Origin: a candidate division FCPU426 bacterium
GTDB taxonomy: Bacteria > Oederibacteriota > Muellerivitia > Muellerivitales > Muellerivitaceae
Reading direction: 5' to 3'
NCBI GenBank assembly: GCA_963771075.1
Contig: CAVYSE010000005.1
Location: forward strand, 32,001 to 96,000
DNA length: 64,000 nucleotides
Shown: piece after piece, positions 1-64,000 of the stretch
How positions within the stretch are numbered: position 1 is the first letter of the stretch
How the letters are laid out: each line of letters starts with the position of its first letter
Notes under the pieces: model-generated
What the model was told of the DNA's origin: nothing
The model's database searches: none
Seen by the model: only the letters and a program-made list of their open reading frames with translations
Position numbers and translations under genes: made by a program

Positions 1-1
1 C

Positions 2-1900
2 ATTGGGATTCGGTTCCGCGGCCAGCCCGCCACCATGGTCATCTTGCGCGATATCGCGGAACGGAAAAAGGCGGAAGATGCACTTCGCCGGTCGGAGGCC
101 AAGTTCCGGAGCCTTATCGATAATTCCTACGATCTCATCACAGTCGTGGACCGGGAAGGAAGGAGAATTTACGAGAGTCCCTCCCTGGAAAGGGTTTTAG
201 GGTACAAGCCTGGGGAAAGGCGAGGGGTTACCTTCGATACCCAACCGCCCGAGGACCAGGAAAAGGCACAGGCACTATTTAAAACAGTCTTGGCAAATCC
301 GGGGTTGCCCATTCAGGCGCAACTGAAGGCGCGCAGGAAAGACGGGAGAATGATCGAGGCGGATATGGTCCTTACCAACCTGTTGGAGAACCCGGCGGTA
401 GGCGGAATCGTCATTAATGCCCGTGATGTGACCGATCAAAAAAGGGCGGAAGTCGCCCTCCGGCAATCGGAAGCGAAATTCCGCAGTATGATCGAGAATT
501 CCCACGACCTCATTACGATCGTGGACGCCAATGGGAACCGTATTTACGAGAGCCCCACGATTTCAAAGGTCCTGGGCTATGAAGTCGGCGAGCGGCAGGG
601 AAACGCCTTTGAGTACCAGGCGCCGGAGGACTTGGAAGAAAATCGGAGATTATTCACCGAGGTTTTGGCGCATCCCGGGGTTCCCTATAAGACTGAAACC
701 AAGTTTAGGCATAAAGAGGGGCATTTTATCCGCGCGGAGGTGGTCCTCACGAATCTTTTGGATGACCCCGCGGTGAAAGGGATCGTGGTCAACAGCCGGG
801 ATGTGACGGATAAGTTGAAAGCCCAAGAGGCCCTACGCCATTCCGAGGAATATTTCCGGAACCTCATCGAGAATTCGAACGATGTCATCTCCCTGGTGGA
901 GGCCGACATGAAAACGCGCTATGTCAGCCCCTCGCTGAAAAAGGTCATGGGTTACGAGTCGGAAGAGAGGGCGGGGAAAAGCTTCCTGGATCTCATCCAT
1001 CCCGAGGACCGGCCCGTGGTGGTGAAACGGTTCGCGAAATTCATGGCCCAACACGGCGCGACCGATACCCTGGAGGTAAGGGCCCTCCACAAAAACGGCA
1101 CCTACCGGCATGTGGAGGCCATCGCCACCAACCTTCTTCATCACCCGGTGATGAAGGCGATTATTTTCAATTATCGTGACGTCACGGAACGGAAGCAGGC
1201 CGAGCAAACTTTGATGAAATTTGAGCGTCTTTCCGCAATCGGCCAGATGGCGGCCGGCATGGCCCATGAAATCCGCAACCCCCTGTCCGCGATCTCCACC
1301 GCCGGCCAGATCCTGAAGCGAAGGGAGGAAAAGACGGGCGAGAAGGGTTTCGGGGAAATGATCGTGGAAAACTCCGAGCGCCTCGAGCGGCTCATCCAGG
1401 ACACCCTGGGCTATGCCCGCAGCGAAAAAACAGTTCCCCAGGAGGCCTTTCCCCTGACGCCCTTGTTGGAAAGCGCGGCGCGTCTTACCCAGATCCAGTT
1501 CGGCCCCTCCCATAAGACGATTAAGGTGGAATGGAAGCTTCCCCCCGACCCACTGACCGTTTTCGCCCCCCCCCAACGCATTCAGCAAATCATGATGAAT
1601 CTCATCTTGAACGCCTACCAAAGCATGGCCCCGGGCGGGACCTTGACTTTGGAATTGAAAAAAGAGGGGGATTGGGCGCTCATCCGGGTGAGGGACACCG
1701 GCCCCGGCATCAAGGACGTGGATATGGCCCGCCTTTTTGAGCCCTTTTTCACAACCAAAGAGACCGGTTCGGGATTAGGATTAGCCTTAAGCCAGAGGAT
1801 CGCGAAGGAATGTGGCGGGGAAATAAAGGCCGAGAATGGGACCCCGACGGGATCGATATTCACGCTGTGGCTGCCCTTATCTAAGGAAATAAAGGTATGA
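2..1900 (+). CDS. Multi-PAS sensor histidine kinase (5' end lies before the window)
   Basis: Frame is open from position 2. Three PAS/PAC repeats ending D[VI]TD/ERK, H-box AHEIRNPL, N box NLILNA, G boxes DTGPGI and GSGLGL. Confidence 0.93.
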   Translation: MGIRFRGQPATMVILRDIAERKKAEDALRRSEAKFRSLIDNSYDLITVVDREGRRIYESPSLERVLGYKPGERRGVTFDTQPPEDQEKAQALFKTVLANPGLPIQAQLKARRKDGRMIEADMVLTNLLENPAVGGIVINARDVTDQKRAEVALRQSEAKFRSMIENSHDLITIVDANGNRIYESPTISKVLGYEVGERQGNAFEYQAPEDLEENRRLFTEVLAHPGVPYKTETKFRHKEGHFIRAEVVLTNLLDDPAVKGIVVNSRDVTDKLKAQEALRHSEEYFRNLIENSNDVISLVEADMKTRYVSPSLKKVMGYESEERAGKSFLDLIHPEDRPVVVKRFAKFMAQHGATDTLEVRALHKNGTYRHVEAIATNLLHHPVMKAIIFNYRDVTERKQAEQTLMKFERLSAIGQMAAGMAHEIRNPLSAISTAGQILKRREEKTGEKGFGEMIVENSERLERLIQDTLGYARSEKTVPQEAFPLTPLLESAARLTQIQFGPSHKTIKVEWKLPPDPLTVFAPPQRIQQIMMNLILNAYQSMAPGGTLTLELKKEGDWALIRVRDTGPGIKDVDMARLFEPFFTTKETGSGLGLALSQRIAKECGGEIKAENGTPTGSIFTLWLPLSKEIKV

Positions 1901-3243
1901 AAATCCTTTTAGTGGATGACGAGAAGTCCATCCGGGAATTGATGATCACCCTTTTGGCCGAATGGGGGCATGAGGTGAGGACGGCCGCCTCGGTGGGCGA
2001 GGGATTGGAACAGGCGGAGGCCTTCAAACCCGAGCTGGTGCTTTTGGACGTGCACCTTCCGGACGGCACGGGCCTGGAATTCCTGAAAGTCATTACCACC
2101 ACCCAACCCTCCACCTCCATCGTCATGATCACGGCCAATGTGGATATCAAGGTGGCCGTGGAGGCCATCAAAAGGGGCGCGGAGGATTACTTGGCCAAGC
2201 CCCTGGACTTGGACGAGCTGGAACTCCTGATCCAACAAATCGAGGAACGGCGGGGCCTGCGGCGGGATGTGGCAGCCCTGAAAAACCACCACAAGGAACT
2301 TTACCGCAAGGATTACCTCTTTTTATCCGATCCCGCCATGAAAAAGGTTTATGAACAGATCGACCAGGCGGCCCAGCACGCTTCGGTGACGGTCCTGATC
2401 CTGGGGGAAACGGGTACGGGCAAGGAACACGTCGCCAAATTGATCCACGTGCTCTCCGCCCGGACTTCGGCGCCCTTCATGGAACTCCATTGCGGGGCCA
2501 TGCCGGAAAACCTGCTGGAGTCCGAACTTTTTGGCTACGAGCCGGGGGCCTTTACCGATGCCCGCAAGTCCAAACCGGGTTTGTTCGAATTGGCCCATCG
2601 GGGCACCATTTTCCTGGACGAGGTCGGCGAATTGCCCCTGACCGTTCAAACGAAACTCTTAAAGGTATTGGAACAAAAGACATTGCGCCGGTTGGGAGGC
2701 GTCCAGGAGATCAAAATCGACGTAAGGGTAGTGGCCGCCACGAACCGGGACCTGGGCCGGGAGGTGAAGGAAGGCCGTTTCCGGGCCGACCTTTACTACC
2801 GACTGAATGTGGCCAACATCAACCTTCCGCCCTTGCATTCCCGCCCCGAGGATATCAAGGGTTTGGCCCAATTCTTTTACACCGACTTGTCCAATCTCTT
2901 CGGAAAAAAGATGAGGCCCCTGACCCCGGCGGTGATGGACGCATTGGTGGCCTATTCCTGGCCGGGGAACGTGCGCGAATTGAAGAATGTCATGGAAAGG
3001 GCCATCCTCTACTCCAAGGGCCCCGTCCTTACCTTGGATGATCTGCCCCCGGAAGTCTTGCGTCCCCCCGAGTCCAAGGAGGAAGGGGCTCCCGGCCGGT
3101 CGATGAGCAAGGAAGAAGCCGAAAAAGAAAATATCCGGCTTGCGCTGGAGACCTTCGGCGGCCACAAGACCAAAGTGGCCAAACACCTGGGTGTTAGCCG
3201 TACGACACTCCTGGCCAAGATCAAAAAATACCATTTGGGATAG
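1897..3243 (+). CDS. NtrC-family sigma54-dependent response regulator (REC-AAA+-Fis HTH)
   Basis: Receiver (LVDDE, LLDVHLPD), Walker A GETGTGKE, ESELFG, GAFTDA, FLDEVGE, WPGNVREL, C-terminal HTH; overlaps the kinase stop (ATGA). Confidence 0.95.
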   Translation: MKILLVDDEKSIRELMITLLAEWGHEVRTAASVGEGLEQAEAFKPELVLLDVHLPDGTGLEFLKVITTTQPSTSIVMITANVDIKVAVEAIKRGAEDYLAKPLDLDELELLIQQIEERRGLRRDVAALKNHHKELYRKDYLFLSDPAMKKVYEQIDQAAQHASVTVLILGETGTGKEHVAKLIHVLSARTSAPFMELHCGAMPENLLESELFGYEPGAFTDARKSKPGLFELAHRGTIFLDEVGELPLTVQTKLLKVLEQKTLRRLGGVQEIKIDVRVVAATNRDLGREVKEGRFRADLYYRLNVANINLPPLHSRPEDIKGLAQFFYTDLSNLFGKKMRPLTPAVMDALVAYSWPGNVRELKNVMERAILYSKGPVLTLDDLPPEVLRPPESKEEGAPGRSMSKEEAEKENIRLALETFGGHKTKVAKHLGVSRTTLLAKIKKYHLG

Positions 3244-3423
3244 GTTTTTTTCTTTCGGTTTTGACCTCTCCCGGTGGAAAAAGTGAGTCGAAATTAGGGC
3301 CCGTAGGAACCCAGGTTCATTATTTTCCCGAATATGACATGAAACAGAAATAGCTTTGTCATCCAAGTGTAAATTGTTCACTTTGCTCGAGCTCTTATTT
3401 CCATTTTCATCAAAGGACCGGCC

Positions 3424-4374
3424 ATGTTTCGCAAGGAAATCAAGGTTTTGGATTGCACCATCCGCGACGGTGGATTGATCAATAATTACCAGTTCTCCGA
3501 GAGTTTCGTGAAGGCCGTTTATGCCGCTGTCGCCGACGCGGGAGTGGACATCATCGAGCTGGGAAAGAAATTGGTGGAGAGCGACGAATACCCCCGGTCC
3601 AAATTCGGCCCCTGGAATTATTGCGACGAGGAACTTTTAAAGCGGATCGTTGGAAGTTACAAGGGAAGCTCCCACCCCCAAGTGGCCGTCATGTTCGACA
3701 TCGGGCGCATTGATTTGAAGGGCATGGTCGCTAAAAAAGACAGTCCAGTGGACATGATCCGCACGGCCTGTTACGTGCCCCAGATCGACAAGGCCCTGGA
3801 CGCGGTCAAACGGTCGAAGGACCAGGGTTACCAAACATCGCTCAACATCATGGCGGTTTCTGCGGCTATCGAGACCGAACTCAACGAGGCCTTGGAGGAC
3901 GTGTCCAAAGCGCCCGAGGTGGATTGTCTTTACCTGGTGGACACCTATGGGGCCTTTTATTCCGAGCAGATCACCTACTACCTGGAACTCTATAAAAAAT
4001 ACGTTCCGGTCGCGAAATTGGGCTTCCACGGCCACAACAATATCCAATTGGCCTATGCCAATACCCAGCAGTGCATCATTGAGGGCGTGAACATGCTCGA
4101 CGCCACGATCAATGGGATGGGGCGGGGCGCTGGCAATTGCCCCCTGGAGCTGCTGTTGGGATTTTTAAAGAACCCCAAATTCAATGTTCTGCCCATTTTC
4201 AAGGTCATTCAGGAGCAATTTGTGCCCCTGCGCAAAGAGATGGAGTGGGGTTTCAATGATATTTACTGCATTTCCGGGTTGCTCAACCAGCATCCCCGCG
4301 ACGCGATCAAGTGGCGTGAGGACAAAGGGAAGATGGAGAATTGTTACGACTTTTACTTGGAAAGTTCCAGCTAG
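3424..4374 (+). CDS. HMGL-like (DRE-TIM) aldolase catalytic-domain protein
   Basis: DCTIRDGG, GFHGHNN and GMGRGAGN motifs. Confidence 0.85.
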   Translation: MFRKEIKVLDCTIRDGGLINNYQFSESFVKAVYAAVADAGVDIIELGKKLVESDEYPRSKFGPWNYCDEELLKRIVGSYKGSSHPQVAVMFDIGRIDLKGMVAKKDSPVDMIRTACYVPQIDKALDAVKRSKDQGYQTSLNIMAVSAAIETELNEALEDVSKAPEVDCLYLVDTYGAFYSEQITYYLELYKKYVPVAKLGFHGHNNIQLAYANTQQCIIEGVNMLDATINGMGRGAGNCPLELLLGFLKNPKFNVLPIFKVIQEQFVPLRKEMEWGFNDIYCISGLLNQHPRDAIKWREDKGKMENCYDFYLESSS

Positions 4375-4398
4375 AACCAGGAATAATGGTCCCGCCCA

Positions 4399-4442
4399 AA
4401 AAGGCATGACCCAATCCTTGGGGTTATGCCTTTTGTGTTTTT
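4399..4442 (+). terminator. Probable intrinsic terminator
   Basis: AAAAGGCATGACCCAA-TCC-TTGGGTTATGCCTTTT hairpin followed by a T-rich tract. Confidence 0.75.
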
Positions 4443-4723
4443 AGGCTCTATCAAAGGCTTTTACCAGGGGTCCCCTTTGGCGGTCACTGAGGCAAAGTAA
4501 AAAAATATAAATTTATCCCCAAATCTTTGATTCTTTCGTCAGTGCGTGTCTGTCCCCCTTTTGCTTAAGGGACCAAAAAAATCGGGAATCGCCGAATTTT
4601 GACGGTTGATCTTAGTCCTTCCCCCAACCAAAAACTGGACATCTAAAACTCAGTTTGGGTCATTTGCCCACTTTAAGATTCTCATGAAAACGTTTTTTTC
4701 CCCGCTTGTGTCATGCTGCGTGC

Positions 4724-4738
4724 TGGCACGTCCCTTGC
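4724..4738 (+). promoter_or_regulatory. sigma54 (-24/-12) promoter
   Basis: TGGCAC-GTCCC-TTGC, exact match to TGGCAC-N5-TTGC, 38 nt upstream of the ORF at 4777. Confidence 0.8.
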
Positions 4739-4776
4739 GATAACAGCCCATAACTTTTTCTGAGTATCAGGAGGGA

Positions 4777-5160
4777 ATGAATGCCGTGTCGATCCGTTTG
4801 TATTGTGTTTCCCGCGAATCGGGGAAAAGCATGACCCAATTCACGCGCAGGGAAGCGATCGTCAAACTTTTAAGGGAACTCAACAGTTTGGGGGCCAAAC
4901 TTATCTTTCGAAAGCCCAACTCCCATGAGGATACCCTTAAATTGATCGCCCTTTACCAGGTCTGGAGCCAGGTGGCGGCGGATGTGGCGGGGGAATGGGC
5001 AAAATCGAACTATGAATTGGCCAAACAATTGGTGGCGGACATGAAGGAGAACGATTCGCCCGAATCGGCCTTGAACCGGCTAACCTTGGCCTTGGCCATG
5101 GCGACCCAACACCTGGAACAGGAATTGGAAACCATCGTTCGTGATTTCAAGGACCCCTAA
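4777..5160 (+). CDS. Hypothetical helical protein, paralogous to the CheA N-terminal extension
   Basis: RBS GGAGGG; aligns by eye with CheA residues 1-105 (REA..KL..EL..LG.KL, TLKL..LY..WSQVA..V.G.WA). Confidence 0.75.
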   Translation: MNAVSIRLYCVSRESGKSMTQFTRREAIVKLLRELNSLGAKLIFRKPNSHEDTLKLIALYQVWSQVAADVAGEWAKSNYELAKQLVADMKENDSPESALNRLTLALAMATQHLEQELETIVRDFKDP

Positions 5161-5456
5161 CGCAAACCCATTCATTTGAAACCATTTTGGGTTCGGGAAT
5201 TCGCCCATCGTCGCGGGGTGATAGGTTTTCCACTCGGAAGGCTGGGCAAGCGAATCTTAACCCTGTGGGGCCCCGGGCTTGAACGGGAGAATCCACCAAA
5301 CCGTTCATCTGTGTCTCTGTGGTTAAAGGTGTTTTTGCCACGGTCCTAAAATTTTAGGCGTTCAGAAACTGGACGGGCGTACAGCACCTGAACAATGAAT
5401 TGCCCCGATATTTTAAAAATTCTCTTTTTTAACCATCAAAAAGGCCAAGATGAATT

Positions 5457-5471
5457 TGGCATAAGGTTTGC
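5457..5471 (+). promoter_or_regulatory. sigma54 (-24/-12) promoter of the che operon
   Basis: TGGCAT-AAGGT-TTGC, upstream of the ATG at 5515. Confidence 0.7.
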
Positions 5472-5514
5472 GTTAGGACTATTCCGCCATTTTAAAAATG
5501 CTCGGGAGAACTCT

Positions 5515-6003
5515 ATGACGCCTTATCCAGTCAAACCCCAGAAGCGGGAAGAACATCCCCCCGCCGAGATGAACGCCTTGATGGAAGCCATGCGTTACGT
5601 ATTGGAAACCTGGTCCTACCTACCTTCCGGGCATATTGGACAGCCGGTGGAAGGGCCGGCCAAGCTGGGCATGGAAAGGTCCGTCCGAATTACCGGCCGG
5701 GCCAACGCTTTTCTCAACCTTCGCACCCTTCCCGAACTGGGTTCAATTCTTTACCAATATGCCCGCGGGGAAGAAGGAGGCCAGGAAGGGGCGGAGGACG
5801 CCTTTAACGAGTTCGTGAACATCTATTGCGGGCACCTGATGACCTATCTTTGGGGCAAAGACCGGGCCCAATTCAATCCCTACCTGCCTGTCCCAAGCAC
5901 CCCGAAGGACTGGCCCTCCGGGCCGCCTTCCGCGGCCTGTGTCTTTATTACGGAGGACATTCCACTGGAGGTCCGTTTGTGGATCGAACGGGAAACGGCT
6001 TGA
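5515..6003 (+). CDS. CheX/CheC-like protein
   Basis: EDAFNEFVNIYCGHL resembles the CheX E-x-x-N motif; first gene of the che operon. Start set at 5515 (RBS GGGAGA, downstream of the sigma54 site). Confidence 0.65.
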   Translation: MTPYPVKPQKREEHPPAEMNALMEAMRYVLETWSYLPSGHIGQPVEGPAKLGMERSVRITGRANAFLNLRTLPELGSILYQYARGEEGGQEGAEDAFNEFVNIYCGHLMTYLWGKDRAQFNPYLPVPSTPKDWPSGPPSAACVFITEDIPLEVRLWIERETA

Positions 6004-6004
6004 A

Positions 6005-8020
6005 ATGAATCGAAACGCCCACCGCGAAGCGCAAATCAAGCTCGAAAAAGAGCTTTCCCACCTGGGTGAGAAGTTGATGGCGTCGAAAGGCGCCACGGTG
6101 GAGGAAACCTTGAAATTGGCCTCCCTTTACCATACCTGGAGTCAGGTGGCCTCGCAGGTTTGCGGGGGCTGGGCGCACGAGAACCAGGTCATGTCCCAGA
6201 TGATCGTAAAAGGGCTGGAGGCGGGCCGCCCGGTGACGGCGGTTTTGGAACGTCTTTCCCAGGCCATGACCGAGGCGTCCCAAAATTTGGAGATGGAAAT
6301 CGCCGGGATCGTAATGGCGGCTGAGAATCAACCGTCCCTAGACCCGGCGGATGCCGTGGGAAGTGAAGACTTCACCATCGGGGAAGATAACCTGGACGGG
6401 TTCAATGATTTCGTGACGGAAGCGCCCGAACACCTGGAAGCCATCGAGCGCAATCTCCTCTCCCTTTCCCAAGAGGGTAAGGGCGATGTTTTAGCGGTGT
6501 TTCGCGCCTTTCATACCCTCAAGGGCATTTCGGGTTTTATGGGGTTGACCCAGCTCTCCGCCTTGAGCCACAAGGCGGAGGCGATGCTGGAACCTTTCAA
6601 GCAAGGCCAGGGCCGCCCCACCGAGAAACAATTGGATTGGCTTCTTCGGGTTTGCGACCAGGTTCGGGAACAGGTGAAGGCGATCCACCAAGGCATTCCT
6701 TCCCGTCGTTTTAAGGTGTTCCCCTTTGAGGGGCTTTTTCAATCCGGGCAAGGCCCATCGGCGTCCAGTCCGTCGGCCGAAACCCCGTCCAACGGCGACC
6801 GTGCCGGCGATAACCATTGGGAGGATGCCCGATCGGGCGACGCGTCGATACGGATCAATGTGGAAAAAATGGACATGCTCTTGGAGGCGGTGGGGGAACT
6901 GGCCATTTGCCAGAGCCAGGTTACCGAGGGCATCCTCGATTCCGGCGTTTTGGGCCATTTGGCGGGCGAAGCTTCCCGTTTATCCAAAATTTCCCGCCTG
7001 CTGCAGGAAATCATCCTCTCCCTTCGGATGGTGCCCGTTCACCCGCTGTTCCAGCGCATGAGCCGTTTGGGACGGGACCTTTCCAAAAAAACCGGAAAAC
7101 TCCTGCGTGTTGAGGTCGAGGGCGGGGAAACGGAATTGGACAAGCGCATGGTGGAGGAACTGGTCGATCCCCTGGTCCACCTGATCCGCAACGCCGTGGA
7201 CCACGGTATCGAGGACGCCCAGACGAGGTCGAAAGCGGGAAAACCCGCCGAGGCCCGGGTGGCCTTATGGGCGGGCCACCAGGGCGGGGATTTCATCCTG
7301 AAACTGGAAGACGACGGAGCGGGGTTGAATTTCGGGAAGATCACGGGCAAAGCCCGCCAGGCGGGTTACCTGGGCCCCAACGAGACGCCGACCCAGGACC
7401 AGCTCATTGAGTTCCTGTTCCGCCCGGGCTTTTCAACCGCCGATCAGGTGACCGAATATTCGGGCCGTGGGGTGGGCCTGGACGTGGTTCGCCGAAAGAT
7501 ACAGACCCTCCGGGGCACGATTGTCCTGGAGACCGAACCGGGTAAGGGGACCACTTTCAAACTACGCATTCCCCTTACTTTGGCCCTCATGGAGGCGGTT
7601 TTGGTTCGCGTCGGCAAGGAACGTTTTGTCCTGCCGGCGGCCCAGGTGATGGGTTTCCTGGCCTTGGACGAGACCGAGGAGCACTCCGTGGGCCGGGGGG
7701 CCAAGTGGCTCCACTCCCGGCAGGGACAGTGGCCCCTCATCGACCTGGAAAAAACATTCGGGGACCGGGCGGCCGCCCCAAGGCGGGGCCTGTCCCGCCA
7801 ATCGGTTGTGGTGCAGGTGGAGGCGGAAGGTCAAAGGGCCTGTCTGGTGGTGGATGAGGTGCTGGGCAAGCGCCAAGTGGTTTTGAAGGAATTGGGGGAA
7901 GCGCTTCATGCAATGCGGGGCGTGTTGGGGGGGGCCATCTTGGGCGATGGGAAGGTCGGCCTGGTTTTGGATATGGAATTTCTGATCCGGCCGATGTCGG
8001 GTCCGATTTCAATTAATTGA
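6005..8020 (+). CDS. cheA: Chemotaxis histidine kinase CheA with an extra N-terminal domain
   Basis: Hpt FRAFHTLKG, dimerisation domain, HLIRNAVDHGIE, SGRGVGLDVV, C-terminal CheW-like domain. Confidence 0.95.
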   Translation: MNRNAHREAQIKLEKELSHLGEKLMASKGATVEETLKLASLYHTWSQVASQVCGGWAHENQVMSQMIVKGLEAGRPVTAVLERLSQAMTEASQNLEMEIAGIVMAAENQPSLDPADAVGSEDFTIGEDNLDGFNDFVTEAPEHLEAIERNLLSLSQEGKGDVLAVFRAFHTLKGISGFMGLTQLSALSHKAEAMLEPFKQGQGRPTEKQLDWLLRVCDQVREQVKAIHQGIPSRRFKVFPFEGLFQSGQGPSASSPSAETPSNGDRAGDNHWEDARSGDASIRINVEKMDMLLEAVGELAICQSQVTEGILDSGVLGHLAGEASRLSKISRLLQEIILSLRMVPVHPLFQRMSRLGRDLSKKTGKLLRVEVEGGETELDKRMVEELVDPLVHLIRNAVDHGIEDAQTRSKAGKPAEARVALWAGHQGGDFILKLEDDGAGLNFGKITGKARQAGYLGPNETPTQDQLIEFLFRPGFSTADQVTEYSGRGVGLDVVRRKIQTLRGTIVLETEPGKGTTFKLRIPLTLALMEAVLVRVGKERFVLPAAQVMGFLALDETEEHSVGRGAKWLHSRQGQWPLIDLEKTFGDRAAAPRRGLSRQSVVVQVEAEGQRACLVVDEVLGKRQVVLKELGEALHAMRGVLGGAILGDGKVGLVLDMEFLIRPMSGPISIN

Positions 8021-8036
8021 AGGGGAGCGTTTAAAA

Positions 8037-8513
8037 ATGGAAAAGACGACGCCAATCATTCAGGGCCGGTACATCTTTTTCGCCATCGCGGGACAAGTCT
8101 ACGGCGTGGGAATACACCATGTCCGGGAGATCGTGGACTCGAAACTTTTGGAGGTGGTGGGGGACTCGTCCCTTTCGATCCGGGGTTATTTGGACCTGCG
8201 CGGAAGGAACATTCCGGTGGTGGATTTGAGGAACAAGTTGGGGATGGAAGATACCCCGATTCATCCTTGGAGCTCCGTTTTAACCATGGTGGCCAAGGGA
8301 TGGGACGGCCCCCTTTGGATGGGGCTGTTGGTGGATGGGGTGGAGCAAGTGGTTCAGGTCGCTTCCACGGACGTGGAGGCGGTTCCGGACATGGAGGAGG
8401 ACCCGAGAGGGCCGTGGCTGATGGGTTTCACCCGGCATCAAGACCGGACGGTTTTGCTGTTGGACCTGGATAAGGTGGCGAAAGAGGAAGTGGAATCGAT
8501 TCAACTCGCATAG
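8037..8513 (+). CDS. cheW: Chemotaxis coupling protein CheW
   Basis: IRGYLDLRGRNIPVVDLR and GLLVDGV. Confidence 0.88.
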   Translation: MEKTTPIIQGRYIFFAIAGQVYGVGIHHVREIVDSKLLEVVGDSSLSIRGYLDLRGRNIPVVDLRNKLGMEDTPIHPWSSVLTMVAKGWDGPLWMGLLVDGVEQVVQVASTDVEAVPDMEEDPRGPWLMGFTRHQDRTVLLLDLDKVAKEEVESIQLA

Positions 8514-8556
8514 GGAGGAATGAAAGATGAAAAGTTTAAATTCGAGGGAGTTGTCC

Positions 8557-10749
8557 ATGAAAAATATCGGAATGATGAGTCTGATCCTGGCCGTGGGGAT
8601 GGCGACCCCCTTGCGGGCACAATTACTGGAAGCCCAAGCGGCTCCCATGCCGCAGAAAACGGCGGTCACCTCGGCGGTGACTCCCGAGCCCGCCGGGACG
8701 GCCCAGGACCTAAGTTCGGAGAGCCTTCAGCAGTTGATGGGGCTGAATGTGGTGGTCTCCTCCTCCTCCAAGAAGGCGGAATCCCTGAGGGACGCTACCT
8801 CGGCCATCTATGTCATCACTCAGGAAGATATCCAGAGAAGCGGGGCCCAGACCGTGCCCGACCTGCTGGCCATGGTGCCAGGCGTGCAGGTCGCCCGCCA
8901 ATCGGCCAACGAATGGGCCATCAGCGCCCGCGGGTTCAACGGCCAATACAACAACAAAATGCTGGTCCTGATCGACGGCCGAAGCGTTTATGACCCGGTC
9001 ATGGGAGGCGTCAACTGGAACCAGCAGGACGTGATGATGGAGGATATCGACCACATCGAAGTCATCCGCGGGCCCGGGGGAACCCTCTGGGGCTCCAACG
9101 CGGTCAACGGCGTGGTGAACATCATCACCAAGGACTCGAAAGTGACCCAGGGTCTTTACCTGGGACTCGGGGCGGGTTCGCCCCTCTATCCCGCGGGAGT
9201 GAGCGGGACCACTTCCCTCAACGGAACGGGCGCCTTCCGCTATGGCGGAAAAATGGCCGACGACCTCTATTACCGCATCTACGGCCAGGTCAATAACGAG
9301 AACCCCTTCGCTAACGCCGAGGAGGCCTATTATTACGAGACCGGTCTGGGGACCGCCTGGAACGACGCCTGGTACGATTACCGGGCCGGGTTGCGGACCG
9401 ATTGGCATGCCGACCAGGACCAGTTCACGCTGGAAGCGGAGGCCCAGAGCGGCCATTTCAACTACGCCCGACTGACCAACAACGTGACCTCTGTCTTCAA
9501 CCCCGAAACCTTTGTCCAGGCCAACGACCTGAATACGGACATCGACCAGAACGCACATCTGCTGGGCCGCTGGACGAGGGATTTCAAGGATGACTCCCAG
9601 ATCCAGGTCTTGGCCTATTACGACTACAACAACCTGACCACGGCCAACGACAACCGAATCACCAACGTGGGACAGGCGGACCTGGAATTCCAACACCGCT
9701 TCCACTTGGGGGGAGTCAACGAGATCACATGGGGAGGCAGCTACCGGAACGTCTCGGACCAGTTTTACAACCCCATCAACTTCGATTACAGCCCGGAAAA
9801 CCAGAACCTGAACATCTATGCCGGTTTCGTCCAAGAAAAGTTGACGATCGAGGAAGCCCGGCTCTATCTGACGGGCGGGGTCAAGCTGGAGAACAACCCC
9901 TACACGGGAAGCGAGTGGCAGCCTTCGGGACGCCTTCTCTGGACGCCGGATGATACCAACAGCGTCTGGACGGCGGTCTCCCGCTCGGTCCGGATCCCGA
10001 CCCAATATTCGGAATCCGCATACACCTATCTTTACGGAATCCCGGCGAACGCCTATGGGCCCGGCACACCGGCGCAGAACACCTATCTGGGAGTGATTCC
10101 CAATTCCACGCTCGTGGCGGAAACACTGGTTTCCTATGAACTGGGCTACCGGACCAACCCCACCCAGGAAACCTCGGTGGATCTGGCCGGTTTTTACAAC
10201 CACTACGACAACCTGGTCTCGTTCCAGAACTACACGGGCCAGCCCGTGAATACCCCCAACGGAGGCGTCATGGACCCTTCCTGGCTCCAGGTTCTGCAGA
10301 TGCAGAACACGGGCGTGGGGAACATCTGGGGAGTGGAACTGGCGGGGCAGTGGAATCCCCTGGCCACCCTGAAGGTGAATGTGTCCTATACCTACCAGGG
10401 CTACGACCAGAACATGATCAACTCCTCCAACGCCGAACTGGGCGCGCCGCCGCCGCACAACCTGGCGAACGCGCGGGTCTATTTCGATCCCATCCAGGGC
10501 CTGGAACTCAACACCAGCTTCTACTACACCGACGCCACCTTCATGTATGACCCCCAATCGGGCAATACCATCACCTCCGACTACGTTCAATGGAACCTGG
10601 GAGCCAGCGTGAAGCCCGCGGATAACCTGGAAATTTCCCTCTGGGGCCTGGACCTGGAAGGGGCCCATGTGGAGACCCTGCAGTCGGCCTTCATTTCGCC
10701 CGCCGAAGTGGTACCGAGCGTTTACGGCAAAGTCGAGCTGCGCTACTAA
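8557..10749 (+). CDS. TonB-dependent receptor (plug plus beta-barrel)
   Basis: Signal peptide, plug motifs (VITQEDI, LVLIDGR, IEVIRGPGGTLWGSNAVNGVVNIITK), C-terminal ELRY. Alternative start at 8527. Confidence 0.9.
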   Translation: MKNIGMMSLILAVGMATPLRAQLLEAQAAPMPQKTAVTSAVTPEPAGTAQDLSSESLQQLMGLNVVVSSSSKKAESLRDATSAIYVITQEDIQRSGAQTVPDLLAMVPGVQVARQSANEWAISARGFNGQYNNKMLVLIDGRSVYDPVMGGVNWNQQDVMMEDIDHIEVIRGPGGTLWGSNAVNGVVNIITKDSKVTQGLYLGLGAGSPLYPAGVSGTTSLNGTGAFRYGGKMADDLYYRIYGQVNNENPFANAEEAYYYETGLGTAWNDAWYDYRAGLRTDWHADQDQFTLEAEAQSGHFNYARLTNNVTSVFNPETFVQANDLNTDIDQNAHLLGRWTRDFKDDSQIQVLAYYDYNNLTTANDNRITNVGQADLEFQHRFHLGGVNEITWGGSYRNVSDQFYNPINFDYSPENQNLNIYAGFVQEKLTIEEARLYLTGGVKLENNPYTGSEWQPSGRLLWTPDDTNSVWTAVSRSVRIPTQYSESAYTYLYGIPANAYGPGTPAQNTYLGVIPNSTLVAETLVSYELGYRTNPTQETSVDLAGFYNHYDNLVSFQNYTGQPVNTPNGGVMDPSWLQVLQMQNTGVGNIWGVELAGQWNPLATLKVNVSYTYQGYDQNMINSSNAELGAPPPHNLANARVYFDPIQGLELNTSFYYTDATFMYDPQSGNTITSDYVQWNLGASVKPADNLEISLWGLDLEGAHVETLQSAFISPAEVVPSVYGKVELRY

Positions 10750-10769
10750 GCGCGGGAAAGGAAAAAACC

Positions 10770-11336
10770 ATGAAAAAACGATCGATTGCTTTTCTCTCCC
10801 TTTCTCTGGGTTTGCTTTTCCTTGCCGCCGGCTCAGGGCCGGCGGCGGGGGAAGTGACCGAGTACGGGGTGAAAGCCGCCTATCTCTACAACTTCAGCCA
10901 GTTCGTGCGCTGGCCCGCGGCGGCTTTCTCCGCCGATGACTCCAATTTCGTGATCGGCGTAGTGGGGGAGGACCCCTTCGGCGCCACCTTGGACGCGGTG
11001 GTGAGCGGGAAAACCGTCGGTGGGCATCCCATGACAGTCAAACGCTTCGGGGCCTTCACCCCGGCCAAGGCGGGAGCCCTGGCGAAATGCCAGATCCTCT
11101 TCATCGCCTATTCGGAAAAAGACCAGGTCAGGGACATTTTGGCGGCCTTGGCGGGGAGCAAGGCGCTCACCGTTTCGGAGATCGAGAATTTTCCGGTCAA
11201 GGGCGGGGCCGTTCAATTTGACCAGGTCGGCCAAAAGATATCGCTGGTCTTGAATGAATCCGCGGCCAAAAAAGCGGGCCTTTCGGTCAGCGCCCAGCTC
11301 CTGCAGGTCGCCAAGCTGTTCAAATCGGAGGAGTAA
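10770..11336 (+). CDS. YfiR-family periplasmic protein
   Basis: Signal peptide, EYGVKAAYLYNFSQFVRWP, GEDPFG, SAQLLQVA. Confidence 0.9.
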   Translation: MKKRSIAFLSLSLGLLFLAAGSGPAAGEVTEYGVKAAYLYNFSQFVRWPAAAFSADDSNFVIGVVGEDPFGATLDAVVSGKTVGGHPMTVKRFGAFTPAKAGALAKCQILFIAYSEKDQVRDILAALAGSKALTVSEIENFPVKGGAVQFDQVGQKISLVLNESAAKKAGLSVSAQLLQVAKLFKSEE

Positions 11337-11339
11337 ACC

Positions 11340-12872
11340 ATGCCGCGACTCAACTTCAAGAAAATGCCACTTCGGGACAAGATCATCTGGATCACGGGAA
11401 TTTCCACCACGATCTCCCTGATTTTAGCCTGCTTGGTCCTGGCCGTGAGCGAGAGGGTTTCTTATCCCAAGATTATGGCGGCGAACCTGTCCGACCTTGC
11501 CCAGGTGGTGGGGGATAACAGCACGGCGGCCCTGGCCTTCAACGATTCCAAGACCGCCCAAGGCATGCTGGATACCATGAAGGGGAACCCGCATATCGTC
11601 AACGCCACTCTTTTCGACGCCAAGGGACAGATTTTCGCGTCCTATAGTACGGATAAGAACCCCGCGGTGGTCACGGTCAAACCGGAAGGGTATGAGTTTT
11701 CGGGCGGGACCCTCAAACTTTTTCACGCCATCCAGATGGGCGGGTTGAATGAGGGAACCCTTTACCTTGAATCGGACCTGAAGGAAATGAATTCCCGCAT
11801 GGCGGCCTATTTGATGGTCACCCTGCTGGTTCTCATCCTTTCCATATTCGTCTCCTTCCTGACCTCCGCCCGCCTCCAGGCCCAGATCTCGGACCCCTTG
11901 AAAAACATCATCGGGAATTTGAACGACAGCGCCGAGCAGATGGCGTCCAGTTCGAATCAGATATCCACCGCCAGCCAGCAGCTGGCCGAGGGGGCGAGCG
12001 AATCCGCCAGCAGCCTGGAGGAAACCAGCTCTTCCCTGGAGGAAATGGCCTCCATGACCCGGCAAAACGCCGAGAACGCGCAAAGGGCGCGGGCCCTGAC
12101 CGAAGAGTCGCAGGAATCCGTCCTGAAGGGGAACCAATGCGTGGCGGAGACCCTGGCCGCCATGAAGGAGATGAATGAGAGCGCGGAAAAGGTCTCCAAG
12201 ATCCTCAAGACCATCGAGGAAATCGCCTTCCAGACCAATCTTTTGGCCTTGAACGCCGCGGTTGAGGCGGCCCGGGCCGGGGAACAGGGAAGGGGATTCG
12301 CGGTAGTGGCCGAGGAGGTTCGCAACCTGGCCCAACGCAGTTCGGCGGCCGCCAAGGACACGGCGGCTTTGATCGAGGAAAACGCCAAACGGGCCTCCCA
12401 AGGTTTGAAGGTCAGCGAAGAGGCCGGGAAGTCACTCGCCGAGATCGTGGACCGCTCCAAAAAAGTTTCCCACCTCATCCAGGAGATCGCCGGGGCCAGC
12501 GAGGAGCAATCCAAGGGCATATCGGAAGTGAACGGGGCCGTGACCCAGCTGGACACGATCACGCAACGCAACAGCGCCAACGCGGAGGAAATGTCCTCTT
12601 CCAGCGAAGAAATGTCGGCCCAGTCGAAGGTCCTGCGGGAAATGATCGGTTCCCTGGTGATGGTTCTGGAAGGCGACGGGAGGAAAAAAGAAGTTGTCTT
12701 GGCGCGGGATGAAACGATGGACCCGCGGGGGCAGGCGATCCATCACATCGCTCCCGGCAAGACAAAATCCGTCAAACGGTCCTTGTTGGTCCCCATCGGG
12801 GGGATGAAAACGGCCCAGGCCGCCGCCGGAAAGATCATCCCGCTCAGCGACGAAGAAATGCGTAATTTTTAA
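11340..12872 (+). CDS. Methyl-accepting chemotaxis protein with a CHASE8-like periplasmic sensor
   Basis: Two TM segments flanking [10 protein letters not shown]; signalling hairpin [40 protein letters not shown]. Confidence 0.93.
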
Positions 12873-12882
12873 GGAGCCTGGG

Positions 12883-13410
12883 ATGGAAAAGAGCGAAACG
12901 AAATTCGAGGGCAAATACCTTACCTTCCGGGTGGGTAAGGAGGAATACGGGGTGCAGATCCTCAAGGTTCGGGAGATCGTAGGCCTTTTGGAAATCACCG
13001 AGGTACCCATGACCACCACCCATATCCGGGGCGTCATCAACCTGCGGGGCAAGATCATACCGGTGGCCGATATGCGCCACAAACTGGGGCTTCCCCCGGA
13101 GGTTTCGACCCGGGAGAACTGCATCGTGATCGTCCTGGCCAAAGGTGCCAAGGGAGAATCCCTGGTGGGTCTGCTGGTGGACTCGGTCAACGAGGTTTTC
13201 AACCTGGCCGAAGCCGCCCTGGAGCCGATTCCCCAGTTGGGGGACGGGCGGGCCCTGGACTTCGTGCAGGGGTTGGCCCGCGTCAAGGGCCGCTTGGTGA
13301 TCTTATTGGACGTGGATGAGGTGGTGAGCGCGGAAGAGCTGGATGGGTTGGATCTGTTGAAAAAAGCATCCCTGCCGAAAGACGGGGAAGCGGTGGCGGC
13401 CAAGGTTTAA
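12883..13410 (+). CDS. cheW: Chemotaxis coupling protein CheW
   Basis: KYLTF, GVINLRGKIIPV, GLLVDSV. Confidence 0.92.
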   Translation: MEKSETKFEGKYLTFRVGKEEYGVQILKVREIVGLLEITEVPMTTTHIRGVINLRGKIIPVADMRHKLGLPPEVSTRENCIVIVLAKGAKGESLVGLLVDSVNEVFNLAEAALEPIPQLGDGRALDFVQGLARVKGRLVILLDVDEVVSAEELDGLDLLKKASLPKDGEAVAAKV

Positions 13411-13431
13411 GGGCAAAGCGGTCGGGGAGGC

Positions 13432-14280
13432 GTGCCGATGGTGGAAATTAAGATAACCGAAATGGGGATCGGGGAGTTTAACCAGCTTTCCCGCCTGGTT
13501 TACGCCCAAAGCGGTATCCACCTGGAGGAACATAAGCTGGAATTGCTCCAGGCCCGCTTGCGCAAAAGGCTCAGGATCCTTTCCCTCGGCTCCTTCAAGG
13601 AATACTACCGGCATGTGGTCAGCGACGAGTCGGGGGAGGAACTGAGGCACATGTTGGACCATGTCAGTACCCATAAGACCGAATTCTTCCGGGAAAACAA
13701 GCATTTCATCCTCCTGTCCCAACGCCTTCTGCCGGAACTGGTGGCGGAGACGGCCCGTCGGATGGATAAAACCCTTCGGATCTGGTGCGCGGCCTGCTCC
13801 TCGGGGGAGGAGGCCTACAGCCTGGCCATGTGCGCCCTTGAATCTGCGGCGGGCGCGGGGGTGAAGGTGAAGATCCTGGCCACCGACCTATCCAACCGGG
13901 TCATCCAAAGTGGCCAGGAAGGTTTGTATGGGCTGGAGAAGGTCCAGCCTATCCCGCCGGCCCTGCTTCAGAAATATTTCATTTCCCGCAAAAGGGACGG
14001 GGAAAAGTTTTATGAGGTCGGGGAAGGCCTGCGCCAGGCGGTCCATTTCCGCCGCTTCAACCTGAACGGGGGGGACTTTTCTTTCCGGAATACCTTTGAC
14101 GTTATTTTTTGCCGCAACGTGATGATTTACTTCGACCGCGAAACCCAGGAGGACCTGGTGAAGCGGCTATCGGGGGCGCTCCGGAAAGAGGGTTACCTCT
14201 TCACGGGTCTTTCGGAGAGCCTGTTGGCCATCCGGCATAAGCTGATTTCGGTCGCCTCGTCGGTATACCGGAAACCCTAG
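13432..14280 (+). CDS. cheR: Chemotaxis methyltransferase CheR
   Basis: TEFFRE, IWCAACSSGEEAYS, ATDLS, FCRNVMIYF. Confidence 0.94.
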   Translation: MPMVEIKITEMGIGEFNQLSRLVYAQSGIHLEEHKLELLQARLRKRLRILSLGSFKEYYRHVVSDESGEELRHMLDHVSTHKTEFFRENKHFILLSQRLLPELVAETARRMDKTLRIWCAACSSGEEAYSLAMCALESAAGAGVKVKILATDLSNRVIQSGQEGLYGLEKVQPIPPALLQKYFISRKRDGEKFYEVGEGLRQAVHFRRFNLNGGDFSFRNTFDVIFCRNVMIYFDRETQEDLVKRLSGALRKEGYLFTGLSESLLAIRHKLISVASSVYRKP

Positions 14281-14352
14281 CAGGCTGCGGTTGGAAAATT
14301 CGATGAATACAAGGCTCGCCGGTGATAAAACGCCCCGGGGGAGGAAAAGAAC

Positions 14353-14856
14353 TTGAACGCGGGAAAAACGGATAAAAAAAACATCGTGATAGGGGTGGGG
14401 GACTATTACGTCAGCTCGGACCCGTCCGATTTGCTCGTGACCTATGCCCTGGGTTCCTGCGTGGGAGTGACGGCCTATGACGCCAGGGCGCGCGTGGGGG
14501 GCATCCTGCATTTCAAGCTTCCCCACTCGCAGATCAATCCGGGAATGGCCTCGACCCATCCCGCCATGTTCGGGGACACGGGCCTGGAGGCCTTCCTGAT
14601 GGGGATGTTCCAGGCGGGGGCCACGAAGCCGAATTTGGACATCAAACTGGCGGGCGGCGCCAAGGGACTGGCCAGCGCCGGGGATTTTTTCAATATCGGG
14701 GAACGTAATCTTTTGATCGCCCAGCGCGTGTTTTGGATGAACGGCTTGATCGTTTCGCGCAAGGACACGGGCGGCAACGATTACCGGACGGTCAAGCTGG
14801 AAATGGCGACAGGCCGGGTCACGATCAAGGACCCTCACAACACTTACGAACTTTAA
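14353..14856 (+). CDS. cheD: Chemoreceptor glutamine deamidase CheD
   Basis: LGSCVGV, HFKLP, KLAGGA, IGERN, DTGG. Confidence 0.92.
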   Translation: MNAGKTDKKNIVIGVGDYYVSSDPSDLLVTYALGSCVGVTAYDARARVGGILHFKLPHSQINPGMASTHPAMFGDTGLEAFLMGMFQAGATKPNLDIKLAGGAKGLASAGDFFNIGERNLLIAQRVFWMNGLIVSRKDTGGNDYRTVKLEMATGRVTIKDPHNTYEL

Positions 14857-14873
14857 TTCAAGAGGAGGATGAC

Positions 14874-15269
14874 ATGGCGTTCAATTTTTTAGTGGTGGAT
14901 GACTCGGCCACCAGCCGGGGAATCATCAAGAAAACCCTGAAACTGACCCGGCTTCCCTTGGGGGATATTTGGGAAGCGGCCAACGGCCGCGAGGGGTTGG
15001 TGCAAATGCGCGCCAATTGGGTGGACCTGGTCCTGGCGGACTTGAACATGCCCGACATGACAGGGCAGGAAATGATCGCCGAGATGCAGAAGGACCCCCT
15101 CCTGGCCAAGCTTCAGGTGGTGGTGGTGAGTTCGGAGGGGAGCCAGTCGGTCCTGGAAGCCCTCTATCAACAGGGGGTACGCCAAGTGGTGCGGAAACCC
15201 TTTGAGGCCAGCCTGCTGAGGGACGTGATCGAAAAGGCGCTCGGGATACAGGCCGAAGCGAATGGATAA
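14874..15269 (+). CDS. cheY: CheY-like single-domain response regulator
   Basis: VVDDS, ADLNMPDM, KPF; RBS GAGGAGG before the ATG at 14874. Confidence 0.85.
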   Translation: MAFNFLVVDDSATSRGIIKKTLKLTRLPLGDIWEAANGREGLVQMRANWVDLVLADLNMPDMTGQEMIAEMQKDPLLAKLQVVVVSSEGSQSVLEALYQQGVRQVVRKPFEASLLRDVIEKALGIQAEANG

Positions 15270-16341
15270 GAAGCGGGTGGAAAGCGGAGATATGGAAAAG
15301 GTCAAGGTGCTCATCGTGGACGACTCGACTCTGGTTCGTAAGGCCTTGACGGGCGTTTTCGAGGCGGAGGGTTTGCGGGTGGTGGGGGAGGCCTCGGACC
15401 CTTTTGAGGCCAGGGACCAGATCATCAGGCACCGTCCCGACATCCTGACCCTGGACCTGGAAATGCCCCGGATGGACGGCCTGACCTTCCTGGAGCGGCT
15501 CATGACCCACCAACCCATGCCGGTCGTGGTTTTTTCCAGCTTCACGGAGAAAAACAGCGCTTTGGCCCTGAAGGCCCTGGACCTGGGCGCCGTGGAGGTG
15601 CTGGAAAAACCCATGAAGGTGAATTTTGCCCCAGCCATGGTCAACTTGGTGAGGGTTTTAAAGGAAAGCGCCCATGCCAAACCCCGGCGGAGGGTTACCC
15701 CGGTGGCGCCGGAGGCGGTAAAAAAGATACCCGGGAATCCCAGCCGTTTAGTCACCGCGATTGGCGCTTCCACGGGCGGGACGGACGCGATTTCCACGAT
15801 CTTGCGGGGGCTGCCCGCCCAACATCCCGGACTGGTGATCGTGCAGCATATGCCCCCCTTCTTCACGCGGACCTTCGCCGAGCGGTTGGACCGGGAAAGC
15901 GCGATGCGGGTGAGGGAGGCGGTGGAAGGGGACGTCATCCGGGACGGACTGGCGCTGGTCGCGCCCGGGGGAAAGCATCTGTTGGTGGAAGGGTTACCCG
16001 GCCGGTTCCAAGTGTCCTGTCCTGATGGCCCGCCGGTGAACCATTGCCGGCCGAGCGTGGATGTGTTGTTTCAATCCGTGGCACGCGCAGCCGGGCGCCG
16101 CGCGGTGGGGGTGATCCTGACCGGTATGGGACAGGATGGGGCGAACGGGCTTATGGCGATGAAAAACAAGGGAGCCGTCACGCTCTCCCAGGACGAGGCC
16201 TCTTGCGTGGTGTTTGGAATGCCCAAAGAGGCGGTAGCCCGTGGGGCCGTGGACGAGGTGGTGTCGTTGAGGGATTTGGCCAATATCCTTAAATCGAAAG
16301 CCGAGGGTATTTTGGCGTACAGGGAAGGGAGCGAGTCATGA
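15262..16341 (+). CDS. cheB: Chemotaxis methylesterase CheB
   Basis: Receiver domain plus GASTGG, VQHM, RPSVD, GMGQDG. Confidence 0.94.
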   Translation: MDKKRVESGDMEKVKVLIVDDSTLVRKALTGVFEAEGLRVVGEASDPFEARDQIIRHRPDILTLDLEMPRMDGLTFLERLMTHQPMPVVVFSSFTEKNSALALKALDLGAVEVLEKPMKVNFAPAMVNLVRVLKESAHAKPRRRVTPVAPEAVKKIPGNPSRLVTAIGASTGGTDAISTILRGLPAQHPGLVIVQHMPPFFTRTFAERLDRESAMRVREAVEGDVIRDGLALVAPGGKHLLVEGLPGRFQVSCPDGPPVNHCRPSVDVLFQSVARAAGRRAVGVILTGMGQDGANGLMAMKNKGAVTLSQDEASCVVFGMPKEAVARGAVDEVVSLRDLANILKSKAEGILAYREGSES

Positions 16342-17135
16342 CAAAAAACCAGAAAAAAACCATTCTGTTGGCGGACGCGAACGCCACGGCGCGCAAGCTT
16401 CTGGCAGTCCGGATCCAATACATGGAATACGCGACCGTCGAGGCGGGCGATGTGAAAGAGATGGACCAATTGATCTCCGACCAGGCCTTTGACCTGGCGA
16501 TCGTCGACTCAAAACTGGCCGGGCCGGAGGGCGACGCGATCCTTCAAAAGCTCCAATTCAAAAAAACCCCTGTTTTCTTGGTCACGGACCGGTTTCCCCA
16601 GGGAGGGGACGTGGAGGGACAGTTTCCCGTGAAGGCGGTGTTCCACCGCAGTCAGCGGACGGAAATGCTTGCCAAGGTGGAGGCGCATTTCAACGGGCTG
16701 GAAGAACAAAAGCCATCGCCCAAGCCAAAAGATATGCAGATCTTGCTGATCGAGGATTCTCCCACGATCCGGGGTTATCTCAAGCGCATTCTCGTGAAGC
16801 ACTTTCCGGGTTCGACGGTCCGCGAAGCGGAAGATGGAAGGCAGGCCATGACGGAAATGTCCAGCAAAAGGGTGGATATTATCGTCACGGATCTGCAGAT
16901 GCCGGGCATGGACGGCCAGACCTTCCTCAAGATCCTGCACCGGAATCCCATTTTGAAGAATAAGCCGGTGCTGGTCTTATCCGGGTCCTTCACCCCGCAG
17001 CTGCGGGAGGAACTGAAAGCCTATCCCACGGTCAAAACACTGGCCAAGCCATCTTCCGAGGAGGAGATCGCCTCCACCCTCAAGGATTTGATCGCCTTGA
17101 CGGATAACATGCCCCGCCTAGTCGCAGGGGAATAA
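16338..17135 (+). CDS. Tandem receiver-domain protein
   Basis: Degenerate N-terminal REC plus canonical C-terminal REC (LIEDS, TDLQMPGMDG, KP). Confidence 0.85.
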   Translation: MTKNQKKTILLADANATARKLLAVRIQYMEYATVEAGDVKEMDQLISDQAFDLAIVDSKLAGPEGDAILQKLQFKKTPVFLVTDRFPQGGDVEGQFPVKAVFHRSQRTEMLAKVEAHFNGLEEQKPSPKPKDMQILLIEDSPTIRGYLKRILVKHFPGSTVREAEDGRQAMTEMSSKRVDIIVTDLQMPGMDGQTFLKILHRNPILKNKPVLVLSGSFTPQLREELKAYPTVKTLAKPSSEEEIASTLKDLIALTDNMPRLVAGE

Positions 17136-17139
17136 AACC

Positions 17140-17490
17140 ATGGCACGAAACATGGACCCAATGAAGGCTTTTTACCTGGACCTGGAACAGGACCTGCATC
17201 TTCTCATTCTGCACTATTCCATGTGCGAGGGGGCTACCGACCCGGAAGTGACCGACTGGGCCCGATTTTTCGTCCGGTGGGCCGAGAAGGCGACCAAGCA
17301 CAGCGGACCCTGGAGCTGGAAATTACTGGAATCGGCGCAGAATATCGTGAAGGAGTTGGAAAAATCAAAAGACGGACGGAAGGGATATGATTCACTGGGT
17401 CAGGCGATGGCGCAGGCCTCCAACAAGTTGAACGCGGAGATCAAAACCTTCTTGTTGAAGGGAAATTCCCTCCTGGACATGATGAAATAG
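17140..17490 (+). CDS. Hypothetical protein, distant paralogue of 4777-5160 and the CheA N-terminus
   Basis: Same W-x10-W spacing and IVKELE...LGQAMAQAS..L..EI pattern. Confidence 0.65.
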   Translation: MARNMDPMKAFYLDLEQDLHLLILHYSMCEGATDPEVTDWARFFVRWAEKATKHSGPWSWKLLESAQNIVKELEKSKDGRKGYDSLGQAMAQASNKLNAEIKTFLLKGNSLLDMMK

Positions 17491-17495
17491 CCGGA

Positions 17496-17882
17496 TCAGG
17501 TTAAGTGGAAGAGCTTTTTTGCCTTGGGCACCGTCTCGCACATCAGACAGGGACCGCGGGAACATTGGGGACTGCGACCGCTCTCCAATAATTGAATCCG
17601 ATGATCCCATTGGTTGATCCGGTAAACATGGGGGCCACAGCTGATCAGCAGGTCTTCCGGGACGGCGAATTTGAGGAAATATTCGCTTTTGGAGAAGAGG
17701 TAGACGTTCCGGAAGGTCTGGGCCAGGTTCACCACGTTGCATTGGGTGGGGTCGATATCGATGAAATAGAAACTGCGCCCAAAGGGTTTGTCAGTGGGCA
17801 TCCAATAGGCAGGGGGGATTGGGTTCTTGCCCTTGGAAATGGTCTCGAAAACTCCTGCGGTGGCGTATTGAAACAAGTACAT
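17496..17882 (-). CDS. Hypothetical protein with C-terminal C-x4-C-x2-C
   Basis: RBS AAGGAG upstream; convergent with the che operon. Confidence 0.55.
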   Translation of the reverse strand: MYLFQYATAGVFETISKGKNPIPPAYWMPTDKPFGRSFYFIDIDPTQCNVVNLAQTFRNVYLFSKSEYFLKFAVPEDLLISCGPHVYRINQWDHRIQLLESGRSPQCSRGPCLMCETVPKAKKLFHLT

Positions 17883-18481
17883 GGGAGACTCCTTCTGCTC
17901 CCCCGCAATTAAAATAACTTCAACCCGAAATTTGATTTATGATTTGCGTCAAGGCTTCATTTCGACAAAACAACCGTTCCGATTCAACCGTGGAGCCGTG
18001 AGGGGCCCTAATGGAACCATGATTCTCAAATGAGTGATTTCTTTATAAGCTTTATGGAAAGTCGGCATAGGAATCCCGTGTTTTTCGGTTATTTTTGGCT
18101 ATTAACTTGAGATTGCCTTGCCGACATTCAACAAATAAATAATGAGGTTGGTATAGTCCCGTTTTCTTTTGCCCTTTGGACCAAAGGGGACAATGACAAC
18201 CCTAAGGTACACTACCGCTTCTTTTGATGGGTCTTTGGTTTAAAAGGCTTGGGTTGAATTTCCGTTCATTTTCTGGTTTCTTTACTGAAAAAAGGTTCTC
18301 TTCTACCTGACTCCTGTAAAATATCGACTACTTTAGCTAACCCAAAGGTGGCTGGGTTTCCGGTTTCAGCCCGGGAAGTAGAGATAAACCTTTCGGCTTT
18401 TAAAGAAAATCGTTGGTTTTCTTCGCGTCTTCGCGGTGAAAAATCCTGATTTTATTCAAATTCTTCGTTCGGAACGGTGAC

Positions 18482-20354
18482 GTGCCTCGTCGAAAACCTC
18501 CCCATCCTAAATATGGCGCCTCGCCCGAGAAGAAGATCAGCGTTCTTCATTCCATCGTGACCATCGCCTTCGCGGCTATCTTTTGCAAGCTGTTTTACCT
18601 TCAGATCCTTAACTATCCGACTTATCGATCCCTATCGGACTCCAACAGCCTCCGGTTGATCTCCGAAAAGGCGCCCCGGGGCATCATCACCGACCGAAAC
18701 GGCGAGATCCTCGCCACCAACATTCCCACCTACTCCCTCTTCTTGGTGCCCGCGGACATCAAAAGTTATGAAAATACCCTTGTCCTCTTGAGCCAGATCC
18801 TGGGAGAGCCCCTCCAGGACTTGGAAATCCTCATCCAAAGCCGCCGTCGAACCCGTAGGTTCGAGCCGATTCGCCTGGAGTCCCACCTGGACGATTCCCT
18901 GATCGCCAAGATCTCGGAGAACCTGGTGCGCCTCCCAGGGATATATATCCAAATGGAGCCTGAAAGGTATTACCCCCATGGCAACCTGGCTTCCCACCTT
19001 TTAGGCTATATCGGCGAGATCAGCGAGGGCGACCTGGCCCGAATGCGGGAGTCGGGATACCAGGTGGGGGATTGGGTGGGTAAAAAGGGGGTTGAAAGAA
19101 CCTACGACAAGATTCTGCGGGGCCAAAACGGCGGGGTGGAAGTGGAGGTGGATGCCTCGGGCATCCAACGGCGCACCCTGGACTACCTCAAACCCATCCA
19201 GGGCCAGACGCTCATGCTGACCATCGACTGGAAGATCCAGAAGCTGGCCGAGGATTTAATGGGGGACCAGGTCGGTTCGATCATCGTGAACAACCCCAAA
19301 ACGGGCGATATCCTGGCCATGGTGAGCAAACCCAATTTCGATCCAAACGACTTTGTCAGCGGCATTTCCTTCAAGGATTGGAACCACCTCTTGCAGGACA
19401 AGAACCGCCCCCTGGAAAACCGCGCCATCCAGGGCCAGTACCCGCCGGGTTCCATATTCAAGCTCATTACCGCTTTGGCGGCCCTGGAGGACGGCGTCGC
19501 CGACTTCGACAAGGTGTTCCTTTGCCGGGGGATCTTCTGGTACAAGACCTGGCCTTACCGCTGTTGGCGCACCTCGGGCCACGGCTGGATGAACCTGAAA
19601 AACGCCATTATCGAATCCTGCGATATTTTCTTTTATCAGCTTGGGTTATTGGTCAAGGTCGATAAGATTTACAAGGTGGCCCGGTCCCTTGGGCTTGGAA
19701 ACAAGACGGGCATCGATCTGGACTCGGAGGTACAGGGCCTGGTGCCCAACCCCCGGTGGAAGGAAAGCACCCAGCACATGCCCTGGTTCCCGGGGAATAC
19801 CATCCAGATGAGCATCGGCCAGGGATACCTGCTCACCACCCCCCTCCAGATGCTGGACGTGACTTCCGGCCTGGCTATGAACGGAAAAATCTATCAGCCC
19901 CACCTGATTTTCCGGGTGGTGGACCTGAAGACAGGACGGTCGATCTATGAAAAGCAGCCCGAAGTATTGCAGGAAGCGGATCTGAACCCCAAATTCCTGG
20001 ATTTCATCAAGGCCACCATGCAGGAGGTGGTGAGTTCGGACCGGGGAACGGGCAAGAAGGCCCGGTTGAAAGGGAGTCAACGTGGCGGGGAAGACGGGAA
20101 CCTCGGAAAACCCCCATGGGGACAATCACGCTTGGTTTACCTCCTACGCGCCGGCGGAAGACCCGCAGGTGGCGGACATCGTGCTGGTGGAGAACGGCGG
20201 GGAAGGCGGCGTGGTGGCGGCCCCCATCGCGAAACGCCTGATGGAGCAGGCCCTCGGGATGGAGGTGACGCCCTGGGAAAATCCTGTCGCTACCCCGGGT
20301 GTCTCCTCGGGTCCCCAGCCCGCCCCGACGGTGGTCATGGGGGTAGCGCCATGA
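18482..20354 (+). CDS. mrdA: Penicillin-binding protein 2 (apparent frameshift near 20068-20075)
   Basis: APRGIITDRNG, PGSIFK (SxxK), SCDIFFY; the KTGT motif and NHAWF continue in another frame ending at 20354. Confidence 0.9.
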
Positions 20355-21457
20355 AGAGTTATCTAAGGTCCATGGATTGGGTCTTGATCGGAATGGTTTT
20401 AGCGCTATCGATCATTGGTTCGGTCGTGGTTTATTCCGCCACGATCCACAACCCGGATATTTCCAACCTTTGGAGGAAGCAGATCTTCTGGTTCAGCATC
20501 TCCCTCGCGGTAATGTGGCTATTCTCCCGTATTGATTACCGTTTTTGGATGGAGGCCTCCTACATTTTTTACACTATTTCCGTTATCTCCCTGATCGTGG
20601 TGCTTTTTATCGGGGACGAGACCAACGGCGCCAAACGATGGATCAGGCTGGGCTTTTTTTCCTATCAGCCTTCCGAATTGGCAAAATTATCCATCATCCT
20701 GGTATTGGCCCGTTATATCGGAAGCCGCACGATCGAGATGTTCTACCTGAGGCGCTTTTTCCTTCTCCTCGCCATCCTGGGATTTCCCCTTTTGTTGATC
20801 TTGAAACAACCCGATTTGGGTTCCGCCCTTCTCCTGGTGCCGGCCTCGTTGGTGATGATGTATGTGGGCGGGGTGCAGGGGCGACGATTGATGTGGATGT
20901 TCATCTTGGGGGCCGCTTCCTGCCCGCTCATCTGGCATTTCTTGAAGGATTACCAAAAGGAAAGGTTGGAGGTTTTCATCAGCCCCTCGGATGACCCGCT
21001 CGGCGCGGGGTACAACATCATCCAGTCGGTCATCGCCATTGGTTCGGGGGGGGTGGCGGGGAAGGGGTTTTTGCAGGGCAGCCAGACCCAGCTTTCTTTC
21101 ATTCCCGAGCACCATACGGATTTCATCTTCTCGGTGGTGGGCGAGGAATGGGGATTCGTGGGCTGCCTGGTGGTGCTGGCTATTTACTATTTCATGATCC
21201 AAAAGGCCGTTGAAATCGCCCGCAAGGCCCGTGACCGGGAAGGTTCCCTGTTGGCCCTGGGAATCGCCACCATGTTCGCGGTGCAGGTCATCGTGAATGT
21301 GGGCATGACCCTGGGTCTCCTGCCGGTGGCGGGTTTGACCCTGCCCTTCGTAAGCTATGGAGGGTCTTCATTGGTCTTTAGCTACGCGGCCATCGGGGTG
21401 GTGCTGAATATCTCTTATGCCAACCGCCGGCCGGTTTTGATTGGCCGAAACGCATAA
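20351..21457 (+). CDS. rodA: Rod shape-determining protein RodA
   Basis: GAKRWI, QPSELAK, QPDLG, PEHHTDFIF, LPFVSYGGSS; the ATG overlaps the true mrdA stop. Confidence 0.93.
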   Translation: MKSYLRSMDWVLIGMVLALSIIGSVVVYSATIHNPDISNLWRKQIFWFSISLAVMWLFSRIDYRFWMEASYIFYTISVISLIVVLFIGDETNGAKRWIRLGFFSYQPSELAKLSIILVLARYIGSRTIEMFYLRRFFLLLAILGFPLLLILKQPDLGSALLLVPASLVMMYVGGVQGRRLMWMFILGAASCPLIWHFLKDYQKERLEVFISPSDDPLGAGYNIIQSVIAIGSGGVAGKGFLQGSQTQLSFIPEHHTDFIFSVVGEEWGFVGCLVVLAIYYFMIQKAVEIARKARDREGSLLALGIATMFAVQVIVNVGMTLGLLPVAGLTLPFVSYGGSSLVFSYAAIGVVLNISYANRRPVLIGRNA

Positions 21458-21670
21458 AACCAAAAGGCGATTTTCACCGCCAAGACACCAAATCACCAAG
21501 AATGGCGAAAATGTTTTTCCGGAAAGTAGAAAAAATCTTAACTCGAATGAATTTTAGACTTAAGCTTTAACCGCATTTTACTTTTGGTTTTCTTAGTGTC
21601 TTGGTGGTAAATCATTGGTTTGACCGTAAGCTGTTTGGGTTTGTTATACTTCCCGTCGAACGGAGCAGAA

Positions 21671-22129
21671 ATGGCTGAAACCTATACCCAACTCACCCCT
21701 AAAAAAGGCTGGTTGATCTTTGCCGCTTGTTGGGTAGTTAGTTTTTTCCTTATTTATGGTCTTCGCCAAGCCCTTATCCCTAAGGAAGAGCTGGATTGTT
21801 ACGCCCGGGTCCCGGTTTTCCAGAAGGCGGTGGATGCCTGGAACAAGGCCAATCCGGGCCAATCCGTTACCGAGTTGATCGACGAGAACGCGTTGGTGAA
21901 GGCGGGCTATTTGCCAGCGGGGGACCTGAACTACGATCATGACCGCCATTTCTACTTCGTTGGGCAGACCGCCCATGGGCCCAGGGTGAAGTGCAATAAG
22001 GATGAGGATAACCCGATGATCTTGAAATTAACGGGGGATACCCTCATCGCGGTTCTATTGTTCCTGGTCTATTGCTCAAATAAGAAATATGCGCTGTTTT
22101 CAGACGAGTTGGAATCAGAAAAGCAATAA
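21671..22129 (+). CDS. Hypothetical membrane protein (2 TM)
   Basis: RBS GGAG; two hydrophobic segments. Confidence 0.6.
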   Translation: MAETYTQLTPKKGWLIFAACWVVSFFLIYGLRQALIPKEELDCYARVPVFQKAVDAWNKANPGQSVTELIDENALVKAGYLPAGDLNYDHDRHFYFVGQTAHGPRVKCNKDEDNPMILKLTGDTLIAVLLFLVYCSNKKYALFSDELESEKQ

Positions 22130-22331
22130 GCGATGAACCCACTATTTTTTGATTGTGGGTTTTTATCATGCTTTGTCCGGCTTGTGGTGTGAAGGAATTA
22201 ATTAGAAACAGTACAACTGATTGTCTGAAATGTCATTTGTTGTTAGATGAGTTTATGTACCCATTAATAGAACTGCATCGATATCACTGAGTCGAGTCGT
22301 TTAAGACACTTAATTAAAGAAAGGCAACAAA

Positions 22332-23252
22332 ATGTCCGAAGTTCTCATTGTCGGTTCGGTGGCTTATGACGGTTTGACGACCCCCTACGGCTCAACCCCC
22401 AGGACCCTGGGCGGATCCTGCACCTATTCAAGCCTGGCGTCTTCCTTATATACAAAGACCCATATCGTGGGGGTGGTGGGGCAGGACTTCCGGACGGAAG
22501 ACATCCAGTTGTTGAAGTCCAAAAAGATCGGGATCGAGGGCCTTGAAAGGGCCAAGGGAAAGACCTTCTTCTGGAAAGGGCACTATAAGAAGGAAGACAT
22601 GAACGTGGCGATCACGGAAAAGACCGAATTGAACGTTTTCGCGCAGTTCAACCCTAAGATTCCCGCCCAGGACCGGAAGATCCCCTTCCTTTTCCTGGCC
22701 AATATCCATCCGGCCCTGCAAATGAACGTCTTGAAACAGGTCCAAAAGCCCAAGTTCGCCTTGCTCGACACCATGAACCTGTGGATCAACATCGCCAAGA
22801 AGGACCTGCTGAAGGTCATGAAGAAGGTGGACCTGATGGTCCTGAATGACCAGGAAGTGCGCATGTTGACGGGGGTTTTGAACCTGAAGGAGGCCGCCAA
22901 GGCCGTGTTGAGGCTCGGGCCCAAGCGGGTCATCGTGAAGAAGGGCGAGCATGGGGCCATGTTGATCGGCCCGGAGGGGCTCTTCCTGACGCCCGCCATG
23001 CCCCTGGACAAGGTGGTGGACCCGACGGGAGCCGGCGACACCTTCGCCGGGGGTTTCATCGGTTACCTGGCCAAACGGGGAACCGTGAACCTGGAAAGCC
23101 TCAAGCAAGCCATCGTGGCGGGAACCTTGACCGCTTCCTTCACGGTGCAGGCCCTGGGAGTGAAGGGTGTGGCGGGTTTGACCTTGGGTAAGGTGCGCCA
23201 AAGGGCCAAAGAATTTTATCGATTTGCCAGTCTTCCTCTCATAAAATTGTGA
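22332..23252 (+). CDS. PfkB-family carbohydrate/nucleoside kinase
   Basis: LGGS, GVVGQDF, VDPTGAGDTFAGG. Confidence 0.92.
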   Translation: MSEVLIVGSVAYDGLTTPYGSTPRTLGGSCTYSSLASSLYTKTHIVGVVGQDFRTEDIQLLKSKKIGIEGLERAKGKTFFWKGHYKKEDMNVAITEKTELNVFAQFNPKIPAQDRKIPFLFLANIHPALQMNVLKQVQKPKFALLDTMNLWINIAKKDLLKVMKKVDLMVLNDQEVRMLTGVLNLKEAAKAVLRLGPKRVIVKKGEHGAMLIGPEGLFLTPAMPLDKVVDPTGAGDTFAGGFIGYLAKRGTVNLESLKQAIVAGTLTASFTVQALGVKGVAGLTLGKVRQRAKEFYRFASLPLIKL

Positions 23253-23324
23253 CCCAACCACGCAAATTCAAAGCCTAAGCGCGTAAGGCAAACCCTTCGC
23301 GCTTAAGTTTTATAGGGACCCCCC

Positions 23325-24506
23325 ATGGCCATCCAGACCGAATCCAAACTCATCAAGAACTTTCCGCCTTATATTTTCGCCCGTTTGAACGCCGAAAGGC
23401 TGGCGGCCCGGCAGAAGGGCATCGATGTCATTGACTTCACCATGGGCAACCCGGATTCACCGACTCCCCAGCCGATCGTGGACAAGCTGATTGAGGTGGT
23501 GCACGATAAAAAGTCCCACCGTTATTCCACTTCCAAGGGCATCCCGGCCTATTTGAAGGCGGTCTCCCGCTGGTATGACCGCAAATACGGCGTTTCCATC
23601 AACCCCAAGACCGAGGCCGTGTCCGTCATCGGCTCCAAGGAGGGAATCGCCCACCTGGGGTTGGCGGTCATTAACCGGGGCGATCAGGTCTATGTGCCCG
23701 ATCCAACCTATCCCATTCATCAATACAGCATCGTCATCGCGGGCGGGAAGCTTGTCCGAATACCGCTCTTGGGCGGCCCGGAGGATTTCCTGAAGCGGCT
23801 TGAAAAAGCCACTGCCAAGCGCGGCGCCAAACCCAAGATGCTCATCATTAATTTCCCCCATAACCCCACCACCATGTGCGTGGAAGCGGCTTTTTTTAAC
23901 GAAATCGTCAAGTGGGCCAAGCGCCACCAAGTGATGGTGGTGCATGACCTGGCTTATGCCGACATTGTTTTTGACGATTACAAGTCGCCCAGCTTTCTGG
24001 CGACCCCCGGCGCCAAGGATGTGGGCGTGGAGGTCTTCACCCTTTCCAAGTCATACAACATGGCGGGTTGGCGCATCGGGTTCTGCGCCGGCAATGAAAA
24101 GGTCATCGCTTCCTTGGCCCGAATCAAAAGTTACATGGATTACGGAATCTTCACACCCATTCAGGTGGCCGCCATTACGGCCCTGGATAGCCTGGAGGAA
24201 AACCTCCATAAACTGGCGGCTGTTTACCAGGAACGGCGGGATATCATGGTGGACGGCATGAACAAGATGGGCTGGCCGGTGGAGAAACCCCGGGCCGCGA
24301 TGTATCTCTGGGCCAAGATACCCCGCAAATTCGCCCATATGACCTCGATGGATTTCAGCATGCTGCTCTTAAAGGAAGCCGAGGCCGCTGTTTCGCCAGG
24401 TACGGGTTTTGGGAAGCTGGGTGAAGGCTACGTGCGCATCGCACTGGTGGAAAACAAGGACCGGATTCGGCAGGCCTTGAGGAACATCAAAAAACTTTTT
24501 TCATAA
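23325..24506 (+). CDS. PLP-dependent class I aminotransferase (AlaC / LL-DAP aminotransferase-like)
   Basis: PPYIFA, MGNPD, GSKEG, NFPHNPT, HDLAY, SKSYNMAGWRIG. Confidence 0.9.
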   Translation: MAIQTESKLIKNFPPYIFARLNAERLAARQKGIDVIDFTMGNPDSPTPQPIVDKLIEVVHDKKSHRYSTSKGIPAYLKAVSRWYDRKYGVSINPKTEAVSVIGSKEGIAHLGLAVINRGDQVYVPDPTYPIHQYSIVIAGGKLVRIPLLGGPEDFLKRLEKATAKRGAKPKMLIINFPHNPTTMCVEAAFFNEIVKWAKRHQVMVVHDLAYADIVFDDYKSPSFLATPGAKDVGVEVFTLSKSYNMAGWRIGFCAGNEKVIASLARIKSYMDYGIFTPIQVAAITALDSLEENLHKLAAVYQERRDIMVDGMNKMGWPVEKPRAAMYLWAKIPRKFAHMTSMDFSMLLLKEAEAAVSPGTGFGKLGEGYVRIALVENKDRIRQALRNIKKLFS

Positions 24507-24646
24507 ACCCAGAGACAAGGCAAACATTATTACCACAGAGGTACAGAGACACAGAGAACGGCAAGAATAATTGGATTTAGATAAACCAGAGGCAGTCACC
24601 CAAGACGGCAAACCTTTTTACCATTGAGACATAAAGAAAGCCCTAC

Positions 24647-25046
24647 ATGGCGGAAATCCGGAAACCAATACCTGCAGAACTGAATGGAATTACTGCAAAA
24701 ATAGTAGATGCCGCCTATGAAGTGCATTCGGATTTCAGGCCCTGGTTTGATTGAAAGTATTTACGAATCATGTTTGACCTATGAACTGACCCGCCGTGAA
24801 ATAAGATTCGAGAGACAAAAAACAGTGCCAGTTCATTATAAAGACGTTTCCTTTGATCAAGCTTTGCGCGTGGATCTGTTGGTTGAGGATAAAATCATCG
24901 TTGAATTGAAAGCGGTGGAAAAATTATTGCCGGTTCACGAAGCCCAAATTTTGACTTATTTGAAACTTATGGATTGCAGGGTAGGGTAACTTGTTAACTT
25001 TAATGTGCCTTTACTTAAACAAGGGATCAAAAGAATAGTTTTATAA
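24647..25046 (+). pseudogene. GxxExxY-family protein, disrupted
   Basis: IVDAAYEVH...GPGLIESIYE...DLLVEDKIIVELKAV...NFN...GIKR; frameshift near 24735 and in-frame TAA at 24987-24989. Confidence 0.85.
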
Positions 25047-25146
25047 TAATGAGTTCTTCTCTGCGTCTCTGTGGTAAAAATGAGGTGTGGATTTTAAAGG
25101 TTGGTTAATGATTCTCTGTGGTGAAATCTCTTTTTTGAGGTGCAAA

Positions 25147-26313
25147 ATGGAAATCTCGATCCGTATGAAGGGTGTGGCGCCCTCAATGACCCTGGCCATC
25201 GACGCGAAGGCGAAAAAATTGAAGGAAGAAGGCCTGGATATCCTCAATTTCGGCGCCGGAGAGCCTGATTTCAACACGCCCGGCCCCATTTGCGAGGCCG
25301 CCAAGAAGGCCATCGACGAAGGCCACCACAAGTACACGCCGGTTCCCGGCACCGTGGAATTGCGCAAGGCCATTTGCCAATACCTGGAAAAAGAATACAA
25401 GGTTAAATACGAACCGGGGGAGATCGTCGCCTCTTGCGGGGCCAAGCATTCCCTCTATAACGTATTCATGGCGGTGATTAACCCGGGGGACGAGGTCCTG
25501 ATCCCGTCGCCTTTCTGGGTCAGCTACCCCGAGCAGGTGAAGCTGGCGGGAGGGGTCCCGGTTTATGTCGAGTGCCCGGAATCGGATGAGTTCAAATTGA
25601 CCGCCGCGTTCCTTCAATCCAAGATCACTCCGAAGACCAAGGCGCTGGTCCTCAATTCGCCCAGCAACCCGACGGGAGCGGTGGTGGGACGCAAGGCCAT
25701 GGAGGGGATCGCCGAGCTGGTCCTTAAACACAAACTCATCGTCATCTCCGACGAGATCTATTCCAAGCTGGTTTACGGGGAAGAACACGTTTGCTTTCCC
25801 TCCCTCTCAAAGGAAATCGCGGCCCAAACGATTCTGATCAACGGCATGTCCAAGGCCTTCGCCATGACGGGCTGGCGTTTGGGTTACGCGGCGGGACCCG
25901 CCAACATCATGAAGGCGGTCGGCGACCTTCAGGGGCAGTCCACCTCCAACCCCACCTCGATCGTTCAAAAAGCGGGCGTGGCGGCCTTGGCCTTGCCCGA
26001 TTCGGAGATCCAGAAGATGGTGGAGGTATTCCGCAAGCGCCGGGACATGATCGTGGATGGCCTGAACGCTATTCCCGGGATTCGATGCCTGAAGCCGGCG
26101 GGCGCTTTTTACGTGTTTCCGAACATAAAGGGGCTCCTGAAACCAGGGCGGGCCACCTCCATGGAGCTTTCGGAATTTCTCCTCGACAAGGCCAAGGTAG
26201 CCCTTACGCCGGGCATCGCCTTCGGCGCGGAAGGCTATATGCGGATGTCCTATGCCACGAGTGAGAAGGCCATTTTGGAGGGCCTGAAGAGGATCCGGGA
26301 ACATGCCGTGTGA
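25147..26313 (+). CDS. Aspartate aminotransferase-like class I aminotransferase
   Basis: GAGEPDF, NSPSNPTG, SDEIY, SKAFAMTGWRLG. Confidence 0.9.
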   Translation: MEISIRMKGVAPSMTLAIDAKAKKLKEEGLDILNFGAGEPDFNTPGPICEAAKKAIDEGHHKYTPVPGTVELRKAICQYLEKEYKVKYEPGEIVASCGAKHSLYNVFMAVINPGDEVLIPSPFWVSYPEQVKLAGGVPVYVECPESDEFKLTAAFLQSKITPKTKALVLNSPSNPTGAVVGRKAMEGIAELVLKHKLIVISDEIYSKLVYGEEHVCFPSLSKEIAAQTILINGMSKAFAMTGWRLGYAAGPANIMKAVGDLQGQSTSNPTSIVQKAGVAALALPDSEIQKMVEVFRKRRDMIVDGLNAIPGIRCLKPAGAFYVFPNIKGLLKPGRATSMELSEFLLDKAKVALTPGIAFGAEGYMRMSYATSEKAILEGLKRIREHAV

Positions 26314-26478
26314 GGTTGGCGGTATTGGAGGTGCGCGGAAGGGCCCGGAAGGGCTTTCGCTTGAAGTGAACCCCGTTTTCCCCTAATCTATAACTCCTTT
26401 CCTAGAAAACGCCCCAAACTCGCTTGGTTTTGGGGCGTTTTGCTATTTATCCCAATTCGATGGTTCGGAGAAAAAGGA

Positions 26479-27801
26479 ATGGCGGACAACAAGTCAATCA
26501 TCCAGGTCGGTATGATCGGTTTCGGGACCGTAGGCCAGGGGGTTTACCGCCTCCTGGAAAAAAACCGGTCCGAGATCGAAGCCAAGATCGGCGCGCCGAT
26601 CCGGATCAAGAAGATCATCGATAAGGACTGGAGCCTGCCGCGGGATGTCTCCGTGCCTGAGGAAATGAAAGGCACCCAGTTCGACGAGATCGTCACCGAC
26701 CCCGATATCGACATCATTCTGGAGCTCATCGGGGGCTATGAGCCCGCCCGCACCTTCATCCTGGACGCCATGCGCCGGGGGAAGCACGTAGTCACCGCCA
26801 ACAAGGCGGTGCTTTCGGTTCATTGGGATGAGATCATCCAGACCGCCCGCCAGCACAAGGTGGACATTTATTTCGAGGCCGCGGTTTGCAGCGGCACGCC
26901 GGTCATCCAGGCCATCAACGATGGGCTCGCCCCCAACAACATCATCTCCATCTACGGGATCCTGAACGGCACCAGCAATTTCGTGCTCCAGAAGATGACG
27001 GAGGAGAAGAAAACCTTCAAGGAAGCCATCCAGATGGCCCAGAAGAAAGGCCTGGCGGAGGCCGACCCCACGCTGGACATCAACGGCATGGACGCGGCCC
27101 ACAAGCTTTCCATCCTGGCCTCCCTGGCCTTTTCCAAGCGCGTCAAGGTCGAGGACATCTACGTGGAGGGGATCGAGCGGATCTCGGCCCAGGACATCGA
27201 CTTCGCCCGGGAAGAATTCGGCCGGGTGGTCAAATTGTTCGCGATCGCCGAGCTGGAAGGGGACGAGCTGGAGGTGCGGGTGCATCCCACCCTCATCCCC
27301 GCGGACCACCTGCTGGCCAAGGTGGATGGCGAGTATAACGGCGTGTTGGTGAAGGGCGACTGGATCGGGACCACCATGTACTACGGGCTGGGCGCCGGGC
27401 AGAGGCCGACCGCCTCGGGTGTGGTTTCGGACCTGATTTACGTGAGCCGGGCCGTGCATGACAACATCGCGGGCGAGATTTCAAACGCCTGGTTTCTCAG
27501 CGACAACCCGCAGATCAAGCGTATCCGTAAGATGAGCGACGTGAAATGCCGCTACTACCTGAAATTCACCGTGCTGGACCAGGTGGGCGTGTTGTCCAAC
27601 ATTTCCCGCATCTTGGGTGAGCACCAGATCTCCATCGCCTCCGTCATCCAAAAAGAGCAAAAGAAGGGCGACAAGGTGCCGGTGGTGATCGTGACCTATG
27701 AGGCCCAGGAAAAGAACGTCCAGGAAGCCCTCAAGAAGATCAACGGCCTTCCTTTCGTGCAAGAAGAGACCCTCCTCATACGCATGGACCGAGGCGAATA
27801 A
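26479..27801 (+). CDS. hom: Homoserine dehydrogenase with ACT domain
   Basis: GFGTVG, VVTANKA, GILNGTSN, AEADPTLDING.DAAHK, C-terminal ACT. Confidence 0.95.
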   Translation: MADNKSIIQVGMIGFGTVGQGVYRLLEKNRSEIEAKIGAPIRIKKIIDKDWSLPRDVSVPEEMKGTQFDEIVTDPDIDIILELIGGYEPARTFILDAMRRGKHVVTANKAVLSVHWDEIIQTARQHKVDIYFEAAVCSGTPVIQAINDGLAPNNIISIYGILNGTSNFVLQKMTEEKKTFKEAIQMAQKKGLAEADPTLDINGMDAAHKLSILASLAFSKRVKVEDIYVEGIERISAQDIDFAREEFGRVVKLFAIAELEGDELEVRVHPTLIPADHLLAKVDGEYNGVLVKGDWIGTTMYYGLGAGQRPTASGVVSDLIYVSRAVHDNIAGEISNAWFLSDNPQIKRIRKMSDVKCRYYLKFTVLDQVGVLSNISRILGEHQISIASVIQKEQKKGDKVPVVIVTYEAQEKNVQEALKKINGLPFVQEETLLIRMDRGE

Positions 27802-28863
27802 ATGGCATTCTGGCGCGGCGTCATCGAAGAATATCGTTCCTACCTTCCGGTCTCGGAGAAAACCCCGGTGGTTACCCTGAAAGAGGGCGACACCCCGCTG
27901 ATCTACGGGCCCCGCATTTCGGAAAAGCTCGGGAACGGCTTGAAGGTTTATTTCAAATTCGAGGGTTTGAATCCCACGGGGTCCTTCAAGGACCGCGGAA
28001 TGACCCTGGCCATGTCCAAGGCCGCGGAAGAGGGGGCGAAGGTGGTGGTTTGCGCCTCCACGGGAAACACCTCGGCGGCGGCCGCCGCCTATTCGGCCCA
28101 CGCGGGCATTTCATGCGCGGTCTTCCTGCCCCACGGCTCCATCGCGTTGGGCAAGCTGGCCCAATCCATGATCTATGGCGCCCAGGTTATTGCGGTGGAG
28201 GGGAATTTCGACCAGGCCTTGACCCTCACCCGGCAGCTGGCCGACCAGTACCCCGTCACGATGGTGAATTCCAACAATCCCTACCGCCTGCAGGGACAAA
28301 AAACCGCGGCCTTTGAGATCATCGATACCCTGGGCGACGCGCCCGAATACCACGCCATCCCCGTGGGGAACGCCGGAAACATTACCGCCTATTGGATGGG
28401 CTACCGGGAATACCATGAAAAAGGCCTTTCCAAGCGGCTTCCTAAAATGTGCGGTTTCCAAGCCGATGGATCGGCCCCCATCGTGAAGGGCCACGTGATC
28501 GAGGATCCCCATACCCTCGCGACCGCCATCAAGATCGGCAATCCATTCTCCTGGAAAAAGGCGGAAGAGGCCCGGGACCAATCCAAGGGCTTGATCGAGG
28601 CCGTGACCGACGAGGAAATCCTGGAGGCCTACCAGATGATGGCCTCGATGGAAGGCATCTTTTGCGAACCGGCTTCCGCCGCGTCCCTGGCGGGGGTGAT
28701 CAAGAAGAACAAAACGGGCTATTTCACCGACGGGGAGCGTCGGATCGTCTGTACCCTGACCGGGCACGGCCTGAAAGACCCGGACCGGGCGGTCATGATG
28801 TGCGCCAAGCCCGAAGTGGTGAAGCCTGAAATGGGTTCTATTCTCAAGGCGTTAAAGCTTTAG
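27802..28863 (+). CDS. thrC: Threonine synthase
   Basis: NPTGSFKDRG, CASTGNTS, PVGNAGN, EPASAA, TGHGLKD. Confidence 0.94.
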   Translation: MAFWRGVIEEYRSYLPVSEKTPVVTLKEGDTPLIYGPRISEKLGNGLKVYFKFEGLNPTGSFKDRGMTLAMSKAAEEGAKVVVCASTGNTSAAAAAYSAHAGISCAVFLPHGSIALGKLAQSMIYGAQVIAVEGNFDQALTLTRQLADQYPVTMVNSNNPYRLQGQKTAAFEIIDTLGDAPEYHAIPVGNAGNITAYWMGYREYHEKGLSKRLPKMCGFQADGSAPIVKGHVIEDPHTLATAIKIGNPFSWKKAEEARDQSKGLIEAVTDEEILEAYQMMASMEGIFCEPASAASLAGVIKKNKTGYFTDGERRIVCTLTGHGLKDPDRAVMMCAKPEVVKPEMGSILKALKL

Positions 28864-28979
28864 AAAAAAACATTTACCAAAGAGGCACAGAGACTCAGGG
28901 AAAACCAAAAGGATTGATTTAACCATAAATTCCTCTGTGGCTCTGTGGTGAGAGGTTTAGATTTAAAAAGGAAAAGAAT

Positions 28980-30212
28980 ATGGCTCTGATCGTTCAAAAA
29001 TACGGCGGTTCCTCGGTGGCGGACGCGGGCAAGATGCTTGAAGTGGCGCGCCGCATCGCCAAGAACCGCAAGCAGGGTAACGAGGTGGTCGTGGTGGTTT
29101 CCGCCCCCGGGGACACGACCGATGACCTGATCGCCAAGGCGCAGCAGATCACCGACACTCCGGACGAGCGGGAAATGGACGTGCTCCTGGCCACGGGCGA
29201 GCAGCAGTCCATCGCGCTCCTCTCCATCGCGTTGAAAAGCATGAACTGCGACGCGATTTCCTTCACCGGTCCCCAGGTGGGCATCGTCACCGACGACGTG
29301 CATACCAAGGCCCGCATCGTGAAGGTGGGGGATTCCAAGATCCGCGCCGCCTTGAACCTGGGCAAGGTGGTCATCGTGGCGGGCTTCCAGGGCGAGAACA
29401 AGGACCATGAGATCACCACCCTGGGCCGGGGGGGGAGCGACCTGACGGCGGTAGCCATCGCGGCGGCCCTGAAGGCCGACGTTTGCGAGTTTTACAAGGA
29501 TGTGGACGGCGTCTTCACCGCCAACCCCAGCATCGTCAAGAACGCGCGCAAGCTCGACGCGGTCAGTTACGACGAGATGCTGGAAATGGCCAGCGCGGGG
29601 GCCCAGGTCTTGAACGCCCGCTCGGTGGAGTTCGCGAAAAACTTCGGCATCAAGATCCATGTAAGGCCGACATTCAACGAAAAGAAAGGGACCTTCGTCA
29701 TGCGGGAAACCAAAGCGATGGAAAAGGTGGTCATCAGCGGGGTGACCTACAATAAAAACGAGGCCAAGATCACGGTGCGGGGCGTGCCGGACCGGCCGGG
29801 GATCGCCTCCATCCTCTTCTCCAAACTGGGGGCGGCGGGCATCAATGTGGACATGATCATCCAGAACATCGGGGAAAAGGCCCACTCCGACCTTTCCTTC
29901 ACGGTGGACCGTTCGGAGCTGAAAAAAGCCATGAAGGTGGTCAACGACGCGGCCAAGATCCTGAAACCCGCGGGCGTGATCGCGGACGAGAACATCGCCA
30001 AGGTGTCGGTGGTGGGGGTGGGGATGCGTTCCCACTCGGGCGTCGCGGCCAAGATGTTCCAGGCCCTGGCCGAGTGCGAGGTGAACATCCTCATGATCTC
30101 CACCTCGGAGATCAAGATTTCCGTGGTCATCGACCAAAAGGACGTGGCCAAGGCGGTCGCGGCCATTCATGAGAAATTCAAGCTTGGGAAAAAACCAGCC
30201 AGCGAAGGCTGA
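28980..30212 (+). CDS. lysC: Aspartate kinase
   Basis: VQKYGGSSV, TLGRGGSD, DVDGV, two ACT domains, STSEIKIS. Confidence 0.95.
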   Translation: MALIVQKYGGSSVADAGKMLEVARRIAKNRKQGNEVVVVVSAPGDTTDDLIAKAQQITDTPDEREMDVLLATGEQQSIALLSIALKSMNCDAISFTGPQVGIVTDDVHTKARIVKVGDSKIRAALNLGKVVIVAGFQGENKDHEITTLGRGGSDLTAVAIAAALKADVCEFYKDVDGVFTANPSIVKNARKLDAVSYDEMLEMASAGAQVLNARSVEFAKNFGIKIHVRPTFNEKKGTFVMRETKAMEKVVISGVTYNKNEAKITVRGVPDRPGIASILFSKLGAAGINVDMIIQNIGEKAHSDLSFTVDRSELKKAMKVVNDAAKILKPAGVIADENIAKVSVVGVGMRSHSGVAAKMFQALAECEVNILMISTSEIKISVVIDQKDVAKAVAAIHEKFKLGKKPASEG

Positions 30213-30308
30213 AAATTCGGGAACCCCGCGATTCCCGCGGGATCTTCGGGGCGGCAGGTTGATTTATCGCGTCGATACAAGCGATGGCAACCCACGAAAG
30301 GTGGAGCG

Positions 30309-31901
30309 GTGAGCGAGAAAATTGTCCTTTACGACGCCCTCTTGCGGGAGGGCCCCCAGACCCAGGGCATCAACATGTCCGTGGAGGATAAGCTGTTGCT
30401 CGCCCAATCCCTGGATGAGCTCGGCTTGCATTACCTGGAGGGGGGGTGGCCCGGGGCCAACCCCAAGGACACCCTCTTTTTTCAAAAGGCCAAGAAATTA
30501 AGGCTTCGGGCGCGCCTTTCAGCCTTTGGCATGACCCGAAGGGCCAAGCACAAGGCCCACCAGGACCCGAACCTGATCAACCTGGTTTCGGCAGGCGTTC
30601 CCACCATCACGGTGGTCGGAAAGACCTGGGATTTTCATGTGACCCGGGCCCTCAATATTTCCCTCGAGCAAAACCTGGATATCATTTTCGATTCGGTCAA
30701 ATTCCTGAAATCAAGGACGGATGAGGTTTTCCTGGACGCGGAACATTTTTTTGACGGCTATAAACATAATCCCGAGTTCTCCCTGAAGTGCCTGGAGTCG
30801 GCGCTCCAAGCCAAGGCCGACTGCCTGGTGCTTTGCGACACCAACGGCGGGTCCCTGCCCGAGGAGATCGAGGCGGTGGTCACGCGGGTCCACCAGCGTT
30901 TTCCCGGTGTTTCCCTCGGCATCCATTGCCACAACGATTCGGACCTGGCGGTGGCCAACACCCTGGCGGCCCTGTCGGCGGGCGCGACCCAGGTTCAAGG
31001 CTGCGTGAACGGCTACGGGGAAAGGGTGGGCAATACCAACCTGACTTCCCTGATCCCGACCCTGGCCCTGAAAAAGGGCGTTTCCTTCCTGCGGCCCGTG
31101 CGCTTGGAAAAATTAACCGAGGTTTCCCACCGGGTGGACGAGATCATGAACCAGAATCCGCGTCCCAGCGCCCCCTATGTGGGCAAGAATGCCTTCACCC
31201 ACAAGGGCGGCATGCATATCGACGCCATGCGGAAATCCAACAAGGCCTATGAGCATATCAACCCGGAACAGGTGGGGAACCAACGCAAACTTGTTTTGTC
31301 GGACCAATCGGGGCTCTCTGCCGTCCTACATCAGGCGGGCAAGGGCCAAATTAAGATCCATAAGAACACCCCTGAGGCCAAAGCCATCATCGAAGAAGTC
31401 AAGAAGATGGAAAATGAGGGCTACCAGTTCGAGGGCGCCGAGGCTTCCTTTGAATTACTGCTGAAAAAGGCCATGGGCAAGCACCATAACTTTTTCGATC
31501 TCGTGGGGTTTCGCGTGATCGATGAGAACCGGGGGGACGGCCTGCTCGTTTCCGAGGCCACCATCAAGGTCAAGGTCAAGGGAGTCATGGAAAACACCGT
31601 GGGCGAGGGGGACGGCCCGGTAAACGCGTTGGATCAGGCCCTTCGGAAGGCCCTGACCAAGTTTTATCCCTCCCTGAAGGACGTGCGTTTGACCGATTTC
31701 AAGGTGCGCGTTCTGGACGCCAAGGAGGGAACCGCCGCCAAGGTCCGCGTCCTTATCGAGAGCCGGGACGACAAGGCCACCTGGGGCACGGTCGGGGTGT
31801 CGGAGAACATTCTGGAAGCCTCCTGGGAGGCCCTGGTCGATTCCATCGACTATAAACTGCTCAAGGACGAGGACCAAAAACGCAAACGGCGGGCTCGTTG
31901 A
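30309..31901 (+). CDS. cimA: Citramalate synthase (LeuA-like)
   Basis: EGGWPGANPKD, DAEHFFDG, HCHND, GYGER.GN, GDGPVNALD regulatory domain. Confidence 0.88.
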   Translation: MSEKIVLYDALLREGPQTQGINMSVEDKLLLAQSLDELGLHYLEGGWPGANPKDTLFFQKAKKLRLRARLSAFGMTRRAKHKAHQDPNLINLVSAGVPTITVVGKTWDFHVTRALNISLEQNLDIIFDSVKFLKSRTDEVFLDAEHFFDGYKHNPEFSLKCLESALQAKADCLVLCDTNGGSLPEEIEAVVTRVHQRFPGVSLGIHCHNDSDLAVANTLAALSAGATQVQGCVNGYGERVGNTNLTSLIPTLALKKGVSFLRPVRLEKLTEVSHRVDEIMNQNPRPSAPYVGKNAFTHKGGMHIDAMRKSNKAYEHINPEQVGNQRKLVLSDQSGLSAVLHQAGKGQIKIHKNTPEAKAIIEEVKKMENEGYQFEGAEASFELLLKKAMGKHHNFFDLVGFRVIDENRGDGLLVSEATIKVKVKGVMENTVGEGDGPVNALDQALRKALTKFYPSLKDVRLTDFKVRVLDAKEGTAAKVRVLIESRDDKATWGTVGVSENILEASWEALVDSIDYKLLKDEDQKRKRRAR

Positions 31902-32743
31902 GCCTGTCACGGAAAGGCACGCGAACCCGTTCGACGGGGGCTTCCCACCGGCCGGTAGGCATCTTCGACTCGGGGCTGGGGGGGCTGACGGTCGTCAAGG
32001 CCATCCGCAAACAGGTGCCCGGCGAAGACCTGGTTTATTTCGGCGATACCGCCCGCATCCCCTACGGCAGCAAGAGCAAAGACACCATCATCCATTACAC
32101 CCGCCAGATCATCCGATTTCTCATCCAAAAAGAGAAGGTCAAGGTCCTGGTCGTGGCCTGCAACACCTCCTCGGCTTGGGCCTTGCGGGAAATCCGTAGG
32201 GAATTCGATATCCCCATTCTCGGAGTCATCAATCCGGGAGCCCAGGCGGCGGTGGAAGTAACCCGAAACGGCCGCATCGGCGTGATCGGCACCGAGGGAA
32301 CCATTTATTCCGGCGCCTATCCGGATGCCATCCATTCCTTGGATCCGCGCCTGAAGGTTTACACCCAGGCTTGCCCCCTTTTAGTCCCCCTGGTGGAGGA
32401 GGGGAAGCTATCCGGACTCGTGACCGAGACGGTCGCGAAAGAATATCTTCGTCCCCTTTTGCGATCTCGGGTGGATACCCTCTTGCTGGGATGCACCCAC
32501 TATCCGCTCCTTAAACAAACGCTAAAAAAGATCGCAGGATCGAAGGTTCGCATCGTGGATTCGGCCGAGGAAACGGCCAAGAGCCTCAAGTTGAACCTGG
32601 AGGCCTATGGGGCCGGATCTTCCGGACGGGGAAGCGCCAAGTTTTACGTCAGCGACCTTTCCCGGAAATTCAAGGAACATGCCCAGCGCTTCCTGGGCCG
32701 CCATATCGCCAAGGTGGAAAAAATCTTCATCGAGAAGTATTAG
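31898..32743 (+). CDS. murI: Glutamate racemase
   Basis: FDSGLGG, PYGSKS, ACNTSS, LGCTHYP. Confidence 0.95.
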   Translation: MSLSRKGTRTRSTGASHRPVGIFDSGLGGLTVVKAIRKQVPGEDLVYFGDTARIPYGSKSKDTIIHYTRQIIRFLIQKEKVKVLVVACNTSSAWALREIRREFDIPILGVINPGAQAAVEVTRNGRIGVIGTEGTIYSGAYPDAIHSLDPRLKVYTQACPLLVPLVEEGKLSGLVTETVAKEYLRPLLRSRVDTLLLGCTHYPLLKQTLKKIAGSKVRIVDSAEETAKSLKLNLEAYGAGSSGRGSAKFYVSDLSRKFKEHAQRFLGRHIAKVEKIFIEKY

Positions 32744-32999
32744 ATTTGTCCGAAAAAGGGGTACCCCGAAGACGGGAAGAAAAGAATTTTTTAAAGATCC
32801 GTCTTTTCACCCTCTCCCACCCTCACCTGGATATCCGATTCTTCGTGCCGATCCTCAAACGGTTGGTTTAAACACAAATGAGGCGTTTCTTCGCGGTAAG
32901 GGTTTATTGGGCTTGAGCCTTGATTGACATTGCCTTCTTTCAATTTACAATGAGAAACAAAATCGGAGGTTTCCCATCCACAAACGAATCCCCCTGCTC

Positions 33000-33704
33000 A
33001 TGGTTCTGTCCCTCATCGGTGGGTTTTTCCCGCTCTGGGCGGAAAAGGGCGAATTGGCCTCTTCCCCTACCAATTATGAGATGGTGGAGGCGCCGACCGC
33101 CTACGTGCTCATGCACGGCGGTTACGACATCGTCACCCGCGTCTACGACAATGGCGGGGTCTACGTGCGCGGCAACCTGGGTTTCAAGGATGTCTTCATG
33201 GTGGGATTTTCCTTGAACGGGGCCAATGTCATCGGCAACGGGGAAATCCAGGTGCAAATGCCTGAACTGGCCCTGAAGTTCAAGGCCCTCGACGAGAAAT
33301 CCGCCCCCTTTTCCCTCGCGGTGGCATGGGATAACCGGGGCTACGGGACGGAGAATAACGGGATCTTTTCCCCGGGCACCCAAAAGGGTTTTTATCTCGC
33401 TTGCAGCCGGGAATTCCCCGAGGCGGGTTATCTCCAGGCCCATTGGGGCCTGAATGTGGTCACCTTCAACCAGTTCGACTCCAGCCGGGATTTGGGGGCT
33501 TTTTTCGGAACCTCCTTCGCCGTTTGCCCCACCCTCATGTTCAACCTGGAGATGGATAAAATCTTGAACGATGACTGGCAATTCAACGGAAATTTCCTAT
33601 TTAATGTGGATAAGCCCTTGCGCGTGGGAATCGATTTCCGGGATATCAACCGGGGGGATCTCTTTTCCCGCATCATCCGAATTCAATACACCGGGTTTTT
33701 CTGA
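33000..33704 (+). CDS. Putative outer-membrane beta-barrel protein (YjbH-like)
   Basis: PTAYVL..G N-terminal motif, alternating beta pattern, C-terminal Phe; start uncertain. Confidence 0.6.
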   Translation: MVLSLIGGFFPLWAEKGELASSPTNYEMVEAPTAYVLMHGGYDIVTRVYDNGGVYVRGNLGFKDVFMVGFSLNGANVIGNGEIQVQMPELALKFKALDEKSAPFSLAVAWDNRGYGTENNGIFSPGTQKGFYLACSREFPEAGYLQAHWGLNVVTFNQFDSSRDLGAFFGTSFAVCPTLMFNLEMDKILNDDWQFNGNFLFNVDKPLRVGIDFRDINRGDLFSRIIRIQYTGFF

Positions 33705-33730
33705 TCCTTCCCCGCGGCCAAAGGCGCTCC

Positions 33731-34268
33731 ATGAAAAAAATGATCCTGTTGTCCCTTTTGACGGTGTTCTTTGCCCTCGCGGGTTGCGGTTTCTCCCCCT
33801 CGATTGAGGTGATCCCGCCGGGAAGCCGGGAGAGGGCGCGGGAGTTCAAGGTGCAGGCGCTTCATAACTGGCACCCCGGTCTCCAGCTGGCGGAGTCTGA
33901 AAGGAAAGGTGGTCCTCCTGGTTTTCTGGGCCACCTGGTGCGGGCCCTGCCGTATGGAGATGCCGGAACTCATCCAGCTTTATGACAAGTACCACGCCCA
34001 AGGACTGGAGGTCCTCGGCCTTTCCACCGAGGTGCAGGACATGCGGCCCCAGGGTTATTTCAACGATTTCATCTCCAAAATGGGCGTCGATTATCCCATG
34101 GCGCTAGCCGGTACGGAAACGATCGCGGATTACGGAATCCAGGGGATTCCCGCGGTCTTCTTCATCGACAAAAAGGGAAAGGTCGCCCTCTCCTTCGTAG
34201 GGGTCCATCCGAAAGAGGATTTCATCTCGGTCATCGATCAGCTTTTGAAAGAGACGCCGGACCGCTGA
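33731..34268 (+). CDS. TlpA-family thiol-disulfide oxidoreductase lipoprotein (frameshift near 33895)
   Basis: Lipobox LAGC in the first frame; FWATWCGPCRMEMP and GIP in the second. Confidence 0.82.
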
Positions 34269-34320
34269 ACACCCCGCCCTTTTGGGGTATAATTCAATAA
34301 CAGAAGGTTTGGAGGGCCCC

Positions 34321-34755
34321 ATGCCCGAAACCCAGGATAACGAGATTCGCGAGGGTTTTTTGAACCTGTACCGCGATCTTTTCAACCACGTGCCCTATTT
34401 GGAAACGGTCATCGAGCGTCTCCTGCACGACCAGCCCGTGGACCGGGCGATGTTGGAAAATCATTTGGCCCAAATGATCGCCTCGCTGGCGATGGCCCAA
34501 AAAAAGCTCACCCTCCCGCGTGGAACCCGGGCCGCGAAAAAAGGGAAGCCGGATTATTTCCGCAAGGAAATGCAGAAAGTTTCCAAGATTATCAAGGGCC
34601 AATTGGCCGTGCTTTTGAAAACCTCCTTCCTGGTGGATACCCGGGAAGCGGAGGAGGATTACCTGCAAACGCTCAGCGATGTCACGGACAATATCGCGGG
34701 CGCCTTTCAGCATGTGGTCCGTTCCAACGTGCTCATGCCGGTGATGCTTAATTAA
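34321..34755 (+). CDS. Hypothetical helical protein
   Basis: RBS GGAGGG; in line with fur. Confidence 0.65.
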   Translation: MPETQDNEIREGFLNLYRDLFNHVPYLETVIERLLHDQPVDRAMLENHLAQMIASLAMAQKKLTLPRGTRAAKKGKPDYFRKEMQKVSKIIKGQLAVLLKTSFLVDTREAEEDYLQTLSDVTDNIAGAFQHVVRSNVLMPVMLN

Positions 34756-34771
34756 ACAGGCTTTTCCAACC

Positions 34772-35260
34772 ATGAAACGAACGACAAAAAGGGGAACGAT
34801 CGCGATGGATTCGGTCAAGGAACGCCGCGCCGAGATGGACGCCTTCAGCCATTATCTCCGGGAAAAGGCGTTGAAACTGACGCCCCAGAGGTCGATGATC
34901 CTGACCACCCTGCTGGACCATCCGGGCCACATTTCGGCCGAGGAGTTGTTCCAAAGGGCCCGCGAGAAACAGCCGAACGTGGGGTTCGCCACCGTCTACC
35001 GCACGCTCAAGCACCTGACCCTTTGCGGCCTGGCCCGGGAGCTGGATTTCGGGGAGGGCCGGGTCAAATATGAGACCGAATTCAACCGCCAGCACCACGA
35101 CCACATGATTTGCACCTCCTGCGGGGTTTATATCGAGTTTTTGAATCCCCAGATCGAGGAACTGCAGGAGCAGGTGAGCCGCAAGCACGGGTTTAAGATT
35201 ACCTCCCACCGCATGCAGCTTTATGGGCTTTGCCAGAAGTGCCAGAAAACGAATAAATAA
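34772..35260 (+). CDS. fur: Fur-family transcriptional regulator
   Basis: TPQR, ATVYRTL, HHDHMICTSCG, C-terminal CxxC. Confidence 0.92.
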   Translation: MKRTTKRGTIAMDSVKERRAEMDAFSHYLREKALKLTPQRSMILTTLLDHPGHISAEELFQRAREKQPNVGFATVYRTLKHLTLCGLARELDFGEGRVKYETEFNRQHHDHMICTSCGVYIEFLNPQIEELQEQVSRKHGFKITSHRMQLYGLCQKCQKTNK

Positions 35261-35292
35261 AACTCATTTCATTCCAAGTTGAGGAGACAACC

Positions 35293-35772
35293 ATGGTGGA
35301 TTTCCTTGTATCCCGCGCCACGCGCGACCGGCTTCAGGAGGAATTCAAGGGCCTTAAAACCGTGCGGCGGCCCCAGGTGGCCAGGGCGCTCGAGGAGGCC
35401 CGGGCCCATGGCGACCTGAAGGAAAACGCCGAGTATGACGCGGCCAAGCAGGAACAAAGCCTCCTGGAGGCCCGGATCCGGGAACTGGAGGACAAGCTTT
35501 CCCGCACCCGACTGCTGGAGGATGAGAACATCACCGGCGAGCATGTTTCCATCGGAACCTCGGTCACGGTGAAAGACCTCAAGAGCGGGTCCCAGGAGAT
35601 CTACCGCCTGGTGGGCGAGGAAGAGGCGGACATTCCCAACAACAAGATCTCCATCCGCACCCCCATCGCCCGGGGCATGATCGGCAAGAAGGTCGGGGAG
35701 AAGGTGGATATCCAGGTCCCGGCCGGTCTACTGAAATACGAGATCCTCAAGATAGACATTTCCTTCGATTAA
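35293..35772 (+). CDS. greA: Transcription elongation factor GreA
   Basis: ARAHGDLKENAEYDAAK, ISIRTPIAR, VPAG. Confidence 0.95.
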   Translation: MVDFLVSRATRDRLQEEFKGLKTVRRPQVARALEEARAHGDLKENAEYDAAKQEQSLLEARIRELEDKLSRTRLLEDENITGEHVSIGTSVTVKDLKSGSQEIYRLVGEEEADIPNNKISIRTPIARGMIGKKVGEKVDIQVPAGLLKYEILKIDISFD

Positions 35773-35865
35773 TTGGCAGGCTCTCCTAATTAAAAGAAGG
35801 GGGCGGGTTTACCCCGTCTTGACTTTAAAAAGGGGAGGCCGTTAAACTTCACGCACAATTGAATA

Positions 35866-35997
35866 CTCTTATCAAGAGTGGCGGAGGGACAGGCCCTGCG
35901 ATGCCACGGCAACCGATGCCCGGGTGAAAACCCGGGGATGCCAGGTGCCAATTCCTGCTTCGGTGCGATTTCCTATGAAACCGGGCGAAGATGAGAG
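35866..35997 (+). ncRNA. SAM-I (S-box) riboswitch
   Basis: CTCTTATCAAGAG...GAGGGACAGGCCC..GATGCC.CGGCAACC...GGTGCCAATTCC...GATGAGAG consensus elements. Confidence 0.92.
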
Positions 35998-36013
35998 ATG
36001 GAAAACCAGACGC

Positions 36014-36057
36014 AAAAAGGCTTCCATCTCACGGATGGAGGCCTTTTTTATTTTTTC
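36014..36057 (+). terminator. Riboswitch-coupled intrinsic terminator
   Basis: AAAAAGGCTTCCATC-TCAC-GGATGGAGGCCTTTTTT; its CCATCTC can alternatively pair with GAGATGG at the aptamer 3' end. Confidence 0.85.
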
Positions 36058-36290
36058 ACGAATGATTCGCAACCCCGAGTCCAAACCGGGGACGGGGAGT
36101 CCAAGAGTCCCTGCCCTTCATGGACACATTTAGAACTTTTTTGAGGAGAGATGGGCAAGCCAATTTCTCGTTTAAAGATTAATAACGAAAAATGGCTGCC
36201 CTGCATGGATGCATTTAGAACTAATGATGGAAATGGCCGGGGTGAAAGGTTCGAGTTTTTTAGCTGTTGAAGATAAATGGGGGAGAAACC

Positions 36291-37527
36291 ATGACCTACG
36301 TGAAGTCCTTAAAATGCCGTGAATGCGGGCAGGAATACGAAAAGACCGCGAAGTATGTCTGCGAGTTTTGCTTCGGCCCCCTGGAAGCGGCCTACGATTA
36401 CGACGGGATCAAGAAGGACTATTTCTCGCGAGAAGATCATCTCCCGCCCCACGAACATCTGGCGTTACCGTGAGTTCTTGCCCGTCGAGGGCGAGGTCTT
36501 CAACACCCTGGGCGAGGGCTATACGCCCCTCCTGAAGGCCGAAAGGCTGGGCCGGGAACTGGGCCTCTCCAACCTCTATCTCAAAAATGATTGCGCCAAT
36601 CCCACCCATTCGTTCAAGGATCGGGTGGTCGCGGTGGCATCCACCCGGGCCCTGGAATTGGGTTTTGACACCCTGGCCTGCGCCTCCACCGGCAACCTGG
36701 CCAACGCCGTGGCCGCCTACGGCGCCCGGGGCGGCATGAAGCGATTCGTGTTCATCCCCTCGAACCTGGAAAAAGGCAAGGTCATCGGGGCCCTGGTCTA
36801 TGACCCCAACCTGATCGGTGTGAACGGCAATTACGATGACGTCAACCGGCTATGTAGCGAGATCGCGGGAAAGTACAAATGGGCCTTCGTGAACATCAAC
36901 ATGAGGCCCTATTACGCGGAAGGTTCCAAGACGCTGGGCTATGAGACCTGCGAGCAGTTGGGATGGAAGGCGCCGGACCAGGTGGTGGTGCCGGTCGCGT
37001 CGGGGTCGCTCTTGACCAAGATCTGGAAGGGAACCCAGGAATTCGTCAAGACCGGTTTGATTTCTTCGGCCAGGATGAGGGTCTTCGGCGCGCAGGCGGA
37101 AGGTTGCTCGCCCGTGGCCACGGCCTTCAAGAACAAGACGGACACCTTCAAGCCCGTTAAACCCAACACCATCGCCAAATCGCTCGCCATCGGCAACCCC
37201 GCCGACGGTTATTACGCCTTGAAAACCATCGCCGAATCCAACGGGGCGGCCGAAATGGCTTCCGACCCGGAGATCATCGAGGGCATCAAGCTTTTGGCGC
37301 GTACCGAAGGCATCTTCGCCGAGACGGCGGGGGGAGTCACCATCGCCTGCCTGAAAAAACTGGCCGCCTCCGGCCAGTTGGACCCGGACGCCTTGACCGT
37401 GGCCTATATTACGGGAACGGGGCTCAAGACCCAGGAAGCGGTGGCGGAACATTTGGGCGAAGTGAAGGTGATCCAGCCCAACCTGGAAGCTTTCGAGGCC
37501 ACCCTGCGGGTTCCCGCCGGCGTTTAA
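36291..37527 (+). CDS. Second threonine synthase-like PLP enzyme with N-terminal Zn ribbon (frameshift near 36415-36420)
   Basis: CRECG...CEFCFGPL in the first frame; NPTHSFKDR, CASTGNL, EGSKT, TGTGLKT in the second. Confidence 0.85.
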
Positions 37528-37552
37528 AGCCACCGGTTTGAAATACCCGGTC

Positions 37553-38416
37553 CTAAAAAGCCGCCAGTTCCAATCCGCAATCGTTGCATTTGCCCTTTTC
37601 CAGGCTGTACTCCACCTCGCACCTCGGGCAATAGCTTTTCTGGGTAGGTTGGGAGGGTCGGGGGGTGGGTAGGCTCGCCTGGTAGTTCAAACCCTCCTGA
37701 ACCAGCCAAAATCGCAATAGCCTCAATTCTGCCCGAGGGTCCTTGGCCAATAAAACCGGGCTGTCCTTGGGCGCCTGCGGGTGGATGGCGGGGTATTTCA
37801 ACTCCAGCATCCAACGGCGGTAAAAACGGTTGCGTTCCTCCTCCCCCAATAAAACCATGGCCACCGCGAAGGGGTGATAGGGCGAAAAAAGCTTTTCCCC
37901 CAGCAGGTCCATGGCACGGGAGGACTGCCAGGGCGAAAAGAGGCAAAGAAGCAGGTTTTTCCAACGACTGCCCGGGTCGTCCGGGAAAAGTTCCCGATGG
38001 GCCTGGTCGAAAAAAAAGATCAAGGAAAAATGCAGGCCCAAGAAAAGGGCCATCAGAAAAAGCCATATCAGCCAGGTCCCCCACCCGAGCTCATAAAACA
38101 GGATGGCCGTCACAACGATTGTCAGCATGGCTTGGGAAAGCGTTCGAAGCCTTTTCGCTTTTTGGCCATAGGTATTCCACAGGTCTCGGGCTTCCTCCCA
38201 ATGAAGGCTGGTGGGAGGGAGTGGGCTCCCGGGGGTTGGAAAACGGTAGGCGTAACCCAGGGAAATAGGATTTCGGAAACCCAGCAGAGGACCCCGGCTC
38301 AATGAAAACCGGTTCCACCAGGAAAGCATCAGCCATCCTCCGGGGGGAACCAGGATCAGGCATTCAATCAGGTAAAGGGCAACGATGAAAAAAAGGTATA
38401 GGTTGAAGTGGATCAA
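37553..38416 (-). CDS. Hypothetical membrane protein with C-terminal CxxC..CxxC
   Basis: TM segments; YCPRC...CNDCG. Confidence 0.65.
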   Translation of the reverse strand: MIHFNLYLFFIVALYLIECLILVPPGGWLMLSWWNRFSLSRGPLLGFRNPISLGYAYRFPTPGSPLPPTSLHWEEARDLWNTYGQKAKRLRTLSQAMLTIVVTAILFYELGWGTWLIWLFLMALFLGLHFSLIFFFDQAHRELFPDDPGSRWKNLLLCLFSPWQSSRAMDLLGEKLFSPYHPFAVAMVLLGEEERNRFYRRWMLELKYPAIHPQAPKDSPVLLAKDPRAELRLLRFWLVQEGLNYQASLPTPRPSQPTQKSYCPRCEVEYSLEKGKCNDCGLELAAF

Positions 38417-38501
38417 GGAAAGCCTTTAAAACGCATCATGACCGCGGAGGCGCGGAAACACGGATGAAAGAATCTGGGATTTAAGACTTTCAAGGCTTTT
38501 T

Positions 38502-39395
38502 TTATTTGATCACCGTCGGGGGTTGGTCGGAGTCGTCCTTTTCCCCGGAGATGGGACCTTTTTTTTGGCCCCCGCCAAAGAGTTTCTTGAAGAAGGCGCC
38601 GATGCCCGCCACGAGGGCCACGATCAAGGCCTTGGCCTTGGCCAGGAGCACCAGGATCATCCCCCCCAGTTTTCCCAAAAGGCCCGTCTTGGCCGCGAGG
38701 GCGCCGCCCCCGCCCAATACCAGGGCCGCCAGGCCGATCTCAGCCACCTTGTCGCCGGTCGTCCATTCGGCGTATTTGTTGCCGGCCGTGAAATCGAAGC
38801 TTTTCACGTCCTCGTTGAACCGGGCCATCACCGCGTCCATGTTGGCGTTGGGCACCAGGGTCACCACCATCACGCCCTTGCGGCCCAGAAACTTAGTGTG
38901 GTAATTGATGAATTGGCCGGATTTATCCTTCAAAATTTCGCCCCACTCCAAGCGGTGGGTTTCGGGGTTGTATTGGGGTTTTAACTGCCAGTCCACGAGT
39001 TCCATGGTGTCCCAGCCCTTGTCCGTCCTTTCCTTGTTCGCGTCCTCGTTGTTTTTCACCATGGCGGCCCACATCTTGTCCGCGTCCAGCTTTTCCTTGT
39101 CGGCGTCCTTGACGTAGCCTACGTCATCGAAGCTGAAGAGGGCCATGTATCCGTCGCCCTTGTCCTTCCGGATCAACACGCCCAGGTCCCTGTCTGAATA
39201 GAAATTATGGGTCTTGTCCATGAATTCCTTCAGGTCCTTTTGCTGGATGAAGTAATAGCCCTCGGGCACCTGGACTTGGCCAATCTCGCCCAATTTACCC
39301 ATGGCGGGGCCCTTGACGGGCTGGATCTCGGCCAGCAGGGGGGCGGACCAAAGGAATATCAGGCTGAGGACGACGAAATTTGTTTTGGAGATCAT
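38502..39395 (-). CDS. DUF2167-family membrane-anchored protein
   Basis: Signal peptide, GYVKD, LGRKGV, GNKYAEW..GDKVAEIGL.ALV.G, AKTGLL. Confidence 0.85.
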   Translation of the reverse strand: MISKTNFVVLSLIFLWSAPLLAEIQPVKGPAMGKLGEIGQVQVPEGYYFIQQKDLKEFMDKTHNFYSDRDLGVLIRKDKGDGYMALFSFDDVGYVKDADKEKLDADKMWAAMVKNNEDANKERTDKGWDTMELVDWQLKPQYNPETHRLEWGEILKDKSGQFINYHTKFLGRKGVMVVTLVPNANMDAVMARFNEDVKSFDFTAGNKYAEWTTGDKVAEIGLAALVLGGGGALAAKTGLLGKLGGMILVLLAKAKALIVALVAGIGAFFKKLFGGGQKKGPISGEKDDSDQPPTVIK

Positions 39396-39571
39396 TGGAT
39401 TCCTTCCCAGGGTTTTAAACGCAACGGGCCATAGTATAAGAGAAAGAGGTCCGAAAAGGGCCTGTCTTGGGGCCTGTGAGGGATAACGGGTAGGTTAAAT
39501 TTAATTGATTTGCCCCATGTTCCGTGGTTGTTTAATAGGCGCGTTGAAACAACTTCGTCACGGGAGATCCC

Positions 39572-40393
39572 ATGGAAAGTCTGCCGAAAATAGCCCAGCT
39601 TCTCGCGGAAATCAAAAACAAAAAGCCCCTGGTACACCACCTTACCAATTATGTCACGGTCAACGATTGCGCCAACATCGTGCTGGCCCTGGGCGCCTCG
39701 CCGGTCATGGCGGACGACGAGGGGGAGGTGGCCCAGATGGTGGGGCTGGCCTCGGCCCTGGTCTTGAACATCGGCACGCTCAATGACCGGACCATCCGGT
39801 CCATGCTGGTGGCGGGCAAAAAAGCCAATGAGAAAGGGATTCCCGTTGTCCTCGACCCGGTGGGCGCGGGGGCCACTAACTTGAGGACCGAGACCGCCGC
39901 CCGATTCCTGAAGGTCATCCAATTGGCGGTGCTTCGGGGCAATATGTCGGAGATTAAGACCCTCAGCGGGGTGGGGGGAGCCACCAAGGGGGTGGATTCG
40001 ACCGCCGATTCCGCCGGAGGGCGGGAGATGGCGGTGGAGATGGCCCGGAAATACAAGTGCGTGGTCGCCATCACGGGTGCGCAGGACATCATTACGGATG
40101 GAACCCGGTTGGCTTTGATCGACAACGGCCACCCCGCCTTGTCCCAGGTGACGGGAACGGGTTGCATGGCCACCTCCCTGGTGGGCTGTTTTTGCGGGGC
40201 GACCAGCGATTATTACCTGGCGGCTTGCGGGGGGATCATGGCCATGGGCCTGGCGGGGGAGTGGGCTCAGGGAGACATGAAACTGGGCCGTGGAATCGGG
40301 ACCTTCCGGGTGAATCTCATGGACGCGATATCCCAAATGACCCCGGAAGATTTCATCAAGGGCGGCAAGATCAGCGAAGGAACAGCCAATTGA
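39572..40393 (+). CDS. thiM: Hydroxyethylthiazole kinase
   Basis: PLVHHLTNYV, GASPVM, NIGTL, LDPVGAGAT, VTGTGC. Confidence 0.95.
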   Translation: MESLPKIAQLLAEIKNKKPLVHHLTNYVTVNDCANIVLALGASPVMADDEGEVAQMVGLASALVLNIGTLNDRTIRSMLVAGKKANEKGIPVVLDPVGAGATNLRTETAARFLKVIQLAVLRGNMSEIKTLSGVGGATKGVDSTADSAGGREMAVEMARKYKCVVAITGAQDIITDGTRLALIDNGHPALSQVTGTGCMATSLVGCFCGATSDYYLAACGGIMAMGLAGEWAQGDMKLGRGIGTFRVNLMDAISQMTPEDFIKGGKISEGTAN

Positions 40394-40603
40394 GGAGCGG
40401 CGCAAACCATGGGAGCAGGTCAGGTATTTACTGGAAAATGAATCGTTTATTCTGGGGAGAGTTATTGACCATGACGGGGACCCGTCGTGGACATGGGAAA
40501 TAACTCGTTTTAACCCCGATTAGGACAGAACTTTTACCCCTCCTGTTTCGTCCTATAATTATCCAGGTGTTTGTAGTCTCGTTTTCGGGAAAGAGGTAAA
40601 GCT

Positions 40604-41419
40604 ATGAAACCAACCCATGGTTTTCCAAGTCTGTTAAAAATGGCTTTAACCTTGGCGGTTGCCTTTTTATTCAGCGGATGCGCGCAAAATCCCATGCCGC
40701 CCCTCTTCAGCCTTTACGGCTACCAGCGCCTGGCCATCATCCCCTTTGACAACAAAACGCAGGACCCGGCCTTGGCCGACGCCCTCCAGGATGAAATGGC
40801 CAGTGAGATCGTGAACCTCAACGCCCTTCCCGTCATTGAGGCGGGGCAGGTGGCGGCCTACCTGAAGTCCATCGGGGCAAAGGCTTCCGACGTGCCTACG
40901 GATCATGGATTGCGGCAACAAATCGCCCAATATTTCAAATGCGACATCTTCTTATTGGGCACAGCCGATGGATATACCGAGTTACTCAAGGATGAGGCGC
41001 CCCAAAGGTCGGACTTGGGGTGGGGCTTTTACACGGACCGCAAGGTGGTCATCACCAACAGCGCCAAGCTGATGGACCCGGCCAGTGGCGGCATCCTCTG
41101 GTTCCGAAACAAGAACTGGGGCGCCAGTTGGCACAACACATGGAACCCCCTTCCCGTTCCGCAAACAGTGGTTCTTCCGGGTCTGTTGGGCCAATTCGTC
41201 GACCTGGCTAACATGGTGTTAAACCGGGTGGACCACAATGTGGATGTTGAGCCTCCCACGGTCGACGAAACCTATTCCGGCAGCCCGATCTACACCCAAA
41301 GCAGGGCTTTTGCCAGGCAACGCCAGAAGGCCATTGTCGCCACGGTGAATTCCCTGGTGGATGACTTCCAGGGCCATTACAACTGGACGCCGGGGTTAAG
41401 GACCAACAACAACCAATAA
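40604..41419 (+). CDS. Putative lipoprotein (CsgG/LptE-like N-terminal pattern)
   Basis: Lipobox FSGC; RLAIIPFDNKT. Confidence 0.7.
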   Translation: MKPTHGFPSLLKMALTLAVAFLFSGCAQNPMPPLFSLYGYQRLAIIPFDNKTQDPALADALQDEMASEIVNLNALPVIEAGQVAAYLKSIGAKASDVPTDHGLRQQIAQYFKCDIFLLGTADGYTELLKDEAPQRSDLGWGFYTDRKVVITNSAKLMDPASGGILWFRNKNWGASWHNTWNPLPVPQTVVLPGLLGQFVDLANMVLNRVDHNVDVEPPTVDETYSGSPIYTQSRAFARQRQKAIVATVNSLVDDFQGHYNWTPGLRTNNNQ

Positions 41420-41556
41420 GGCCGCAAGTGCGGGAAATCCGGTTACCGATTCCCTTCGGAAAACAATGAAAAAATGGTATTGATTTGTCCGGGATGTGAA
41501 GCTGTTTCAAGAATTGGAACAGGGGATTTTAGCGGGACACATTGGAATTCAGAAAT

Positions 41557-42372
41557 ATGAATAAAATCCCACAAACCGTATTGAAAGCATTCAATGTTGA
41601 AGCGGAAACGCAATTGTTGGATGGCGGCCAAGGTGAATCTTTTCGGGCGGGTAACATTGTCCTGAAACCAGCCCTCCTCGAAGCCGAATGGCTTGCCGAA
41701 AACCTTAAAGACTTAAAAGAAGATGGTTTCAGAATCCCAAGGCCCGTTTCAACAAGGGATGGGAAGTGGATCTTTGATCGATGGTGCGCCTGGACTTTTA
41801 TTTATGGCCGGCATGATCCCACGCGTGTGCAAGAGATAGTCCAAACCGCGAAGGTGTTTAATGCTTCGCTCAAGGGGTTTTCCAGGCCGGATTTTCTGGA
41901 TCAACGGCAGGATCCTTGGGCCATAGCGGATCGAATGGCATGGGGTGAGATTCCAATAGCTTGCCACCCCTCCCTTATGGTACCGATCAATAGAATTTCC
42001 GAACTTTTAAAACCGATTGATCTGCCGAGCCAGCTTATCCACTGTGATCTTATCGGCAACGTTCTTTTTGAGGATGAACATGCACCTGGAGTCATTGATT
42101 TTTCCCTTAACTGGCGGCCTCCCGATTATTCCCTCGCCATTATTGTGGTTGACGCAATGAACTGGAATGGCGCTGATGAATCAGTTCTGCGATATATTGG
42201 TGATGTTCCTGATTTTTTTCAGCTTTTGATCAGAGCCCAAATATTCCGCCTGGCTGTTTTGGAAGGATTTCGTCAAAGAGGGGCGGACATATCCCGAGGA
42301 ATAAGAGGAGAAGAAAGAACCGTTGAACTGATATGCGGAAAGCTCAAAGATAAATACCACAAAACTGCTTAA
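41557..42372 (+). CDS. APH-like phosphotransferase-family protein
   Basis: LDGGQG, VLKP, IHCDL.GNVLF, IDFS. Confidence 0.8.
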   Translation: MNKIPQTVLKAFNVEAETQLLDGGQGESFRAGNIVLKPALLEAEWLAENLKDLKEDGFRIPRPVSTRDGKWIFDRWCAWTFIYGRHDPTRVQEIVQTAKVFNASLKGFSRPDFLDQRQDPWAIADRMAWGEIPIACHPSLMVPINRISELLKPIDLPSQLIHCDLIGNVLFEDEHAPGVIDFSLNWRPPDYSLAIIVVDAMNWNGADESVLRYIGDVPDFFQLLIRAQIFRLAVLEGFRQRGADISRGIRGEERTVELICGKLKDKYHKTA

Positions 42373-42453
42373 GTAGGTTGTCCGCGACGGGGACCCATCG
42401 CGAACATCTAATGTGGGTTGGAGTTATACGATGGGCTATCGTATAATTAAGCT

Positions 42454-42669
42454 ATGAAAGTCACCGCGCTATTACCCGATAAACTAGTACGGGAAGTCCA
42501 AGGTTTTGCCAAAGGCAAAAACCTCACGGAATCGCTCGTCAAAGCATTATCGGAATGGAACCAACAACAAAAAATCAGGGATTTGAATCAACTGGTTCTT
42601 GAGCATCCCCTGGGTTTCTCCAAAACTTTTTCCGCCCCTCGCGTTCGAGCCAAAAACAGAAAATCATGA
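42454..42669 (+). CDS. Putative VapB-type antitoxin
   Basis: Small RHH-like protein (MKVTALLPD.LV); overlaps the PIN toxin start. Confidence 0.75.
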   Translation: MKVTALLPDKLVREVQGFAKGKNLTESLVKALSEWNQQQKIRDLNQLVLEHPLGFSKTFSAPRVRAKNRKS

Positions 42670-43040
42670 TCCTTGTCGATACCTCCATTTGGGTGGAGTT
42701 TCTCAAGGGGCATCAACCCTATTTTGATCAAATGAAACAATTGTTGGAGGAACGCCAAGTCCTTGCGGTCGAACCTGTTTTCGGCGAATTGCTCCAAGGA
42801 GCTAAAGATGACCGTGAAAGGCGGATTCTTCAGGGATTTTGGGAAAATCTTCCCAAAAATAAAATACAGGATGCCTGGGTGAAGGCGGGGGAATTATCCT
42901 CCCGAAAAAAATGGAGTGATCGCGGAATCGGATTGATCGACGTGGTCTTGATTATTTCCTCTCGGGATTCAAACGCAAAGATTTGGTCTTTAGATAAGAA
43001 GTTAAATAGCGTATTGCACAAGAATGAGATTTTTGAATAG
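42666..43040 (+). CDS. PIN-domain (VapC-like) toxin
   Basis: ILVDTSIW, ELLQG, GLID, WSLDK. Confidence 0.88.
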   Translation: MILVDTSIWVEFLKGHQPYFDQMKQLLEERQVLAVEPVFGELLQGAKDDRERRILQGFWENLPKNKIQDAWVKAGELSSRKKWSDRGIGLIDVVLIISSRDSNAKIWSLDKKLNSVLHKNEIFE

Positions 43041-43140
43041 CTTTGCTTGTTTACGATGAGGTCCCATCGTGGACATGAAAAATCATGGATAATGGGCTTG
43101 GTCTCCTTGTTCCACTATCCCAGTGAAAGGTAGTAAATAA

Positions 43141-44754
43141 ATGAAATACCAATGGTTGTTCGCGTTCTTGCTTGCAGTTCCATCCTGGGCCCTTCCCGCC
43201 GACAAGGCATTTGAATTATTTCCTCCGGCCAATAACGCCGCGCCGGAGACCTTTACCAAGGCGGTCCAACCCTTCCCGGCGGAGGGCAAGCCCTGGAAGT
43301 TCGCTCATGGCGCCAAGGTCCAGGTCAAGGTGGATGCCGCGCAGGTTCTGCAAAAGATCACCCCCTATCAATTCGGGTCCAATCTCGCCTGTTGGGATAA
43401 CAAACAATTCGTGAACGACCCGGATTGCCAGGAAAAGGTCAGGCAGGCGGGCATCCGGTTCTGGCGCTGGCCGGGAGGCAGTACCTCGGACAACTACCAT
43501 TGGGATGGCAAGTATGGGGACCATACCAAGGACCATGACGGGGGGAACCCGCCGAATATGAACGAACCCTGGGCCGCCTCCACCGACGATTTCATTTCCT
43601 TCTGCCAGAAGACGAATTCGGAAGCCATCGTGACGGTCAACTACGGCGCAGCCCGTTATGAGAATGTCCGGTACGCGGCCGACCTGGCCGCCCGGTGGGT
43701 GCATTATTTCAACTTCGAGAAGAATTTCAGGGTGCGTTATTGGGAGATTGGCAACGAGAATTTCGGGTCCTGGGAAGAGGGGAACCAGCTGGCAGGCAAA
43801 TCGCAATTGACCGGCGATGTCTATGGCAAGGATTTCCAGGTGATCGCCTCGGCCATGCGAAAAGTGGACCCGGACATCTTTATCGGGGCGGTGGCCGTGG
43901 ACAAGGACAGCGGGGATGATTGGAATGGTTACCACTGGTGGATGAGGGGCCTTCTGCCCCAGCTTCAACGGAAAGCCGATTTCCTGATCTTCCATGAATA
44001 TTTCATATGGCCCTTCGATGGCGCGAAAAACTATACCAATCCCAGCAACCAGGTTCTTCTGTCGAACCTTCACGAGATCCCCGACGCCAAGGCCGCTTTC
44101 GATGACATGGAAGACAAATACGCGCCGACCGAGAAGGGTTTGCCCATCGCCGCGACCGAGTTCAACATGATCAACGGCGATCCCCCCCAGACGATCCAAC
44201 TGTTGAACGGGTTATTTGCGGCGGAAGCCCTGGGGGAGATGATCAAGACGGGTTTCAAAAATTCCAACATCTGGGACCTGAAGAACGGCCTGGATGAGAA
44301 GCTCAAGGGGGACCATGGCTTGCTGGCCTATGGGGACTCCCGGATTCCGGCGGGTACACCCCGGCCGACCTATTACACTTACGCCCTTTATTCCCGGGCT
44401 TTCGGGGACACCCTGGTTTCGGCGGAGAGCGCGGACCCAACGGTAAAGATCTATGCCAGCCGTTTTTCGGGCGGGGAACTGGGTTTGGTCATCGTGAACG
44501 AGAATGACCAGAACCGCACGGCCGTTTTTGACCTGGCGGGGTTCAAGCCCCAGGGAAAACTGATGGGATGGGTCATGACCGGCAAGAATCTTAATGATTT
44601 TCAGGTTTCGTGGAACGGCGAAATGGGACCGGCGGGAGGGGGAGGGCCCTATCCCATCCAGACGATCCCGCCATACCGGGCCGTCTTCAAGACCAATCAA
44701 CCCCTCCAGCTACCCTTGCAAGCCAGGTCGGTTACGGGCCTTATCCTTTATTAG
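43141..44754 (+). CDS. Secreted clan GH-A-type glycoside hydrolase
   Basis: Signal peptide, RWPGGS.SD.YHW, YWEIGNE (acid/base), ATEFN (nucleophile), C-terminal beta domain. Confidence 0.8.
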   Translation: MKYQWLFAFLLAVPSWALPADKAFELFPPANNAAPETFTKAVQPFPAEGKPWKFAHGAKVQVKVDAAQVLQKITPYQFGSNLACWDNKQFVNDPDCQEKVRQAGIRFWRWPGGSTSDNYHWDGKYGDHTKDHDGGNPPNMNEPWAASTDDFISFCQKTNSEAIVTVNYGAARYENVRYAADLAARWVHYFNFEKNFRVRYWEIGNENFGSWEEGNQLAGKSQLTGDVYGKDFQVIASAMRKVDPDIFIGAVAVDKDSGDDWNGYHWWMRGLLPQLQRKADFLIFHEYFIWPFDGAKNYTNPSNQVLLSNLHEIPDAKAAFDDMEDKYAPTEKGLPIAATEFNMINGDPPQTIQLLNGLFAAEALGEMIKTGFKNSNIWDLKNGLDEKLKGDHGLLAYGDSRIPAGTPRPTYYTYALYSRAFGDTLVSAESADPTVKIYASRFSGGELGLVIVNENDQNRTAVFDLAGFKPQGKLMGWVMTGKNLNDFQVSWNGEMGPAGGGGPYPIQTIPPYRAVFKTNQPLQLPLQARSVTGLILY

Positions 44755-44978
44755 GTCGATAAGGTTGGCTTTCGACCGCAGCCGATAGATTAAACAGGTC
44801 TTGGACTGCCAATAAACCTTTTGTTACTTGTCCACGACGGGGACCCGTCGCGGACAGGTAATTCGAACCATGCCAACCCCCTTTTCAGGTCAAAGATTGA
44901 AGAGGTTTTAGATCCCATTGCAGGATTATCGATATAATGATATCATGATATCGTTACCATTCATTTGGGAGGAGACCC

Positions 44979-45230
44979 ATGGCCCAACTCATCGTTAGAA
45001 ATTTAGATGACAGCGTGAAGATGAAGCTGAGCCAAAGGGCCCGGAAGAATGGGCACAGCACGGAGGAAGAAGTACGGGATATCTTGAGAAACGCGGTAGG
45101 AAAAGATAGGGGCCTCGCCCCCATGCCATTGGGCGCCAGGTTTAAGGCGCGGTTTAGCAAGATAGGCCTAACTAGGGAAATCCCCGAATTGCGTGGACAG
45201 CAGGCCCAACCCGCCACCCTTGTCCCATGA
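44979..45230 (+). CDS. FitA-like RHH antitoxin
   Basis: MAQLIVRNLDD...RA..NG.S.EEEVRDIL. Confidence 0.88.
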   Translation: MAQLIVRNLDDSVKMKLSQRARKNGHSTEEEVRDILRNAVGKDRGLAPMPLGARFKARFSKIGLTREIPELRGQQAQPATLVP

Positions 45231-45646
45231 TCCTGCTCGATACAAATGTCCTTTCCGCATTGATGCTTCGGGAACCGGACCCTACGGTCGTTTCATGGCT
45301 GGATCGCCAGTCCGTTGAATCGGTTTGGACAACGACGATCACGGTATTTGAAATTCGGTTTGGCCTCGAGAACCTGGCGGGTGGGAAAAGACGGCGTCAG
45401 CTGGAAGAAATTTTTAACCAAACCCTGGAAATTGATTTGGAAGGCCGAGTCCTGCCATTTGACCTGGCCGCGGCCCGGGCGTCTGCCTCGATCGCGGCCC
45501 AACAAAGAAAAAGTGGGCGTCCGGTTGAGATACGAGATGTCCAGATTGCCGGGATCACTTTGGCCAGCAAGGCTACATTAGCCACCCGCAATATCCGGCA
45601 TTTCCAAGGGCTTGGTATCCATCTGATCGATCCCTGGAAAGCCTAG
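45227..45646 (+). CDS. FitB/VapC PIN toxin
   Basis: ILLDTNVLS, EIRFG, D.QIAGI, LATRN..HF, IDPW. Confidence 0.92.
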   Translation: MILLDTNVLSALMLREPDPTVVSWLDRQSVESVWTTTITVFEIRFGLENLAGGKRRRQLEEIFNQTLEIDLEGRVLPFDLAAARASASIAAQQRKSGRPVEIRDVQIAGITLASKATLATRNIRHFQGLGIHLIDPWKA

Positions 45647-45694
45647 CCTGTCCACGATGGGGACCCGGATTGGTCAAAGAAAGAAGGTTAGACA

Positions 45695-45973
45695 ATGGTA
45701 AATAAAAAGACGGTTGTGATGAAGATAAACATCAAGGCGTTCGGATTGGCTTGTGGTTTGTTGTGGGGTCTGGGAGTTTTAGGCCTGACTTGGTGGGTCA
45801 TCCTTTTCGAGGGGCCAACCCACGACCTGATGTTGCTTGGACACATCTACCGGGGTTATGACATCAGCCCCGCCGGAAGTTTGATTGGGACTGCTTATGG
45901 CCTGGTGGATGGAGGGGTGGGCGGCGTCGTTTTCGCCTGGCTTTATAACCTCCTCTGCGTCAAGTTCAAATGA
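45695..45973 (+). CDS. Small 2-TM membrane protein (holin-like size and topology)
   Basis: KAFGLACGLLWG...YRGY....GSLIG..YG..DG...AWLYN. Confidence 0.7.
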   Translation: MVNKKTVVMKINIKAFGLACGLLWGLGVLGLTWWVILFEGPTHDLMLLGHIYRGYDISPAGSLIGTAYGLVDGGVGGVVFAWLYNLLCVKFK

Positions 45974-46023
45974 TCAGGTGTTGAGGAATAGCTTGTCCAC
46001 GATGGGGACCCTTCGTGGACATC

Positions 46024-48000
46024 GTGCCAGCGAAGGTTTGTAGAGCCAGCAGGTGAGGGAGTAGGCCGAAGAGGGCCAGCCCAAATCCTGACCAGGTAAT
46101 CGCCAGAGAGCCTGGAAGTCAGCCCCCGGCGTAGGACCGAGAGGTTCTGCCCGAAACGGGGTCATAAACCTCATTCAGTGAGGGAACAATCTAGCAGTCC
46201 GCAACATCAAGTGAATCCTGCCGCGTCGTGAATGGGACACCGAAAGGTGCAAGAGGATGCCGAGCCGCGTGTCTACCGGCGAAGGCCACGATCCCGCTGA
46301 AGAATCTGGAGCAAGCGGGGCAAGTCCTCCGGCGTATGGGGAACGGAATGCTGGAAAGGCTTTGCAAGCAACCTGGGAGATCCTACCCGCCAAAAGACTT
46401 GCCGCTATAAGGCTAAAACCGAAAAGGGGCAAGGGCGGGAGGAAGTCGGAGGGGGTCACAATACCTGTGAAGGGTGGACAACAAAACCACCTGGAGGGAA
46501 GGACCCCTGCTTCAACCAAGCAACCTTCAAAAGGGAGGCGCTGGAGCATGCCCCAAAGGGCCAACAACTCCGAAGACAAGGCGCGAACCCTTCAAAGGGC
46601 GCTATACCGAGCGGCCAAGAGGAGCCCAAGCCGGAGATTTCATGTACTGCATGACAGGATGACCCGATGGGATGTCCTGACAGCGGCATGGAAACAGGTG
46701 AAGGCTAATAAAGGCCAAGGAGGAGTGGACGGGGAAACGCTGGAATGGATCGAAGAGAAGGTGGGAATTATTCCATTCCTGAAGGGCATCCAGGAAGAAC
46801 TCAAAGCTGGGAAGTATCTGCCTAAACCTGTGAGACGAGTGGAAATACCCAAGCCTGATGGAAGCAAGAGACCGTTGGGAATCCCGGTAATTCGGGATCG
46901 GGTAGTTCAAGCGGCTTGCCGGAAGGTGGTGGAACCCATCTTTGAGGCGGACTTTCTGGAAGGCTCGTTTGGATTTCGGCCAAAACGCGGAGCCCAGCAG
47001 GCCCACCGGGAGATCAAGAAGTGGATCAATGGCGGGTACAGATGGGTGGTGGATGGAGATATTCGGAAGTATTTCGATTCCATCGACCACGACAAACTGA
47101 TGGTGCTGGTGCGCCAGAGGATCAGTGACCGGAAGGTTTTGAAACTGATCCGAGGGTGGCTGAAGGCGGGTGTGTTTGAGGAAGGAAGGCTTACGCCGAC
47201 TCTCCGAGGGACACCGCAAGGCGGGGTGATCTCACCGCTGTTATCCAATGTTTACCTTCACTTGCTGGACAAGGTTTGGAATAAGAGGCACAGGAAACTG
47301 GGTAGGCTGGTGCGCTACGCCGACGATTTTGTGGTGTTGTGCGGAAGCCAAGCCCATGCGGAAAAGAGCCTGGAAGTCATCAAGGAATTGATGGGACGAC
47401 TAGGGCTTGAACTGCACCCCGAAAAGACACGGCTGGTGGAAATGGGGCCTGGGAAGGAAGGGTTTGACTTCCTTGGGTTCCACTTTCGAGTAGGTATGCC
47501 GGTGGTAGGATTGGGTAAGACCTGTTGCCTGAGCTGGCCGAGCCGGAAGGCCATGAAGAAAATCGCCGAGAAAGTGAAGCAGATGACGGCGGGCCGAGAG
47601 CGGCTCTTATCTCCAATGGAGGATGTAGCGAAGGCTTTGAACCCGGTGTTAAGGGGGTGGGCCAACTATTTCCGAATTGGGGACAGCCAGCCATACTTTT
47701 CCAAGCTTCAATTTTACGTACTCGAAAGGCTGACTTTGTTTCGGAGGCATAAGTACGCCTGGGAAGGACGAACATGGTCGATCGAGGAAGTGAAACGCCT
47801 TGGTTTGAACTGGATTCCAGCTTTTGCCTTGAATGCTGCCGGTTGAAAGGTTGTCGGAAAGCCGTATGATCGAAAAGGTCACGTACGGTTTGATGAGGGG
47901 GCGCTGGAAACGTGGTGATGAGAGCCGGACTGAGGCCCAATCCGAAAGGGTTGGATTCGCCACCGTACTCTAAGGCATACGCGCCAGCGCTCTACTCTGC
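46024..48000 (+). mobile_element. Group II intron, copy 1 (1977 nt)
   Basis: 5' GTGCC; RT ORF; domain V GAAAGCCGTATG...CACGTACGGTTTG; domain VI ending CTACTCTGC. Boundaries set from the three-copy comparison plus the GUG start and branch-A spacing. Confidence 0.92.
46548..47846 (+). CDS. ltrA: Group II intron reverse transcriptase/maturase, no endonuclease domain
   Basis: RPLGIP..RDRVVQ, GFRP, GTPQGGVISPLL.N, RYADD, FDFLGF, LRGWANYF. Start placed at 46548. Confidence 0.95.
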   Translation: MPQRANNSEDKARTLQRALYRAAKRSPSRRFHVLHDRMTRWDVLTAAWKQVKANKGQGGVDGETLEWIEEKVGIIPFLKGIQEELKAGKYLPKPVRRVEIPKPDGSKRPLGIPVIRDRVVQAACRKVVEPIFEADFLEGSFGFRPKRGAQQAHREIKKWINGGYRWVVDGDIRKYFDSIDHDKLMVLVRQRISDRKVLKLIRGWLKAGVFEEGRLTPTLRGTPQGGVISPLLSNVYLHLLDKVWNKRHRKLGRLVRYADDFVVLCGSQAHAEKSLEVIKELMGRLGLELHPEKTRLVEMGPGKEGFDFLGFHFRVGMPVVGLGKTCCLSWPSRKAMKKIAEKVKQMTAGRERLLSPMEDVAKALNPVLRGWANYFRIGDSQPYFSKLQFYVLERLTLFRRHKYAWEGRTWSIEEVKRLGLNWIPAFALNAAG

Positions 48001-48036
48001 ACGAAAAGTCACGCATAAGAGGCAGTTTATGATTAG

Positions 48037-48456
48037 TTGGCCAATTTGAAAAAGATTAAACCCTGGGTGAAATTTTGGTTATTCGCAGGAACTTTATTAT
48101 TTGGTTACGTGTTTTGGGGGTTGGTTGAAGAAGTTGCTTTCAATAATCGATTTTTTATCCCCACTTTGAGTTCTCGGATGGTTCGGTTAACCGGGTTCAT
48201 TCATTTTCGCATAATCGACTTTTGGTGTTCCAATTGTATCTACGTTTTAGACAGTTCTGGCTCCCAAATTAAAGTGATCGTTCCCCAAAAAGTCCAAGAC
48301 GAAGTTCGGAGAACAAATTGGGGAGATTTAAAAAAGAACGGGAAAACAGTATTTGTTGACTTGAATGCAATATCTGGGGGTCTCGGGGATTATTATGTTT
48401 GTACGAGAGTCAATTCGATTAATGTCGTTGATGGAGTTGTTTCAGTAAGCAAATAA
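48037..48456 (+). CDS. Hypothetical cassette protein (N-terminal TM)
   Basis: AT-rich ORF filling the space between intron 1 and the repeat at 48471. Confidence 0.6.
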   Translation: MANLKKIKPWVKFWLFAGTLLFGYVFWGLVEEVAFNNRFFIPTLSSRMVRLTGFIHFRIIDFWCSNCIYVLDSSGSQIKVIVPQKVQDEVRRTNWGDLKKNGKTVFVDLNAISGGLGDYYVCTRVNSINVVDGVVSVSK

Positions 48457-48550
48457 TTCACATGAAGAGCTGTCCACGACGGGGACCCGTCGTGGACGAT
48501 GTTTTTAAGTTTATTACCCAAATTATAAGTTCTTTCAGATTGGATGTTTT

Positions 48551-49936
48551 ATGAAGAACCGATGGCAATGGGCGGTGACGATTGGGGCTGTCCCACTCTA
48601 TTACCTCCTTTCGCTTATTCCTCTTTATCATTACCCTAATTTTACTAATTCCCATGTAGGCAATCCGCCTATTGGATTGTTCGCACTTGGCCCAACACCG
48701 ATCTATAGTGGTTTTGTATTTGTAGAAATCATTTCCATCCTGGTCAATCCTTTAAAGCGATGGAGAACACAAGGGATGGCAGGCAGGGAAAAAATACATC
48801 GAGTTCAGCTTATTTTTATGTTTCTTGCAGCCATGTTTCAGGGATGGGGCACGGGTGAACTTATTAAAACTTTTGGCCCCGATTACACGGTGGAAATATT
48901 TGGAACGACCGGACTAGCCGCTCAAATTATTCTGTGTTCCTGTTTGGTTAACGGCGTCTTGATCTTCTACTTGATCGCTACAAATGTGTCCCTGTATGGT
49001 TTGTTCAATGGTTTTATTCTTTTCCTTTTCGTACGGCCCCTGGTGTCGAAAACTCTGGGTCTCATCGATGGAATCCAAACGGACTTACGCTTGCCCGTTG
49101 ACCTTCACTTTTCTAATTTTGATGAAAAAATGAATTTTATATATTTCTTTTTCGTCCTTGTAGGCGTGGGGTTTGTTCTGTACCAAAAACGAAAGAAAAT
49201 ATTAGAACTTATTTATCATTATGTGCTTCGTAACCCATTGGTTGGCTATCAAACAAAAGAAAAATTGTATCAAGTGAAAACTTCGCCCGTTCCTCAAACG
49301 TTAACGGGTGGTTTGGGTGTTTTGGTGCTGATTCTACAAATGGTTTTGTACCAACATGGCGCTTTTTCGGATAACGGGACTTTGCGAAATGTGCTATGGG
49401 TCGGGGCGGATATGATTGATCTGGGTGTGACATCTTTTTTACTTTGGCTTTTATTTACCAACACCTACTGGGTCGATCATCATCTGGAAGGACGGGCGTC
49501 TTGGCTTCCTGAACGGGACAAATTGAAGCCTTATTTTATTTTTTGGCTTGTGATGTCCGCTTTCGCAGTATTAATAAATGAGTCACCATTGTTTTTCCAT
49601 TTTTCATTAACTATTGAAAAATTGAGCCGTATTTTTCTTGAGCCTATTTTCATCCTGACGACGGTCATTTTAGGGATAGAAATTTACGAAAAATGGCAAT
49701 TCGAGCAAAGGTCGATTCAAAAAGTATGCCTGGCCGAAATGGATAATGTGGAATTGGTCCAGCTTTGGGTGGCCCAACTTGAAGAGGCGAATCTTTCCTT
49801 TCATGTGGAGGGCCTTCGTTATAGGCAACTTACGCAATTCTTTGCGCCTTATTTGAAAATGAGGCTGTTTGTGGATGAAAGTCAGGCCCAGGACGCGGTA
49901 AGCATCATTCGTTTAGAAGAAGTTAAGCAAATATAA
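48551..49936 (+). CDS. Polytopic membrane protein with SecY-like N-terminal half and DUF2007-like C-terminus
   Basis: GLFALGPTPIYSG..., G..GR.KI, A.FQG, YGLFNG resemble SecY TM2-TM5 motifs. Confidence 0.6.
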   Translation: MKNRWQWAVTIGAVPLYYLLSLIPLYHYPNFTNSHVGNPPIGLFALGPTPIYSGFVFVEIISILVNPLKRWRTQGMAGREKIHRVQLIFMFLAAMFQGWGTGELIKTFGPDYTVEIFGTTGLAAQIILCSCLVNGVLIFYLIATNVSLYGLFNGFILFLFVRPLVSKTLGLIDGIQTDLRLPVDLHFSNFDEKMNFIYFFFVLVGVGFVLYQKRKKILELIYHYVLRNPLVGYQTKEKLYQVKTSPVPQTLTGGLGVLVLILQMVLYQHGAFSDNGTLRNVLWVGADMIDLGVTSFLLWLLFTNTYWVDHHLEGRASWLPERDKLKPYFIFWLVMSAFAVLINESPLFFHFSLTIEKLSRIFLEPIFILTTVILGIEIYEKWQFEQRSIQKVCLAEMDNVELVQLWVAQLEEANLSFHVEGLRYRQLTQFFAPYLKMRLFVDESQAQDAVSIIRLEEVKQI

Positions 49937-50057
49937 TGTGGGAGTTCGCTGTCCACGATGGGGACCCGTCGTGGACAAGCTTTAGTCACAAGGCCAAGAT
50001 GAAAATTCAAAATGGGTGATTATTGAAAACTGAGAAGGTGGAAAGAAGCTTAACCCA

Positions 50058-50558
50058 ATGGAAAATTCTTACAATTTAGAAAAAACTATTTGGTCAGAAG
50101 CCGACTTTGAAAAAATGTGTTGGCATGATGTTCATGTCCATGGAATTTCGTTTGGGCCAATGTCGGAAGAAAACGGAACGGCCGATTTTTTATTTGATAT
50201 TGATTACCTCTTTGAATGGATAAAACCCATTGCGCCTGAAATTTTCTATAGCTTTTGGATAGCCCCATGCACTCTCGTTTTTGAAAACGCGTATGACTTT
50301 AAAATGCAAATAGAAGACAAAATAGGTTTTGCTTTCGGTCCCTTTGTAATAGAAGATTTTTCAATGGCTGAGAACCTGGAACGGGATGGCGTTCATTACG
50401 GTTACCGTTGGAAAATCAAACTTAGAACCGGGTGGATAGAATTGAAATCCTACGGATTAAAACAATACGTTCGCCAAAAACCGAGAGTGGGTGGCCAATG
50501 GTTGTTATTTGAAGAACGGGCCGGTGTGAATTATCAAAAAAAATATTCCGGGTCGTAA
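50058..50558 (+). CDS. Hypothetical cassette protein
   Basis: AT-rich ORF between the repeats at 49950 and 50563. Confidence 0.75.
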   Translation: MENSYNLEKTIWSEADFEKMCWHDVHVHGISFGPMSEENGTADFLFDIDYLFEWIKPIAPEIFYSFWIAPCTLVFENAYDFKMQIEDKIGFAFGPFVIEDFSMAENLERDGVHYGYRWKIKLRTGWIELKSYGLKQYVRQKPRVGGQWLLFEERAGVNYQKKYSGS

Positions 50559-50592
50559 GGGTTGTCCACGATGGGGACCCATCGTGGACATC

Positions 50593-52569
50593 GTGCCAGC
50601 GAAGGTTTGTAGAGCCAGCAGGTGAGGGAGTAGGCCGAAGAGGGCCAGCCCAAATCCTGACCAGGTAATCGCCAGAGAGCCTGGAAGTCAGCCCCCGGCG
50701 TAGGACCGAGAGGTTCTGCCCGAAACGGGGTCATAAACCTCATTCAGTGAGGGAACAATCTAGCAGTCCGCAACATCAAGTGAATCCTGCCGCGTCGTGA
50801 ATGGGACACCGAAAGGTGCAAGAGGATGCCGAGCCGCGTGTCTACCGGCGAAGGCCACGATCCCGCTGAAGAATCTGGAGCAAGCGGGGCAAGTCCTCCG
50901 GCGTATGGGGAACGGAATGCTGGAAAGGCTTTGCAAGCAACCTGGGAGATCCTACCCGCCAAAAGACTTGCCGCTATAAGGCTAAAACCGAAAAGGGGCA
51001 AGGGCGGGAGGAAGTCGGAGGGGGTCACAATACCTGTGAAGGGTGGACAACAAAACCACCTGGAGGGAAGGACCCCTGCTTCAACCAAGCAACCTTCAAA
51101 AGGGAGGCGCTGGAGCATGCCCCAAAGGGCCAACAACTCCGAAGACAAGGCGCGAACCCTTCAAAGGGCGCTATACCGAGCGGCCAAGAGGAGCCCAAGC
51201 CGGAGATTTCATGTACTGCATGACAGGATGACCCGATGGGATGTCCTGACAGCGGCATGGAAACAGGTGAAGGCTAATAAAGGCCAAGGAGGAGTGGACG
51301 GGGAAACGCTGGAATGGATCGAAGAGAAGGTGGGAATTATTCCATTCCTGAAGGGCATCCAGGAAGAACTCAAAGCTGGGAAGTATCTGCCTAAACCTGT
51401 GAGACGAGTGGAAATACCCAAGCCTGATGGAAGCAAGAGACCGTTGGGAATCCCGGTAATTCGGGATCGGGTAGTTCAAGCGGCTTGCCGGAAGGTGGTG
51501 GAACCCATCTTTGAGGCGGACTTTCTGGAAGGCTCGTTTGGATTTCGGCCAAAACGCGGAGCCCAGCAGGCCCACCGGGAGATCAAGAAGTGGATCAATG
51601 GCGGGTACAGATGGGTGGTGGATGGAGATATTCGGAAGTATTTCGATTCCATCGACCACGACAAACTGATGGTGCTGGTGCGCCAGAGGATCAGTGACCG
51701 GAAGGTTTTGAAACTGATCCGAGGGTGGCTGAAGGCGGGTGTGTTTGAGGAAGGAAGGCTTACGCCGACTCTCCGAGGGACACCGCAAGGCGGGGTGATC
51801 TCACCGCTGTTATCCAATGTTTACCTTCACTTGCTGGACAAGGTTTGGAATAAGAGGCACAGGAAACTGGGTAGGCTGGTGCGCTACGCCGACGATTTTG
51901 TGGTGTTGTGCGGAAGCCAAGCCCATGCGGAAAAGAGCCTGGAAGTCATCAAGGAATTGATGGGACGACTAGGGCTTGAACTGCACCCCGAAAAGACACG
52001 GCTGGTGGAAATGGGGCCTGGGAAGGAAGGGTTTGACTTCCTTGGGTTCCACTTTCGAGTAGGTATGCCGGTGGTAGGATTGGGTAAGACCTGTTGCCTG
52101 AGCTGGCCGAGCCGGAAGGCCATGAAGAAAATCGCCGAGAAAGTGAAGCAGATGACGGCGGGCCGAGAGCGGCTCTTATCTCCAATGGAGGATGTAGCGA
52201 AGGCTTTGAACCCGGTGTTAAGGGGGTGGGCCAACTATTTCCGAATTGGGGACAGCCAGCCATACTTTTCCAAGCTTCAATTTTACGTACTCGAAAGGCT
52301 GACTTTGTTTCGGAGGCATAAGTACGCCTGGGAAGGACGAACATGGTCGATCGAGGAAGTGAAACGCCTTGGTTTGAACTGGATTCCAGCTTTTGCCTTG
52401 AATGCTGCCGGTTGAAAGGTTGTCGGAAAGCCGTATGATCGAAAAGGTCACGTACGGTTTGATGAGGGGGCGCTGGAAACGTGGTGATGAGAGCCGGACT
52501 GAGGCCCAATCCGAAAGGGTTGGATTCGCCACCGTACTCTAAGGCATACGCGCCAGCGCTCTACTCTGC
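50593..52569 (+). mobile_element. Group II intron, copy 2
   Basis: Same sequence as copy 1 by inspection (offset 4569); same encoded protein. Confidence 0.92.
51117..52415 (+). CDS. ltrA: Group II intron RT/maturase
   Basis: Translation identical to copy 1. Confidence 0.95.
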   Translation: MPQRANNSEDKARTLQRALYRAAKRSPSRRFHVLHDRMTRWDVLTAAWKQVKANKGQGGVDGETLEWIEEKVGIIPFLKGIQEELKAGKYLPKPVRRVEIPKPDGSKRPLGIPVIRDRVVQAACRKVVEPIFEADFLEGSFGFRPKRGAQQAHREIKKWINGGYRWVVDGDIRKYFDSIDHDKLMVLVRQRISDRKVLKLIRGWLKAGVFEEGRLTPTLRGTPQGGVISPLLSNVYLHLLDKVWNKRHRKLGRLVRYADDFVVLCGSQAHAEKSLEVIKELMGRLGLELHPEKTRLVEMGPGKEGFDFLGFHFRVGMPVVGLGKTCCLSWPSRKAMKKIAEKVKQMTAGRERLLSPMEDVAKALNPVLRGWANYFRIGDSQPYFSKLQFYVLERLTLFRRHKYAWEGRTWSIEEVKRLGLNWIPAFALNAAG

Positions 52570-52610
52570 ATGAAAAGTACCAATGGAGCGTCTGATAGGG
52601 TGAGGTATTA

Positions 52611-53588
52611 ATGGGATTTTTTGAAGAATTCAAAAAACTGCTGTGGCTCTACAACCCCCTTAAAAAATCTGGAAGGCCTGGGGAGATTAAGAGCCGAGGC
52701 ATCAACGGAGCTGTTTTTTGCCCCATTTACAACCATTGGATTTCCAACCTTGAGTGTTTAGAAACGAGCGGGGAGCGCGGCTCCTACGACGAAATTGACA
52801 AACCCGATTTAAATCATTTGGAAACCGGCTACAACGATATTCATAACGCGACTAAACGTAGCGGGCATAAATTCCCCCAAGACATTAAAAAAGTGGTCAT
52901 TACCTGTGAGTATTGTGAAGCCTACTGCCTCGGCCAGGAAAATGGACCTCTAGTAGTCCCTCCCATTGACAGTATCGATCGAAAGAAATTGTTGTTCGAT
53001 TTATATGACGAAAGTAAAAGATATTCAAAAGACACCATTGACCCAACGGAATTGGAGAAGATTAAAAAGGCAGCCATGGAACTGAGCGAAAAAGCCGGAA
53101 AATACTTGGCCGAACATCTGAACCTTGAAAAAGAAATACGCGAAATAACAGTCGAATTCGAAGCGCAAGAAACTGGAAAAACGGGTTTTTGGATCATTCT
53201 TTTTGGCCTCGTTTTTGCTGTCGCCGGATTCGGGAATCTTTGGAATGTCAACTGGTTCGCTCATAAAGCCTTTCAGGGGAAAGGGGCTGTTTTGTCGGTA
53301 GAGAAAAAAGAAGCGACCGACAGTGGCAAATGGATTGCCCGGGTCCGATATACCCCTCGGAATTACCCAGAAGTCGTCGCTGAGCTTGAAGTTGAAAAAC
53401 CTTATGAAACAAATCAATTGGTAGAATTTCTTTATGACCCACAAAACCCCAATAAGCTACGGCCCGCCAGCTGGTCAAAAAAAAGTCCGCTGACCAATTT
53501 CTTTTTGGCGATAATTGGCATTGTTGTCATCGGGTTCGGCTGGAGCAAATTAAAAGTTGCCAGGCCTTTTTATCCGAAAAGGGGTTAA
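52611..53588 (+). CDS. Hypothetical membrane protein with DUF3592-like C-terminus
   Basis: TM-beta-YDPQNP-TM layout; RBS GAGG. Confidence 0.65.
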   Translation: MGFFEEFKKLLWLYNPLKKSGRPGEIKSRGINGAVFCPIYNHWISNLECLETSGERGSYDEIDKPDLNHLETGYNDIHNATKRSGHKFPQDIKKVVITCEYCEAYCLGQENGPLVVPPIDSIDRKKLLFDLYDESKRYSKDTIDPTELEKIKKAAMELSEKAGKYLAEHLNLEKEIREITVEFEAQETGKTGFWIILFGLVFAVAGFGNLWNVNWFAHKAFQGKGAVLSVEKKEATDSGKWIARVRYTPRNYPEVVAELEVEKPYETNQLVEFLYDPQNPNKLRPASWSKKSPLTNFFLAIIGIVVIGFGWSKLKVARPFYPKRG

Positions 53589-53612
53589 AAGGTTGCTATG
53601 AGGCCATTCCTC

Positions 53613-53802
53613 AAGTTCAATTAAGCCCACCCGTCAGCCTTTTGGTTTCGCGGATTCACGCTGCTATTCGTGCTCGAGGCACAAGTTAAAAATTCGATAA
53701 TCCAGTAGGGAAGCCACCAGCTGTCCATCGTGCCTTACGGCACCACCAAATTCCGTGGTCATTCCAAAGGGATCGAATCACAAAACCGAGGCTGAAACCT
53801 CT
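53613..53802 (-). ncRNA. Candidate seek/bridge RNA of the IS1111-type element
   Basis: Two similar hairpin units 60 nt apart, each next to a 7-mer: one matches the target repeat, the other the predicted circle junction. Confidence 0.65.
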
Positions 53803-54873
53803 TTAGCGCATGGGCCGATACACTTCCTTCCGAACCAACATCGTCCAAAGGTGAATCAAAAGCTTGTGCGCCATTGCCACAATCGCCTTGTTGACGTGTC
53901 CCGTATTACGGACCAGTCGACGAAAAACACGGTAGGCCTGGGTATCCTTTTGGATCCATGACCAGGCCGCTTCAACCAAGGTCGCTCTCAAAGTGCCTTT
54001 TCCGGCCTTCTGTAAATGGCCTTCCTTCCGGGTTTCACCGCTTTGCCTGATCCTAGGGGCCAACCCCACGTAAGCCGCCACTTGTTTGGCGTTTTCAAAG
54101 CGTTCCGGCTGGTAAATCTCCGTTAATACTTGCAGGGTCGTCACTTCGCCCACTCCTGGGTGGGTTCTCAGGATCTTGGCCTTTTTCTCGTAGGCCTTCT
54201 CCTTCATCATGACCCTCAAACGTATGTTCACGTCCTTGAGCTGCCTATCAAAGTAAAAAAGATCTTCCAATAGGCGATCCAAGGTGAACCTCAGGGCAGG
54301 TGGCAGTTCCATTTCCCGTAATATCCCAATGGCTTCGTGGGTCCAGTAATCCAACCCTCTGGGAGTTTTGAGCCCATATTGAAGGAAGAAGCTCTTGATC
54401 CTTTGTTTGGCCTTGCGTTTCTGCTCGACCATCGCGTTCCTCAAACGAACCACCTGCCGGTCAGCTTCTTCCTGGAGGGTTGGGATCGCCACCGCCTTCA
54501 GCAATTCTTTCTCCGCATACTCCGCCAGTTTGCTACAGTCCAAACGGTCGGATTTTGTTTCAAACTGCGACACGCGAGGAGTCTTGTGCGGGGCGATGAC
54601 ATCCAATGGGTATCCCTCCTCCCGAAGGCGGCGGGCCAGGCCAAAACCGGTAGGGCCTGCCTCGTAGACGACCTTTTTCAACCCCACCCGATAAGGCGCC
54701 AGGACCTTCACCACCGCCTCCCAGTCCGCTGTCAGGGACTTTGTTCCGACTTCCTTTCCGTTAATCCTGATTGCCATATAAATACTTCGTTTGTGGACAT
54801 CCAATCCCACAAACACAGCGTCCCGCTTGGATACCTCCTTGCCTCGGTATCCTTTTTTGCTAATCTGTTTCAT
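53803..54873 (-). CDS. IS110-family DEDD transposase/recombinase
   Basis: VGLDVHK, YEAG, KSDRLD, PGVG, YVGL.P...QSG, A..A.A.KL. Confidence 0.95.
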   Translation of the reverse strand: MKQISKKGYRGKEVSKRDAVFVGLDVHKRSIYMAIRINGKEVGTKSLTADWEAVVKVLAPYRVGLKKVVYEAGPTGFGLARRLREEGYPLDVIAPHKTPRVSQFETKSDRLDCSKLAEYAEKELLKAVAIPTLQEEADRQVVRLRNAMVEQKRKAKQRIKSFFLQYGLKTPRGLDYWTHEAIGILREMELPPALRFTLDRLLEDLFYFDRQLKDVNIRLRVMMKEKAYEKKAKILRTHPGVGEVTTLQVLTEIYQPERFENAKQVAAYVGLAPRIRQSGETRKEGHLQKAGKGTLRATLVEAAWSWIQKDTQAYRVFRRLVRNTGHVNKAIVAMAHKLLIHLWTMLVRKEVYRPMR

Positions 54874-55059
54874 GGCCATTCCTCCTTGTGAGTTGCCTGC
54901 TCACCGGGACTAGTTTAATCCCGGCGGAGGAATGGCCTTCATGTTACCTGTCCACGACGGGGACCCGTCGTGGACACCTAATTCTGACGTGGCTTTGGAT
55001 AAACCTCTTTGCTTTAGTCATGGGTGATAAGGACTGAATTTTAGGACGAAAGGAAAACC

Positions 55060-55644
55060 ATGAAAACCGTTCTTGTTATTTTAGCATTGATCGTTTTGGT
55101 TTTTTTCTTTTGGAAGTTCAAATCCCGGCGTCTTTTTGACCCGGAAGCCCTCATGCCGGGTTACGCACAGAAGGCCATCTCGACCGCCAAGGAAAAGTAT
55201 GGCCTCACTTTGGATCTGGACGAAAAAAACTTGAAAGTTCTTGAGATGAAAATTATGAGGCCGCTAAGTGAAGAGTTTAAGAAAAAAGCCTTATCGGACG
55301 AAGAACTTGCGAACAATTGCATTCTTTGGGGGGCTTATCTGGGGGAAATGTTAAAGAAGGCTTCGCCCTACTGGTCTCAGGCCCATTGGAGATTAAATGA
55401 TTCAGAAAAAGGCCAACAAACAATTAATCCAAACCAGATTGGTTTGGCGGGAAAGGATTTTGTGGTTTATCCCGGTGCTTGGGTTCAAAAACATATCGAA
55501 GACCCTATAAACGATAATTTCGTGGGAAAGTATGAATTAGCTTATCAACTGCCAAACACGGATCAGAATAAAAAGGGCACTCAGGGTCAGCTGATAGATA
55601 AAGATGGGAACCCTATCAAAATGCGATATATGCCTGAAAAGTAA
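55060..55644 (+). CDS. Hypothetical cassette protein (N-terminal TM; GAYLGE motif)
   Basis: RBS AAGGA; fills the interval between the repeats at 54949 and 55663. Confidence 0.75.
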   Translation: MKTVLVILALIVLVFFFWKFKSRRLFDPEALMPGYAQKAISTAKEKYGLTLDLDEKNLKVLEMKIMRPLSEEFKKKALSDEELANNCILWGAYLGEMLKKASPYWSQAHWRLNDSEKGQQTINPNQIGLAGKDFVVYPGAWVQKHIEDPINDNFVGKYELAYQLPNTDQNKKGTQGQLIDKDGNPIKMRYMPEK

Positions 55645-55692
55645 TAGATTGTTTGGTGAAGTTGTCCACGACGGGGACCCATCGTGGACGTC

Positions 55693-57669
55693 GTGCCAGC
55701 GAAGGTTTGTAGAGCCAGCAGGTGAGGGAGTAGGCCGAAGAGGGCCAGCCCAAATCCTGACCAGGTAATCGCCAGAGAGCCTGGAAGTCAGCCCCCGGCG
55801 TAGGACCGAGAGGTTCTGCCCGAAACGGGGTCATAAACCTCATTCAGTGAGGGAACAATCTAGCAGTCCGCAACATCAAGTGAATCCTGCCGCGTCGTGA
55901 ATGGGACACCGAAAGGTGCAAGAGGATGCCGAGCCGCGTGTCTACCGGCGAAGGCCACGATCCCGCTGAAGAATCTGGAGCAAGCGGGGCAAGTCCTCCG
56001 GCGTATGGGGAACGGAATGCTGGAAAGGCTTTGCAAGCAACCTGGGAGATCCTACCCGCCAAAAGACTTGCCGCTATAAGGCTAAAACCGAAAAGGGGCA
56101 AGGGCGGGAGGAAGTCGGAGGGGGTCACAATACCTGTGAAGGGTGGACAACAAAACCACCTGGAGGGAAGGACCCCTGCTTCAACCAAGCAACCTTCAAA
56201 AGGGAGGCGCTGGAGCATGCCCCAAAGGGCCAACAACTCCGAAGACAAGGCGCGAACCCTTCAAAGGGCGCTATACCGAGCGGCCAAGAGGAGCCCAAGC
56301 CGGAGATTTCATGTACTGCATGACAGGATGACCCGATGGGATGTCCTGACAGCGGCATGGAAACAGGTGAAGGCTAATAAAGGCCAAGGAGGAGTGGACG
56401 GGGAAACGCTGGAATGGATCGAAGAGAAGGTGGGAATTATTCCATTCCTGAAGGGCATCCAGGAAGAACTCAAAGCTGGGAAGTATCTGCCTAAACCTGT
56501 GAGACGAGTGGAAATACCCAAGCCTGATGGAAGCAAGAGACCGTTGGGAATCCCGGTAATTCGGGATCGGGTAGTTCAAGCGGCTTGCCGGAAGGTGGTG
56601 GAACCCATCTTTGAGGCGGACTTTCTGGAAGGCTCGTTTGGATTTCGGCCAAAACGCGGAGCCCAGCAGGCCCACCGGGAGATCAAGAAGTGGATCAATG
56701 GCGGGTACAGATGGGTGGTGGATGGAGATATTCGGAAGTATTTCGATTCCATCGACCACGACAAACTGATGGTGCTGGTGCGCCAGAGGATCAGTGACCG
56801 GAAGGTTTTGAAACTGATCCGAGGGTGGCTGAAGGCGGGTGTGTTTGAGGAAGGAAGGCTTACGCCGACTCTCCGAGGGACACCGCAAGGCGGGGTGATC
56901 TCACCGCTGTTATCCAATGTTTACCTTCACTTGCTGGACAAGGTTTGGAATAAGAGGCACAGGAAACTGGGTAGGCTGGTGCGCTACGCCGACGATTTTG
57001 TGGTGTTGTGCGGAAGCCAAGCCCATGCGGAAAAGAGCCTGGAAGTCATCAAGGAATTGATGGGACGACTAGGGCTTGAACTGCACCCCGAAAAGACACG
57101 GCTGGTGGAAATGGGGCCTGGGAAGGAAGGGTTTGACTTCCTTGGGTTCCACTTTCGAGTAGGTATGCCGGTGGTAGGATTGGGTAAGACCTGTTGCCTG
57201 AGCTGGCCGAGCCGGAAGGCCATGAAGAAAATCGCCGAGAAAGTGAAGCAGATGACGGCGGGCCGAGAGCGGCTCTTATCTCCAATGGAGGATGTAGCGA
57301 AGGCTTTGAACCCGGTGTTAAGGGGGTGGGCCAACTATTTCCGAATTGGGGACAGCCAGCCATACTTTTCCAAGCTTCAATTTTACGTACTCGAAAGGCT
57401 GACTTTGTTTCGGAGGCATAAGTACGCCTGGGAAGGACGAACATGGTCGATCGAGGAAGTGAAACGCCTTGGTTTGAACTGGATTCCAGCTTTTGCCTTG
57501 AATGCTGCCGGTTGAAAGGTTGTCGGAAAGCCGTATGATCGAAAAGGTCACGTACGGTTTGATGAGGGGGCGCTGGAAACGTGGTGATGAGAGCCGGACT
57601 GAGGCCCAATCCGAAAGGGTTGGATTCGCCACCGTACTCTAAGGCATACGCGCCAGCGCTCTACTCTGC
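55693..57669 (+). mobile_element. Group II intron, copy 3
   Basis: Same sequence as copy 1 by inspection (offset 9669). Confidence 0.92.
56217..57515 (+). CDS. ltrA: Group II intron RT/maturase
   Basis: Translation identical to copy 1. Confidence 0.95.
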   Translation: MPQRANNSEDKARTLQRALYRAAKRSPSRRFHVLHDRMTRWDVLTAAWKQVKANKGQGGVDGETLEWIEEKVGIIPFLKGIQEELKAGKYLPKPVRRVEIPKPDGSKRPLGIPVIRDRVVQAACRKVVEPIFEADFLEGSFGFRPKRGAQQAHREIKKWINGGYRWVVDGDIRKYFDSIDHDKLMVLVRQRISDRKVLKLIRGWLKAGVFEEGRLTPTLRGTPQGGVISPLLSNVYLHLLDKVWNKRHRKLGRLVRYADDFVVLCGSQAHAEKSLEVIKELMGRLGLELHPEKTRLVEMGPGKEGFDFLGFHFRVGMPVVGLGKTCCLSWPSRKAMKKIAEKVKQMTAGRERLLSPMEDVAKALNPVLRGWANYFRIGDSQPYFSKLQFYVLERLTLFRRHKYAWEGRTWSIEEVKRLGLNWIPAFALNAAG

Positions 57670-57695
57670 ACCTTTTTTAGTGTTAAGGAGGTTTA

Positions 57696-58313
57696 ATGGT
57701 AGCCCAATTTCCCGATATTACCTTTGAAGGTCCGCTCATATCAGATCAAAATTTTCTAAACGCTCTCCCTGAGGATTTAAAATCAATTCTCAAAATAAAA
57801 AATGGTTTTATCGCTTTTGCCGGTGGATTTCACATGAGAGGGATTTGCGAAGAACCTAGTTGGCATTCGTGAGAACTGTTTTGGACCGGTAAGCATTCCT
57901 TTTCGAAATTGTATTCTTCTATTCAAAAAGACGATGTACCTTTTGGACAAGATTGCTTGGGTGATCAGTTTATTTTAAGAAAGAACCAAGTATTACGTCT
58001 TAGGGGTGAATCGGGAGACATTGTAGATATGAAAATGGATTTATTAACTTTCTTGGATGAAGCTGAATCAAATCCTTTTGATTTATTAGAACTAGCTCCT
58101 TTGAAGCGAATTCAAAACGAAGGAAAAAAACTGGAGCCCGGCCAATTAATTAATGTGTTTCCTCCCTTTATTACCGCAGAGAGCCGTAAAGGCGTTTCAT
58201 TGAAGCCAATACCAACCGTCGAAAGAATCTTGTTTCTTTCCGATCTTGCTAAACAAATTTCCAATATTTCTGACGGTACACAAGTTAAATTCAATATAAG
58301 CTCTAAGGGGTAG
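57696..58313 (+). pseudogene. SMI1/KNR4-like immunity-type cassette gene with a premature stop
   Basis: RBS AAGGAGG and ATG at 57696 in frame with the 57909 ORF; TGA at 57870-57872; LP.D, NGF, PFGQDC.GDQF. Confidence 0.65.
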
Positions 58314-58382
58314 TTTGAGGGCTTAGCGATTGTCCACGATGGGGACCCATCGTGAACAAGGGAATTATGAGGTTTGTAATAA

Positions 58383-58607
58383 ATGAATAGGTTAAAAAAG
58401 ATATTAAAGATTTGTGGTTATGCTATCGGCACCTTATTGGTTCTTTTCTGTCTTGCGCGGTTTTGTCTATTCGAATTCATAAATGTCATAAACCCGAGAG
58501 TGATATTAGGGGAGATCGCCTCTCCGCAAAAGACTTATATATTCCGTTTTTTACCGGACGACGAGCAGTTTCATGACTTTGTGGGTTTCCCGACTGCCGG
58601 TTCGTAA
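58383..58607 (+). pseudogene. Probably truncated cassette ORF
   Basis: AT-rich ORF with N-terminal TM that runs into the 3' end of the GC-rich opposite-strand gene at 58551. Confidence 0.45.
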
Positions 58608-61600
58608 GACGAGGTCCACGTAATAAAGCCCGTTGGCGAGGTTCAAGCCCGCTTGGTTCCATTGGAGGGTGTAGAGGTGCTGGCCCGGCGACATAGGCAA
58701 CGTGGCATCCTCGTAAATTTTCCGGAAAGAAACGGTGAAAAGCTTGGCCTTCACCTGGTCCACCGGCTGGTCCAGGTTGTAATAGAACCGTAAGGGTTGG
58801 TTATCTATCACCGGGTTAGGATAAAGAACGTCCACCGACGCGATGGTCGGCGTACCCGTGAGGGTCAGGGTGGGGGTTAAGCTCGGGGTGGGAGTGAGGG
58901 TAGGCGTCGGAGTGGGAGTCAGGGTGGGCGTTTGGGTGGAGGTGAGGGTAGGTGTCGGGGTGGGGGTGTCTGTCGGGGGGTTGGTGGGCACTAGGGTTTG
59001 GGTGGGGGTGAAGCTGGCCGTTCCCGTGGCCGTCCCCGTGGGGCTATAGGTGGGGGTGACGATCCCCGCGGTCGTATAAAACCCGATCTGGTCGACCTGA
59101 AAATTGAAGGCGCCCGTCCCCTGGGTGAAAATCCAGATTCCGGTGCAATCCGTTCCCTGGTATGTCACCGGCAAGCCGGTTTGGCCGCTCCAGCCCGTTT
59201 GGCGAAACATGGAGGTAAAGGGCACCTGGTAAAAAGTCCACTGTCCCGGGGCCGGAGTGATTTGGATGCCGTAATAGTTGTAGTCGGTGACGGCCTGGCT
59301 GGACACGGTCACCCGGTAGGTGCGTCCGTCGCCGTAAAACCAAAATTCCAGCCCGAGGACCCCGGAGCCGCTCAGGTTATAAGTCGGGGGGGCCACGCGG
59401 AACTCAGATTGCTGGTGTAGTTGACGTAGGAGGAATTGGGCGTGGTGCCGGCGCCGATAACCCCCGTGAGCTTGGCCGCGTAGTGGGTTCCGGCCGCGCC
59501 GGACGATACTCCGTATTGGACGGTGATGCCGCTGGTGGCATCCGTGTAAGTGGCCCAGGTTCCGCCCCACAGGTTGGCGCGGGCGGGGGGACTCCGTCCC
59601 GGCTCAAGTCCTCGAAGTCATCCACCAGGGTGACCGGCCCCTCGTTGGGCGTGCAGGTAGGCGAGTGGGTGGGCGTTGGGGTGATGGTCGCCGTGAACCA
59701 GGTTCCCGTAGGCGTGGCCGTGAAGGTGGGGGTGGGCGTCGAAGTCAGGGTCGGCTGCCCCGAGTTGGTGAATCGCAGGACCGTGATGGAATAAGGCTGG
59801 AAGGTCACGGGGAAGGAGCCGGAAACGCCGGTCAAGGTCACGGCCGTGGGAGCGGTGTCCGGCGCGGCGTGGTAAGGCATTGCCCCGGTGTTCACCCATT
59901 GGTAGTTGGAGGAATCGAATGTCCAGCCGCTGGCGGTGCTGTTGGGCGTGAAAGGCAACCCGGTGATCCGGGTGTTATAGGCATTCGCCGGGTCCTTGTT
60001 GACCACGGCCAGGGAGACGACGCCATCAGGCCGGTAATCCGAGTAGGCCGCGAACAAGGAAACGGGAACGCCGCCGACCGTTGTGGATAGGAGCTGGTGG
60101 TGGTTGGTATCGCCGGGAATGGCCCAATCGACGGCCATCATCCGCATGGCCCAATAGGAGGCATGGGGCTGGTACTGGTAGGCGCCGGAGGTACCGCACA
60201 GGTAACCCATATCCCCGCCCGCGGGGTTGGTGGCCGCGTCCTCGCCGAGCATGAACACGGCGTAATAGTTGGCGCTGCCCCGGGCGCCAAAATCGGTGAT
60301 GAGATGGCCCAAGCTGTCCGCCACCCAAAGGCCGTCCAACAGCTGCACCTGGCCATTCGCGTCAAAGGCATCCTCATTAAATTGGCTCACGAAAACGGGA
60401 ATCGTGGCCCCTCCCGCGACACCGCTTAGCCAGGAATTCAGGCTGGCCGGATAGGCGTCCAGGGTGGAGGTGCTGGCCAGGGCCTGGGACGCCGTGTAAG
60501 TTCCGTAATTGGGGAACCAATGAAAATCGATCCCGTTGATGTAGCTGTCATCCCCCTTGGCGTGGAGAAAACCGATGAAATCCTGGACGTAGCCCTTCCC
60601 GTCGTACATGTTGGAATTATCGAAGAAGCTCCCGGACACCGGGCCCAGGACGAGAATGGACGGATCCACCGCCTTCATGGCTTCGTAATACTCGATATAG
60701 CGGCGCACGAAGTCCTCGGCGGGCAGGGGCCCGCCCGGTTCCCATTGGCCCTCGGTCTCGTTGCCAATCTCCCAGTATTTAATGTCATAACCCCGAACGA
60801 TGTTGGCGTAATAAACCCAGGAGGCGGCCTCCTGGGCCGTGCCCGTTCCCAAATTCACCGCGACCATGGGAATGGCGTGGGGACTGAAGGAATGGACGTA
60901 TGTCATGTAGCGCTCGAAATCCAAGGGAGGGGTCCAACCCGTGTTAGGGCTGTTCCCCGGGTCGGTGCTGGAAACCTCGACCTGGGTTTGGCTGACGCCG
61001 GAGGAAGTGTTGACGGTCACTTGGGTGTCGGCGTCGTAAAGCATGACCTCCGCGATGGAATAGGCCCCACTGACCCCCGCCGAGCTGGCCGTCATGAGAA
61101 TACGGTAATACCAGGATGAAACGGGGGGGAAGGTCACTCCCTGGGTTCCCGGCGTACCCGTGTAGGTGCCGATGGTCGCCCAATGGGATTCGGATTGCCC
61201 GCTGTAAAGGGGAAACGAACCAGCCGAGGTCCAATTTTGGATTTGGAACGAAGCCGCGTAGGGCGTTCCCCAGGCGATCGTGACGGCGTTGACCGTGACT
61301 TGACTGTTAAAATCCAGTTCGACCCATTGGTGGTTTGGAAAATCCGTGTCCACGTTGGAAAGCCAGGCGGTGGAGCTGTTCCCATCCGTGATGTTGGAGG
61401 GGAACCCGAACTGGGTATCGGTGCCGCTGTAAGTCTCAAGGCAATCGAAACCGGGGGAATAGGTGGTCCCGCTGGGAATCCAGTAATGATGGGAGTCGTA
61501 GCTACCCGTGCCGTTCCAGTGATTGTAATCCGCGCCGGATCCGCCCGCGTAGCCCAGGAAGAAATTCCCCGCGCCCTGGACCAGGTTTTGGGTGTTCGTC

Positions 61601-61725
61601 ACGTCGGTGGCGTTGTCATAATCCGCGATGTTATTTCCGAAGATGCTGATGGGGATAAAAGACGACACGGTGACGGCGGAGTTGATGGTGATCGTGGCCG
61701 GCAGGGCCTGGGCCATGGGAGGCAT
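58551..61725 (-). CDS. Large secreted GH-A-like protein: catalytic domain with discoidin insert, Pro/Thr linkers, CBM11/CIA30-like module and PNP-type C-terminal sorting-like domain (two frameshifts near 59585 and 59390)
   Basis: YWEIGNE, DGN.STAW.S discoidin motif, TPT repeats, LVDDFED, YPNP...LANGLY...KLLVVR; signal-peptide-like codons upstream of 61725. Confidence 0.75.
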
Positions 61726-62365
61726 GAAGGCCGGGTAGGCCGCCGCGAAAGCCAGGAAGGTTAGGATCGGCTTTATGTTTTTCAGGTGGGACCATCCCTT
61801 TTGGCCAACACGGCGTTAAAAGGGCGCGAAAACGCTTTTTCCCGCGGCATCCTTCATAATTATTAGATGCCGATTTTCGCGAAAGTGTCGCCGGAGAAGG
61901 GCTGTTTTCAAGGAATGGCGGGTTTCTTGGCCCAAGTCGGGGTTGGAGCCGTACAAATAACCGGGAAAATAAACAAGATGGGATAAAAACCGAAGATTGT
62001 TATGAGGGTGTGAAATTTTCCTGCATATGGTTCTCGTTAAAAGGATGGTGTGCAACCACGTACAACCAGCTCAACCAGAATTCCCCGGGCCTGGCCCCTT
62101 TGACTCTTTGAGCCCCTACGTCCCTGTGAAAAGTTTTAAATGTTGGCCCCTTTGACTCCAGTTCTCGACCCTACGGGACCCAACATGGACAACAAAAAAC
62201 AGATCAAGGGGAATAGACCTCTTGGTTTTGCGCGAATAGGTATTACAGGTATTATAATTTTTTCACCTGTTTCTATTGCCTTTGCAAGCCCCCATACTCT
62301 CCCGGCTAAACCTTGTCGAAAGATTTTGTTGGATCGAAGGTTTTAAATAGAAAAAAGGTCATGCC

Positions 62366-63031
62366 ATGAAACGCCGCCCCTTCGGTTTATTTTCCAACGA
62401 TAAAATTTCATCGCTTTTAGCGGTTAGTTTCTGGCTGGTGTTGCTCCCCCATGGGGTCTTCGCCCAATCCAACGCGGATTGGCAGCAGATCAAGCGCAAT
62501 TGCGGGCTTGATCCCGGCCTCGCTTACAACACCTGGGTCGCGCAAGGCATGCCTTGCAACAACGGCGGCGGCGCTCAAGCCCAGCCGGTCGGCCCCTCCC
62601 CGGAACAAATTCGCCAAAACCAGCTTATCGCGGACGCGAGGGCTCTCAACCAAAAGGGCTTGGATGCCTTCGAAAGCAACGACTACGACGCCGCGCTCGG
62701 TTTTTTTCAACAGGCCTTGGATAAAACGCCCAACGATACGGGGATTCAGCAAAACCTCCAAAACGCCCAGAATAAAATCGACGAAAGGAATAAGTTCAAT
62801 CAAAACAAGCAGGATGCCCTCAATGATCTCAAGGACCCTTCCGGCGCGAATGGCGGGAATTCGGACACCGGCTTGAAAGACGCGGTGTCGGATCAAGGCG
62901 ACTCCTCGGCGGACGGTCAAGGCCTCAAGGACATCCATGTTGATGCGGTCAAACAGGCGGACCAAGTCCATCAAGATCCCGATGCGTTTAGAACAACGGG
63001 GTCAGGTCTTCATTTTATAATAACTTTGTGA
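62366..63031 (+). CDS. Secreted TPR-containing protein, probably 3'-truncated
   Basis: Signal peptide AQS; NQKG..AF...DYDAA..FFQQAL...P TPR; last codons read through the element end at 62998. Confidence 0.65.
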   Translation: MKRRPFGLFSNDKISSLLAVSFWLVLLPHGVFAQSNADWQQIKRNCGLDPGLAYNTWVAQGMPCNNGGGAQAQPVGPSPEQIRQNQLIADARALNQKGLDAFESNDYDAALGFFQQALDKTPNDTGIQQNLQNAQNKIDERNKFNQNKQDALNDLKDPSGANGGNSDTGLKDAVSDQGDSSADGQGLKDIHVDAVKQADQVHQDPDAFRTTGSGLHFIITL

Positions 63032-63043
63032 TAAGATCCGCAA

Positions 63044-63604
63044 ATGGCTAGACCGTTAAGAGTGCATTATGAAGGCGCTGTTTATCACGTTACCTCGCGG
63101 GGGAACGAGCGGAAAAACATTGTCCGGTCGGATAAGGACCGGGAATTGTTTTTGTGGGTATTGGCCCAAGTCGTGGAGGATCATCATGTGATGTGCCATG
63201 CCTGGGTATTGATGGATAATCATTACCACTTGTTGGTGGAGACGCCGGAAGCCAACTTGTCACGGGCCATACGGCACCTGAATGGTGTTTATACCCAGAA
63301 ATTCAATCGGCGGAATAACCGCAGAAAAAGGGGCCAGGCCTACATATTACACTTTACGTGAAACGCGTCTATCTTGAGGAGGGTCGGGAAGGTGTATGGG
63401 GAAAAGCCGGAGGAGGTATTGAGGGCGGGGCGCAGGAAAAGCGTGGCGCGGGCGGTGGCGATTTACCTGCTCAAGAAGGAATCGGGTTTGAGCCTGGGGG
63501 AAATCGGAAAAAGGATGGAGGTCGGTTTTTCGGCGGTGGGGAACCAATGGTCGAAGATCAAAAAAAGCTGTCCGAGGACCCTGAATTTGGCCGGATGGTT
63601 CTAA
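63044..63604 (+). pseudogene. HUH/Y1 (RAYT-like) transposase remnant with C-terminal HTH, internally deleted
   Basis: MARPLR....GAVYHVTSRGN, LMDNHYHLL; breaks after FNRR and resumes as AR.VAIYLLK...LSL.EIG; the catalytic Tyr region is absent. Confidence 0.85.
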
Positions 63605-63628
63605 AGTGTAAAATGTAGGCCTGGCCCC
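63330..63628. repeat. 27-bp inverted repeat pair of the RAYT-like element
   Basis: GGGGCCAGGCCTACATATTACACTTTA (63330-63356) vs TAAAGTGTAAAATGTAGGCCTGGCCCC (63602-63628), 26/27 complementary; related GGGGTCAGGTCTTCATTTTATA at 62998. Confidence 0.85.
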
Positions 63629-64000
63629 TATGTTACACGGAACCCGTCACCACCCAAAAACCCGCGGGGCTCGTGATTGACCTCTCCCGTGAGCCGGAGT
63701 CGAAGGGGCTTGTGACCGGGGTGAGGGAAATGGTTTTTCCGGGGAAAAAGGGTAACCCGTAAAACAATTTTTTAAGCACTTCAAGAAAAGATCCAATTAC
63801 AAAGAAATAATTTTTATGCTCTTGCCTGCTCATGGCGGCGGCTCCGAAAACGACCCCTTCAACCCGCCCCGCAGGGCGGTACGGCTGGTCGCGCCGTGAG
63901 GGAAGCGGTTGTTTTAGCGGCCAAACTAGGGTGACCACTAAATCGGGGGAAGTCCACACGACTAAAGGGGTAAAATAGCCGTTATCGGGTTGTCTACGAT

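Follow-up and report, generated by a model that had tools for sequence, protein, structure and literature searches.

A 28-bp palindromic repeat as a probable recombination site for gene cassettes in the order Muellerivitales, with a short serine recombinase as candidate enzyme

Closest described systems

Integrons, including sedentary chromosomal integrons and CALINs, are co-oriented rows of accessory cassettes of one or two genes with a recombination site after each stop codon. They hold toxin-antitoxin pairs, may or may not have a linked recombinase, and are targeted by group II introns and IS110-family elements, as described for attC sites (PMC7923331). The dif (pdif) modules of Acinetobacter, which depend on XerC/XerD, have 28-bp sites with a central crossover, and their toxin-antitoxin and accessory gene modules are shuffled between loci; pdif sites have distinct XerC and XerD arms and alternating orientation (PMC13141974). 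Large serine integrases (LI/A118, Bxb1, phiC31, TP901-1, SPbeta, and CcrA/B) combine catalytic and recombinase domains and act on sites with an asymmetric central dinucleotide. For the LI integrase, PMC3783163 describes a recombinase domain that contacts 13 bp and a coiled coil that sets direction. REP/REPIN-RAYT systems comprise short palindromes in approximately 100 extragenic copies, which are hit by IS110 and introns.

Each of these likenesses recurs at the locus analyzed here, which lies in a window of 64,000 nucleotides (contig CAVYSE010000005.1, positions 32,001 to 96,000) from a candidate division FCPU426 bacterium (source genome, G000), and each comes with differences. In contrast to attC, the site is a fixed 28-bp palindrome without RYYYAAC/GTTRRRY ends (among 12 window sites both ends occur in none, R'' (RYYYAAC) in none, and R' (GTTRRRY) in one), its exchange maps to the centre rather than to the G/TT of the right-hand core, and there is little hairpin covariation. 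The candidate enzyme is of the serine type and lies head-on at the downstream end of arrays, whereas IntI lies upstream and divergent. The IntI model TIGR02249 at E<=1e-40 gave no match in 32/32 genomes, a search in which control genomes likewise gave no positive. Unlike in pdif, the arms are mirror copies that lack an ATAA/TTAT core, one invariant centre replaces the varied 6-bp spacers, and all sites are direct and in chromosomal arrays. Compared with large serine integrases, the candidate has neither zinc ribbon nor coiled coil, and dozens of copies of one kind of short, symmetric site stand in place of a single attP/attB pair. Unlike REP sequences, the repeat is clustered in accessory arrays and polar, does not flank RAYT genes, and is exchanged centrally. 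CRISPR spacers are 25-50 nt, whereas the gene-holding units between sites have a median of 732 nt over all loci (5th-95th percentile, 349-2582 nt). A first-pass annotation of the window had called the repeat neither attC nor CRISPR, and the absent attC ends and gene-sized units bear this out. We found no publication on such a cassette system in a partial coverage of the literature.

The repeat and its arrays

We found 12 whole copies of the repeat and a further, cut one in the window, all on the + strand, and none in its first 40 kb; 10 of them match at three or fewer mismatches, where shuffles expect 0. Eleven sites start 2-74 nt past the preceding same-strand stop codon, and the site split by an IS110 element (53596-54948, TG core common to both) lies 5 nt past the stop at 53588 once the element is removed. 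Intervals minus introns measure 317-1885 nt. The copy number, the distances to stop codons, and the absence from the first 40 kb agree with the first-pass annotation, which gave the intervals as approximately 0.35-1.9 kb. Its layout of 11-6-11 fits the length of 28 bp and the exchange within the middle six bases described below, but the palindrome extends into those bases, so the layout is 13+GA+13 and not 11-6-11 alone.

The array begins, as proposed, just past thiM: site 1 (40466..40493), its head, has a degenerate left arm and lies 72 nt after that gene, while stretches of 10-20 kb around thiM in 5/5 relatives contain no site. Unit 1 (40604..42372) consists of a lipoprotein-like gene of no family and an APH-family phosphotransferase; homologues of its first gene at two other loci (L080 and L115) have a site directly after them, 29-38 nt on. 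Between site 2 (42379..42406) and site 3 (43048..43075, centre GT instead of GA), unit 2 (42454..43040) carries an antitoxin-like gene and a PIN toxin, and recurs from site to site in L010 (89% over 636/641 nt, ends 4 and 2 nt from the sites) with different neighbours. Unit 3 (43141..44754) is a secreted glycoside-hydrolase-like gene with a weak ArfA match below the cut-off. Site 4 (44829..44856) precedes unit 4 (44979..45646), a FitA-like antitoxin and a PIN toxin, which is found in L136 at 88% across all 792 nt, beginning at a site and with a different upstream neighbour. After site 5 (45649..45676, variant right arm), unit 5 (45695..45973) encodes a small membrane protein that matches the holin_4 model above the cut-off. 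Immediately 3' of site 6 (45994..46021) lies a group II intron of 1979 nt with an RT/maturase (46022..48000), followed by unit 6 (48037..48456, a hypothetical gene of 38% GC), site 7 (48471..48498), unit 7 (48551..49936, a membrane protein with a SecY-family match), site 8 (49950..49977), and unit 8 (50058..50558, a hypothetical gene of 39% GC). Site 9 (50563..50590) is followed by an identical intron copy (50591..52569) and by the hypothetical membrane gene of unit 9 (52611..53588). The IS110 element (53596..54948, - strand) interrupts site 10 (54949..54976) at its first TG, and the IS end makes the site whole again; a second IS110 copy, on C9, occupies the same position of another site. Unit 10 (55060..55644) is a hypothetical gene. 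Behind site 11 (55663..55690) lie a third identical intron (55691..57669) and unit 11 (57670..58330), a gene of 37% GC that has no Pfam match and contains a stop codon in frame near 57870. All of these units, sites, and introns are on the + strand. With regard to cargo, Pfam supports the annotation of both PIN toxins and of the phosphotransferase, but gives no match for the supposed immunity-like gene.

The regular array stops at site 12 (58331..58358, +) and does not run on past 64000 as had been claimed. Two site-free, GC-richer genes follow (58551-61725, - strand), then the 3' remnant of a ParB-like/membrane gene with approximately 230 nt (63631..63990, +), and site 13 (63991..64000, +), which is cut by the window edge, is whole at C5:95991, and heads a second, decayed stretch. 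The same approximately 230 nt stand before a site four more times in the source genome. A ParB-like gene was considered as a fixed array head and rejected: it stands approximately 230 nt before a site in 5/16 places in the source genome, one of these five pairs being interrupted by IS110, and ParB-like loci from other genomes have any site in only 3/27 cases (Atlas matches below 0.9 were taken as leads only).

Group II introns and IS110 both target the site, and 7/11 placed intron copies lie in the sense direction behind a site and ahead of the following gene. Apart from intron domains, the sole match of an Rfam scan was a SAM riboswitch. No constant TATAAT spacing downstream of the site, as for a promoter within it, was found.

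The repeat is not confined to the window. The source genome has 106 copies, grouped into 28 clusters across 15 contigs (reversed-genome control, 0), and 30/32 genomes of the order contain it; viral contigs matched neither the site nor the recombinase patterns. Copies are thus genome-wide yet clustered (94/106) and co-oriented (74/78 neighbouring sites; 330/338 over all loci), which is not the ordinary scatter of a repeat in both orientations. Spacers between sites in the source genome have 47% GC versus 53%. A same-strand ORF ends at most 150 nt before the site in 383/424 cases (median, 20 nt), compared to 155/427 in a mirror control. The central GA is present in 482 of 501 sites, and positions 12, 13, and 17 are conserved as strongly; the inner right arm (positions 19-22) is far more variable than its mirror positions.

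Unit shuffling and the point of exchange

We compared 545 site contexts and found 153 pairs with common upstream DNA and 257 with common downstream DNA (intron copies included), while both flanks were common in just five pairs. Units thus appear with different neighbours, and the comparison shows that they are shuffled within and between genomes. At flank identities of at least 97% and with introns excluded, 18 downstream-sharing pairs have differences confined to positions 1-11 of the site, and 17 upstream-sharing pairs have three differences at positions 1-17 and 35 at positions 18-28. These alignments place the exchange point inside positions 12-17; the crossover is not resolvable below this interval because those positions hardly vary. 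The first-pass annotation had suggested a cassette system based on core sites in direct orientation; in agreement with this, cassette order varies from locus to locus and the breakpoints fall within the repeat. Four contig-only sequence runs of patchy cover gave no reliable joint: the eight recorded, all in one run, have sides under 30 nt, are explained by repeats, and speak neither for nor against excision; metagenome loci L081-L208 contained no terminal repeat and no small circular contig.

Most copies can fold as a hairpin, and hairpin repeats are known targets of group II introns and IS110. The repeat could accordingly be a REP-like hairpin spread by a RAYT-type HUH transposase and shuffled by that enzyme or by host recombination between repeats, and the source genome has 17 RAYT-like matches, four within 3 kb of a site. 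We consider this very improbable. RAYT genes have inverted repeats of their own on both sides, which differ from the site; 12/17 matches lie on site-free contigs or more than 6 kb away from the nearest site, and the closest site to a RAYT gene is at least 0.9 kb away. Exchange maps at the hairpin tip, not at its foot; the copies are single and co-oriented with no inverted doublets; and 28 bp offers little homology for RecA-type exchange by the host. Mirror positions form Watson-Crick pairs at a rate close to that of independent positions (positions 10/19, 316 observed and 303 expected): the 10/19 excess over all contexts, which are non-independent, is weak (p 0.04), and the source genome alone has none (odds ratio, 1.0). 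Since the crossover is central and covariation is little, the single-stranded hairpin option of the first-pass annotation is not supported either.

Candidate enzymes

The interval 12-17 is also compatible with a 6-bp tyrosine overlap, and it coincides exactly with the central 6 bp on which the Xer-like tyrosine recombinase conserved in the order (C6:114198-115235 in the source genome) would act if it moved the same cassettes through an 11-6-11 site, as with Acinetobacter dif modules. The gene is present in 23/24 family genomes and in the single genome searched from elsewhere in the order, including genomes missing the serine recombinase described below, and its relatives outside reach only approximately 30% identity, so its range agrees with that of the site. 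Nevertheless, this assignment is unlikely, as in 10/10 loci the Xer-like gene is preceded, at 29-63 nt, by a different near-perfect 11-6-11 palindrome that has an ATAA-N6-TTAT core and whose two arms vary together. The cassette site has nothing of that core, is palindromic at its centre but for two bases, and is absent from the examined Xer-like loci. The Xer/dif reading of the first-pass annotation is therefore unsupported, the Xer of the order being paired with another site. The Xer-like protein scores 75 bits against TIGR02249 (cut-off, 265), and visual inspection assigned the other seven tyrosine recombinases of the source genome to RIT-type or element integrases.

We found a better candidate in a short serine recombinase, which is most likely the enzyme, judging from gene neighbourhood and domain content. 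It comprises 19 database clusters of 275-283 aa with 68-96% identity (next matches, <=61%) and forms one side of a branch in a quick tree (SH-aLRT, 99). The protein contains PF00239 and PF07508 (catalytic domain with serine nucleophile and recombinase domain), its fold matches serine integrases, and its catalytic motifs are invariant in the alignment (R18-V19-S20 and D89-R90-L91-Y92-R93). It is approximately 55% identical to full-length relatives over both domains, yet 20/20 short proteins stop ahead of the zinc ribbon, without zinc ribbon and coiled coil. The dN/dS is 0.045-0.157 in 12/15 pairs with finite dS. Among 50%-identity representatives the top matches are long relatives, with no confirmable second short clade, and plasmids carry distant recombinases only (best 32% among the matches listed).

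In all seven carrier genomes the gene stands head-on to the array's last site at up to approximately 55 nt. The distance from the stop or match end is 8-34 nt in G000 (four copies), G004, G021, G024, G044, and G046, and in G020 the gene faces a half-site split by an intron. It is thus antisense to the cassettes at the array terminus, with no site on its far side within 6-10 kb in G000, G004, G020, G024, and G044; at the downstream end of some arrays it adjoins ArdC/RadC-type mobile-element genes. L140 is an exception: there the gene and the following site, 110 nt farther on, share one direction. The gene is broken in two of the seven carriers, and 3/4 copies in the source genome are 5'-truncated, leaving one intact copy (C8:80002-80835, 277 aa). 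It lies outside the window, whose array is without it; the proposal that a recombinase would be encoded elsewhere thus has a candidate. The median number of sites is 63 in genomes that carry the gene or remnants of it (n = 7), versus 5 in the 25 without (kin are not independent).

Adjacency alone is no proof of a role because every cassette gene adjoins a site, and the short recombinase could be mere cargo or a by-product, with another, unrecognized protein moving real cassettes. Seven site-rich genomes without a match to it (G001, G002, G003, G008, G018, G041, and G014; 19-46 sites each, 86-99% complete) favour such a protein, five of them (G002, G003, G008, G018, and G041) having no resolvase-family match whatsoever, and the asymmetry of the two arms is unexplained. 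We regard it as quite unlikely, given that the terminal, antisense gene with no far-side site is unlike cargo and that no other family tested (other resolvases, IntI, or ParB-like) tracks the sites. Other resolvase-family loci have a site of at least 14 bits in 0/21 stretches of 1.7-3.4 kb, and long relatives have one within 20 kb in 0/4.

Proposed mechanism and implications

Our data suggest, from sequence comparison, that the 28-bp repeat is quite likely a double-stranded site-specific recombination site and that the units between are mobile gene cassettes moved by the short serine recombinase. A cassette would consist of a right half-site, one or two genes, and a left half-site. A recombinase dimer would bind the pair of 13-bp arms and cut at the central GA, and the asymmetry of this dinucleotide would keep every site and cassette facing the same way. 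Any two sites might recombine in the absence of a coiled coil, with cassette circles excised and reinserted at any other site. The variability of positions 19-22 relative to their mirror positions is unexplained by a symmetric dimer and counts against this proposal, as do the strong conservation of positions 12, 13, and 17 next to the GA and the fit of the exchange interval to a tyrosine overlap. Arrays without the gene, such as that of the window, may be served in trans or be dormant, similar to CALINs; the intact copy at C8:80002-80835 is a possible source in trans for the window array. A general shuffler would also cover the dozens of identical 28-bp sites on the chromosome and on mobile elements.

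It is likely that the system is an independently evolved counterpart of the integron, in which a phage-type serine integrase that lost its direction-control domains became a general cassette shuffler throughout the order. The system provides a natural test of the role of the zinc ribbon and coiled coil in serine-integrase direction, and the compact pair of a 277-aa recombinase and a 28-bp site is a possible genetic tool. It may also serve as a second case for the question of how cassettes originate, in view of the 7/11 intron copies noted above. If the enzyme assignment holds, integron-finding tools overlook a whole pool of accessory genes, and gene-cassette capture would have arisen a second time from unrelated parts.

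A clustered palindromic site and the elements that target it

The first-pass annotation had counted 12 whole copies and one cut copy of a 28-bp palindrome in the window, and this count holds: the consensus was matched at 10 places with at most 3 mismatches (0 expected), and a genome scan recovered the 2 further whole copies and the cut copy at 3-4 mismatches. Using a weight matrix built from 87 close copies (threshold at least 14 bits), we found 106 sites in the genome of this FCPU426 bacterium (G000) and 0 in the reversed genome. The window corresponds to positions 32001-96000 of contig C5 of G000. The annotation had set clustered against dispersed copies, and the sites are clustered: with gaps below 6 kb defining a cluster, they form 28 clusters, 94 of the 106 share a cluster with at least one other site, and 74 of 78 neighbouring sites share an orientation. 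Intron-free intervals (n = 58) average 47% GC, compared to 53% for the genome. In the site, two mirrored 13-bp arms flank a central GA; the left arm and core are well conserved, and positions 19-22 are variable.

Of 32 genomes from the order, 30 contain the left 18 bases of the site when 1 mismatch is allowed; counts range from 0 to 96 per genome over the set, against 1 control hit in total. Outside the order, a 17-base pattern with 2 mismatches gave counts mostly low or close to control; one genome had 27 matches against 3 in the control, nearly all with 2 mismatches. Exact whole sites occur in 55 stretches of genome contigs (one a Candidatus Firestonebacteria record, the others unclassified or loosely labelled) and in at least 132 metagenome stretches, while a search of viral contigs found 0. 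Among the stretches listed for G002, a genome of the same genus, single genes or toxin-antitoxin pairs stand in rows between sites. No site lies near the thiM orthologues of 5 relatives, indicating that the array beginning after thiM in the window is particular to G000.

Three identical 1979-nt group II introns in the window (46022-48000, 50591-52569 and 55691-57669) each follow a site. Of the 12 copies in G000, 11 stand immediately after a site, 7 of them on its sense side and 4 on its antisense side, and the remaining copy is at a contig start. Insertion occurs after either end of the palindrome, and the window intron appears to start 2 bases upstream of the canonical GTG and to have GC, not AY, at its end. 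Group II introns located at the attC sites of integrons are described in PMC7923331. An IS110 element is inserted at the first TG of the tenth window site (54949..54976), and likewise at the first TG of a site on contig C9; the non-coding end of the window element (53596-53802) repeats, in a short stretch, the first six bases of the site, a feature that a bridge-RNA target guide would be expected to show. G000 has 23 matches to a large ParB-like protein, which combines membrane helices with an unassigned C-terminal domain; they include window 63631-63990 and the starts of contigs C3, C9, C13 and C21, and several copies precede the first site of an array by about 230 nt. Elsewhere in the window, an ordinary SAM riboswitch (35866-35997) lies upstream of a PLP-dependent enzyme gene.

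Movement of units and position of the crossover

G000 and loci L010-L208 together supplied 545 distinct site contexts for comparison. Upstream DNA was common to 153 context pairs, downstream DNA to 257 (intron copies counted) and both to 5; many of the pairs listed show 100% identity over the 300-400 nt preceding the site and no relation beyond it. In 18 pairs sharing the downstream unit, in-site differences are confined to positions 1-11; among 17 pairs with a common upstream unit, 3 differences fall at 1-17 and 35 at 18-28 (flanks at least 97% identical, introns excluded). These pairs are mutually non-independent, and the pattern is the same at 93% and 88% flank identity. It indicates that the left arm travels with the preceding unit and the right arm with the following unit; judged from these alignments, the exchange point is positions 12-17. 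The predicted reordering of units with breakpoints inside the repeat is therefore borne out.

Homologues of cassette type were found for 3 of the 11 window units among the loci compared: the 641-nt PIN unit recurs in L107, L257 and L010 (in L010 at 89%, with its ends 4 and 2 nt away from sites), and L136 has a copy of the 792-nt FitA-PIN unit. For 383 of 424 sites, the 150 nt preceding the site contain the end of a same-strand gene (median distance 20 nt), compared to 155 of 427 in the mirror direction; units measure 349-2582 nt (5th-95th percentile, n = 327). Overall, we are highly confident that these are cassette arrays with a central crossover. An odd cargo is a SecY-family membrane protein (window 48551-49936), and at C26:138321-143694 of G000 three cassettes are near-duplicated in inverted orientation around an intron fragment, a real inversion or an assembly artefact.

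A short serine recombinase as candidate cassette enzyme

The only resolvase-domain gene of G000 encodes a 277-aa serine recombinase (C8:80002-80835); three further copies are 5'-truncated. Each of the four stops 14 nt short of a site that faces it head-on and closes an array. The first-pass annotation had placed the recombinase outside the window; this candidate lies there, and the absence of a recombinase at the end of the window's array counts against it. Counting duplicate records of the same DNA once, the head-on layout is found in 7 of 7 carriers among 32 genomes, with distances of 14 nt (G044), 34 nt (G004), 8 nt (G024), 14 nt from a fragment (G021) and about 17 nt from a frameshifted gene (G046). 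In G020, the stop faces a right half-site that follows the end of another intron, with no left half found. Also in G020, an intron of a second group II class appears inserted inside a site near its centre (L253:11090-11130), not after it. A remnant in locus L082 fits the layout, and L140 is an exception (same direction, 110 nt apart). Among 26 resolvase-family loci in the order, a whole site accompanies 4 of the 5 short recombinases and 0 of the other 21.

ArdC and RadC genes upstream in G000, G020 and G044 point to a mobile element as carrier. Upstream of the short recombinase and of genes in the RadC/ArdC region stands a non-coding block of about 500 nt, whose copies are 72-77% alike (C8:79430-79910, C8:77580-78068, C8:89425-89912 and C12:16809-17294); it may serve as a single-strand promoter of a leading region.

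Database searches give 19 clusters of 275-283 aa with 68-96% identity, and the next match has at most 61%. A branch with SH-aLRT 99 separates these short forms from the rest in a quick tree (60 rows, trimmed to 285 residues). They retain the catalytic motifs, stop at the linker ahead of the zinc ribbon and have dN/dS of 0.045-0.157 (pairs with finite dS); such sequence comparisons mark the short form as a family rather than a broken gene. Its predicted structure (pLDDT 78.5) matches serine integrases and resolvases. For LI integrase, PMC3783163 describes a recombinase domain that contacts 13 bp, a zinc ribbon that recognises positions 16-24 and a coiled coil that restricts pairing to attP x attB. 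By inference, without zinc ribbon and coiled coil a protein should recognise 13+2+13 bp and bring together any two sites. The looser right arm of the site counts against this model, which leaves it unexplained.

The six-base exchange window would also be compatible with a tyrosine overlap, a further point against it. G000 has 8 tyrosine-recombinase matches, by eye 3 tandem RIT-type, 4 element-type integrases and 1 Xer-like, the last near-universal in the order. We rejected the Xer-like protein as cassette enzyme because its own dif-like palindrome, unrelated to the 28-bp repeat, is adjacent: a near-perfect 11-6-11 palindrome with an ATAA-N6-TTAT core lies 29-63 nt upstream at 10 of 10 loci examined (C6:114166-115235 in G000; L213 and L239-L248) and is most simply its substrate or operator. 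Both palindrome arms change together among loci, and a similar site lies at C12:14579. The xerS gene lies beside its dif site, and the order's single Xer-like gene with its adjacent site resembles this single-recombinase layout. The 17 RAYT-like genes of G000 were also rejected as driver, having their own inverted ends and lying mostly far from sites. They include several multi-copy types with terminal inverted repeats and insertion-sequence-like behaviour; two nested, broken elements occupy window 63020-63630.

We regard the short serine recombinase as the probable cassette enzyme. No excised circle was seen in contigs or metagenome loci L081-L208. A further enzyme may also move cassettes, as seven genomes with 19-46 sites gave no short-recombinase match, but those assemblies are incomplete and orphan arrays are common among integrons.

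Relation to known systems

The arrays work like integrons, and like a pdif-module set (PMC13141974), but differ from both in the defining site and apparently also in the enzyme. We found no description of serine-recombinase cassette arrays in the open-access literature searched.

Follow-up and report, generated by a model that had tools for sequence, protein, structure and literature searches.

Endonuclease-less group II introns, likely of class F, at a 28-bp palindromic cassette site in a candidate division FCPU426 bacterium

Results

The window, i.e., the whole stretch of 64,000 nucleotides analysed here, carries three group II introns, each lying directly after a 28-bp palindrome (TGTCCACGAYGGGGACCCRTCGTGGACA) that separates gene cassettes and is likely a recombination site. 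These endonuclease-less, likely class F introns very probably reached the right end of the palindrome by retrohoming, with an RNA-DNA pairing made of three elements (EBS1, EBS2, and EBS3). All coordinates below refer to the forward strand. The introns (46022..48000, 50591..52569, and 55691..57669; 1979 nt, 5'-UCGUG...CUCUGC-3') follow palindromes at 45994..46021, 50563..50590, and 55663..55690, respectively, and are 100% identical, co-oriented with the cassettes, directly followed by A, and disruptive of no open reading frame, as the initial annotation had described. Genome-wide, full copies number 10, and a further copy lacks the ORF; all lie at the 28-bp site, with the palindrome preceding the 5' junction in 12/12 cases. 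Recent activity, also proposed earlier, is borne out by the identity of eight of the 10 full copies, another one differing by 1 nt. Intron contigs were present in one RNA run, though DNA is possible as their source. Co-orientation fails as a general rule, since forward-end insertions amount to 8/12 genome-wide and 4/12 copies occupy the other palindrome end, one of them being a fold-back artefact on C26.

The elements present the expected group II architecture, with domain I and V/VI structure, a catalytic triad, a branch A, and an RT/maturase ORF in domain IV, and match the Rfam models D1-D4-4 and Intron_gpII over the gathering score (RF02003, 60.9 bits, cut-off 49; RF00029, 43.4 bits, cut-off 40). 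The alpha sequence (CCAGA, 46103..46107) covaries with alpha' (UCUGG, 46305..46309) as CCAG/CUGG, CCUG/CAGG, and CCCG/CGGG; in the predicted fold alpha' sits in a hairpin's terminal loop, which according to PMC3753933 is characteristic of classes E and F. Domain V (47857..47890) has 34 nt, an AGC triad at 47860-62, and a 5-nt GAAAA loop, and is followed by a long domain VI (47893..48000, about 108 nt) that folds with a bulged branch A at 47994 (-7) and ends in GC. The ORF (46548..47846, with counterparts at 51117-52415 and 56217-57515) encodes 432 aa with a YADD motif, matches the profile TIGR04416 at 423 bits (cut-off 300), and contains only the PF00078 (RVT_1) and PF08388 (GIIM) domains, so that both the AGC triad and the absence of an endonuclease domain were seen as originally reported.

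The earlier view that the intron does not belong to class C was upheld by the RT phylogeny, in which a clade joining it to class C was rejected (p-AU 0.00085), the class C set being four references, two of them integron introns by context and two with a CGC triad. Class C features are likewise missing elsewhere, with AGC instead of CGC, a domain V of 34 nt instead of a short one, an EBS1 of 7 bp instead of 3-4 bp, a covarying EBS2, and no insertion into attC opposite to the cassettes. The RT grouped with the g2 (B.th.I3) and g3 (Ni.ha.I1) class F references with support of 85/94 (81 in a 74-row quick tree), in a tree built without references for class E or for basal class F (Ge.ur.I1, So.us.I2, and Pe.th.I2) and without L216, L227, and L200. 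With this moderate node support (85/94), the RT sequence suggests that the intron likely belongs to the class F complex; the long structured domain VI is a class F trait, and the RT5 motif is YADD, not the FADD of g2.

The 5' boundary had been placed 2 nt too far downstream, at 46024, 50593, and 55693. The TC just before these positions already belongs to the intron, whose sequence opens with UCGUG, and the insertion abuts the last base of the palindrome (GTRGACR|A); the corrected boundary implies an empty allele GTGGACA-A, and the former one GTGGACATC-A. EBS1 pairs 7/7 with the UCGUG start vs. 2-4/7 with a GUGCC start, and in a set of 84 distant introns, with 5' ends assigned purely from the motif, the fraction paired is 0.87 when loop position 3 faces -1 vs. 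0.24-0.56 in other registers. For the 27 non-ATG types among them the paired fraction is 0.93, reached in 0/5000 shuffles; furthermore, in relatives the 5' dinucleotide (TC, GC, or GT) tracks the intron variant and not the site. A bulged -2 base in IBS1, also considered, was ruled out, since TC proved intronic. An intron-free allele was not found when the flanks were searched against the genome and the fetched loci, nor at two loci in 6/19 listed runs, where uncovered stretches prove nothing; the evidence for the boundary is therefore covariation rather than an unoccupied site or spliced exons.

The intron ends, UCGUG...GC, depart from the consensus GUGYG...AY and, judged from sequence, may be read as a compensated variant of it. 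U1 occurs with a penultimate G in 9/9 cases and G1 with A in 7/7, the U1 vs. G1 switch occurring in two sub-clades, and this pattern fits the first-to-penultimate nucleotide contact as described in PMC4238363. The U1/G(n-1) test failed in the distant introns, where the end pattern gave no U1 end. The start-codon group of distant introns has an ATG end; L131 fits U1/G(n-1) by eye and L004 is ambiguous.

Regarding target pairing, EBS1 (UGUCUAC, 46270..46276) occupies loop positions 3-9 of the Id3 hairpin and pairs with GTRGACR at -1 to -7 (IBS1, the last 7 nt of the site) in 7/7 positions in all own copies, the copy 3 target ending in a G that forms a wobble with the EBS1 U; its register is fixed in the 84 distant introns. 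EBS2 (AUGGG, 46232..46236) pairs with CCCRT at -9 to -13 (IBS2) and covaries over 11 variants (5/20000 permutations, a figure that overstates the case because the variants are related); one sub-lineage shows weak EBS2 pairing, in runs of 4 bp, and own pairing is no better than cross pairing in 6/11 variants. EBS3 (U46337) pairs with the +1 A, and EBS3/+1 pairs are complementary in 15/15 cases (13 U/A, 1 C/G, and 1 G/C); an EBS3 at U46335 was rejected, as covariation points to 46337. The candidates named initially did not stand: GGCGT (46331-35), taken for EBS1, is paired within domain I with 46223-27 (probability 0.89-0.93), and CCACGAT (46286-92), taken for EBS2, reads CCATGAT, CTATTAT, or CAACAAT in relatives using the same site. 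Retargeted relatives alter EBS and exon together (G004, G027 L224/L236, and G041). In addition, a perfect EBS1 match (7/7) is found at 10/10 occupied vs. 98/184 empty ends (P=0.003), and a +1 A at 10/10 vs. 108/184 (P=0.007). These sequence comparisons argue that targeting is likely homing to a sequence and not the reading of a hairpin; the earlier parallel with class C introns, which read hairpins, is misleading, as the present intron recognises the sequence itself through three EBS elements.

The claim that only TC|A sites are occupied does not survive, since the empty sites at 48471..48498 (GTGGACG|A) and 49950..49977 (GTGGACA|A) are perfect targets; the rule is an artefact, because TC belongs to the intron. 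An apparent target saturation (RTC|A, 11/11 occupied vs. 0/184 empty) was discarded as an artefact of the same initial boundary. Other empty sites lie at 54949..54976, where +1 is C and no EBS3 pair forms, at 58331..58358, with an EBS1 mismatch (GTGAACA), and at five places within 40466..45676 of the array (starting at 40466, 42379, 43048, 44829, and 45649). Eligible forward ends are filled in 3/5 cases in the window, and only 10/57 eligible ends are filled genome-wide; therefore, other determinants or chance matter. Filled eligible ends amount to 9/25 on the G-rich strand vs. 1/32 on the other (P=0.003), strand being inferred from GC skew, which is a rough guide in an assembly of 28 contigs, and this bias is as in RmInt1 according to PMC8914252. 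By cassette orientation they amount to 7/21 forward vs. 3/36 reverse (P=0.028), and the two biases are confounded.

The palindrome has neither the R''-L''-L'-R' boxes nor the RYYYAAC/GTTRRRY ends of attC. Next to sites lies a short serine recombinase rather than IntI, with a site 27-200 nt downstream in 9/10 short-type loci; no tyrosine recombinase was found near the window array, the nearest lying at C5:132-135 kb, 36 kb past the window end.

Specialisation on the repeat, as first suggested, extends to related bacteria, where 13/18 insertions of the same intron lineage are at the 28-bp site. Two other lineages in these bacteria (RT identity 46% and 39%) use the same palindrome, inserting after positions 19 and 11 and splitting the site, whereas the lineage of the window introns inserts at position 28 and leaves it intact. 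Two G027 sites are occupied by two lineages simultaneously, and the palindrome has likely become an intron landing pad repeatedly. The position-11 lineage has the g2 FADD motif and joins B.th.I3 at 100/100. An AU test of the three lineages as one clade (p 5e-5) was ill-posed, the close sister L241 being held outside, and only the topology was used.

Discussion

Retrohoming by three-element pairing is the reading we favor, and the palindrome's role is likely that of a conserved, many-copy, intergenic sequence rather than a hairpin. It is unlikely that the intron recognises an extruded DNA hairpin, in the way class C introns do at terminators and attC, and uses base pairing only in second place. 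All own copies lie directly after the palindrome, the target of the G004 relative is just 3' of another inverted repeat, whose hairpin may be of some help, Bacillota relatives sit after terminator-like hairpins, and such a role for IIB introns is speculated upon in PMC7923331. However, IBS1 and IBS2 are both within the arm and extrusion would hide them, a covarying EBS2 is present, and EBS-matched relatives occupy poorly symmetric (G020 L198 and G003 L189) or non-palindromic targets (L224, L236, and L201).

A collapsed repeat, misassembled into three window copies, is a highly improbable explanation. In its favor, the assembly has a fold-back chimera of this intron on C26, the copy at the C4 end is rich in errors, and neither reads nor contigs spanning the junctions of the window copies were found in the public runs examined. 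Nevertheless, every flank is unique, and in three public runs the intron forms a 100%-identical contig at a depth of 19-31, while single-copy DNA in the vicinity has about 2-9. Runs X2 and X3 again contain the C21 site junction, and the C3 junction also recurs in independent runs; the C26 chimera and C4 indels suggest that long reads were used, which would span 2 kb. A putative excision contig in X2 (cassette 45776-46012 joined to the 58350 flank) was set aside as too thin (depth 2.8). Spread of the copies as cassettes by a site-specific recombinase, to which their position beside a likely recombination site and the site just downstream of the short serine recombinase in those 9/10 loci might point, has equally little chance of being right and is largely refuted by unique flanks, since the 3' flank differs per copy; furthermore, intron 3' ends have no site of their own, EBS/IBS complementarity and the +1 bias are typical of reverse splicing, and both palindrome ends carry copies.

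Under retrohoming, the intron would be transcribed from an array or read-through promoter and spliced as a lariat with RT assistance through the branch A at -7. EBS1, EBS2, and EBS3 would then pair with the arm of the palindrome where the DNA is single-stranded, at the replication fork, with reverse splicing into the lagging-strand template and reverse transcription probably primed by the nascent strand. Copies without the ORF, about 800 nt long, would depend on mobilisation in trans, and the position-11 and -19 lineages would cut in by their own EBS1, splitting the site. As the window lineage inserts beyond the 28 bp, recombination at the site would still be possible, with the intron joining the next cassette.

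The three bacterial target modes listed in the review PMC4424553 are homing sites, terminators, and attC, with recombination sites assigned to class C. Our data suggest that on three separate occasions non-class-C introns specialised on a cassette recombination site, each time at a different position and through plain EBS pairing; the predicted effects are opposite, as one lineage spares the site and two split it. The 28-bp sites would thus be old and conserved enough for parasitism, which supports the cassette system as a real integron analogue. Moreover, the natural U1-G(n-1) vs. G1-A(n-1) switch allows the first-to-penultimate contact to be tested cleanly by comparison, and a recently active class-F-type intron without an endonuclease domain and with mapped EBS1/2/3 is a candidate for a mobility assay; our literature searches found no mobility study for this class. 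More speculatively, and with rather low probability, the family's arrays may have driven the three-way convergence, the site-sparing lineage being a hitch-hiker on excised cassettes between arrays and cells, whose many identical copies, full or ORF-less and bearing the site on their 5' side, would supply homology joining the site to a new gene. If true, the hitch-hiker intron would be a cassette-building route for a non-integron serine-recombinase system.

Among known systems, the class F complex (g2-g4, basal F; Toro & Martinez-Abarca 2013, PMC3552965; its ribozymes treated by Nagy et al. 2013, PMC3753933) shares the lack of an En domain, an RT of about 430 aa, a length of about 1.98 kb, AGC, the alpha' terminal loop, the 5-nt domain V loop, a long domain VI, and EBS1 plus EBS2. 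However, RT identity to class F references is only 38-41%, the clade is a distinct one in which the tree has no named member, and unlike these references the intron has UCGUG...GC ends, a cassette-site target, and 10 full copies per genome. RmInt1 (class D), as characterised in PMC8914252 and PMC4238363, likewise lacks an En domain and shows EBS1/2/3 homing, a multi-copy mobile target, and a lagging-strand template bias, but its RT is of class D (about 35% identity, separate clade) and it homes into an IS gene instead of a recombination site between genes.

IIC-attC introns, as presented in PMC7923331 and PMC4424553, are likewise En-minus with many copies at recombination sites of cassette arrays; they have a CGC triad and no EBS2, read the attC bottom-strand hairpin, and insert inside the site opposite to the cassettes, whereas the present intron has AGC and EBS1+2+3, and is mostly co-oriented, just outside a 28-bp palindrome that is not attC. 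UHB.I2 (IIB1/CL1; Sonbol & Siam 2021, PMC7923331) is likewise non-class-C, co-oriented, and directly after a cassette site (attC), with ends UUGCG..GU that give the same U1/penultimate G combination. In that report UHB.I2 comes as a single metagenomic copy, has an RT of a different class, and is not shown to be specialised, whereas here targeting is multi-copy, family-wide, and carried out by three lineages.

Intron copies and assembly

The three window introns (46022-48000, 50591-52569, and 55691-57669; lineage A) proved identical by sequence comparison, as the initial annotation had held, and are real, recently mobile, and mechanistically orthodox. Their domain I and domains V-VI matched Rfam models above the gathering scores, and the RT/maturase ORF (46548-47846; 432 aa) passed TIGR04416 with RVT_1 and GIIM domains only, in agreement with the previous view of a protein lacking an endonuclease domain. 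In the genome (4.39 Mb, 28 contigs), 10 full copies were identified, of which eight were identical, one had a single difference, and one, of 1970 nt, carried indels and lay at a contig end; a single ORF-less copy of 798 nt was further detected. The palindrome preceded 12/12 5' junctions genome-wide; the following base was A at every 3' junction found in the genome, and 4/12 copies used the opposite palindrome end. The copy on contig C26 was treated as a fold-back artefact; there, an indel-rich mirror duplication (138.3-143.7 kb) centered inside the intron is likely a long-read fold-back chimera.

In public sequencing runs, intron contigs showed 100% identity and a depth of 19-31, against ~2-9 for nearby single-copy DNA. 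The intron junction of contig C21 was seen again in runs X2 and X3, and an X5 contig passed from the C3 flank into 24 nt of intron. No contig crossing any of the three window intron junctions was found among the public runs examined. One RNA run contained intron pieces and no flanks, at most a weak hint.

Regarding partial and altered copies, a different lineage-A variant (start CCGTG) is represented by a 5' stub at a site on contig C8 (88547), and orphan domain VI ends of ~100 nt, sharing a common 3' flank, occur at C8:93777-93880 and C11:337047-337150. Among lineage-A introns, ORF-less versions of 782-800 nt are present in this genome (G000) and in the relatives G011, G020, and G027; loci L191-L193 (G027) carry a ~1.5 kb insertion near intron nt 547, and L199 (G021) has a second intron nested inside.

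Intron boundary and target recognition

The intron had been annotated as starting with GUGCC, which is wrong by 2 bases; four observations place the start at UCGUG. The dinucleotide after GGACA in relatives (TC, GC, or GT) tracks the intron variant and not the site, and the EBS1 loop pairs with the exon at 7/7 positions only in the earlier (UCGUG) register. Among the 84/160 distant loci with a 5' end and hairpin callable by motif, loop position 3 paired with base -1 in a fraction of 0.87 versus 0.24-0.56 in other registers, reaching 0.93 in 27 non-ATG types, a value matched by 0/5000 shuffles. Finally, the ends covary, since introns starting with U terminate in GC (9/9) and those starting with G in AC (7/7), in a comparison of 20 rows, four of them without a scored end. 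A contact between first and penultimate bases is described in PMC4238363, citing Chanfreau and Jacquier (1993), and the identical U/G combination is given for UHB.I2 in PMC7923331. Both end states occur in both lineage-A sub-clades; consequently, either the change arose repeatedly or the two ends were exchanged as a unit. An intron-free allele giving direct proof of the boundary was not found among the genome, the relatives' loci, and the public runs examined.

EBS1 (46270-46276, UGUCUAC) pairs with GTRGACR, and its two U residues account for A or G at -1 and for the GTAGAC variants on contigs C9 and C21. EBS2 (46232-46236, AUGGG) pairs with CCCRT at -9 to -13 and varies together with the exon in L192, L194, L195, L201, and L224; this covariation was equaled in 5/20000 permutations of 11 variants that are related to each other, and the pairing is weak in one lineage-A sub-lineage. 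EBS3 (U46337) agrees with the +1 base in 15/15 cases, including one C/G and one G/C. The elements originally proposed were replaced, as GGCGT (for EBS1) is paired within the intron, and CCACGAT (for EBS2) is a linker variable among relatives.

With the corrected boundary, full EBS1 pairing was observed at 10/10 occupied ends versus 98/184 empty ends, and A at +1 at 10/10 versus 108/184, with two copies left out, that on C26 because it lacks a 3' end and that on C4, which lies at a contig end. Only 10/57 eligible ends are filled genome-wide, a count omitting the C26 fold-back and ends of uncertain orientation. Filled ends were commoner on the G-rich strand (9/25 vs. 1/32, P = 0.003) as well as in the orientation of the cassettes (7/21 vs. 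3/36, P = 0.028), and these two preferences are confounded.

The cassette site and its occupants

The 28-bp repeat was present in 27/30 other genomes of the family, in the single genome of the next family (1/1, one 3-mismatch match), and in 0/29 further out. Three intron lineages converge on it. Lineage A inserts after position 28, leaving the site whole, in seven family genomes; in relatives, 13/18 distinct insertions lie at the site, and in the remaining five, EBS and target are altered together. Lineages B and C split the site. Lineage B (RT identity 46%) was found after GGGGACCCR, position 19, in 4/4 insertions (G004, G014), and lineage C (RT identity 39%; FADD; sister to B.th.I3 at 100/100) after TGTCCACGAYG, position 11, at 11/14 distinct flanks in relatives. 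By inspection, the EBS1 loops of both are complementary to their own target 7-mers, and lineages C and A are both present at two G027 sites.

In the genome under study, a 3'-truncated lineage-C intron (C3:168.5-170.0 kb) lies between exact left and right halves of the site, three bases from the usual lineage-C position. At L195/L196 (G004), two copies of a retargeted lineage-A intron with a 100-nt 5' insertion each follow a long-loop inverted repeat different from the 28-bp site.

A 277-aa serine recombinase (PF00239 and PF07508), identified with this query in only 10/30 family genomes, is a candidate recombination partner. The site lies 27-200 nt downstream of it at 9/10 short-type loci and at no full-length loci; at the tenth short-type locus an intron occupies that place. 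An IS110 element (NF033542; 53594-54954) abuts the start of the 54949 site, and the same IS110 end precedes a site at C9:3205; IS110 may also target the 28-bp sites. Neighboring cassettes encode two VapBC-type toxin-antitoxin systems (44979-45646 and 42454-43040), a holin-family protein (45695-45973), and a SecY-like protein (48551-49936), in addition to a broken REP-associated tyrosine transposase (63044-63361). In the cassette after the third intron (57696-58313), a frame of ~205 codons is open apart from a single in-frame TGA at ~57870.

Intron class and comparison with known systems

In the window intron, the triad is AGC, the domain V loop has 5 nt, alpha' lies in a terminal loop, and domain VI is long; according to PMC3753933, the first three are IIE/IIF traits and the last is a IIF trait. 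The RT phylogeny bore out the earlier claim of a non-class-C intron (class C excluded, p-AU 0.00085), and the query clade was separate from D and g1, grouping with g2 and g3 references (85/94; class labels from Tables S1 and S2 of PMC3552965). The intron likely belongs to the class F complex, in a tree of 26 rows that lacks class E and basal F references.

A large sister clade spanning many phyla inserts right after ATG/GTG in 54/84 called exons (including L003, L005, L007, L010, L012, L013, L015, L032, L050, L054, L065, L069, L074, L076, L085, L099, L127, and L150). Its introns end in ...CTACC(A)ATG or GTG at the 18 such loci inspected. Judging from these ends, the final three bases of the intron would restore a start codon for the gene that follows. 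This clade resembles the IIB1 start/stop-codon lineage described in PMC12584367, but belongs to another class. Bacillota class-F-type relatives (L018-L020, L025, L045, L046, L048, and L116) follow terminator-like hairpins with T tracts, with EBS1 pairing of 4-7 bp despite the hairpins; three of them terminate in AG.

The literature already contains one IIB intron located behind an attC site (PMC7923331). In the freely accessible papers searched, no report of targeting to this cassette site was found, nor an account joining group II introns, a serine recombinase, gene cassettes, and a recombination site. The target, the three-way convergence on the site, and the compensated boundary are new here.

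In brief, the window intron works in a manner like RmInt1-type homing, and its strand bias agrees with the insertion into the lagging-strand template reported for RmInt1 (PMC8914252). The window intron fills the niche of the IIC-attC introns, yet differs from class C in every test applied.

Follow-up and report, generated by a model that had tools for sequence, protein, structure and literature searches.

A group II intron and an IS1111-type element converge on a cassette-separating 28-bp palindrome in a candidate division FCPU426 bacterium

Background

The window analysed here, a stretch of 64,000 nt from a candidate division FCPU426 bacterium (contig CAVYSE010000005.1), contains an array of genes separated by a 28-bp palindrome, and copies of a group II intron and one insertion sequence (IS) lie directly at this palindrome. 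The initial annotation of the window proposed that two unrelated RNA-guided elements had converged on opposite edges of the same site and left it intact, in parallel to attC sites, which are parasitised both by IIC-attC introns and by the IS1111-attC elements ISPa21, ISPst6 and ISKpn4 (excerpts of PMC3001079, PMC7923331 and PMC11187229). The locus raises the question of how two such elements come to share one palindrome, what the palindrome is, and whether the elements beside it may travel with the cassettes.

Results

The palindrome consists of two inverted 13-bp arms around an asymmetric central dinucleotide (13-GA-13). At a position weight matrix score of at least 18, 99 copies were found in the genome and none in the reversed genome, and the palindrome is present in 26 of 30 genomes of the same family, which bears out its first description as an abundant and long-lived repeat. 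Neighbouring sites are co-oriented in 70 of 72 pairs, and 50 of the 55 segments between sites hold one co-oriented gene; these arrays of co-oriented, shuffled single-gene cassettes are an integron-like trait. The arrays include toxin-antitoxin genes, and their GC content is low (44.5% vs 53.2%). The features of the window are listed in Table 1. The four occupied sites (45994, 50563, 54949 and 55663) each keep a complete 28-mer, as had been stated, with a single arm mismatch at 45994 and a G as last base at 55663. No report on the site or on the cassette system was found in the literature searched (mostly open-access main texts), and the viral contigs searched contained no exact match to the 28-bp site and one relative, at 55%, of the recombinase described below.

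Table 1 Features of the array and of its mobile elements (positions are those of the window)
Feature	Position	Strand	Remarks
Whole array	40466..58358	+	12 co-oriented sites, single genes or toxin-antitoxin pairs between
Array site starts	40466, 42379, 43048, 44829, 45649, 45994, 48471, 49950, 50563, 54949, 55663, 58331	+	
28-bp site (13-GA-13)	45994..46021	+	Intron copy 1 at downstream edge
Group II intron copy 1	46022..48000	+	1979 nt; UCGUG start, CUCUGC end; IIB-type (class E/F-like features)
Predicted EBS2 (AUGGGAC)	46232..46238	+	Complementary to site positions 16-20; read by eye
EBS1 loop (CG UGUCUAC)	46268..46276	+	Final 7 nt can pair with site positions 22-28
Intron reverse transcriptase/maturase (RVT_1 + GIIM)	46548..47846	+	Likely start ATG 46548, from frame and ribosome-binding-like sequence
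Intron domains V and VI	47857..48000	+	V: AGC triad, 5-nt loop; VI: long stem, bulged A 7 nt from end
Cassette gene, 139 aa	48037..48456	+	Without Pfam match
28-bp site	48471..48498	+	Empty
Cassette gene, 461 aa	48551..49936	+	SecY-like membrane protein
28-bp site	49950..49977	+	Empty
Cassette gene, 166 aa	50058..50558	+	Without Pfam match
28-bp site	50563..50590	+	Carries intron copy 2
Group II intron copy 2	50591..52569	+	Identical to copy 1
Cassette gene, 325 aa	52611..53588	+	Without Pfam match; between intron copy 2 and IS
IS element (IS110 family, IS1111 group)	53595..54949	-	
Right sub-terminal inverted repeat	53598..53612	-	
Predicted bridge/seek RNA	53600..53800	-	Non-coding region downstream of transposase
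Predicted donor guide	53661-53668	-	Within predicted bridge/seek RNA
Predicted left target guide	53721-53728	-	Within predicted bridge/seek RNA
Predicted right target guide	53745-53752	-	Within predicted bridge/seek RNA
IS110-family transposase, 358 aa	53803..54879	-	DEDD_Tnp_IS110 + Transposase_20
Left sub-terminal inverted repeat	54927..54942	-	
28-bp site	54949..54976	+	IS at upstream edge
Cassette gene, 194 aa	55060..55644	+	Without Pfam match
28-bp site	55663..55690	+	Last base G; carries intron copy 3
Group II intron copy 3	55691..57669	+	Identical to copy 1

The intron shows the marks of group II, namely domains V and VI, the D1-D4 motif, a reverse transcriptase/maturase reading frame and a bulged A (RF00029, RF02003, RVT_1, GIIM and the fold), and the domain search found no endonuclease domain in its protein. 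Class IIC introns have a short domain V with a CGC triad, unlike the AGC triad and 5-nt loop found here. Their EBS1 is of 3-4 bp and EBS2 is absent (excerpts of PMC7923331 and PMC3753933), whereas the present intron has a 7-nt EBS1 and an EBS2 that varies with the target. It inserts at GGACA/A, 21 times in sense and 4 times in antisense orientation; IIC-attC introns go into the bottom strand of attC at TTGT/T, antisense to the cassettes. Judged by these features, the intron does not belong to class IIC. It is IIB-type, and IIB introns are known in cassette arrays (excerpt of PMC7923331). The lack of an endonuclease domain, the 5-nt domain V loop, the presence of EBS1 and EBS2 and the long domain VI (a IIF feature) are shared with groups IIE and IIF (g2-g6 included) as excerpts of PMC3753933 and PMC3552965 describe them; unlike those, the intron here has U as first and G as penultimate base, covarying, and homes at a multi-copy site.

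The intron had been thought to enter 2 nt past the palindrome. Our comparison places the entry at 0 nt, the TC being the intron's own non-standard start. Empty flanks rarely begin with TC (3/395 and 6/412), and for three cassettes known with and without the intron, GACA is joined directly to the 3' exon in the empty allele; the TC was assigned to the intron for these reasons. In addition, the first and penultimate intron bases covary in 30/30 cases (25 with U1 and a GC end, 5 with G1 and an AC end, no exception), and an offset of 2 nt or a 5' extension is ruled out by the empty alleles together with this covariation. Each of the 12 intron 5' ends of the genome is found at a 28-bp site. Two other intron lineages insert inside the palindrome and split it, one of them with 10 such copies in the genome G027; thus the intactness noted for the four window sites is no general rule.

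The putative guides of the intron change with their targets: EBS2 does so in the relatives L048/L050 and L030, and EBS1 in the same non-repeat relatives (L030, L048, L050) as well as in distant ones. The motif formed by IBS2, IBS1 and the following A has 73 matches in the genome, 55 of which are in the repeat. Most relatives aim at other targets.

The transposase of the IS matches PF01548 (9.6e-12) and PF02371 (2.1e-24), as expected of a DEDD transposase with the IS110 C-terminal domain. In IS1111 elements the sub-terminal inverted repeats are of 11-13 bp and are separated from the left end by 7 bp and from the right end by 3 bp (excerpt of PMC11187229); those of the present IS have an 11-bp perfect core and obey this spacing. 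The junction is at the TG that forms the first two bases of the 54949 copy, exactly as annotated, and is identical in the second genomic copy (C9:3204), so that both IS copies of the genome (2/2) are at the 28-bp site. Together with the 12/12 intron ends, this is well beyond what chance would give. By its target, a site in which attC boxes are absent, the IS falls outside the IS1111-attC elements. A match in G002 that resembled the IS proved to be a cassette start and was excluded from the IS set.

To score IS guides against their own junctions, one locus was taken for each of 17 distinct guides from a set of 37 loci, after removal of 7 that did not parse and of L065, whose right end is rearranged. 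The left guides scored 60 vs 17.8 when permuted and the right guides 107 vs 39.6, and none of 10,000 permutations reached the guide score, a test that overstates independence since the permuted guides are related. The predicted guide RNA folds as a single sequence no better than shuffles (z -1.08). The right guide of the window IS pairs with its own targets by only 3 bases, and its motif TGGACAACC has 81 genomic matches (14 in the repeat, 67 outside); pairing alone may thus not account for the specificity of the IS.

Read each in its own direction, the intron and the IS are both placed directly after TGGACA at a palindrome end. Among 419 sites, introns are at the downstream end of 21 and at the upstream end of 4. 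Of the 12 intron 5' ends in this genome, 4 are on the edge used by the IS. Among close IS copies, those of at least 87% identity, 7 lie at a site, of which 3 are on the edge used by the introns (3 downstream, 4 upstream and 1 further copy off-site). As both elements use either end, the opposite edges seen at the four window sites are a sampling effect and do not hold generally. Flanks beginning with ACC are found at 79/411 upstream and 27/396 downstream ends. An A begins 277/411 upstream and 229/396 downstream flanks, frequencies that do not explain why introns favour one edge by 21:4. The initial annotation had named as counter-evidence homologues not associated with the palindrome elsewhere; close homologues do lie at the palindrome elsewhere, so this objection fails. 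We concluded that the convergence of two RNA-guided elements on one cassette-separating palindrome is real, and that a short RNA guide matching the palindrome probably directs each of them. The earlier view of both as elements of RNA-guided design that target the repeat agrees with the way in which the predicted guides change with the targets across relatives.

Flanks were compared between sites: 115 pairs have a common downstream flank, 69 a common upstream flank and 2 both, which indicates cassette shuffling. Minor alleles at position 19 accompany the downstream cassette (8/8 vs 0/8), and the exchange point can be narrowed no further than positions 12-17, a single informative case marking either side. 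The candidate enzyme is a short serine recombinase. It belongs to a conserved clade of 275-283 aa (a member of 277 aa is encoded at G000 C8:80002-80811), its gene ends beside a 28-bp site in 10 of the 11 loci of this clade, and its dN/dS is 0.08-0.16 (7 computable of 10 pairs). With this query, only 5 of 31 family genomes were found to have it intact and 2 others to have fragments, and it was missing from the repeat-rich genomes G002, G003 and G008 and from most repeat-bearing ones. Other candidates were rejected. There is no tyrosine recombinase beside arrays in this genome; a ParB-like gene with a conserved leader, found ahead of several arrays, has no recombinase domain in Pfam; and a split integrase is not indicated, since the zinc-ribbon/coiled-coil remainder is absent from this genome and in the fetched loci of relatives occurs only inside full-length genes.

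The initial annotation also suggested that elements beside the repeat may travel with excised cassettes. This follows from the geometry of an exchange at the centre; however, no case was found, as no intron or IS was seen with the same cassette in two contexts and the 3' flanks of the 30 complete introns are all different. Two contig-end pairs in G027 have identical flanks, and each pair is probably one locus. The joints in contigs of four public runs all rest on the repeat itself (side of at most 32 letters) and are not evidence of excision. Small shares of RNA runs were also seen, which are not evidence of expression.

Discussion

We consider it probable that the intron and the IS1111-type element insert under the direction of guides after the TGGACA of a serine-recombinase cassette site, and that elements at its edges move with the cassettes. 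This model is built on the observed positions, the complementarity and covariation of guides and targets, the shuffling and the exchange at the centre; the function of the guides, the identity of the recombinase and the hitch-hiking are what we infer. Each element likely reaches this point through pairing of its guide with the outer arm of the palindrome. The intron would reverse-splice by pairing of EBS1 and EBS2 with the site, plus the A just outside, and the IS circle would recombine through a left guide that pairs with TGGAC(A) and a right one for the adjacent outside bases (ACC here). The symmetry of the site makes either end usable, and the choice is likely set by the 1-3 flanking bases and by arm variants. 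The palindrome itself is likely the crossover site of the short serine recombinase (13-2-13), a role in which it would be abundant and regenerated. An insertion at the edge would keep the site whole, and with an exchange at the centre the inserted element would sit inside the cassette and move with it.

The candidate enzyme shares the catalytic and recombinase domains of the large serine integrases and the site resembles their att sites, with palindromic arms around an asymmetric dinucleotide; in those integrases the contacts of the recombinase domain fall at about positions 9-11 of a half-site (excerpts of PMC3783163). Unlike them, the candidate has neither zinc-ribbon nor coiled-coil, and its sites are all of one kind. 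Since deletion of the coiled-coil inactivated a large serine integrase in an integration assay, as described in the same excerpts, the activity of the short enzyme is not assured.

As to the nature of the site, the parallel to attC drawn at the outset stands in that a cassette-boundary site takes up a group II intron as well as an IS1111-type element close to an end, and remains usable; membership in attC or class IIC does not. A minimal or degenerate attC site with ordinary IIC-attC introns and IS1111-attC elements is very improbable and largely refuted. The arrays, their toxin-antitoxin genes and low GC would suit it, and the GTCCAC/GTGGAC ends loosely resemble attC boxes, but neither box (R'' RYYYAAC, R' GTTRRRY) occurs in any of the 99 sites of the genome. 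No integron integrase (TIGR02249) was over the cut-off in 31 genomes, a search for which a positive control is absent, as the 14 control genomes gave none either. Exchange is at the centre and not at an end, and the intron is mostly sense and of IIB type with EBS2. Whereas attC parasites lie antisense near one end, according to the cited excerpts, here both ends and orientations are used, and two further intron lineages insert within the site. We also regard as unlikely that the palindrome is a REP-like repeat spread by a transposase, or a tyrosine recombinase site (11-6-11), with the short serine recombinase as a passenger or split integrase. REPs are frequent IS110-family targets (excerpts of PMC11187229 and PMC11208160), 28 bp fits 11-6-11 with the mapped interval 12-17 as spacer, and the recombinase is patchy across genomes. 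Against this stand the co-orientation of sites and of the single genes between them, and the lack of a GTAG-type end motif in all 99 sites of the genome. Position 16 varies (C in 369/419 sites), whereas positions 12-15 do not (408-415/419), and the short protein is a conserved clade whose missing remainder this genome lacks. The genome has 20 Y1 transposase matches, possible RAYT genes among them; a few lie near arrays but have inverted ends of their own. REP-targeting IS110/IS1111 elements such as IS621, ISPa11, ISPpu9 and ISPpu10 (excerpts of PMC11208160, PMC11187229, 10.64898/2026.03.19.712850, PMC12288879 and PMC1525189) likewise have guides that fit an abundant intergenic palindrome and are naturally reprogrammed between relatives; the target here differs in being a cassette exchange site in co-oriented arrays, common to introns.

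As to the way in which the elements find the site, both might recognise the hairpin of the palindrome, in the manner of class IIC introns and ISPpu10, with RNA pairing merely setting the exact bond. A perfect 13-bp hairpin lies immediately 5' of both insertion points, most matches of the IS pairing motif are outside the repeat, and ISPpu10 requires a target stem-loop in addition to pairing (excerpt of 10.64898/2026.03.19.712850). We nevertheless think this improbable, for EBS2 and the 7-nt EBS1 covary with non-palindromic targets in close relatives, the symmetry is broken in many occupied sites, and one IS copy in G027 (L067) has a guide that fits the non-palindromic site it occupies; hairpin recognition can stand as an additional layer for the IS. 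Somewhat doubtful, yet a real possibility, is that guide-matched insertion happens anywhere and elements survive only at intergenic repeat ends, so that the intactness of the site and hitch-hiking would be irrelevant. The lineages that split the site, the want of a hitch-hiking case and the other targets of most relatives speak for such survival. It leaves unexplained why the guides of at least four separate lineages fit one site, and survivor selection with guide matching is compatible with the guide-directed model that we prefer, only the hitch-hiking step being different.

Conclusions

In its widest form the finding would be that a non-integron serine-recombinase system exchanges cassettes at the 28-bp site, and that this site has independently gathered a guild of RNA-guided parasites. 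The guides of three or more intron lineages, and of one IS1111 lineage, would have been reprogrammed onto the palindrome; two of these lineages would use the same edge bond and there ride with the moving cassettes, so that the ecology of attC is repeated with different parts; we hold this reading to be evenly poised. Selfish RNA-guided elements flag abundant, long-lived DNA sites, and the convergence of four lineages on one 28-mer speaks independently for a working recombination site and against debris. Other non-integron cassette systems might be sought through the guides that introns and IS1111 elements carry. The 17 IS guides with matched targets and the EBS1/EBS2 swaps between close introns form a natural reprogramming series. 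The contact between the first and penultimate intron bases has so far been inferred from mutants (excerpt of PMC4238363), and a mobile intron in which both are jointly changed (G-A to U-G) is a natural test of it.

Shuffled cassettes between palindromic sites

Twelve copies of the 28-bp palindromic site, all in the same orientation, were found in the window, with single genes or toxin-antitoxin pairs in between. The genome contains 99 sites, versus 0 in a reversed control, grouped in 27 clusters; neighbouring sites are co-oriented in 70 of 72 cases, and the longest ORF of the inter-site segments is co-oriented in 50 of 55. The GC content is 44.5% in cassette segments, against a comparison value of 53.2%. 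The site pattern is present in 26 of 30 genomes of the same family and in the one sister-family genome, and absent from all 29 other genomes of the phylum examined. Among 385 unoccupied sites, site pairs shared the downstream flank in 115 cases, the upstream flank in 69 and both in only 2; since sharing is mostly one-sided, the cassettes between the sites are shuffled. In site clusters of at least 95% identity, minor alleles at position 19 go with the downstream cassette in 8/8 cases and with the upstream one in 0/8, and one case each at positions 11 and 18 confines the exchange to 12-17. An element inserted at the edge is therefore part of a cassette and would be carried along with it, a possibility that the initial annotation had raised; yet no move of an element together with its cassette was found, all 30 complete introns having different 3' flanks. 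Other features of the arrays and of the window are listed in the Table.

Table. Locations of sites, elements and associated features (C, contigs of the source genome G000; other G numbers, genomes of relatives; L, fetched loci)
Feature	Location	Remark
Sites with group II intron	window 45994, 50563, 55663	three identical introns; 28-mers complete
Site with IS110-family element (IS)	window 54949	28-mer complete
Cassette with vs without intron	L031 vs G000 C21:4929; L212 vs L084:14833; L097 vs G000 C26:80206	
65-bp long form of site	G000 C26:73645, C26:134343, C5:98233 and 10 more	13 genomic copies; central 35-bp hairpin whose end mimics a left arm
ParB-like membrane-protein gene and conserved leader	window 63633-64000; G000 C21:996-2853, C9:1-1850, C3:1790-3281, C13:206-1697	multi-copy; partial GTCCAC repeats in leader; immediately precedes the opening site of several arrays; may be a promoter or primary-site platform
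SecY-like cassette gene	window 48551-49936	membrane protein; Pfam E 9.7e-10
Cassette gene after intron copy 3	window 57697-58313	apparently broken by in-frame TGA near 57870
Inverted duplication of part of an array	G000 C26:138200-143840	around partial intron; possibly an assembly artefact
ORF-less edge-intron derivatives	G000 C2:57335-58048; G027 L099, L100, L102, L209, L212, L213	798-800 nt; in many sites; likely mobilised in trans
Second, unrelated intron	L031 (G021)	within domain IV region of edge intron
Second IS110-family element	L028, L038, L045, L071, L077; G027	nested in edge introns, just before ORF or near domain V
Truncated centre-type intron in site	G000 C3:168524-169960	junction three bases off 11|12; then antitoxin/GNAT pair
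IS with right end tandemly duplicated	G027 L058, L063, L065, L067	inverted repeat and terminal bases
Tyrosine recombinases, ~370 aa	G000 C7:97616, C7:108212, C3:383300, C27:55398 and relatives	expanded family-wide
Y1 (IS200-like) transposase element	window 63000-63630	internally deleted; 28-bp inverted repeats 63329-63356, 63602-63629; ~16 related matches in genome
SAM riboswitch (RF00162)	window 35866-35997	upstream of PLP-dependent enzyme gene

Start, target and class of the edge introns

The introns had been placed 2 nt past the last base of the site, but the intervening TC belongs to the intron itself. All 12 genomic intron 5' ends lie directly after a site and begin with TC, which starts only 3 of 395 empty downstream flanks and 6 of 412 upstream flanks (reversed), as counted on 419 sites from the source genome and the fetched loci of eight relatives. 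In the three cassettes known with and without the intron, GACA is joined straight to the 3' exon in the empty form. In distant relatives, the guide segment EBS1 pairs flush against GUGCG, its pairing beginning at the third position of the same 9-nt loop (about one third of the 80 loci having no parsable loop and 5' end). By these three lines the intron starts flush with the site, at an offset of 0 nt, and UCGUG is its variant form of GUGYG. The first and penultimate intron bases, for which a non-Watson-Crick contact is described in excerpts of PMC4238363, covary without exception in the 30 complete introns, which are related copies and not 30 events (U with a GC end in 25, G with an AC end in 5).

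In sequence, EBS1 (UGUCUAC) complements positions 22-28 of the site; positions 16-20 are complemented by the predicted EBS2, read by eye. In close relatives inserted elsewhere (L048, L050, L030) both segments are altered along with the target, EBS2 again by eye. The combined target motif has 73 genomic matches, 55 of which are inside the repeat, and in 80 distant relatives, 46-56% identical and spread over many phyla, the site was never nearby. By its features the intron agrees with descriptions of IIE/IIF introns (excerpts of PMC3753933): domain V carries an AGC triad and a loop of 5 nt, domain VI is long, and an EBS2 is predicted. The same features rule out class IIC as defined in the excerpted PMC7923331.

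Use of the same bond by the IS

The IS shows the IS1111 pattern (excerpts of PMC11187229 and PMC11208160), with sub-terminal repeats of 11 bp and, downstream of the transposase, a long non-coding region. Read in its own direction it is preceded, like the intron, by GTGGAC(A). Its eight close copies (at least 87% identity) comprise three at the downstream edge (L058, L063, L249), four at the upstream edge (two in the source genome, L065, L069) and one off-site (L067); L058 is followed by a flank identical to an empty cassette start at G000 C26:139747. Edge introns are likewise found on both sides, with 21 downstream and 4 upstream insertions. Intron and IS thus use the same bond, at either end of the site, and not opposite edges as the initial annotation had it.

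In the region downstream of the transposase, one segment equals the left flank and another is complementary to the right flank. For 17 distinct predicted guides of relatives and of metagenome contigs (7 of the 37 loci could not be parsed, and L065 was excluded), match sums with the target were 60 (left) and 107 (right), versus permuted means of 17.8 and 39.6, and 0 of 10,000 permutations reached them. The right guide of the window copy pairs 3 bases only. As ACC is commoner at upstream flanks (79 of 411, versus 27 of 396 downstream), the upstream preference of the IS here may follow the right guide. The repeat is absent from all four family IS copies at 61-63% identity and from 23 of 24 metagenome IS loci examined; six of the latter without it (L257, L259, L260, L264, L267, L270) lie, by eye, near the end of another inverted repeat.

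Two intron lineages inside the site

A second intron lineage inserts between site positions 11 and 12 (10 of 12 copies in G027, where two copy pairs may each be one locus), and does so in G020 and G021 as well; a third, with 2 copies in G004, inserts between positions 19 and 20. Each carries an EBS1 matching its own target. The three lineages occupy separate branches of the tree, the place of the third being uncertain owing to long branches, and every edge-lineage subclade has a sister aimed at another target. Leaving the site intact therefore describes the four occupied sites of the window but not these two lineages. Some sites are doubly parasitised, by centre and edge introns in G027 and, on contigs from two public runs, by the IS and a centre intron. 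Both the observation of the initial annotation and its interpretation hold in part: the convergence comes out stronger than first described, with four lineages and a shared bond, and intactness of the site and travel with cassettes come out weaker.

Candidate enzyme of the site

A short serine recombinase of 275-283 aa has catalytic and recombinase domains but lacks a zinc ribbon; its 19 clusters make up a clade of their own. Its gene end adjoins the site in 10 of 11 loci, the exception (L124) being an N-terminal fragment; full-length relatives do not end beside the site. With dN/dS of 0.08-0.16 in 7 of 10 pairs, the other 3 being saturated, it is conserved. In serine integrases the recombinase domain contacts about positions 9-11 and the zinc domain further out (excerpts of PMC3783163), a range that agrees with 13-bp arms. 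Against this role counts its distribution, intact in 5 of 31 genomes and fragmentary in 2 more. None of the ~370-aa tyrosine recombinases adjoins an array in the source genome, and no integron integrase scored over the cut-off in the 31 genomes.

Relation to known systems

The site is not an attC, attC boxes being found in 0 of 99 sites and integron integrase over the cut-off in 0 of 31 genomes. Our literature search found no paper on this 28-bp site, and 10.64898/2026.10.21.760802 makes no mention of cassette, integron, palindrome or serine recombinase. Integron attC sites host IIC-attC introns and IS1111-attC elements, which both insert in antisense orientation close to one end (excerpts of PMC3001079). 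The likeness is in the way of working, whereas site and elements here fall in neither attC group; the same likeness holds for REPs, which are targets of IS621, ISPa11 and ISPpu10.

What the first reader, a model, noticed from the sequence alone, without database searches (positions are those of the whole stretch)
53594..54976. IS1111-type IS110 inserted into the palindrome edge, with readable target and donor guides in its non-coding region
Seen: junctions are AAAAGGT-TG|CTATGAGG... and ...CATGTTACC|TG-TCCACG. Removing the IS and one TG restores AAAAGGTTGTCCACGACGGGG, matching other sites (e.g. AAGGGTTGTCCACG before 50563). The predicted circle junction is GTTACC-TG-CTATGAG. The non-coding region has two parallel units exactly 60 nt apart: CTGTCCA (53721-53727; TGTCCA matches the repeat arm) beside hairpin GTGCC-TTAC-GGCAC, and CTGCTAT (53661-53667; matches the circle junction) beside hairpin GTGC-TCGAG-GCAC. 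Known: IS110/IS1111 recombinases use bridge/seek RNAs with target- and donor-binding loops, and some IS1111 members target attC or REP sites. Inference: a natural guide RNA programmed against this repeat, with a CA/TG core.
Basis: partly seen in the sequence, partly recalled or inferred. Interest (0 to 1): 0.82.

Follow-up and report, generated by a model that had tools for sequence, protein, structure and literature searches.

The report
Bridge-RNA insertion sequence targeting cassette palindromes
This is an intact jumping gene whose tail encodes a predicted two-loop guide RNA; the RNA's four guide stretches track the element's own ends and its landing sites across relatives, and it lands at the edge of a 28-base palindrome that separates rows of accessory genes, so it is a clear new example of a known RNA-guided recombinase aimed at an unusual target.

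Summary
The IS (53595-54949, 1355 bp, two identical copies in the genome) has IS1111-type ends and a structured RNA downstream of the transposase. Across 14-15 related elements, the three variable guides match their own junctions far better than others' (permutation p<=1e-4); the fourth and its site are invariant. The bases after each 7-mer track the opposite partner, like IS621 handshake guides (p=8e-4, 6e-5). The core is CT on the + strand, not TG/CA; this element's targets carry TT or CT. The 60-nt spacing is not conserved (58-68). Eight of 9 mapped junctions of this IS and a 92% sister touch the palindrome, which stays intact. The palindrome bounds co-oriented cassette arrays beside a short serine recombinase, a system this scan already reported on other DNA. 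Verdict: new member of a known kind. The RNA itself, the circle and activity are not shown experimentally.

The parts
53595..54949 (-). IS110-family element with IS1111-type ends, 1355 bp (donor core included)
   Evidence: Second identical copy at G000:C9 with different flanks; 7-nt left and 3-nt right extensions beyond the sub-terminal repeats
53803..54873 (-). DEDD recombinase, 356 aa from the second ATG (the ORF finder starts at 54879, 358 aa); D27, E73, D111, D114, S280 in 358-aa numbering
   Evidence: Pfam DEDD_Tnp_IS110 + Transposase_20; NCBIfam NF033542 243 bits vs cut-off 140; the four acidic residues invariant and S280 nearly invariant in 46 homologues; ribosome-binding-site spacing favours the second ATG (inference)
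53633..53796 (-). Predicted bridge RNA (limits approximate)
   Evidence: Folds; 10 of 16 consensus pairs have compensatory changes, 0 of 500 shuffles as high; no Rfam match
53745..53753 (-).
   Evidence: Own-junction match 6.39 of 8 vs 3.03 cross, n=15, p=1e-5 (labelled RTG there); 4 of 4 left flanks of this IS end in GG
53730..53743 (-). Hairpin inside the target-binding loop
   Evidence: Helix 2, 83.8% of cells paired
53721..53727 (-).
   Evidence: Own 3.87 of 6 vs 2.14 cross, n=14, p=1e-5 (labelled LTG there)
53719..53720 (-). Target-loop handshake dinucleotide (CU here; canonical would be GU)
   Evidence: First base matches donor position 7 in 12 of 14 elements, p=6e-5; this element is one of the two exceptions; second base invariant with donor position 6 in 14 of 14
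53709..53765 (-). Stem closing the target-binding loop (arms 53755-53765 and 53709-53717)
   Evidence: Helix 1: 6 of 8 pairs with changes on both sides, 93.4% paired
53684..53691 (-).
   Evidence: Own 4.79 of 7 vs 3.85 cross, n=14, p=1e-4 (labelled RDG there)
53670..53682 (-). Hairpin inside the donor-binding loop
   Evidence: Helix 3, 100% paired
53661..53667 (-).
   Evidence: Invariant in 17 of 17 elements together with the invariant element end; conserved, so covariation cannot be tested
53659..53660 (-). Donor-loop handshake dinucleotide
   Evidence: First base matches target position 7 in 10.67 of 16 elements vs 4.36 expected, p=8e-4
53593..53594 (+). Target-derived core (TT) at the left junction
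54948..54949 (+). Donor-derived core (CT) at the right junction; its T is also base 1 of the palindrome
53598..53612 (.). Right sub-terminal inverted repeat
   Evidence: 12-bp perfect match to the left repeat
54927..54942 (.). Left sub-terminal inverted repeat; also complementary to the ribosome-binding site at 54874-54885
   Evidence: 10 or more perfect bp in 11 of 14 lineages
53609..53614 (-). Predicted -35 box of the circle-junction promoter
   Evidence: 17 nt from the -10 box once the ends are joined
54941..54946 (-). Predicted -10 box of the circle-junction promoter
   Evidence: TAnnnT in 12 of 14 lineages at 17-nt spacing
54949..54976 (+). 28-bp palindrome (target repeat; likely cassette recombination site), intact after the insertion
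   Evidence: 87 copies at up to 5 mismatches in the genome, co-oriented in arrays; found in 25 of 30 family genomes

Best explanation
This is a mobile IS110-family element with IS1111-type ends whose 3' non-coding region likely yields a two-loop bridge RNA that would guide the DEDD recombinase to join the element's circular form to the outer edge of the host's 28-bp palindrome. Shown by sequence: the ends, two copies at the palindrome edge, four guide segments, the two handshake dinucleotides and their covariation with junctions in relatives. Inferred from IS621 and ISEc11 work: (1) the element excises as a circle whose junction forms a sigma-70 promoter; (2) that promoter drives the transposase and the RNA; (3) read on the + strand the geometry is that of IS621 - left guide, hairpin, right guide plus CT core, handshake bases - in both loops; (4) strand exchange just 3' of the core leaves the target core on the left and the donor core on the right, as seen; (5) a U in the left guide and a G in the right guide would let the target core be TT or CT through wobble pairs. 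The palindrome stays whole and the upstream gene is not hit, so the insertion is likely harmless and could ride with the cassette. The palindrome's hairpin possibly adds specificity beyond the guide (inferred, about even odds).
For: Guide-junction permutation tests: p=1e-5, 1e-5 and 1e-4, still p<=7e-4 after dropping two close relatives; mismatched controls p=0.64 and 0.41. Handshake tests p=8e-4 and 6e-5, with cognate controls p=0.90 and 0.42; these are the positions named for IS621 in PMC11208158 (passages). Stems covary. Homologue L020 holds two elements in tandem and shows the right-end/left-end join directly. The 92% sister in G027 shares the right-target guide and the palindrome target but has a different left-target guide and correspondingly different left flanks. 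Near-identical copies in other samples add two left flanks that fit the guide and two right junctions at repeats, one at a site that is empty in G000.
Against: No small RNA, circle or activity was observed. RNA-run contigs cover the region but also the transposase and a flank, so they show no discrete RNA, and no circle joint was listed. In this element the left-target guide matches only 4-5 of 8 bases at the two genome copies. Its target-loop handshake base fits the target instead of the donor, a setting that blocks recombination in IS621. One of five G027 copies is not at a repeat. Relatives are not independent, the sample is 14-17 elements, and most have one known insertion. The left-target test took the best of three registers (for own and cross pairs alike).
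Confidence: 0.88

Rival explanations
1. Seek-RNA-only model: only the target loop acts, as a short processed RNA, while the protein recognises the ends through the sub-terminal repeats; the second unit is a relic of a loop duplication.
For: For ISEc11 the 82-nt short RNA sufficed for movement (PMC11187229, results read). The two units are near copies. The right-donor guide is invariant, so it shows no covariation. The left-donor signal is the weakest and is co-inherited with the end.
Against: The base after the donor 7-mer tracks the host target (p=8e-4; p=0.005 without close relatives), which inheritance cannot explain. The left-donor guide changes with the left end. The donor-loop hairpin is 100% paired.
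Confidence: 0.1
2. On the sub-question of why the palindrome is chosen: the guide alone picks sites, and the excess at palindromes comes from selection removing insertions in genes, with no structural gate.
For: Among non-coding plus repeat sites, 13 of 25 matches to GG-core-right target are at repeats, so 4 of 4 has P=0.07. One G027 copy sits off-repeat at a site with a strong left-guide match.
Against: Genome-wide only 7-12% of the shorter guide-matching motifs are at repeats (97 of 1361, 13 of 140, 6 of 48; 2 of 8 for the longest). Eight of 9 at repeats has P=0.001-0.026 even with coding DNA excluded (G000 background applied to G027 sites). A target stem-loop raises ISPpu10 insertion (10.64898/2026.03.19.712850, abstract and one section).
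Confidence: 0.45
3. Targeting is protein- or structure-based, and the RNA-to-junction matches are chance.
For: Each match is short (5-7 nt); a single target 6-mer appears in 8% of shuffles.
Against: Both motifs together appear in 0.055% of shuffles, and the guides change with the junctions in relatives that have unrelated targets.
Confidence: 0.02

Closest known systems
IS621 and its bridge RNA (PMC11208160 passages; PMC11208158 passages; PMC13626964 passages; PDB 8wt6 matched)
   Same: DEDD plus serine recombinase, CT core, four guides in two loops, handshake bases tracking position 7 of the opposite partner, junction promoter, repeat palindrome as target.
   Different: The RNA lies downstream of the gene rather than in the left end; sub-terminal repeats are long; the core reads CT on the strand opposite the gene; each loop holds a short hairpin; the natural target core is often TT against a CT donor core.
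IS1111 family seekRNA elements ISEc11, ISPa11 (REP target), ISKpn4 (attC target) (PMC11187229, results and passages read)
   Same: Sub-terminal repeats with 7-nt and 3-nt extensions, downstream non-coding region, top-strand match 5' of bottom-strand match, GL-P----SG motif, junction promoter, insertion at a folded host repeat.
   Different: The transposase falls outside the tight IS5708/ISShdy1 clade and is 356 aa. The target is a non-attC 28-bp palindrome. A donor loop with handshake bases is readable here.
ISSso6 / ISEc45 / ISCARN28 / ISAzs32 lineage
   Same: Shared YEAGP motif; ISSso6 and ISEc45 are the best named plasmid hits (about 29% identity); ISSso6 has a downstream region and sub-terminal repeats. 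ISCARN28 and ISAzs32 have predicted bridge RNAs in PMC11208160 (legend only) and are listed beside ISSso6 in the source data of PMC11187229.
   Different: Our 18-row clade is separate (100/98) and joins them only on an unsupported fork (88/79). The figure with their RNA structures could not be seen.
ISPpu10 (bioRxiv 10.64898/2026.03.19.712850, abstract and one section)
   Same: Bridge-RNA element with a CT core inserting beside a GC-rich stem-loop; left guide tolerant and right guide strict, as the junctions here suggest.
   Different: There the structural gate is tested and lies on the left-target side; here it is inferred and the palindrome is on the right-target side.

Membership tests
IS110 family | DEDD RuvC-like domain plus Tnp20 domain with catalytic serine | tested here: met
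IS110 family | Mobile unit with precise ends at several sites | tested here: met
   2 identical copies with different flanks; 4 more junctions in other samples
IS110 family | Circular intermediate with a junction promoter | tested here: inconclusive
   Promoter boxes at 17-nt spacing, and the end-to-end join in tandem homologue L020; no circle joint in 4 runs of contigs
IS1111 group | Sub-terminal inverted repeats with 7-nt left and 3-nt right extensions | tested here: met
   rule from PMC11187229
IS1111 group | Long non-coding region downstream of the transposase | tested here: met
   About 208 nt downstream vs 76 nt upstream
IS1111 group | Top-strand target match 5' of bottom-strand match; GL-P----SG motif | tested here: met
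   criteria
IS1111 group | Transposase in the tight IS1111 clade | tested here: not met
   34-row tree: IS5708, ISShdy1 and one unnamed element form a distant clade (100/100, branch 2.36); ours is elsewhere. Only 3 such references, midpoint root, L033 dropped for frameshifts
Bridge RNA (IS621 type) | Target loop with two guides that change with the target | tested here: met
Bridge RNA (IS621 type) | Donor loop with two guides matching the circle junction | tested here: met
   Left-donor guide covaries, right-donor guide invariant
Bridge RNA (IS621 type) | CT core and handshake dinucleotides | tested here: met
   at family level; this element deviates at the first target-loop handshake base
Bridge RNA (IS621 type) | RNA is made, binds the recombinase and is required and reprogrammable | not testable with these tools
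   Metatranscriptome contigs cover the region but cannot show a discrete RNA
IS1111-attC group | Target is an integron attC site | tested here: not met
   The site is a 28-bp palindrome without attC-type ends by inspection; no integron integrase over the cut-off in 31 of 31 family genomes searched
REP/RAYT system (for the target repeat) | Repeats flank a Y1 tyrosine transposase | tested here: not met
   0 of 18 Y1 loci examined (of 20 found) had the repeat within 600 bp

The most novel reading that the evidence does not exclude
This element is an RNA-guided parasite of an undescribed, integrase-free cassette system run by a short serine recombinase, the counterpart of the IS1111-attC group for integrons. 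It finds the cassette site by guide pairing plus recognition of the 28-bp hairpin, and it works with unequal target and donor cores. Its clade also shows that elements with IS1111-type ends and a downstream RNA use the full IS621 two-loop handshake chemistry, so the 'reversed' seekRNA order is the IS621 geometry read on the other strand.
Probability: 0.4. Interest if true: 0.65.

Novelty: new member of a known kind. Interest (0 to 1): 0.42.

Why it matters
It is a compact (356 aa plus about 160 nt), fully readable bridge system, and it comes with a natural series of retargeted relatives, including a 92%-identical pair that differ in one guide. That makes three open points directly testable: whether IS1111-type elements need a donor loop and handshake bases (bridge versus seek model), whether unequal target and donor cores are tolerated in nature, and whether a target hairpin gates insertion. 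It is also independent support that the 28-bp palindrome is a stable, long-lived site, since an IS and a group II intron both settle beside it without breaking it.

Tried and rejected
TG/CA core: rejected, because the base after the core differs between the junctions in most relatives. My first labelling of guides on the transposase strand was replaced by IS621 numbering on the + strand, so RTG/LTG/RDG are left-target, right-target and left-donor here. Exact 60-nt spacing as a feature: rejected (58-68). Second donor-loop handshake base vs target position 6: not significant (7 of 16, p=0.14). The first helix count had helix 2 out of register and was redone. The whole-region fold is not unusual on its own (z=-1.56); an outer stem enclosing both loops appears in per-sequence folds but was not tested for covariation. 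Repeat as a REP with a Y1 transposase, as attC with an integron integrase, or as the site of the Xer-like gene on C6: not supported. A pattern scan of viral contigs gave 0 hits; a phylum search gave the element in 5 of 99 genomes. Sequencing contigs listed no circle joint, which shows nothing about absence. Rows left out of the tests: L020 (tandem), L021 (contig end) and L001 (damaged end) from the left-target test; L020 and L001 from the target-side handshake tests; elements lacking a left end from the donor tests; L031 and L033 were not aligned. A literature search for an internal inverted repeat in IS1111 gave nothing relevant; my memory that one was described is recalled and unchecked.

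Full report
Observation. The two motifs occur together in 0.055% of 20,000 dinucleotide shuffles. The ORF on the minus strand is an IS110-family DEDD recombinase with the four acidic residues invariant and the serine nearly invariant in 46 homologues. The genome holds two identical copies, on C5 and C9, with different flanks. Both abut the outer 5' edge of a 28-bp palindrome.

Ends. The element has sub-terminal inverted repeats with a 12-bp perfect core, 7 nt from the left end and 3 nt from the right. This is the IS1111 rule given in PMC11187229 (passages), and it sets the element at 53595-54949. Joining the ends brings a -35 and a -10 box to 17-nt spacing; the -10 box has the TAnnnT form in 12 of 14 lineages with both ends. 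Homologue L020 carries two elements in tandem and shows the right-end/left-end join directly. In a 34-row tree the transposase sits in its own 18-row clade, away from the tight IS5708/ISShdy1 clade and only loosely near ISSso6 and ISEc45. It is therefore IS1111-type by architecture, and not shown to be so by phylogeny.

The RNA. I gathered relatives with flanks from genome and metagenome collections and aligned 17 non-coding regions. Three helices hold: 92.6% of cells pair, 10 of 16 pairs change on both sides, and 0 of 500 shuffles or any slid register reach this (relatedness can inflate such counts). Matching each element's guide to its own junction against all others gave, for the left target, 6.39 vs 3.03 of 8 (n=15, p=1e-5); for the right target, 3.87 vs 2.14 of 6 (n=14, p=1e-5); and for the left donor, 4.79 vs 3.85 of 7 (n=14, p=1e-4). 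Crossed controls were flat (p=0.64 and 0.41), and dropping two close relatives kept p<=7e-4 (where the labels follow the other strand). The right-donor guide and the right end are both invariant.

Core and handshake. Written on the + strand, the donor reads left donor, CT, right donor in 13 of 14 lineages with a left end (TT in L026), and most targets also carry CT. The next base of the donor loop matches target position 7 (10.67 of 16 vs 4.36 expected, p=8e-4). The next base of the target loop matches donor position 7 (12 of 14, p=6e-5). The cognate controls are flat. These are the handshake positions described for IS621 in PMC11208158 (passages). The apparent TG duplication here is the second core base plus a G that happens to start both right halves. 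In this element the target core is TT in three junctions and CT in one, the left guide has U at the first core position, and the left junction keeps the target core while the right keeps the donor core. That fits exchange 3' of the core as reported for IS621; the wobble explanation is my inference. Against the model: this element's target-loop handshake base fits the target, a setting that blocked IS621 recombination. No difference at that base was listed in the three runs that cover it, so it is unlikely to be an assembly error, and the element still occupies several sites.

Target choice. For this IS, 4 of 4 right-side junctions are at the palindrome: two in the genome and one each in runs X16 and X4. 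The X4 flank matches a site on C3 that is empty in G000, though the contig appears three bases shorter there. All 4 left flanks end in GG, against 13 of 120 palindrome half-sites with the fitting flank. The 92% sister in G027 is at the palindrome in 4 of 5 copies, at either arm, and has a different left guide with matching flanks. More distant relatives have other guides and other targets. The guide reads only five bases of the arm, and just 7-12% of the shorter guide-matching motifs in the genome are repeats. With coding DNA excluded the excess shrinks (P=0.001-0.026 for 8 of 9; P=0.014-0.07 for 4 of 4). A hairpin gate like that of ISPpu10 (abstract and one section) is plausible but not separated from selection.

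The target repeat. It has 87 copies at up to 5 mismatches and is found in 25 of 30 family genomes and 1 of 30 others. Copies are co-oriented between short, often low-GC genes, including pairs that look like toxin-antitoxin modules by inspection. No integron integrase passes the cut-off in 31 genomes. All 4 Recombinase-domain hits in the genome end about 15 bp from a variant site at an array end. Of 18 loci of that recombinase family, 8 have a site 8-34 nt after the stop, all short forms, and none of the 5 long forms do. I reached this reading before consulting earlier notes; the scan had reported the same system on other DNA. My searches found no paper on it. The IS lands a few bases after the stop codon of the upstream gene and leaves the 28-bp site whole.

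Expression. Two metatranscriptome runs hold contigs over the non-coding region and the gene; in one run they continue into flanking DNA. Contigs cannot show a small RNA, its ends or its strand.

Verdict. The finding is real, and it is a well-supported new member of the bridge/seek RNA-guided IS110 family. The unusual points are the target, the readable handshake bases in an element with IS1111-type ends, and the unequal cores. Searches showed no paper that demonstrates handshake bases in an IS1111-type element, but figures and two scanned supplements were not visible. Papers seen: PMC11208160 (passages, supplement list and rows), PMC11187229 (two parts of the text, passages, supplement rows), PMC11208158, PMC13626964 and PMC13604230 (passages), 10.64898/2026.03.19.712850 (abstract, one section).

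Noticed in passing
window 40465-58358, sites such as 44829, 45649, 45994, 48471, 49950, 50563, 54949, 55663, 58331: Array of short co-oriented genes each followed by the 28-bp palindrome. Arm variants travel with the DNA on their own side, which suggests exchange in the centre of the site.
   Followed up: partly
G000:C8:80002-80835 (whole); C6:158383-158925, C8:42236-42736, C28:107699-107977 (5'-truncated): Short 277-aa serine recombinase ending about 15 bp from a variant site at the array end; candidate cassette recombinase. A match was found in only 9 of 31 family genomes with this query.
   Followed up: partly
window about 46024-48000, 50593-52569, 55693-57669: Three near-identical group II introns start 2 nt after the 3' arm of the same palindrome; about 9 near-full copies in the genome.
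   Followed up: partly
window 54874-54885 with 54926-54937: The left sub-terminal repeat pairs with the transposase ribosome-binding site (10 or more bp in 11 of 14 lineages, with compensatory changes): a likely translation brake.
   Followed up: partly
L001-L004 (G027), right ends: All four full copies of the sister IS carry a tandem 17-bp duplication of the right end (damaged in L001), which would break the junction promoter spacing, yet the outer end is the one used.
   Followed up: no
L020:126 and L020:1590: Tandem dimer of a related IS showing the end-to-end junction.
   Followed up: yes
G000:C6:114183-115232: Xer-like tyrosine recombinase with a perfect 13-6-13 inverted repeat just upstream: a likely dif-type site, unrelated to the cassette repeat.
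   Followed up: no
G000, Y1 transposase loci such as C6:1580, C3:342571, C21:77113: Multi-copy elements of about 1 kb with a Y1 (HUH) transposase of about 310 aa, bounded by short terminal inverted repeats.
   Followed up: no
G000:C21:10618-11640 and six other places: A second IS110 (340 aa, 27% identical to this one) in 7 copies; its target was not studied.
   Followed up: no
G000:C9:1-1848, C21:996-2852, C3, C13, C5:95637-95990: A recurrent segment of about 1.9 kb ends right at the 5' arm of the palindrome in five places; the C9 copy of the IS sits between it and the site.
   Followed up: no
G000:C3:345074-346390; L119, L133, L137: The same 438-452 aa gene (HflX-like by inspection, not scanned) lies beside the repeats in four genomes.
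   Followed up: no
L100, L104, L106 (G024); L022, L025: Related IS elements aim at other short repeats: a GAATT-rich tandem motif in G024, and one shared palindrome-like motif in L022 and L025.
   Followed up: no
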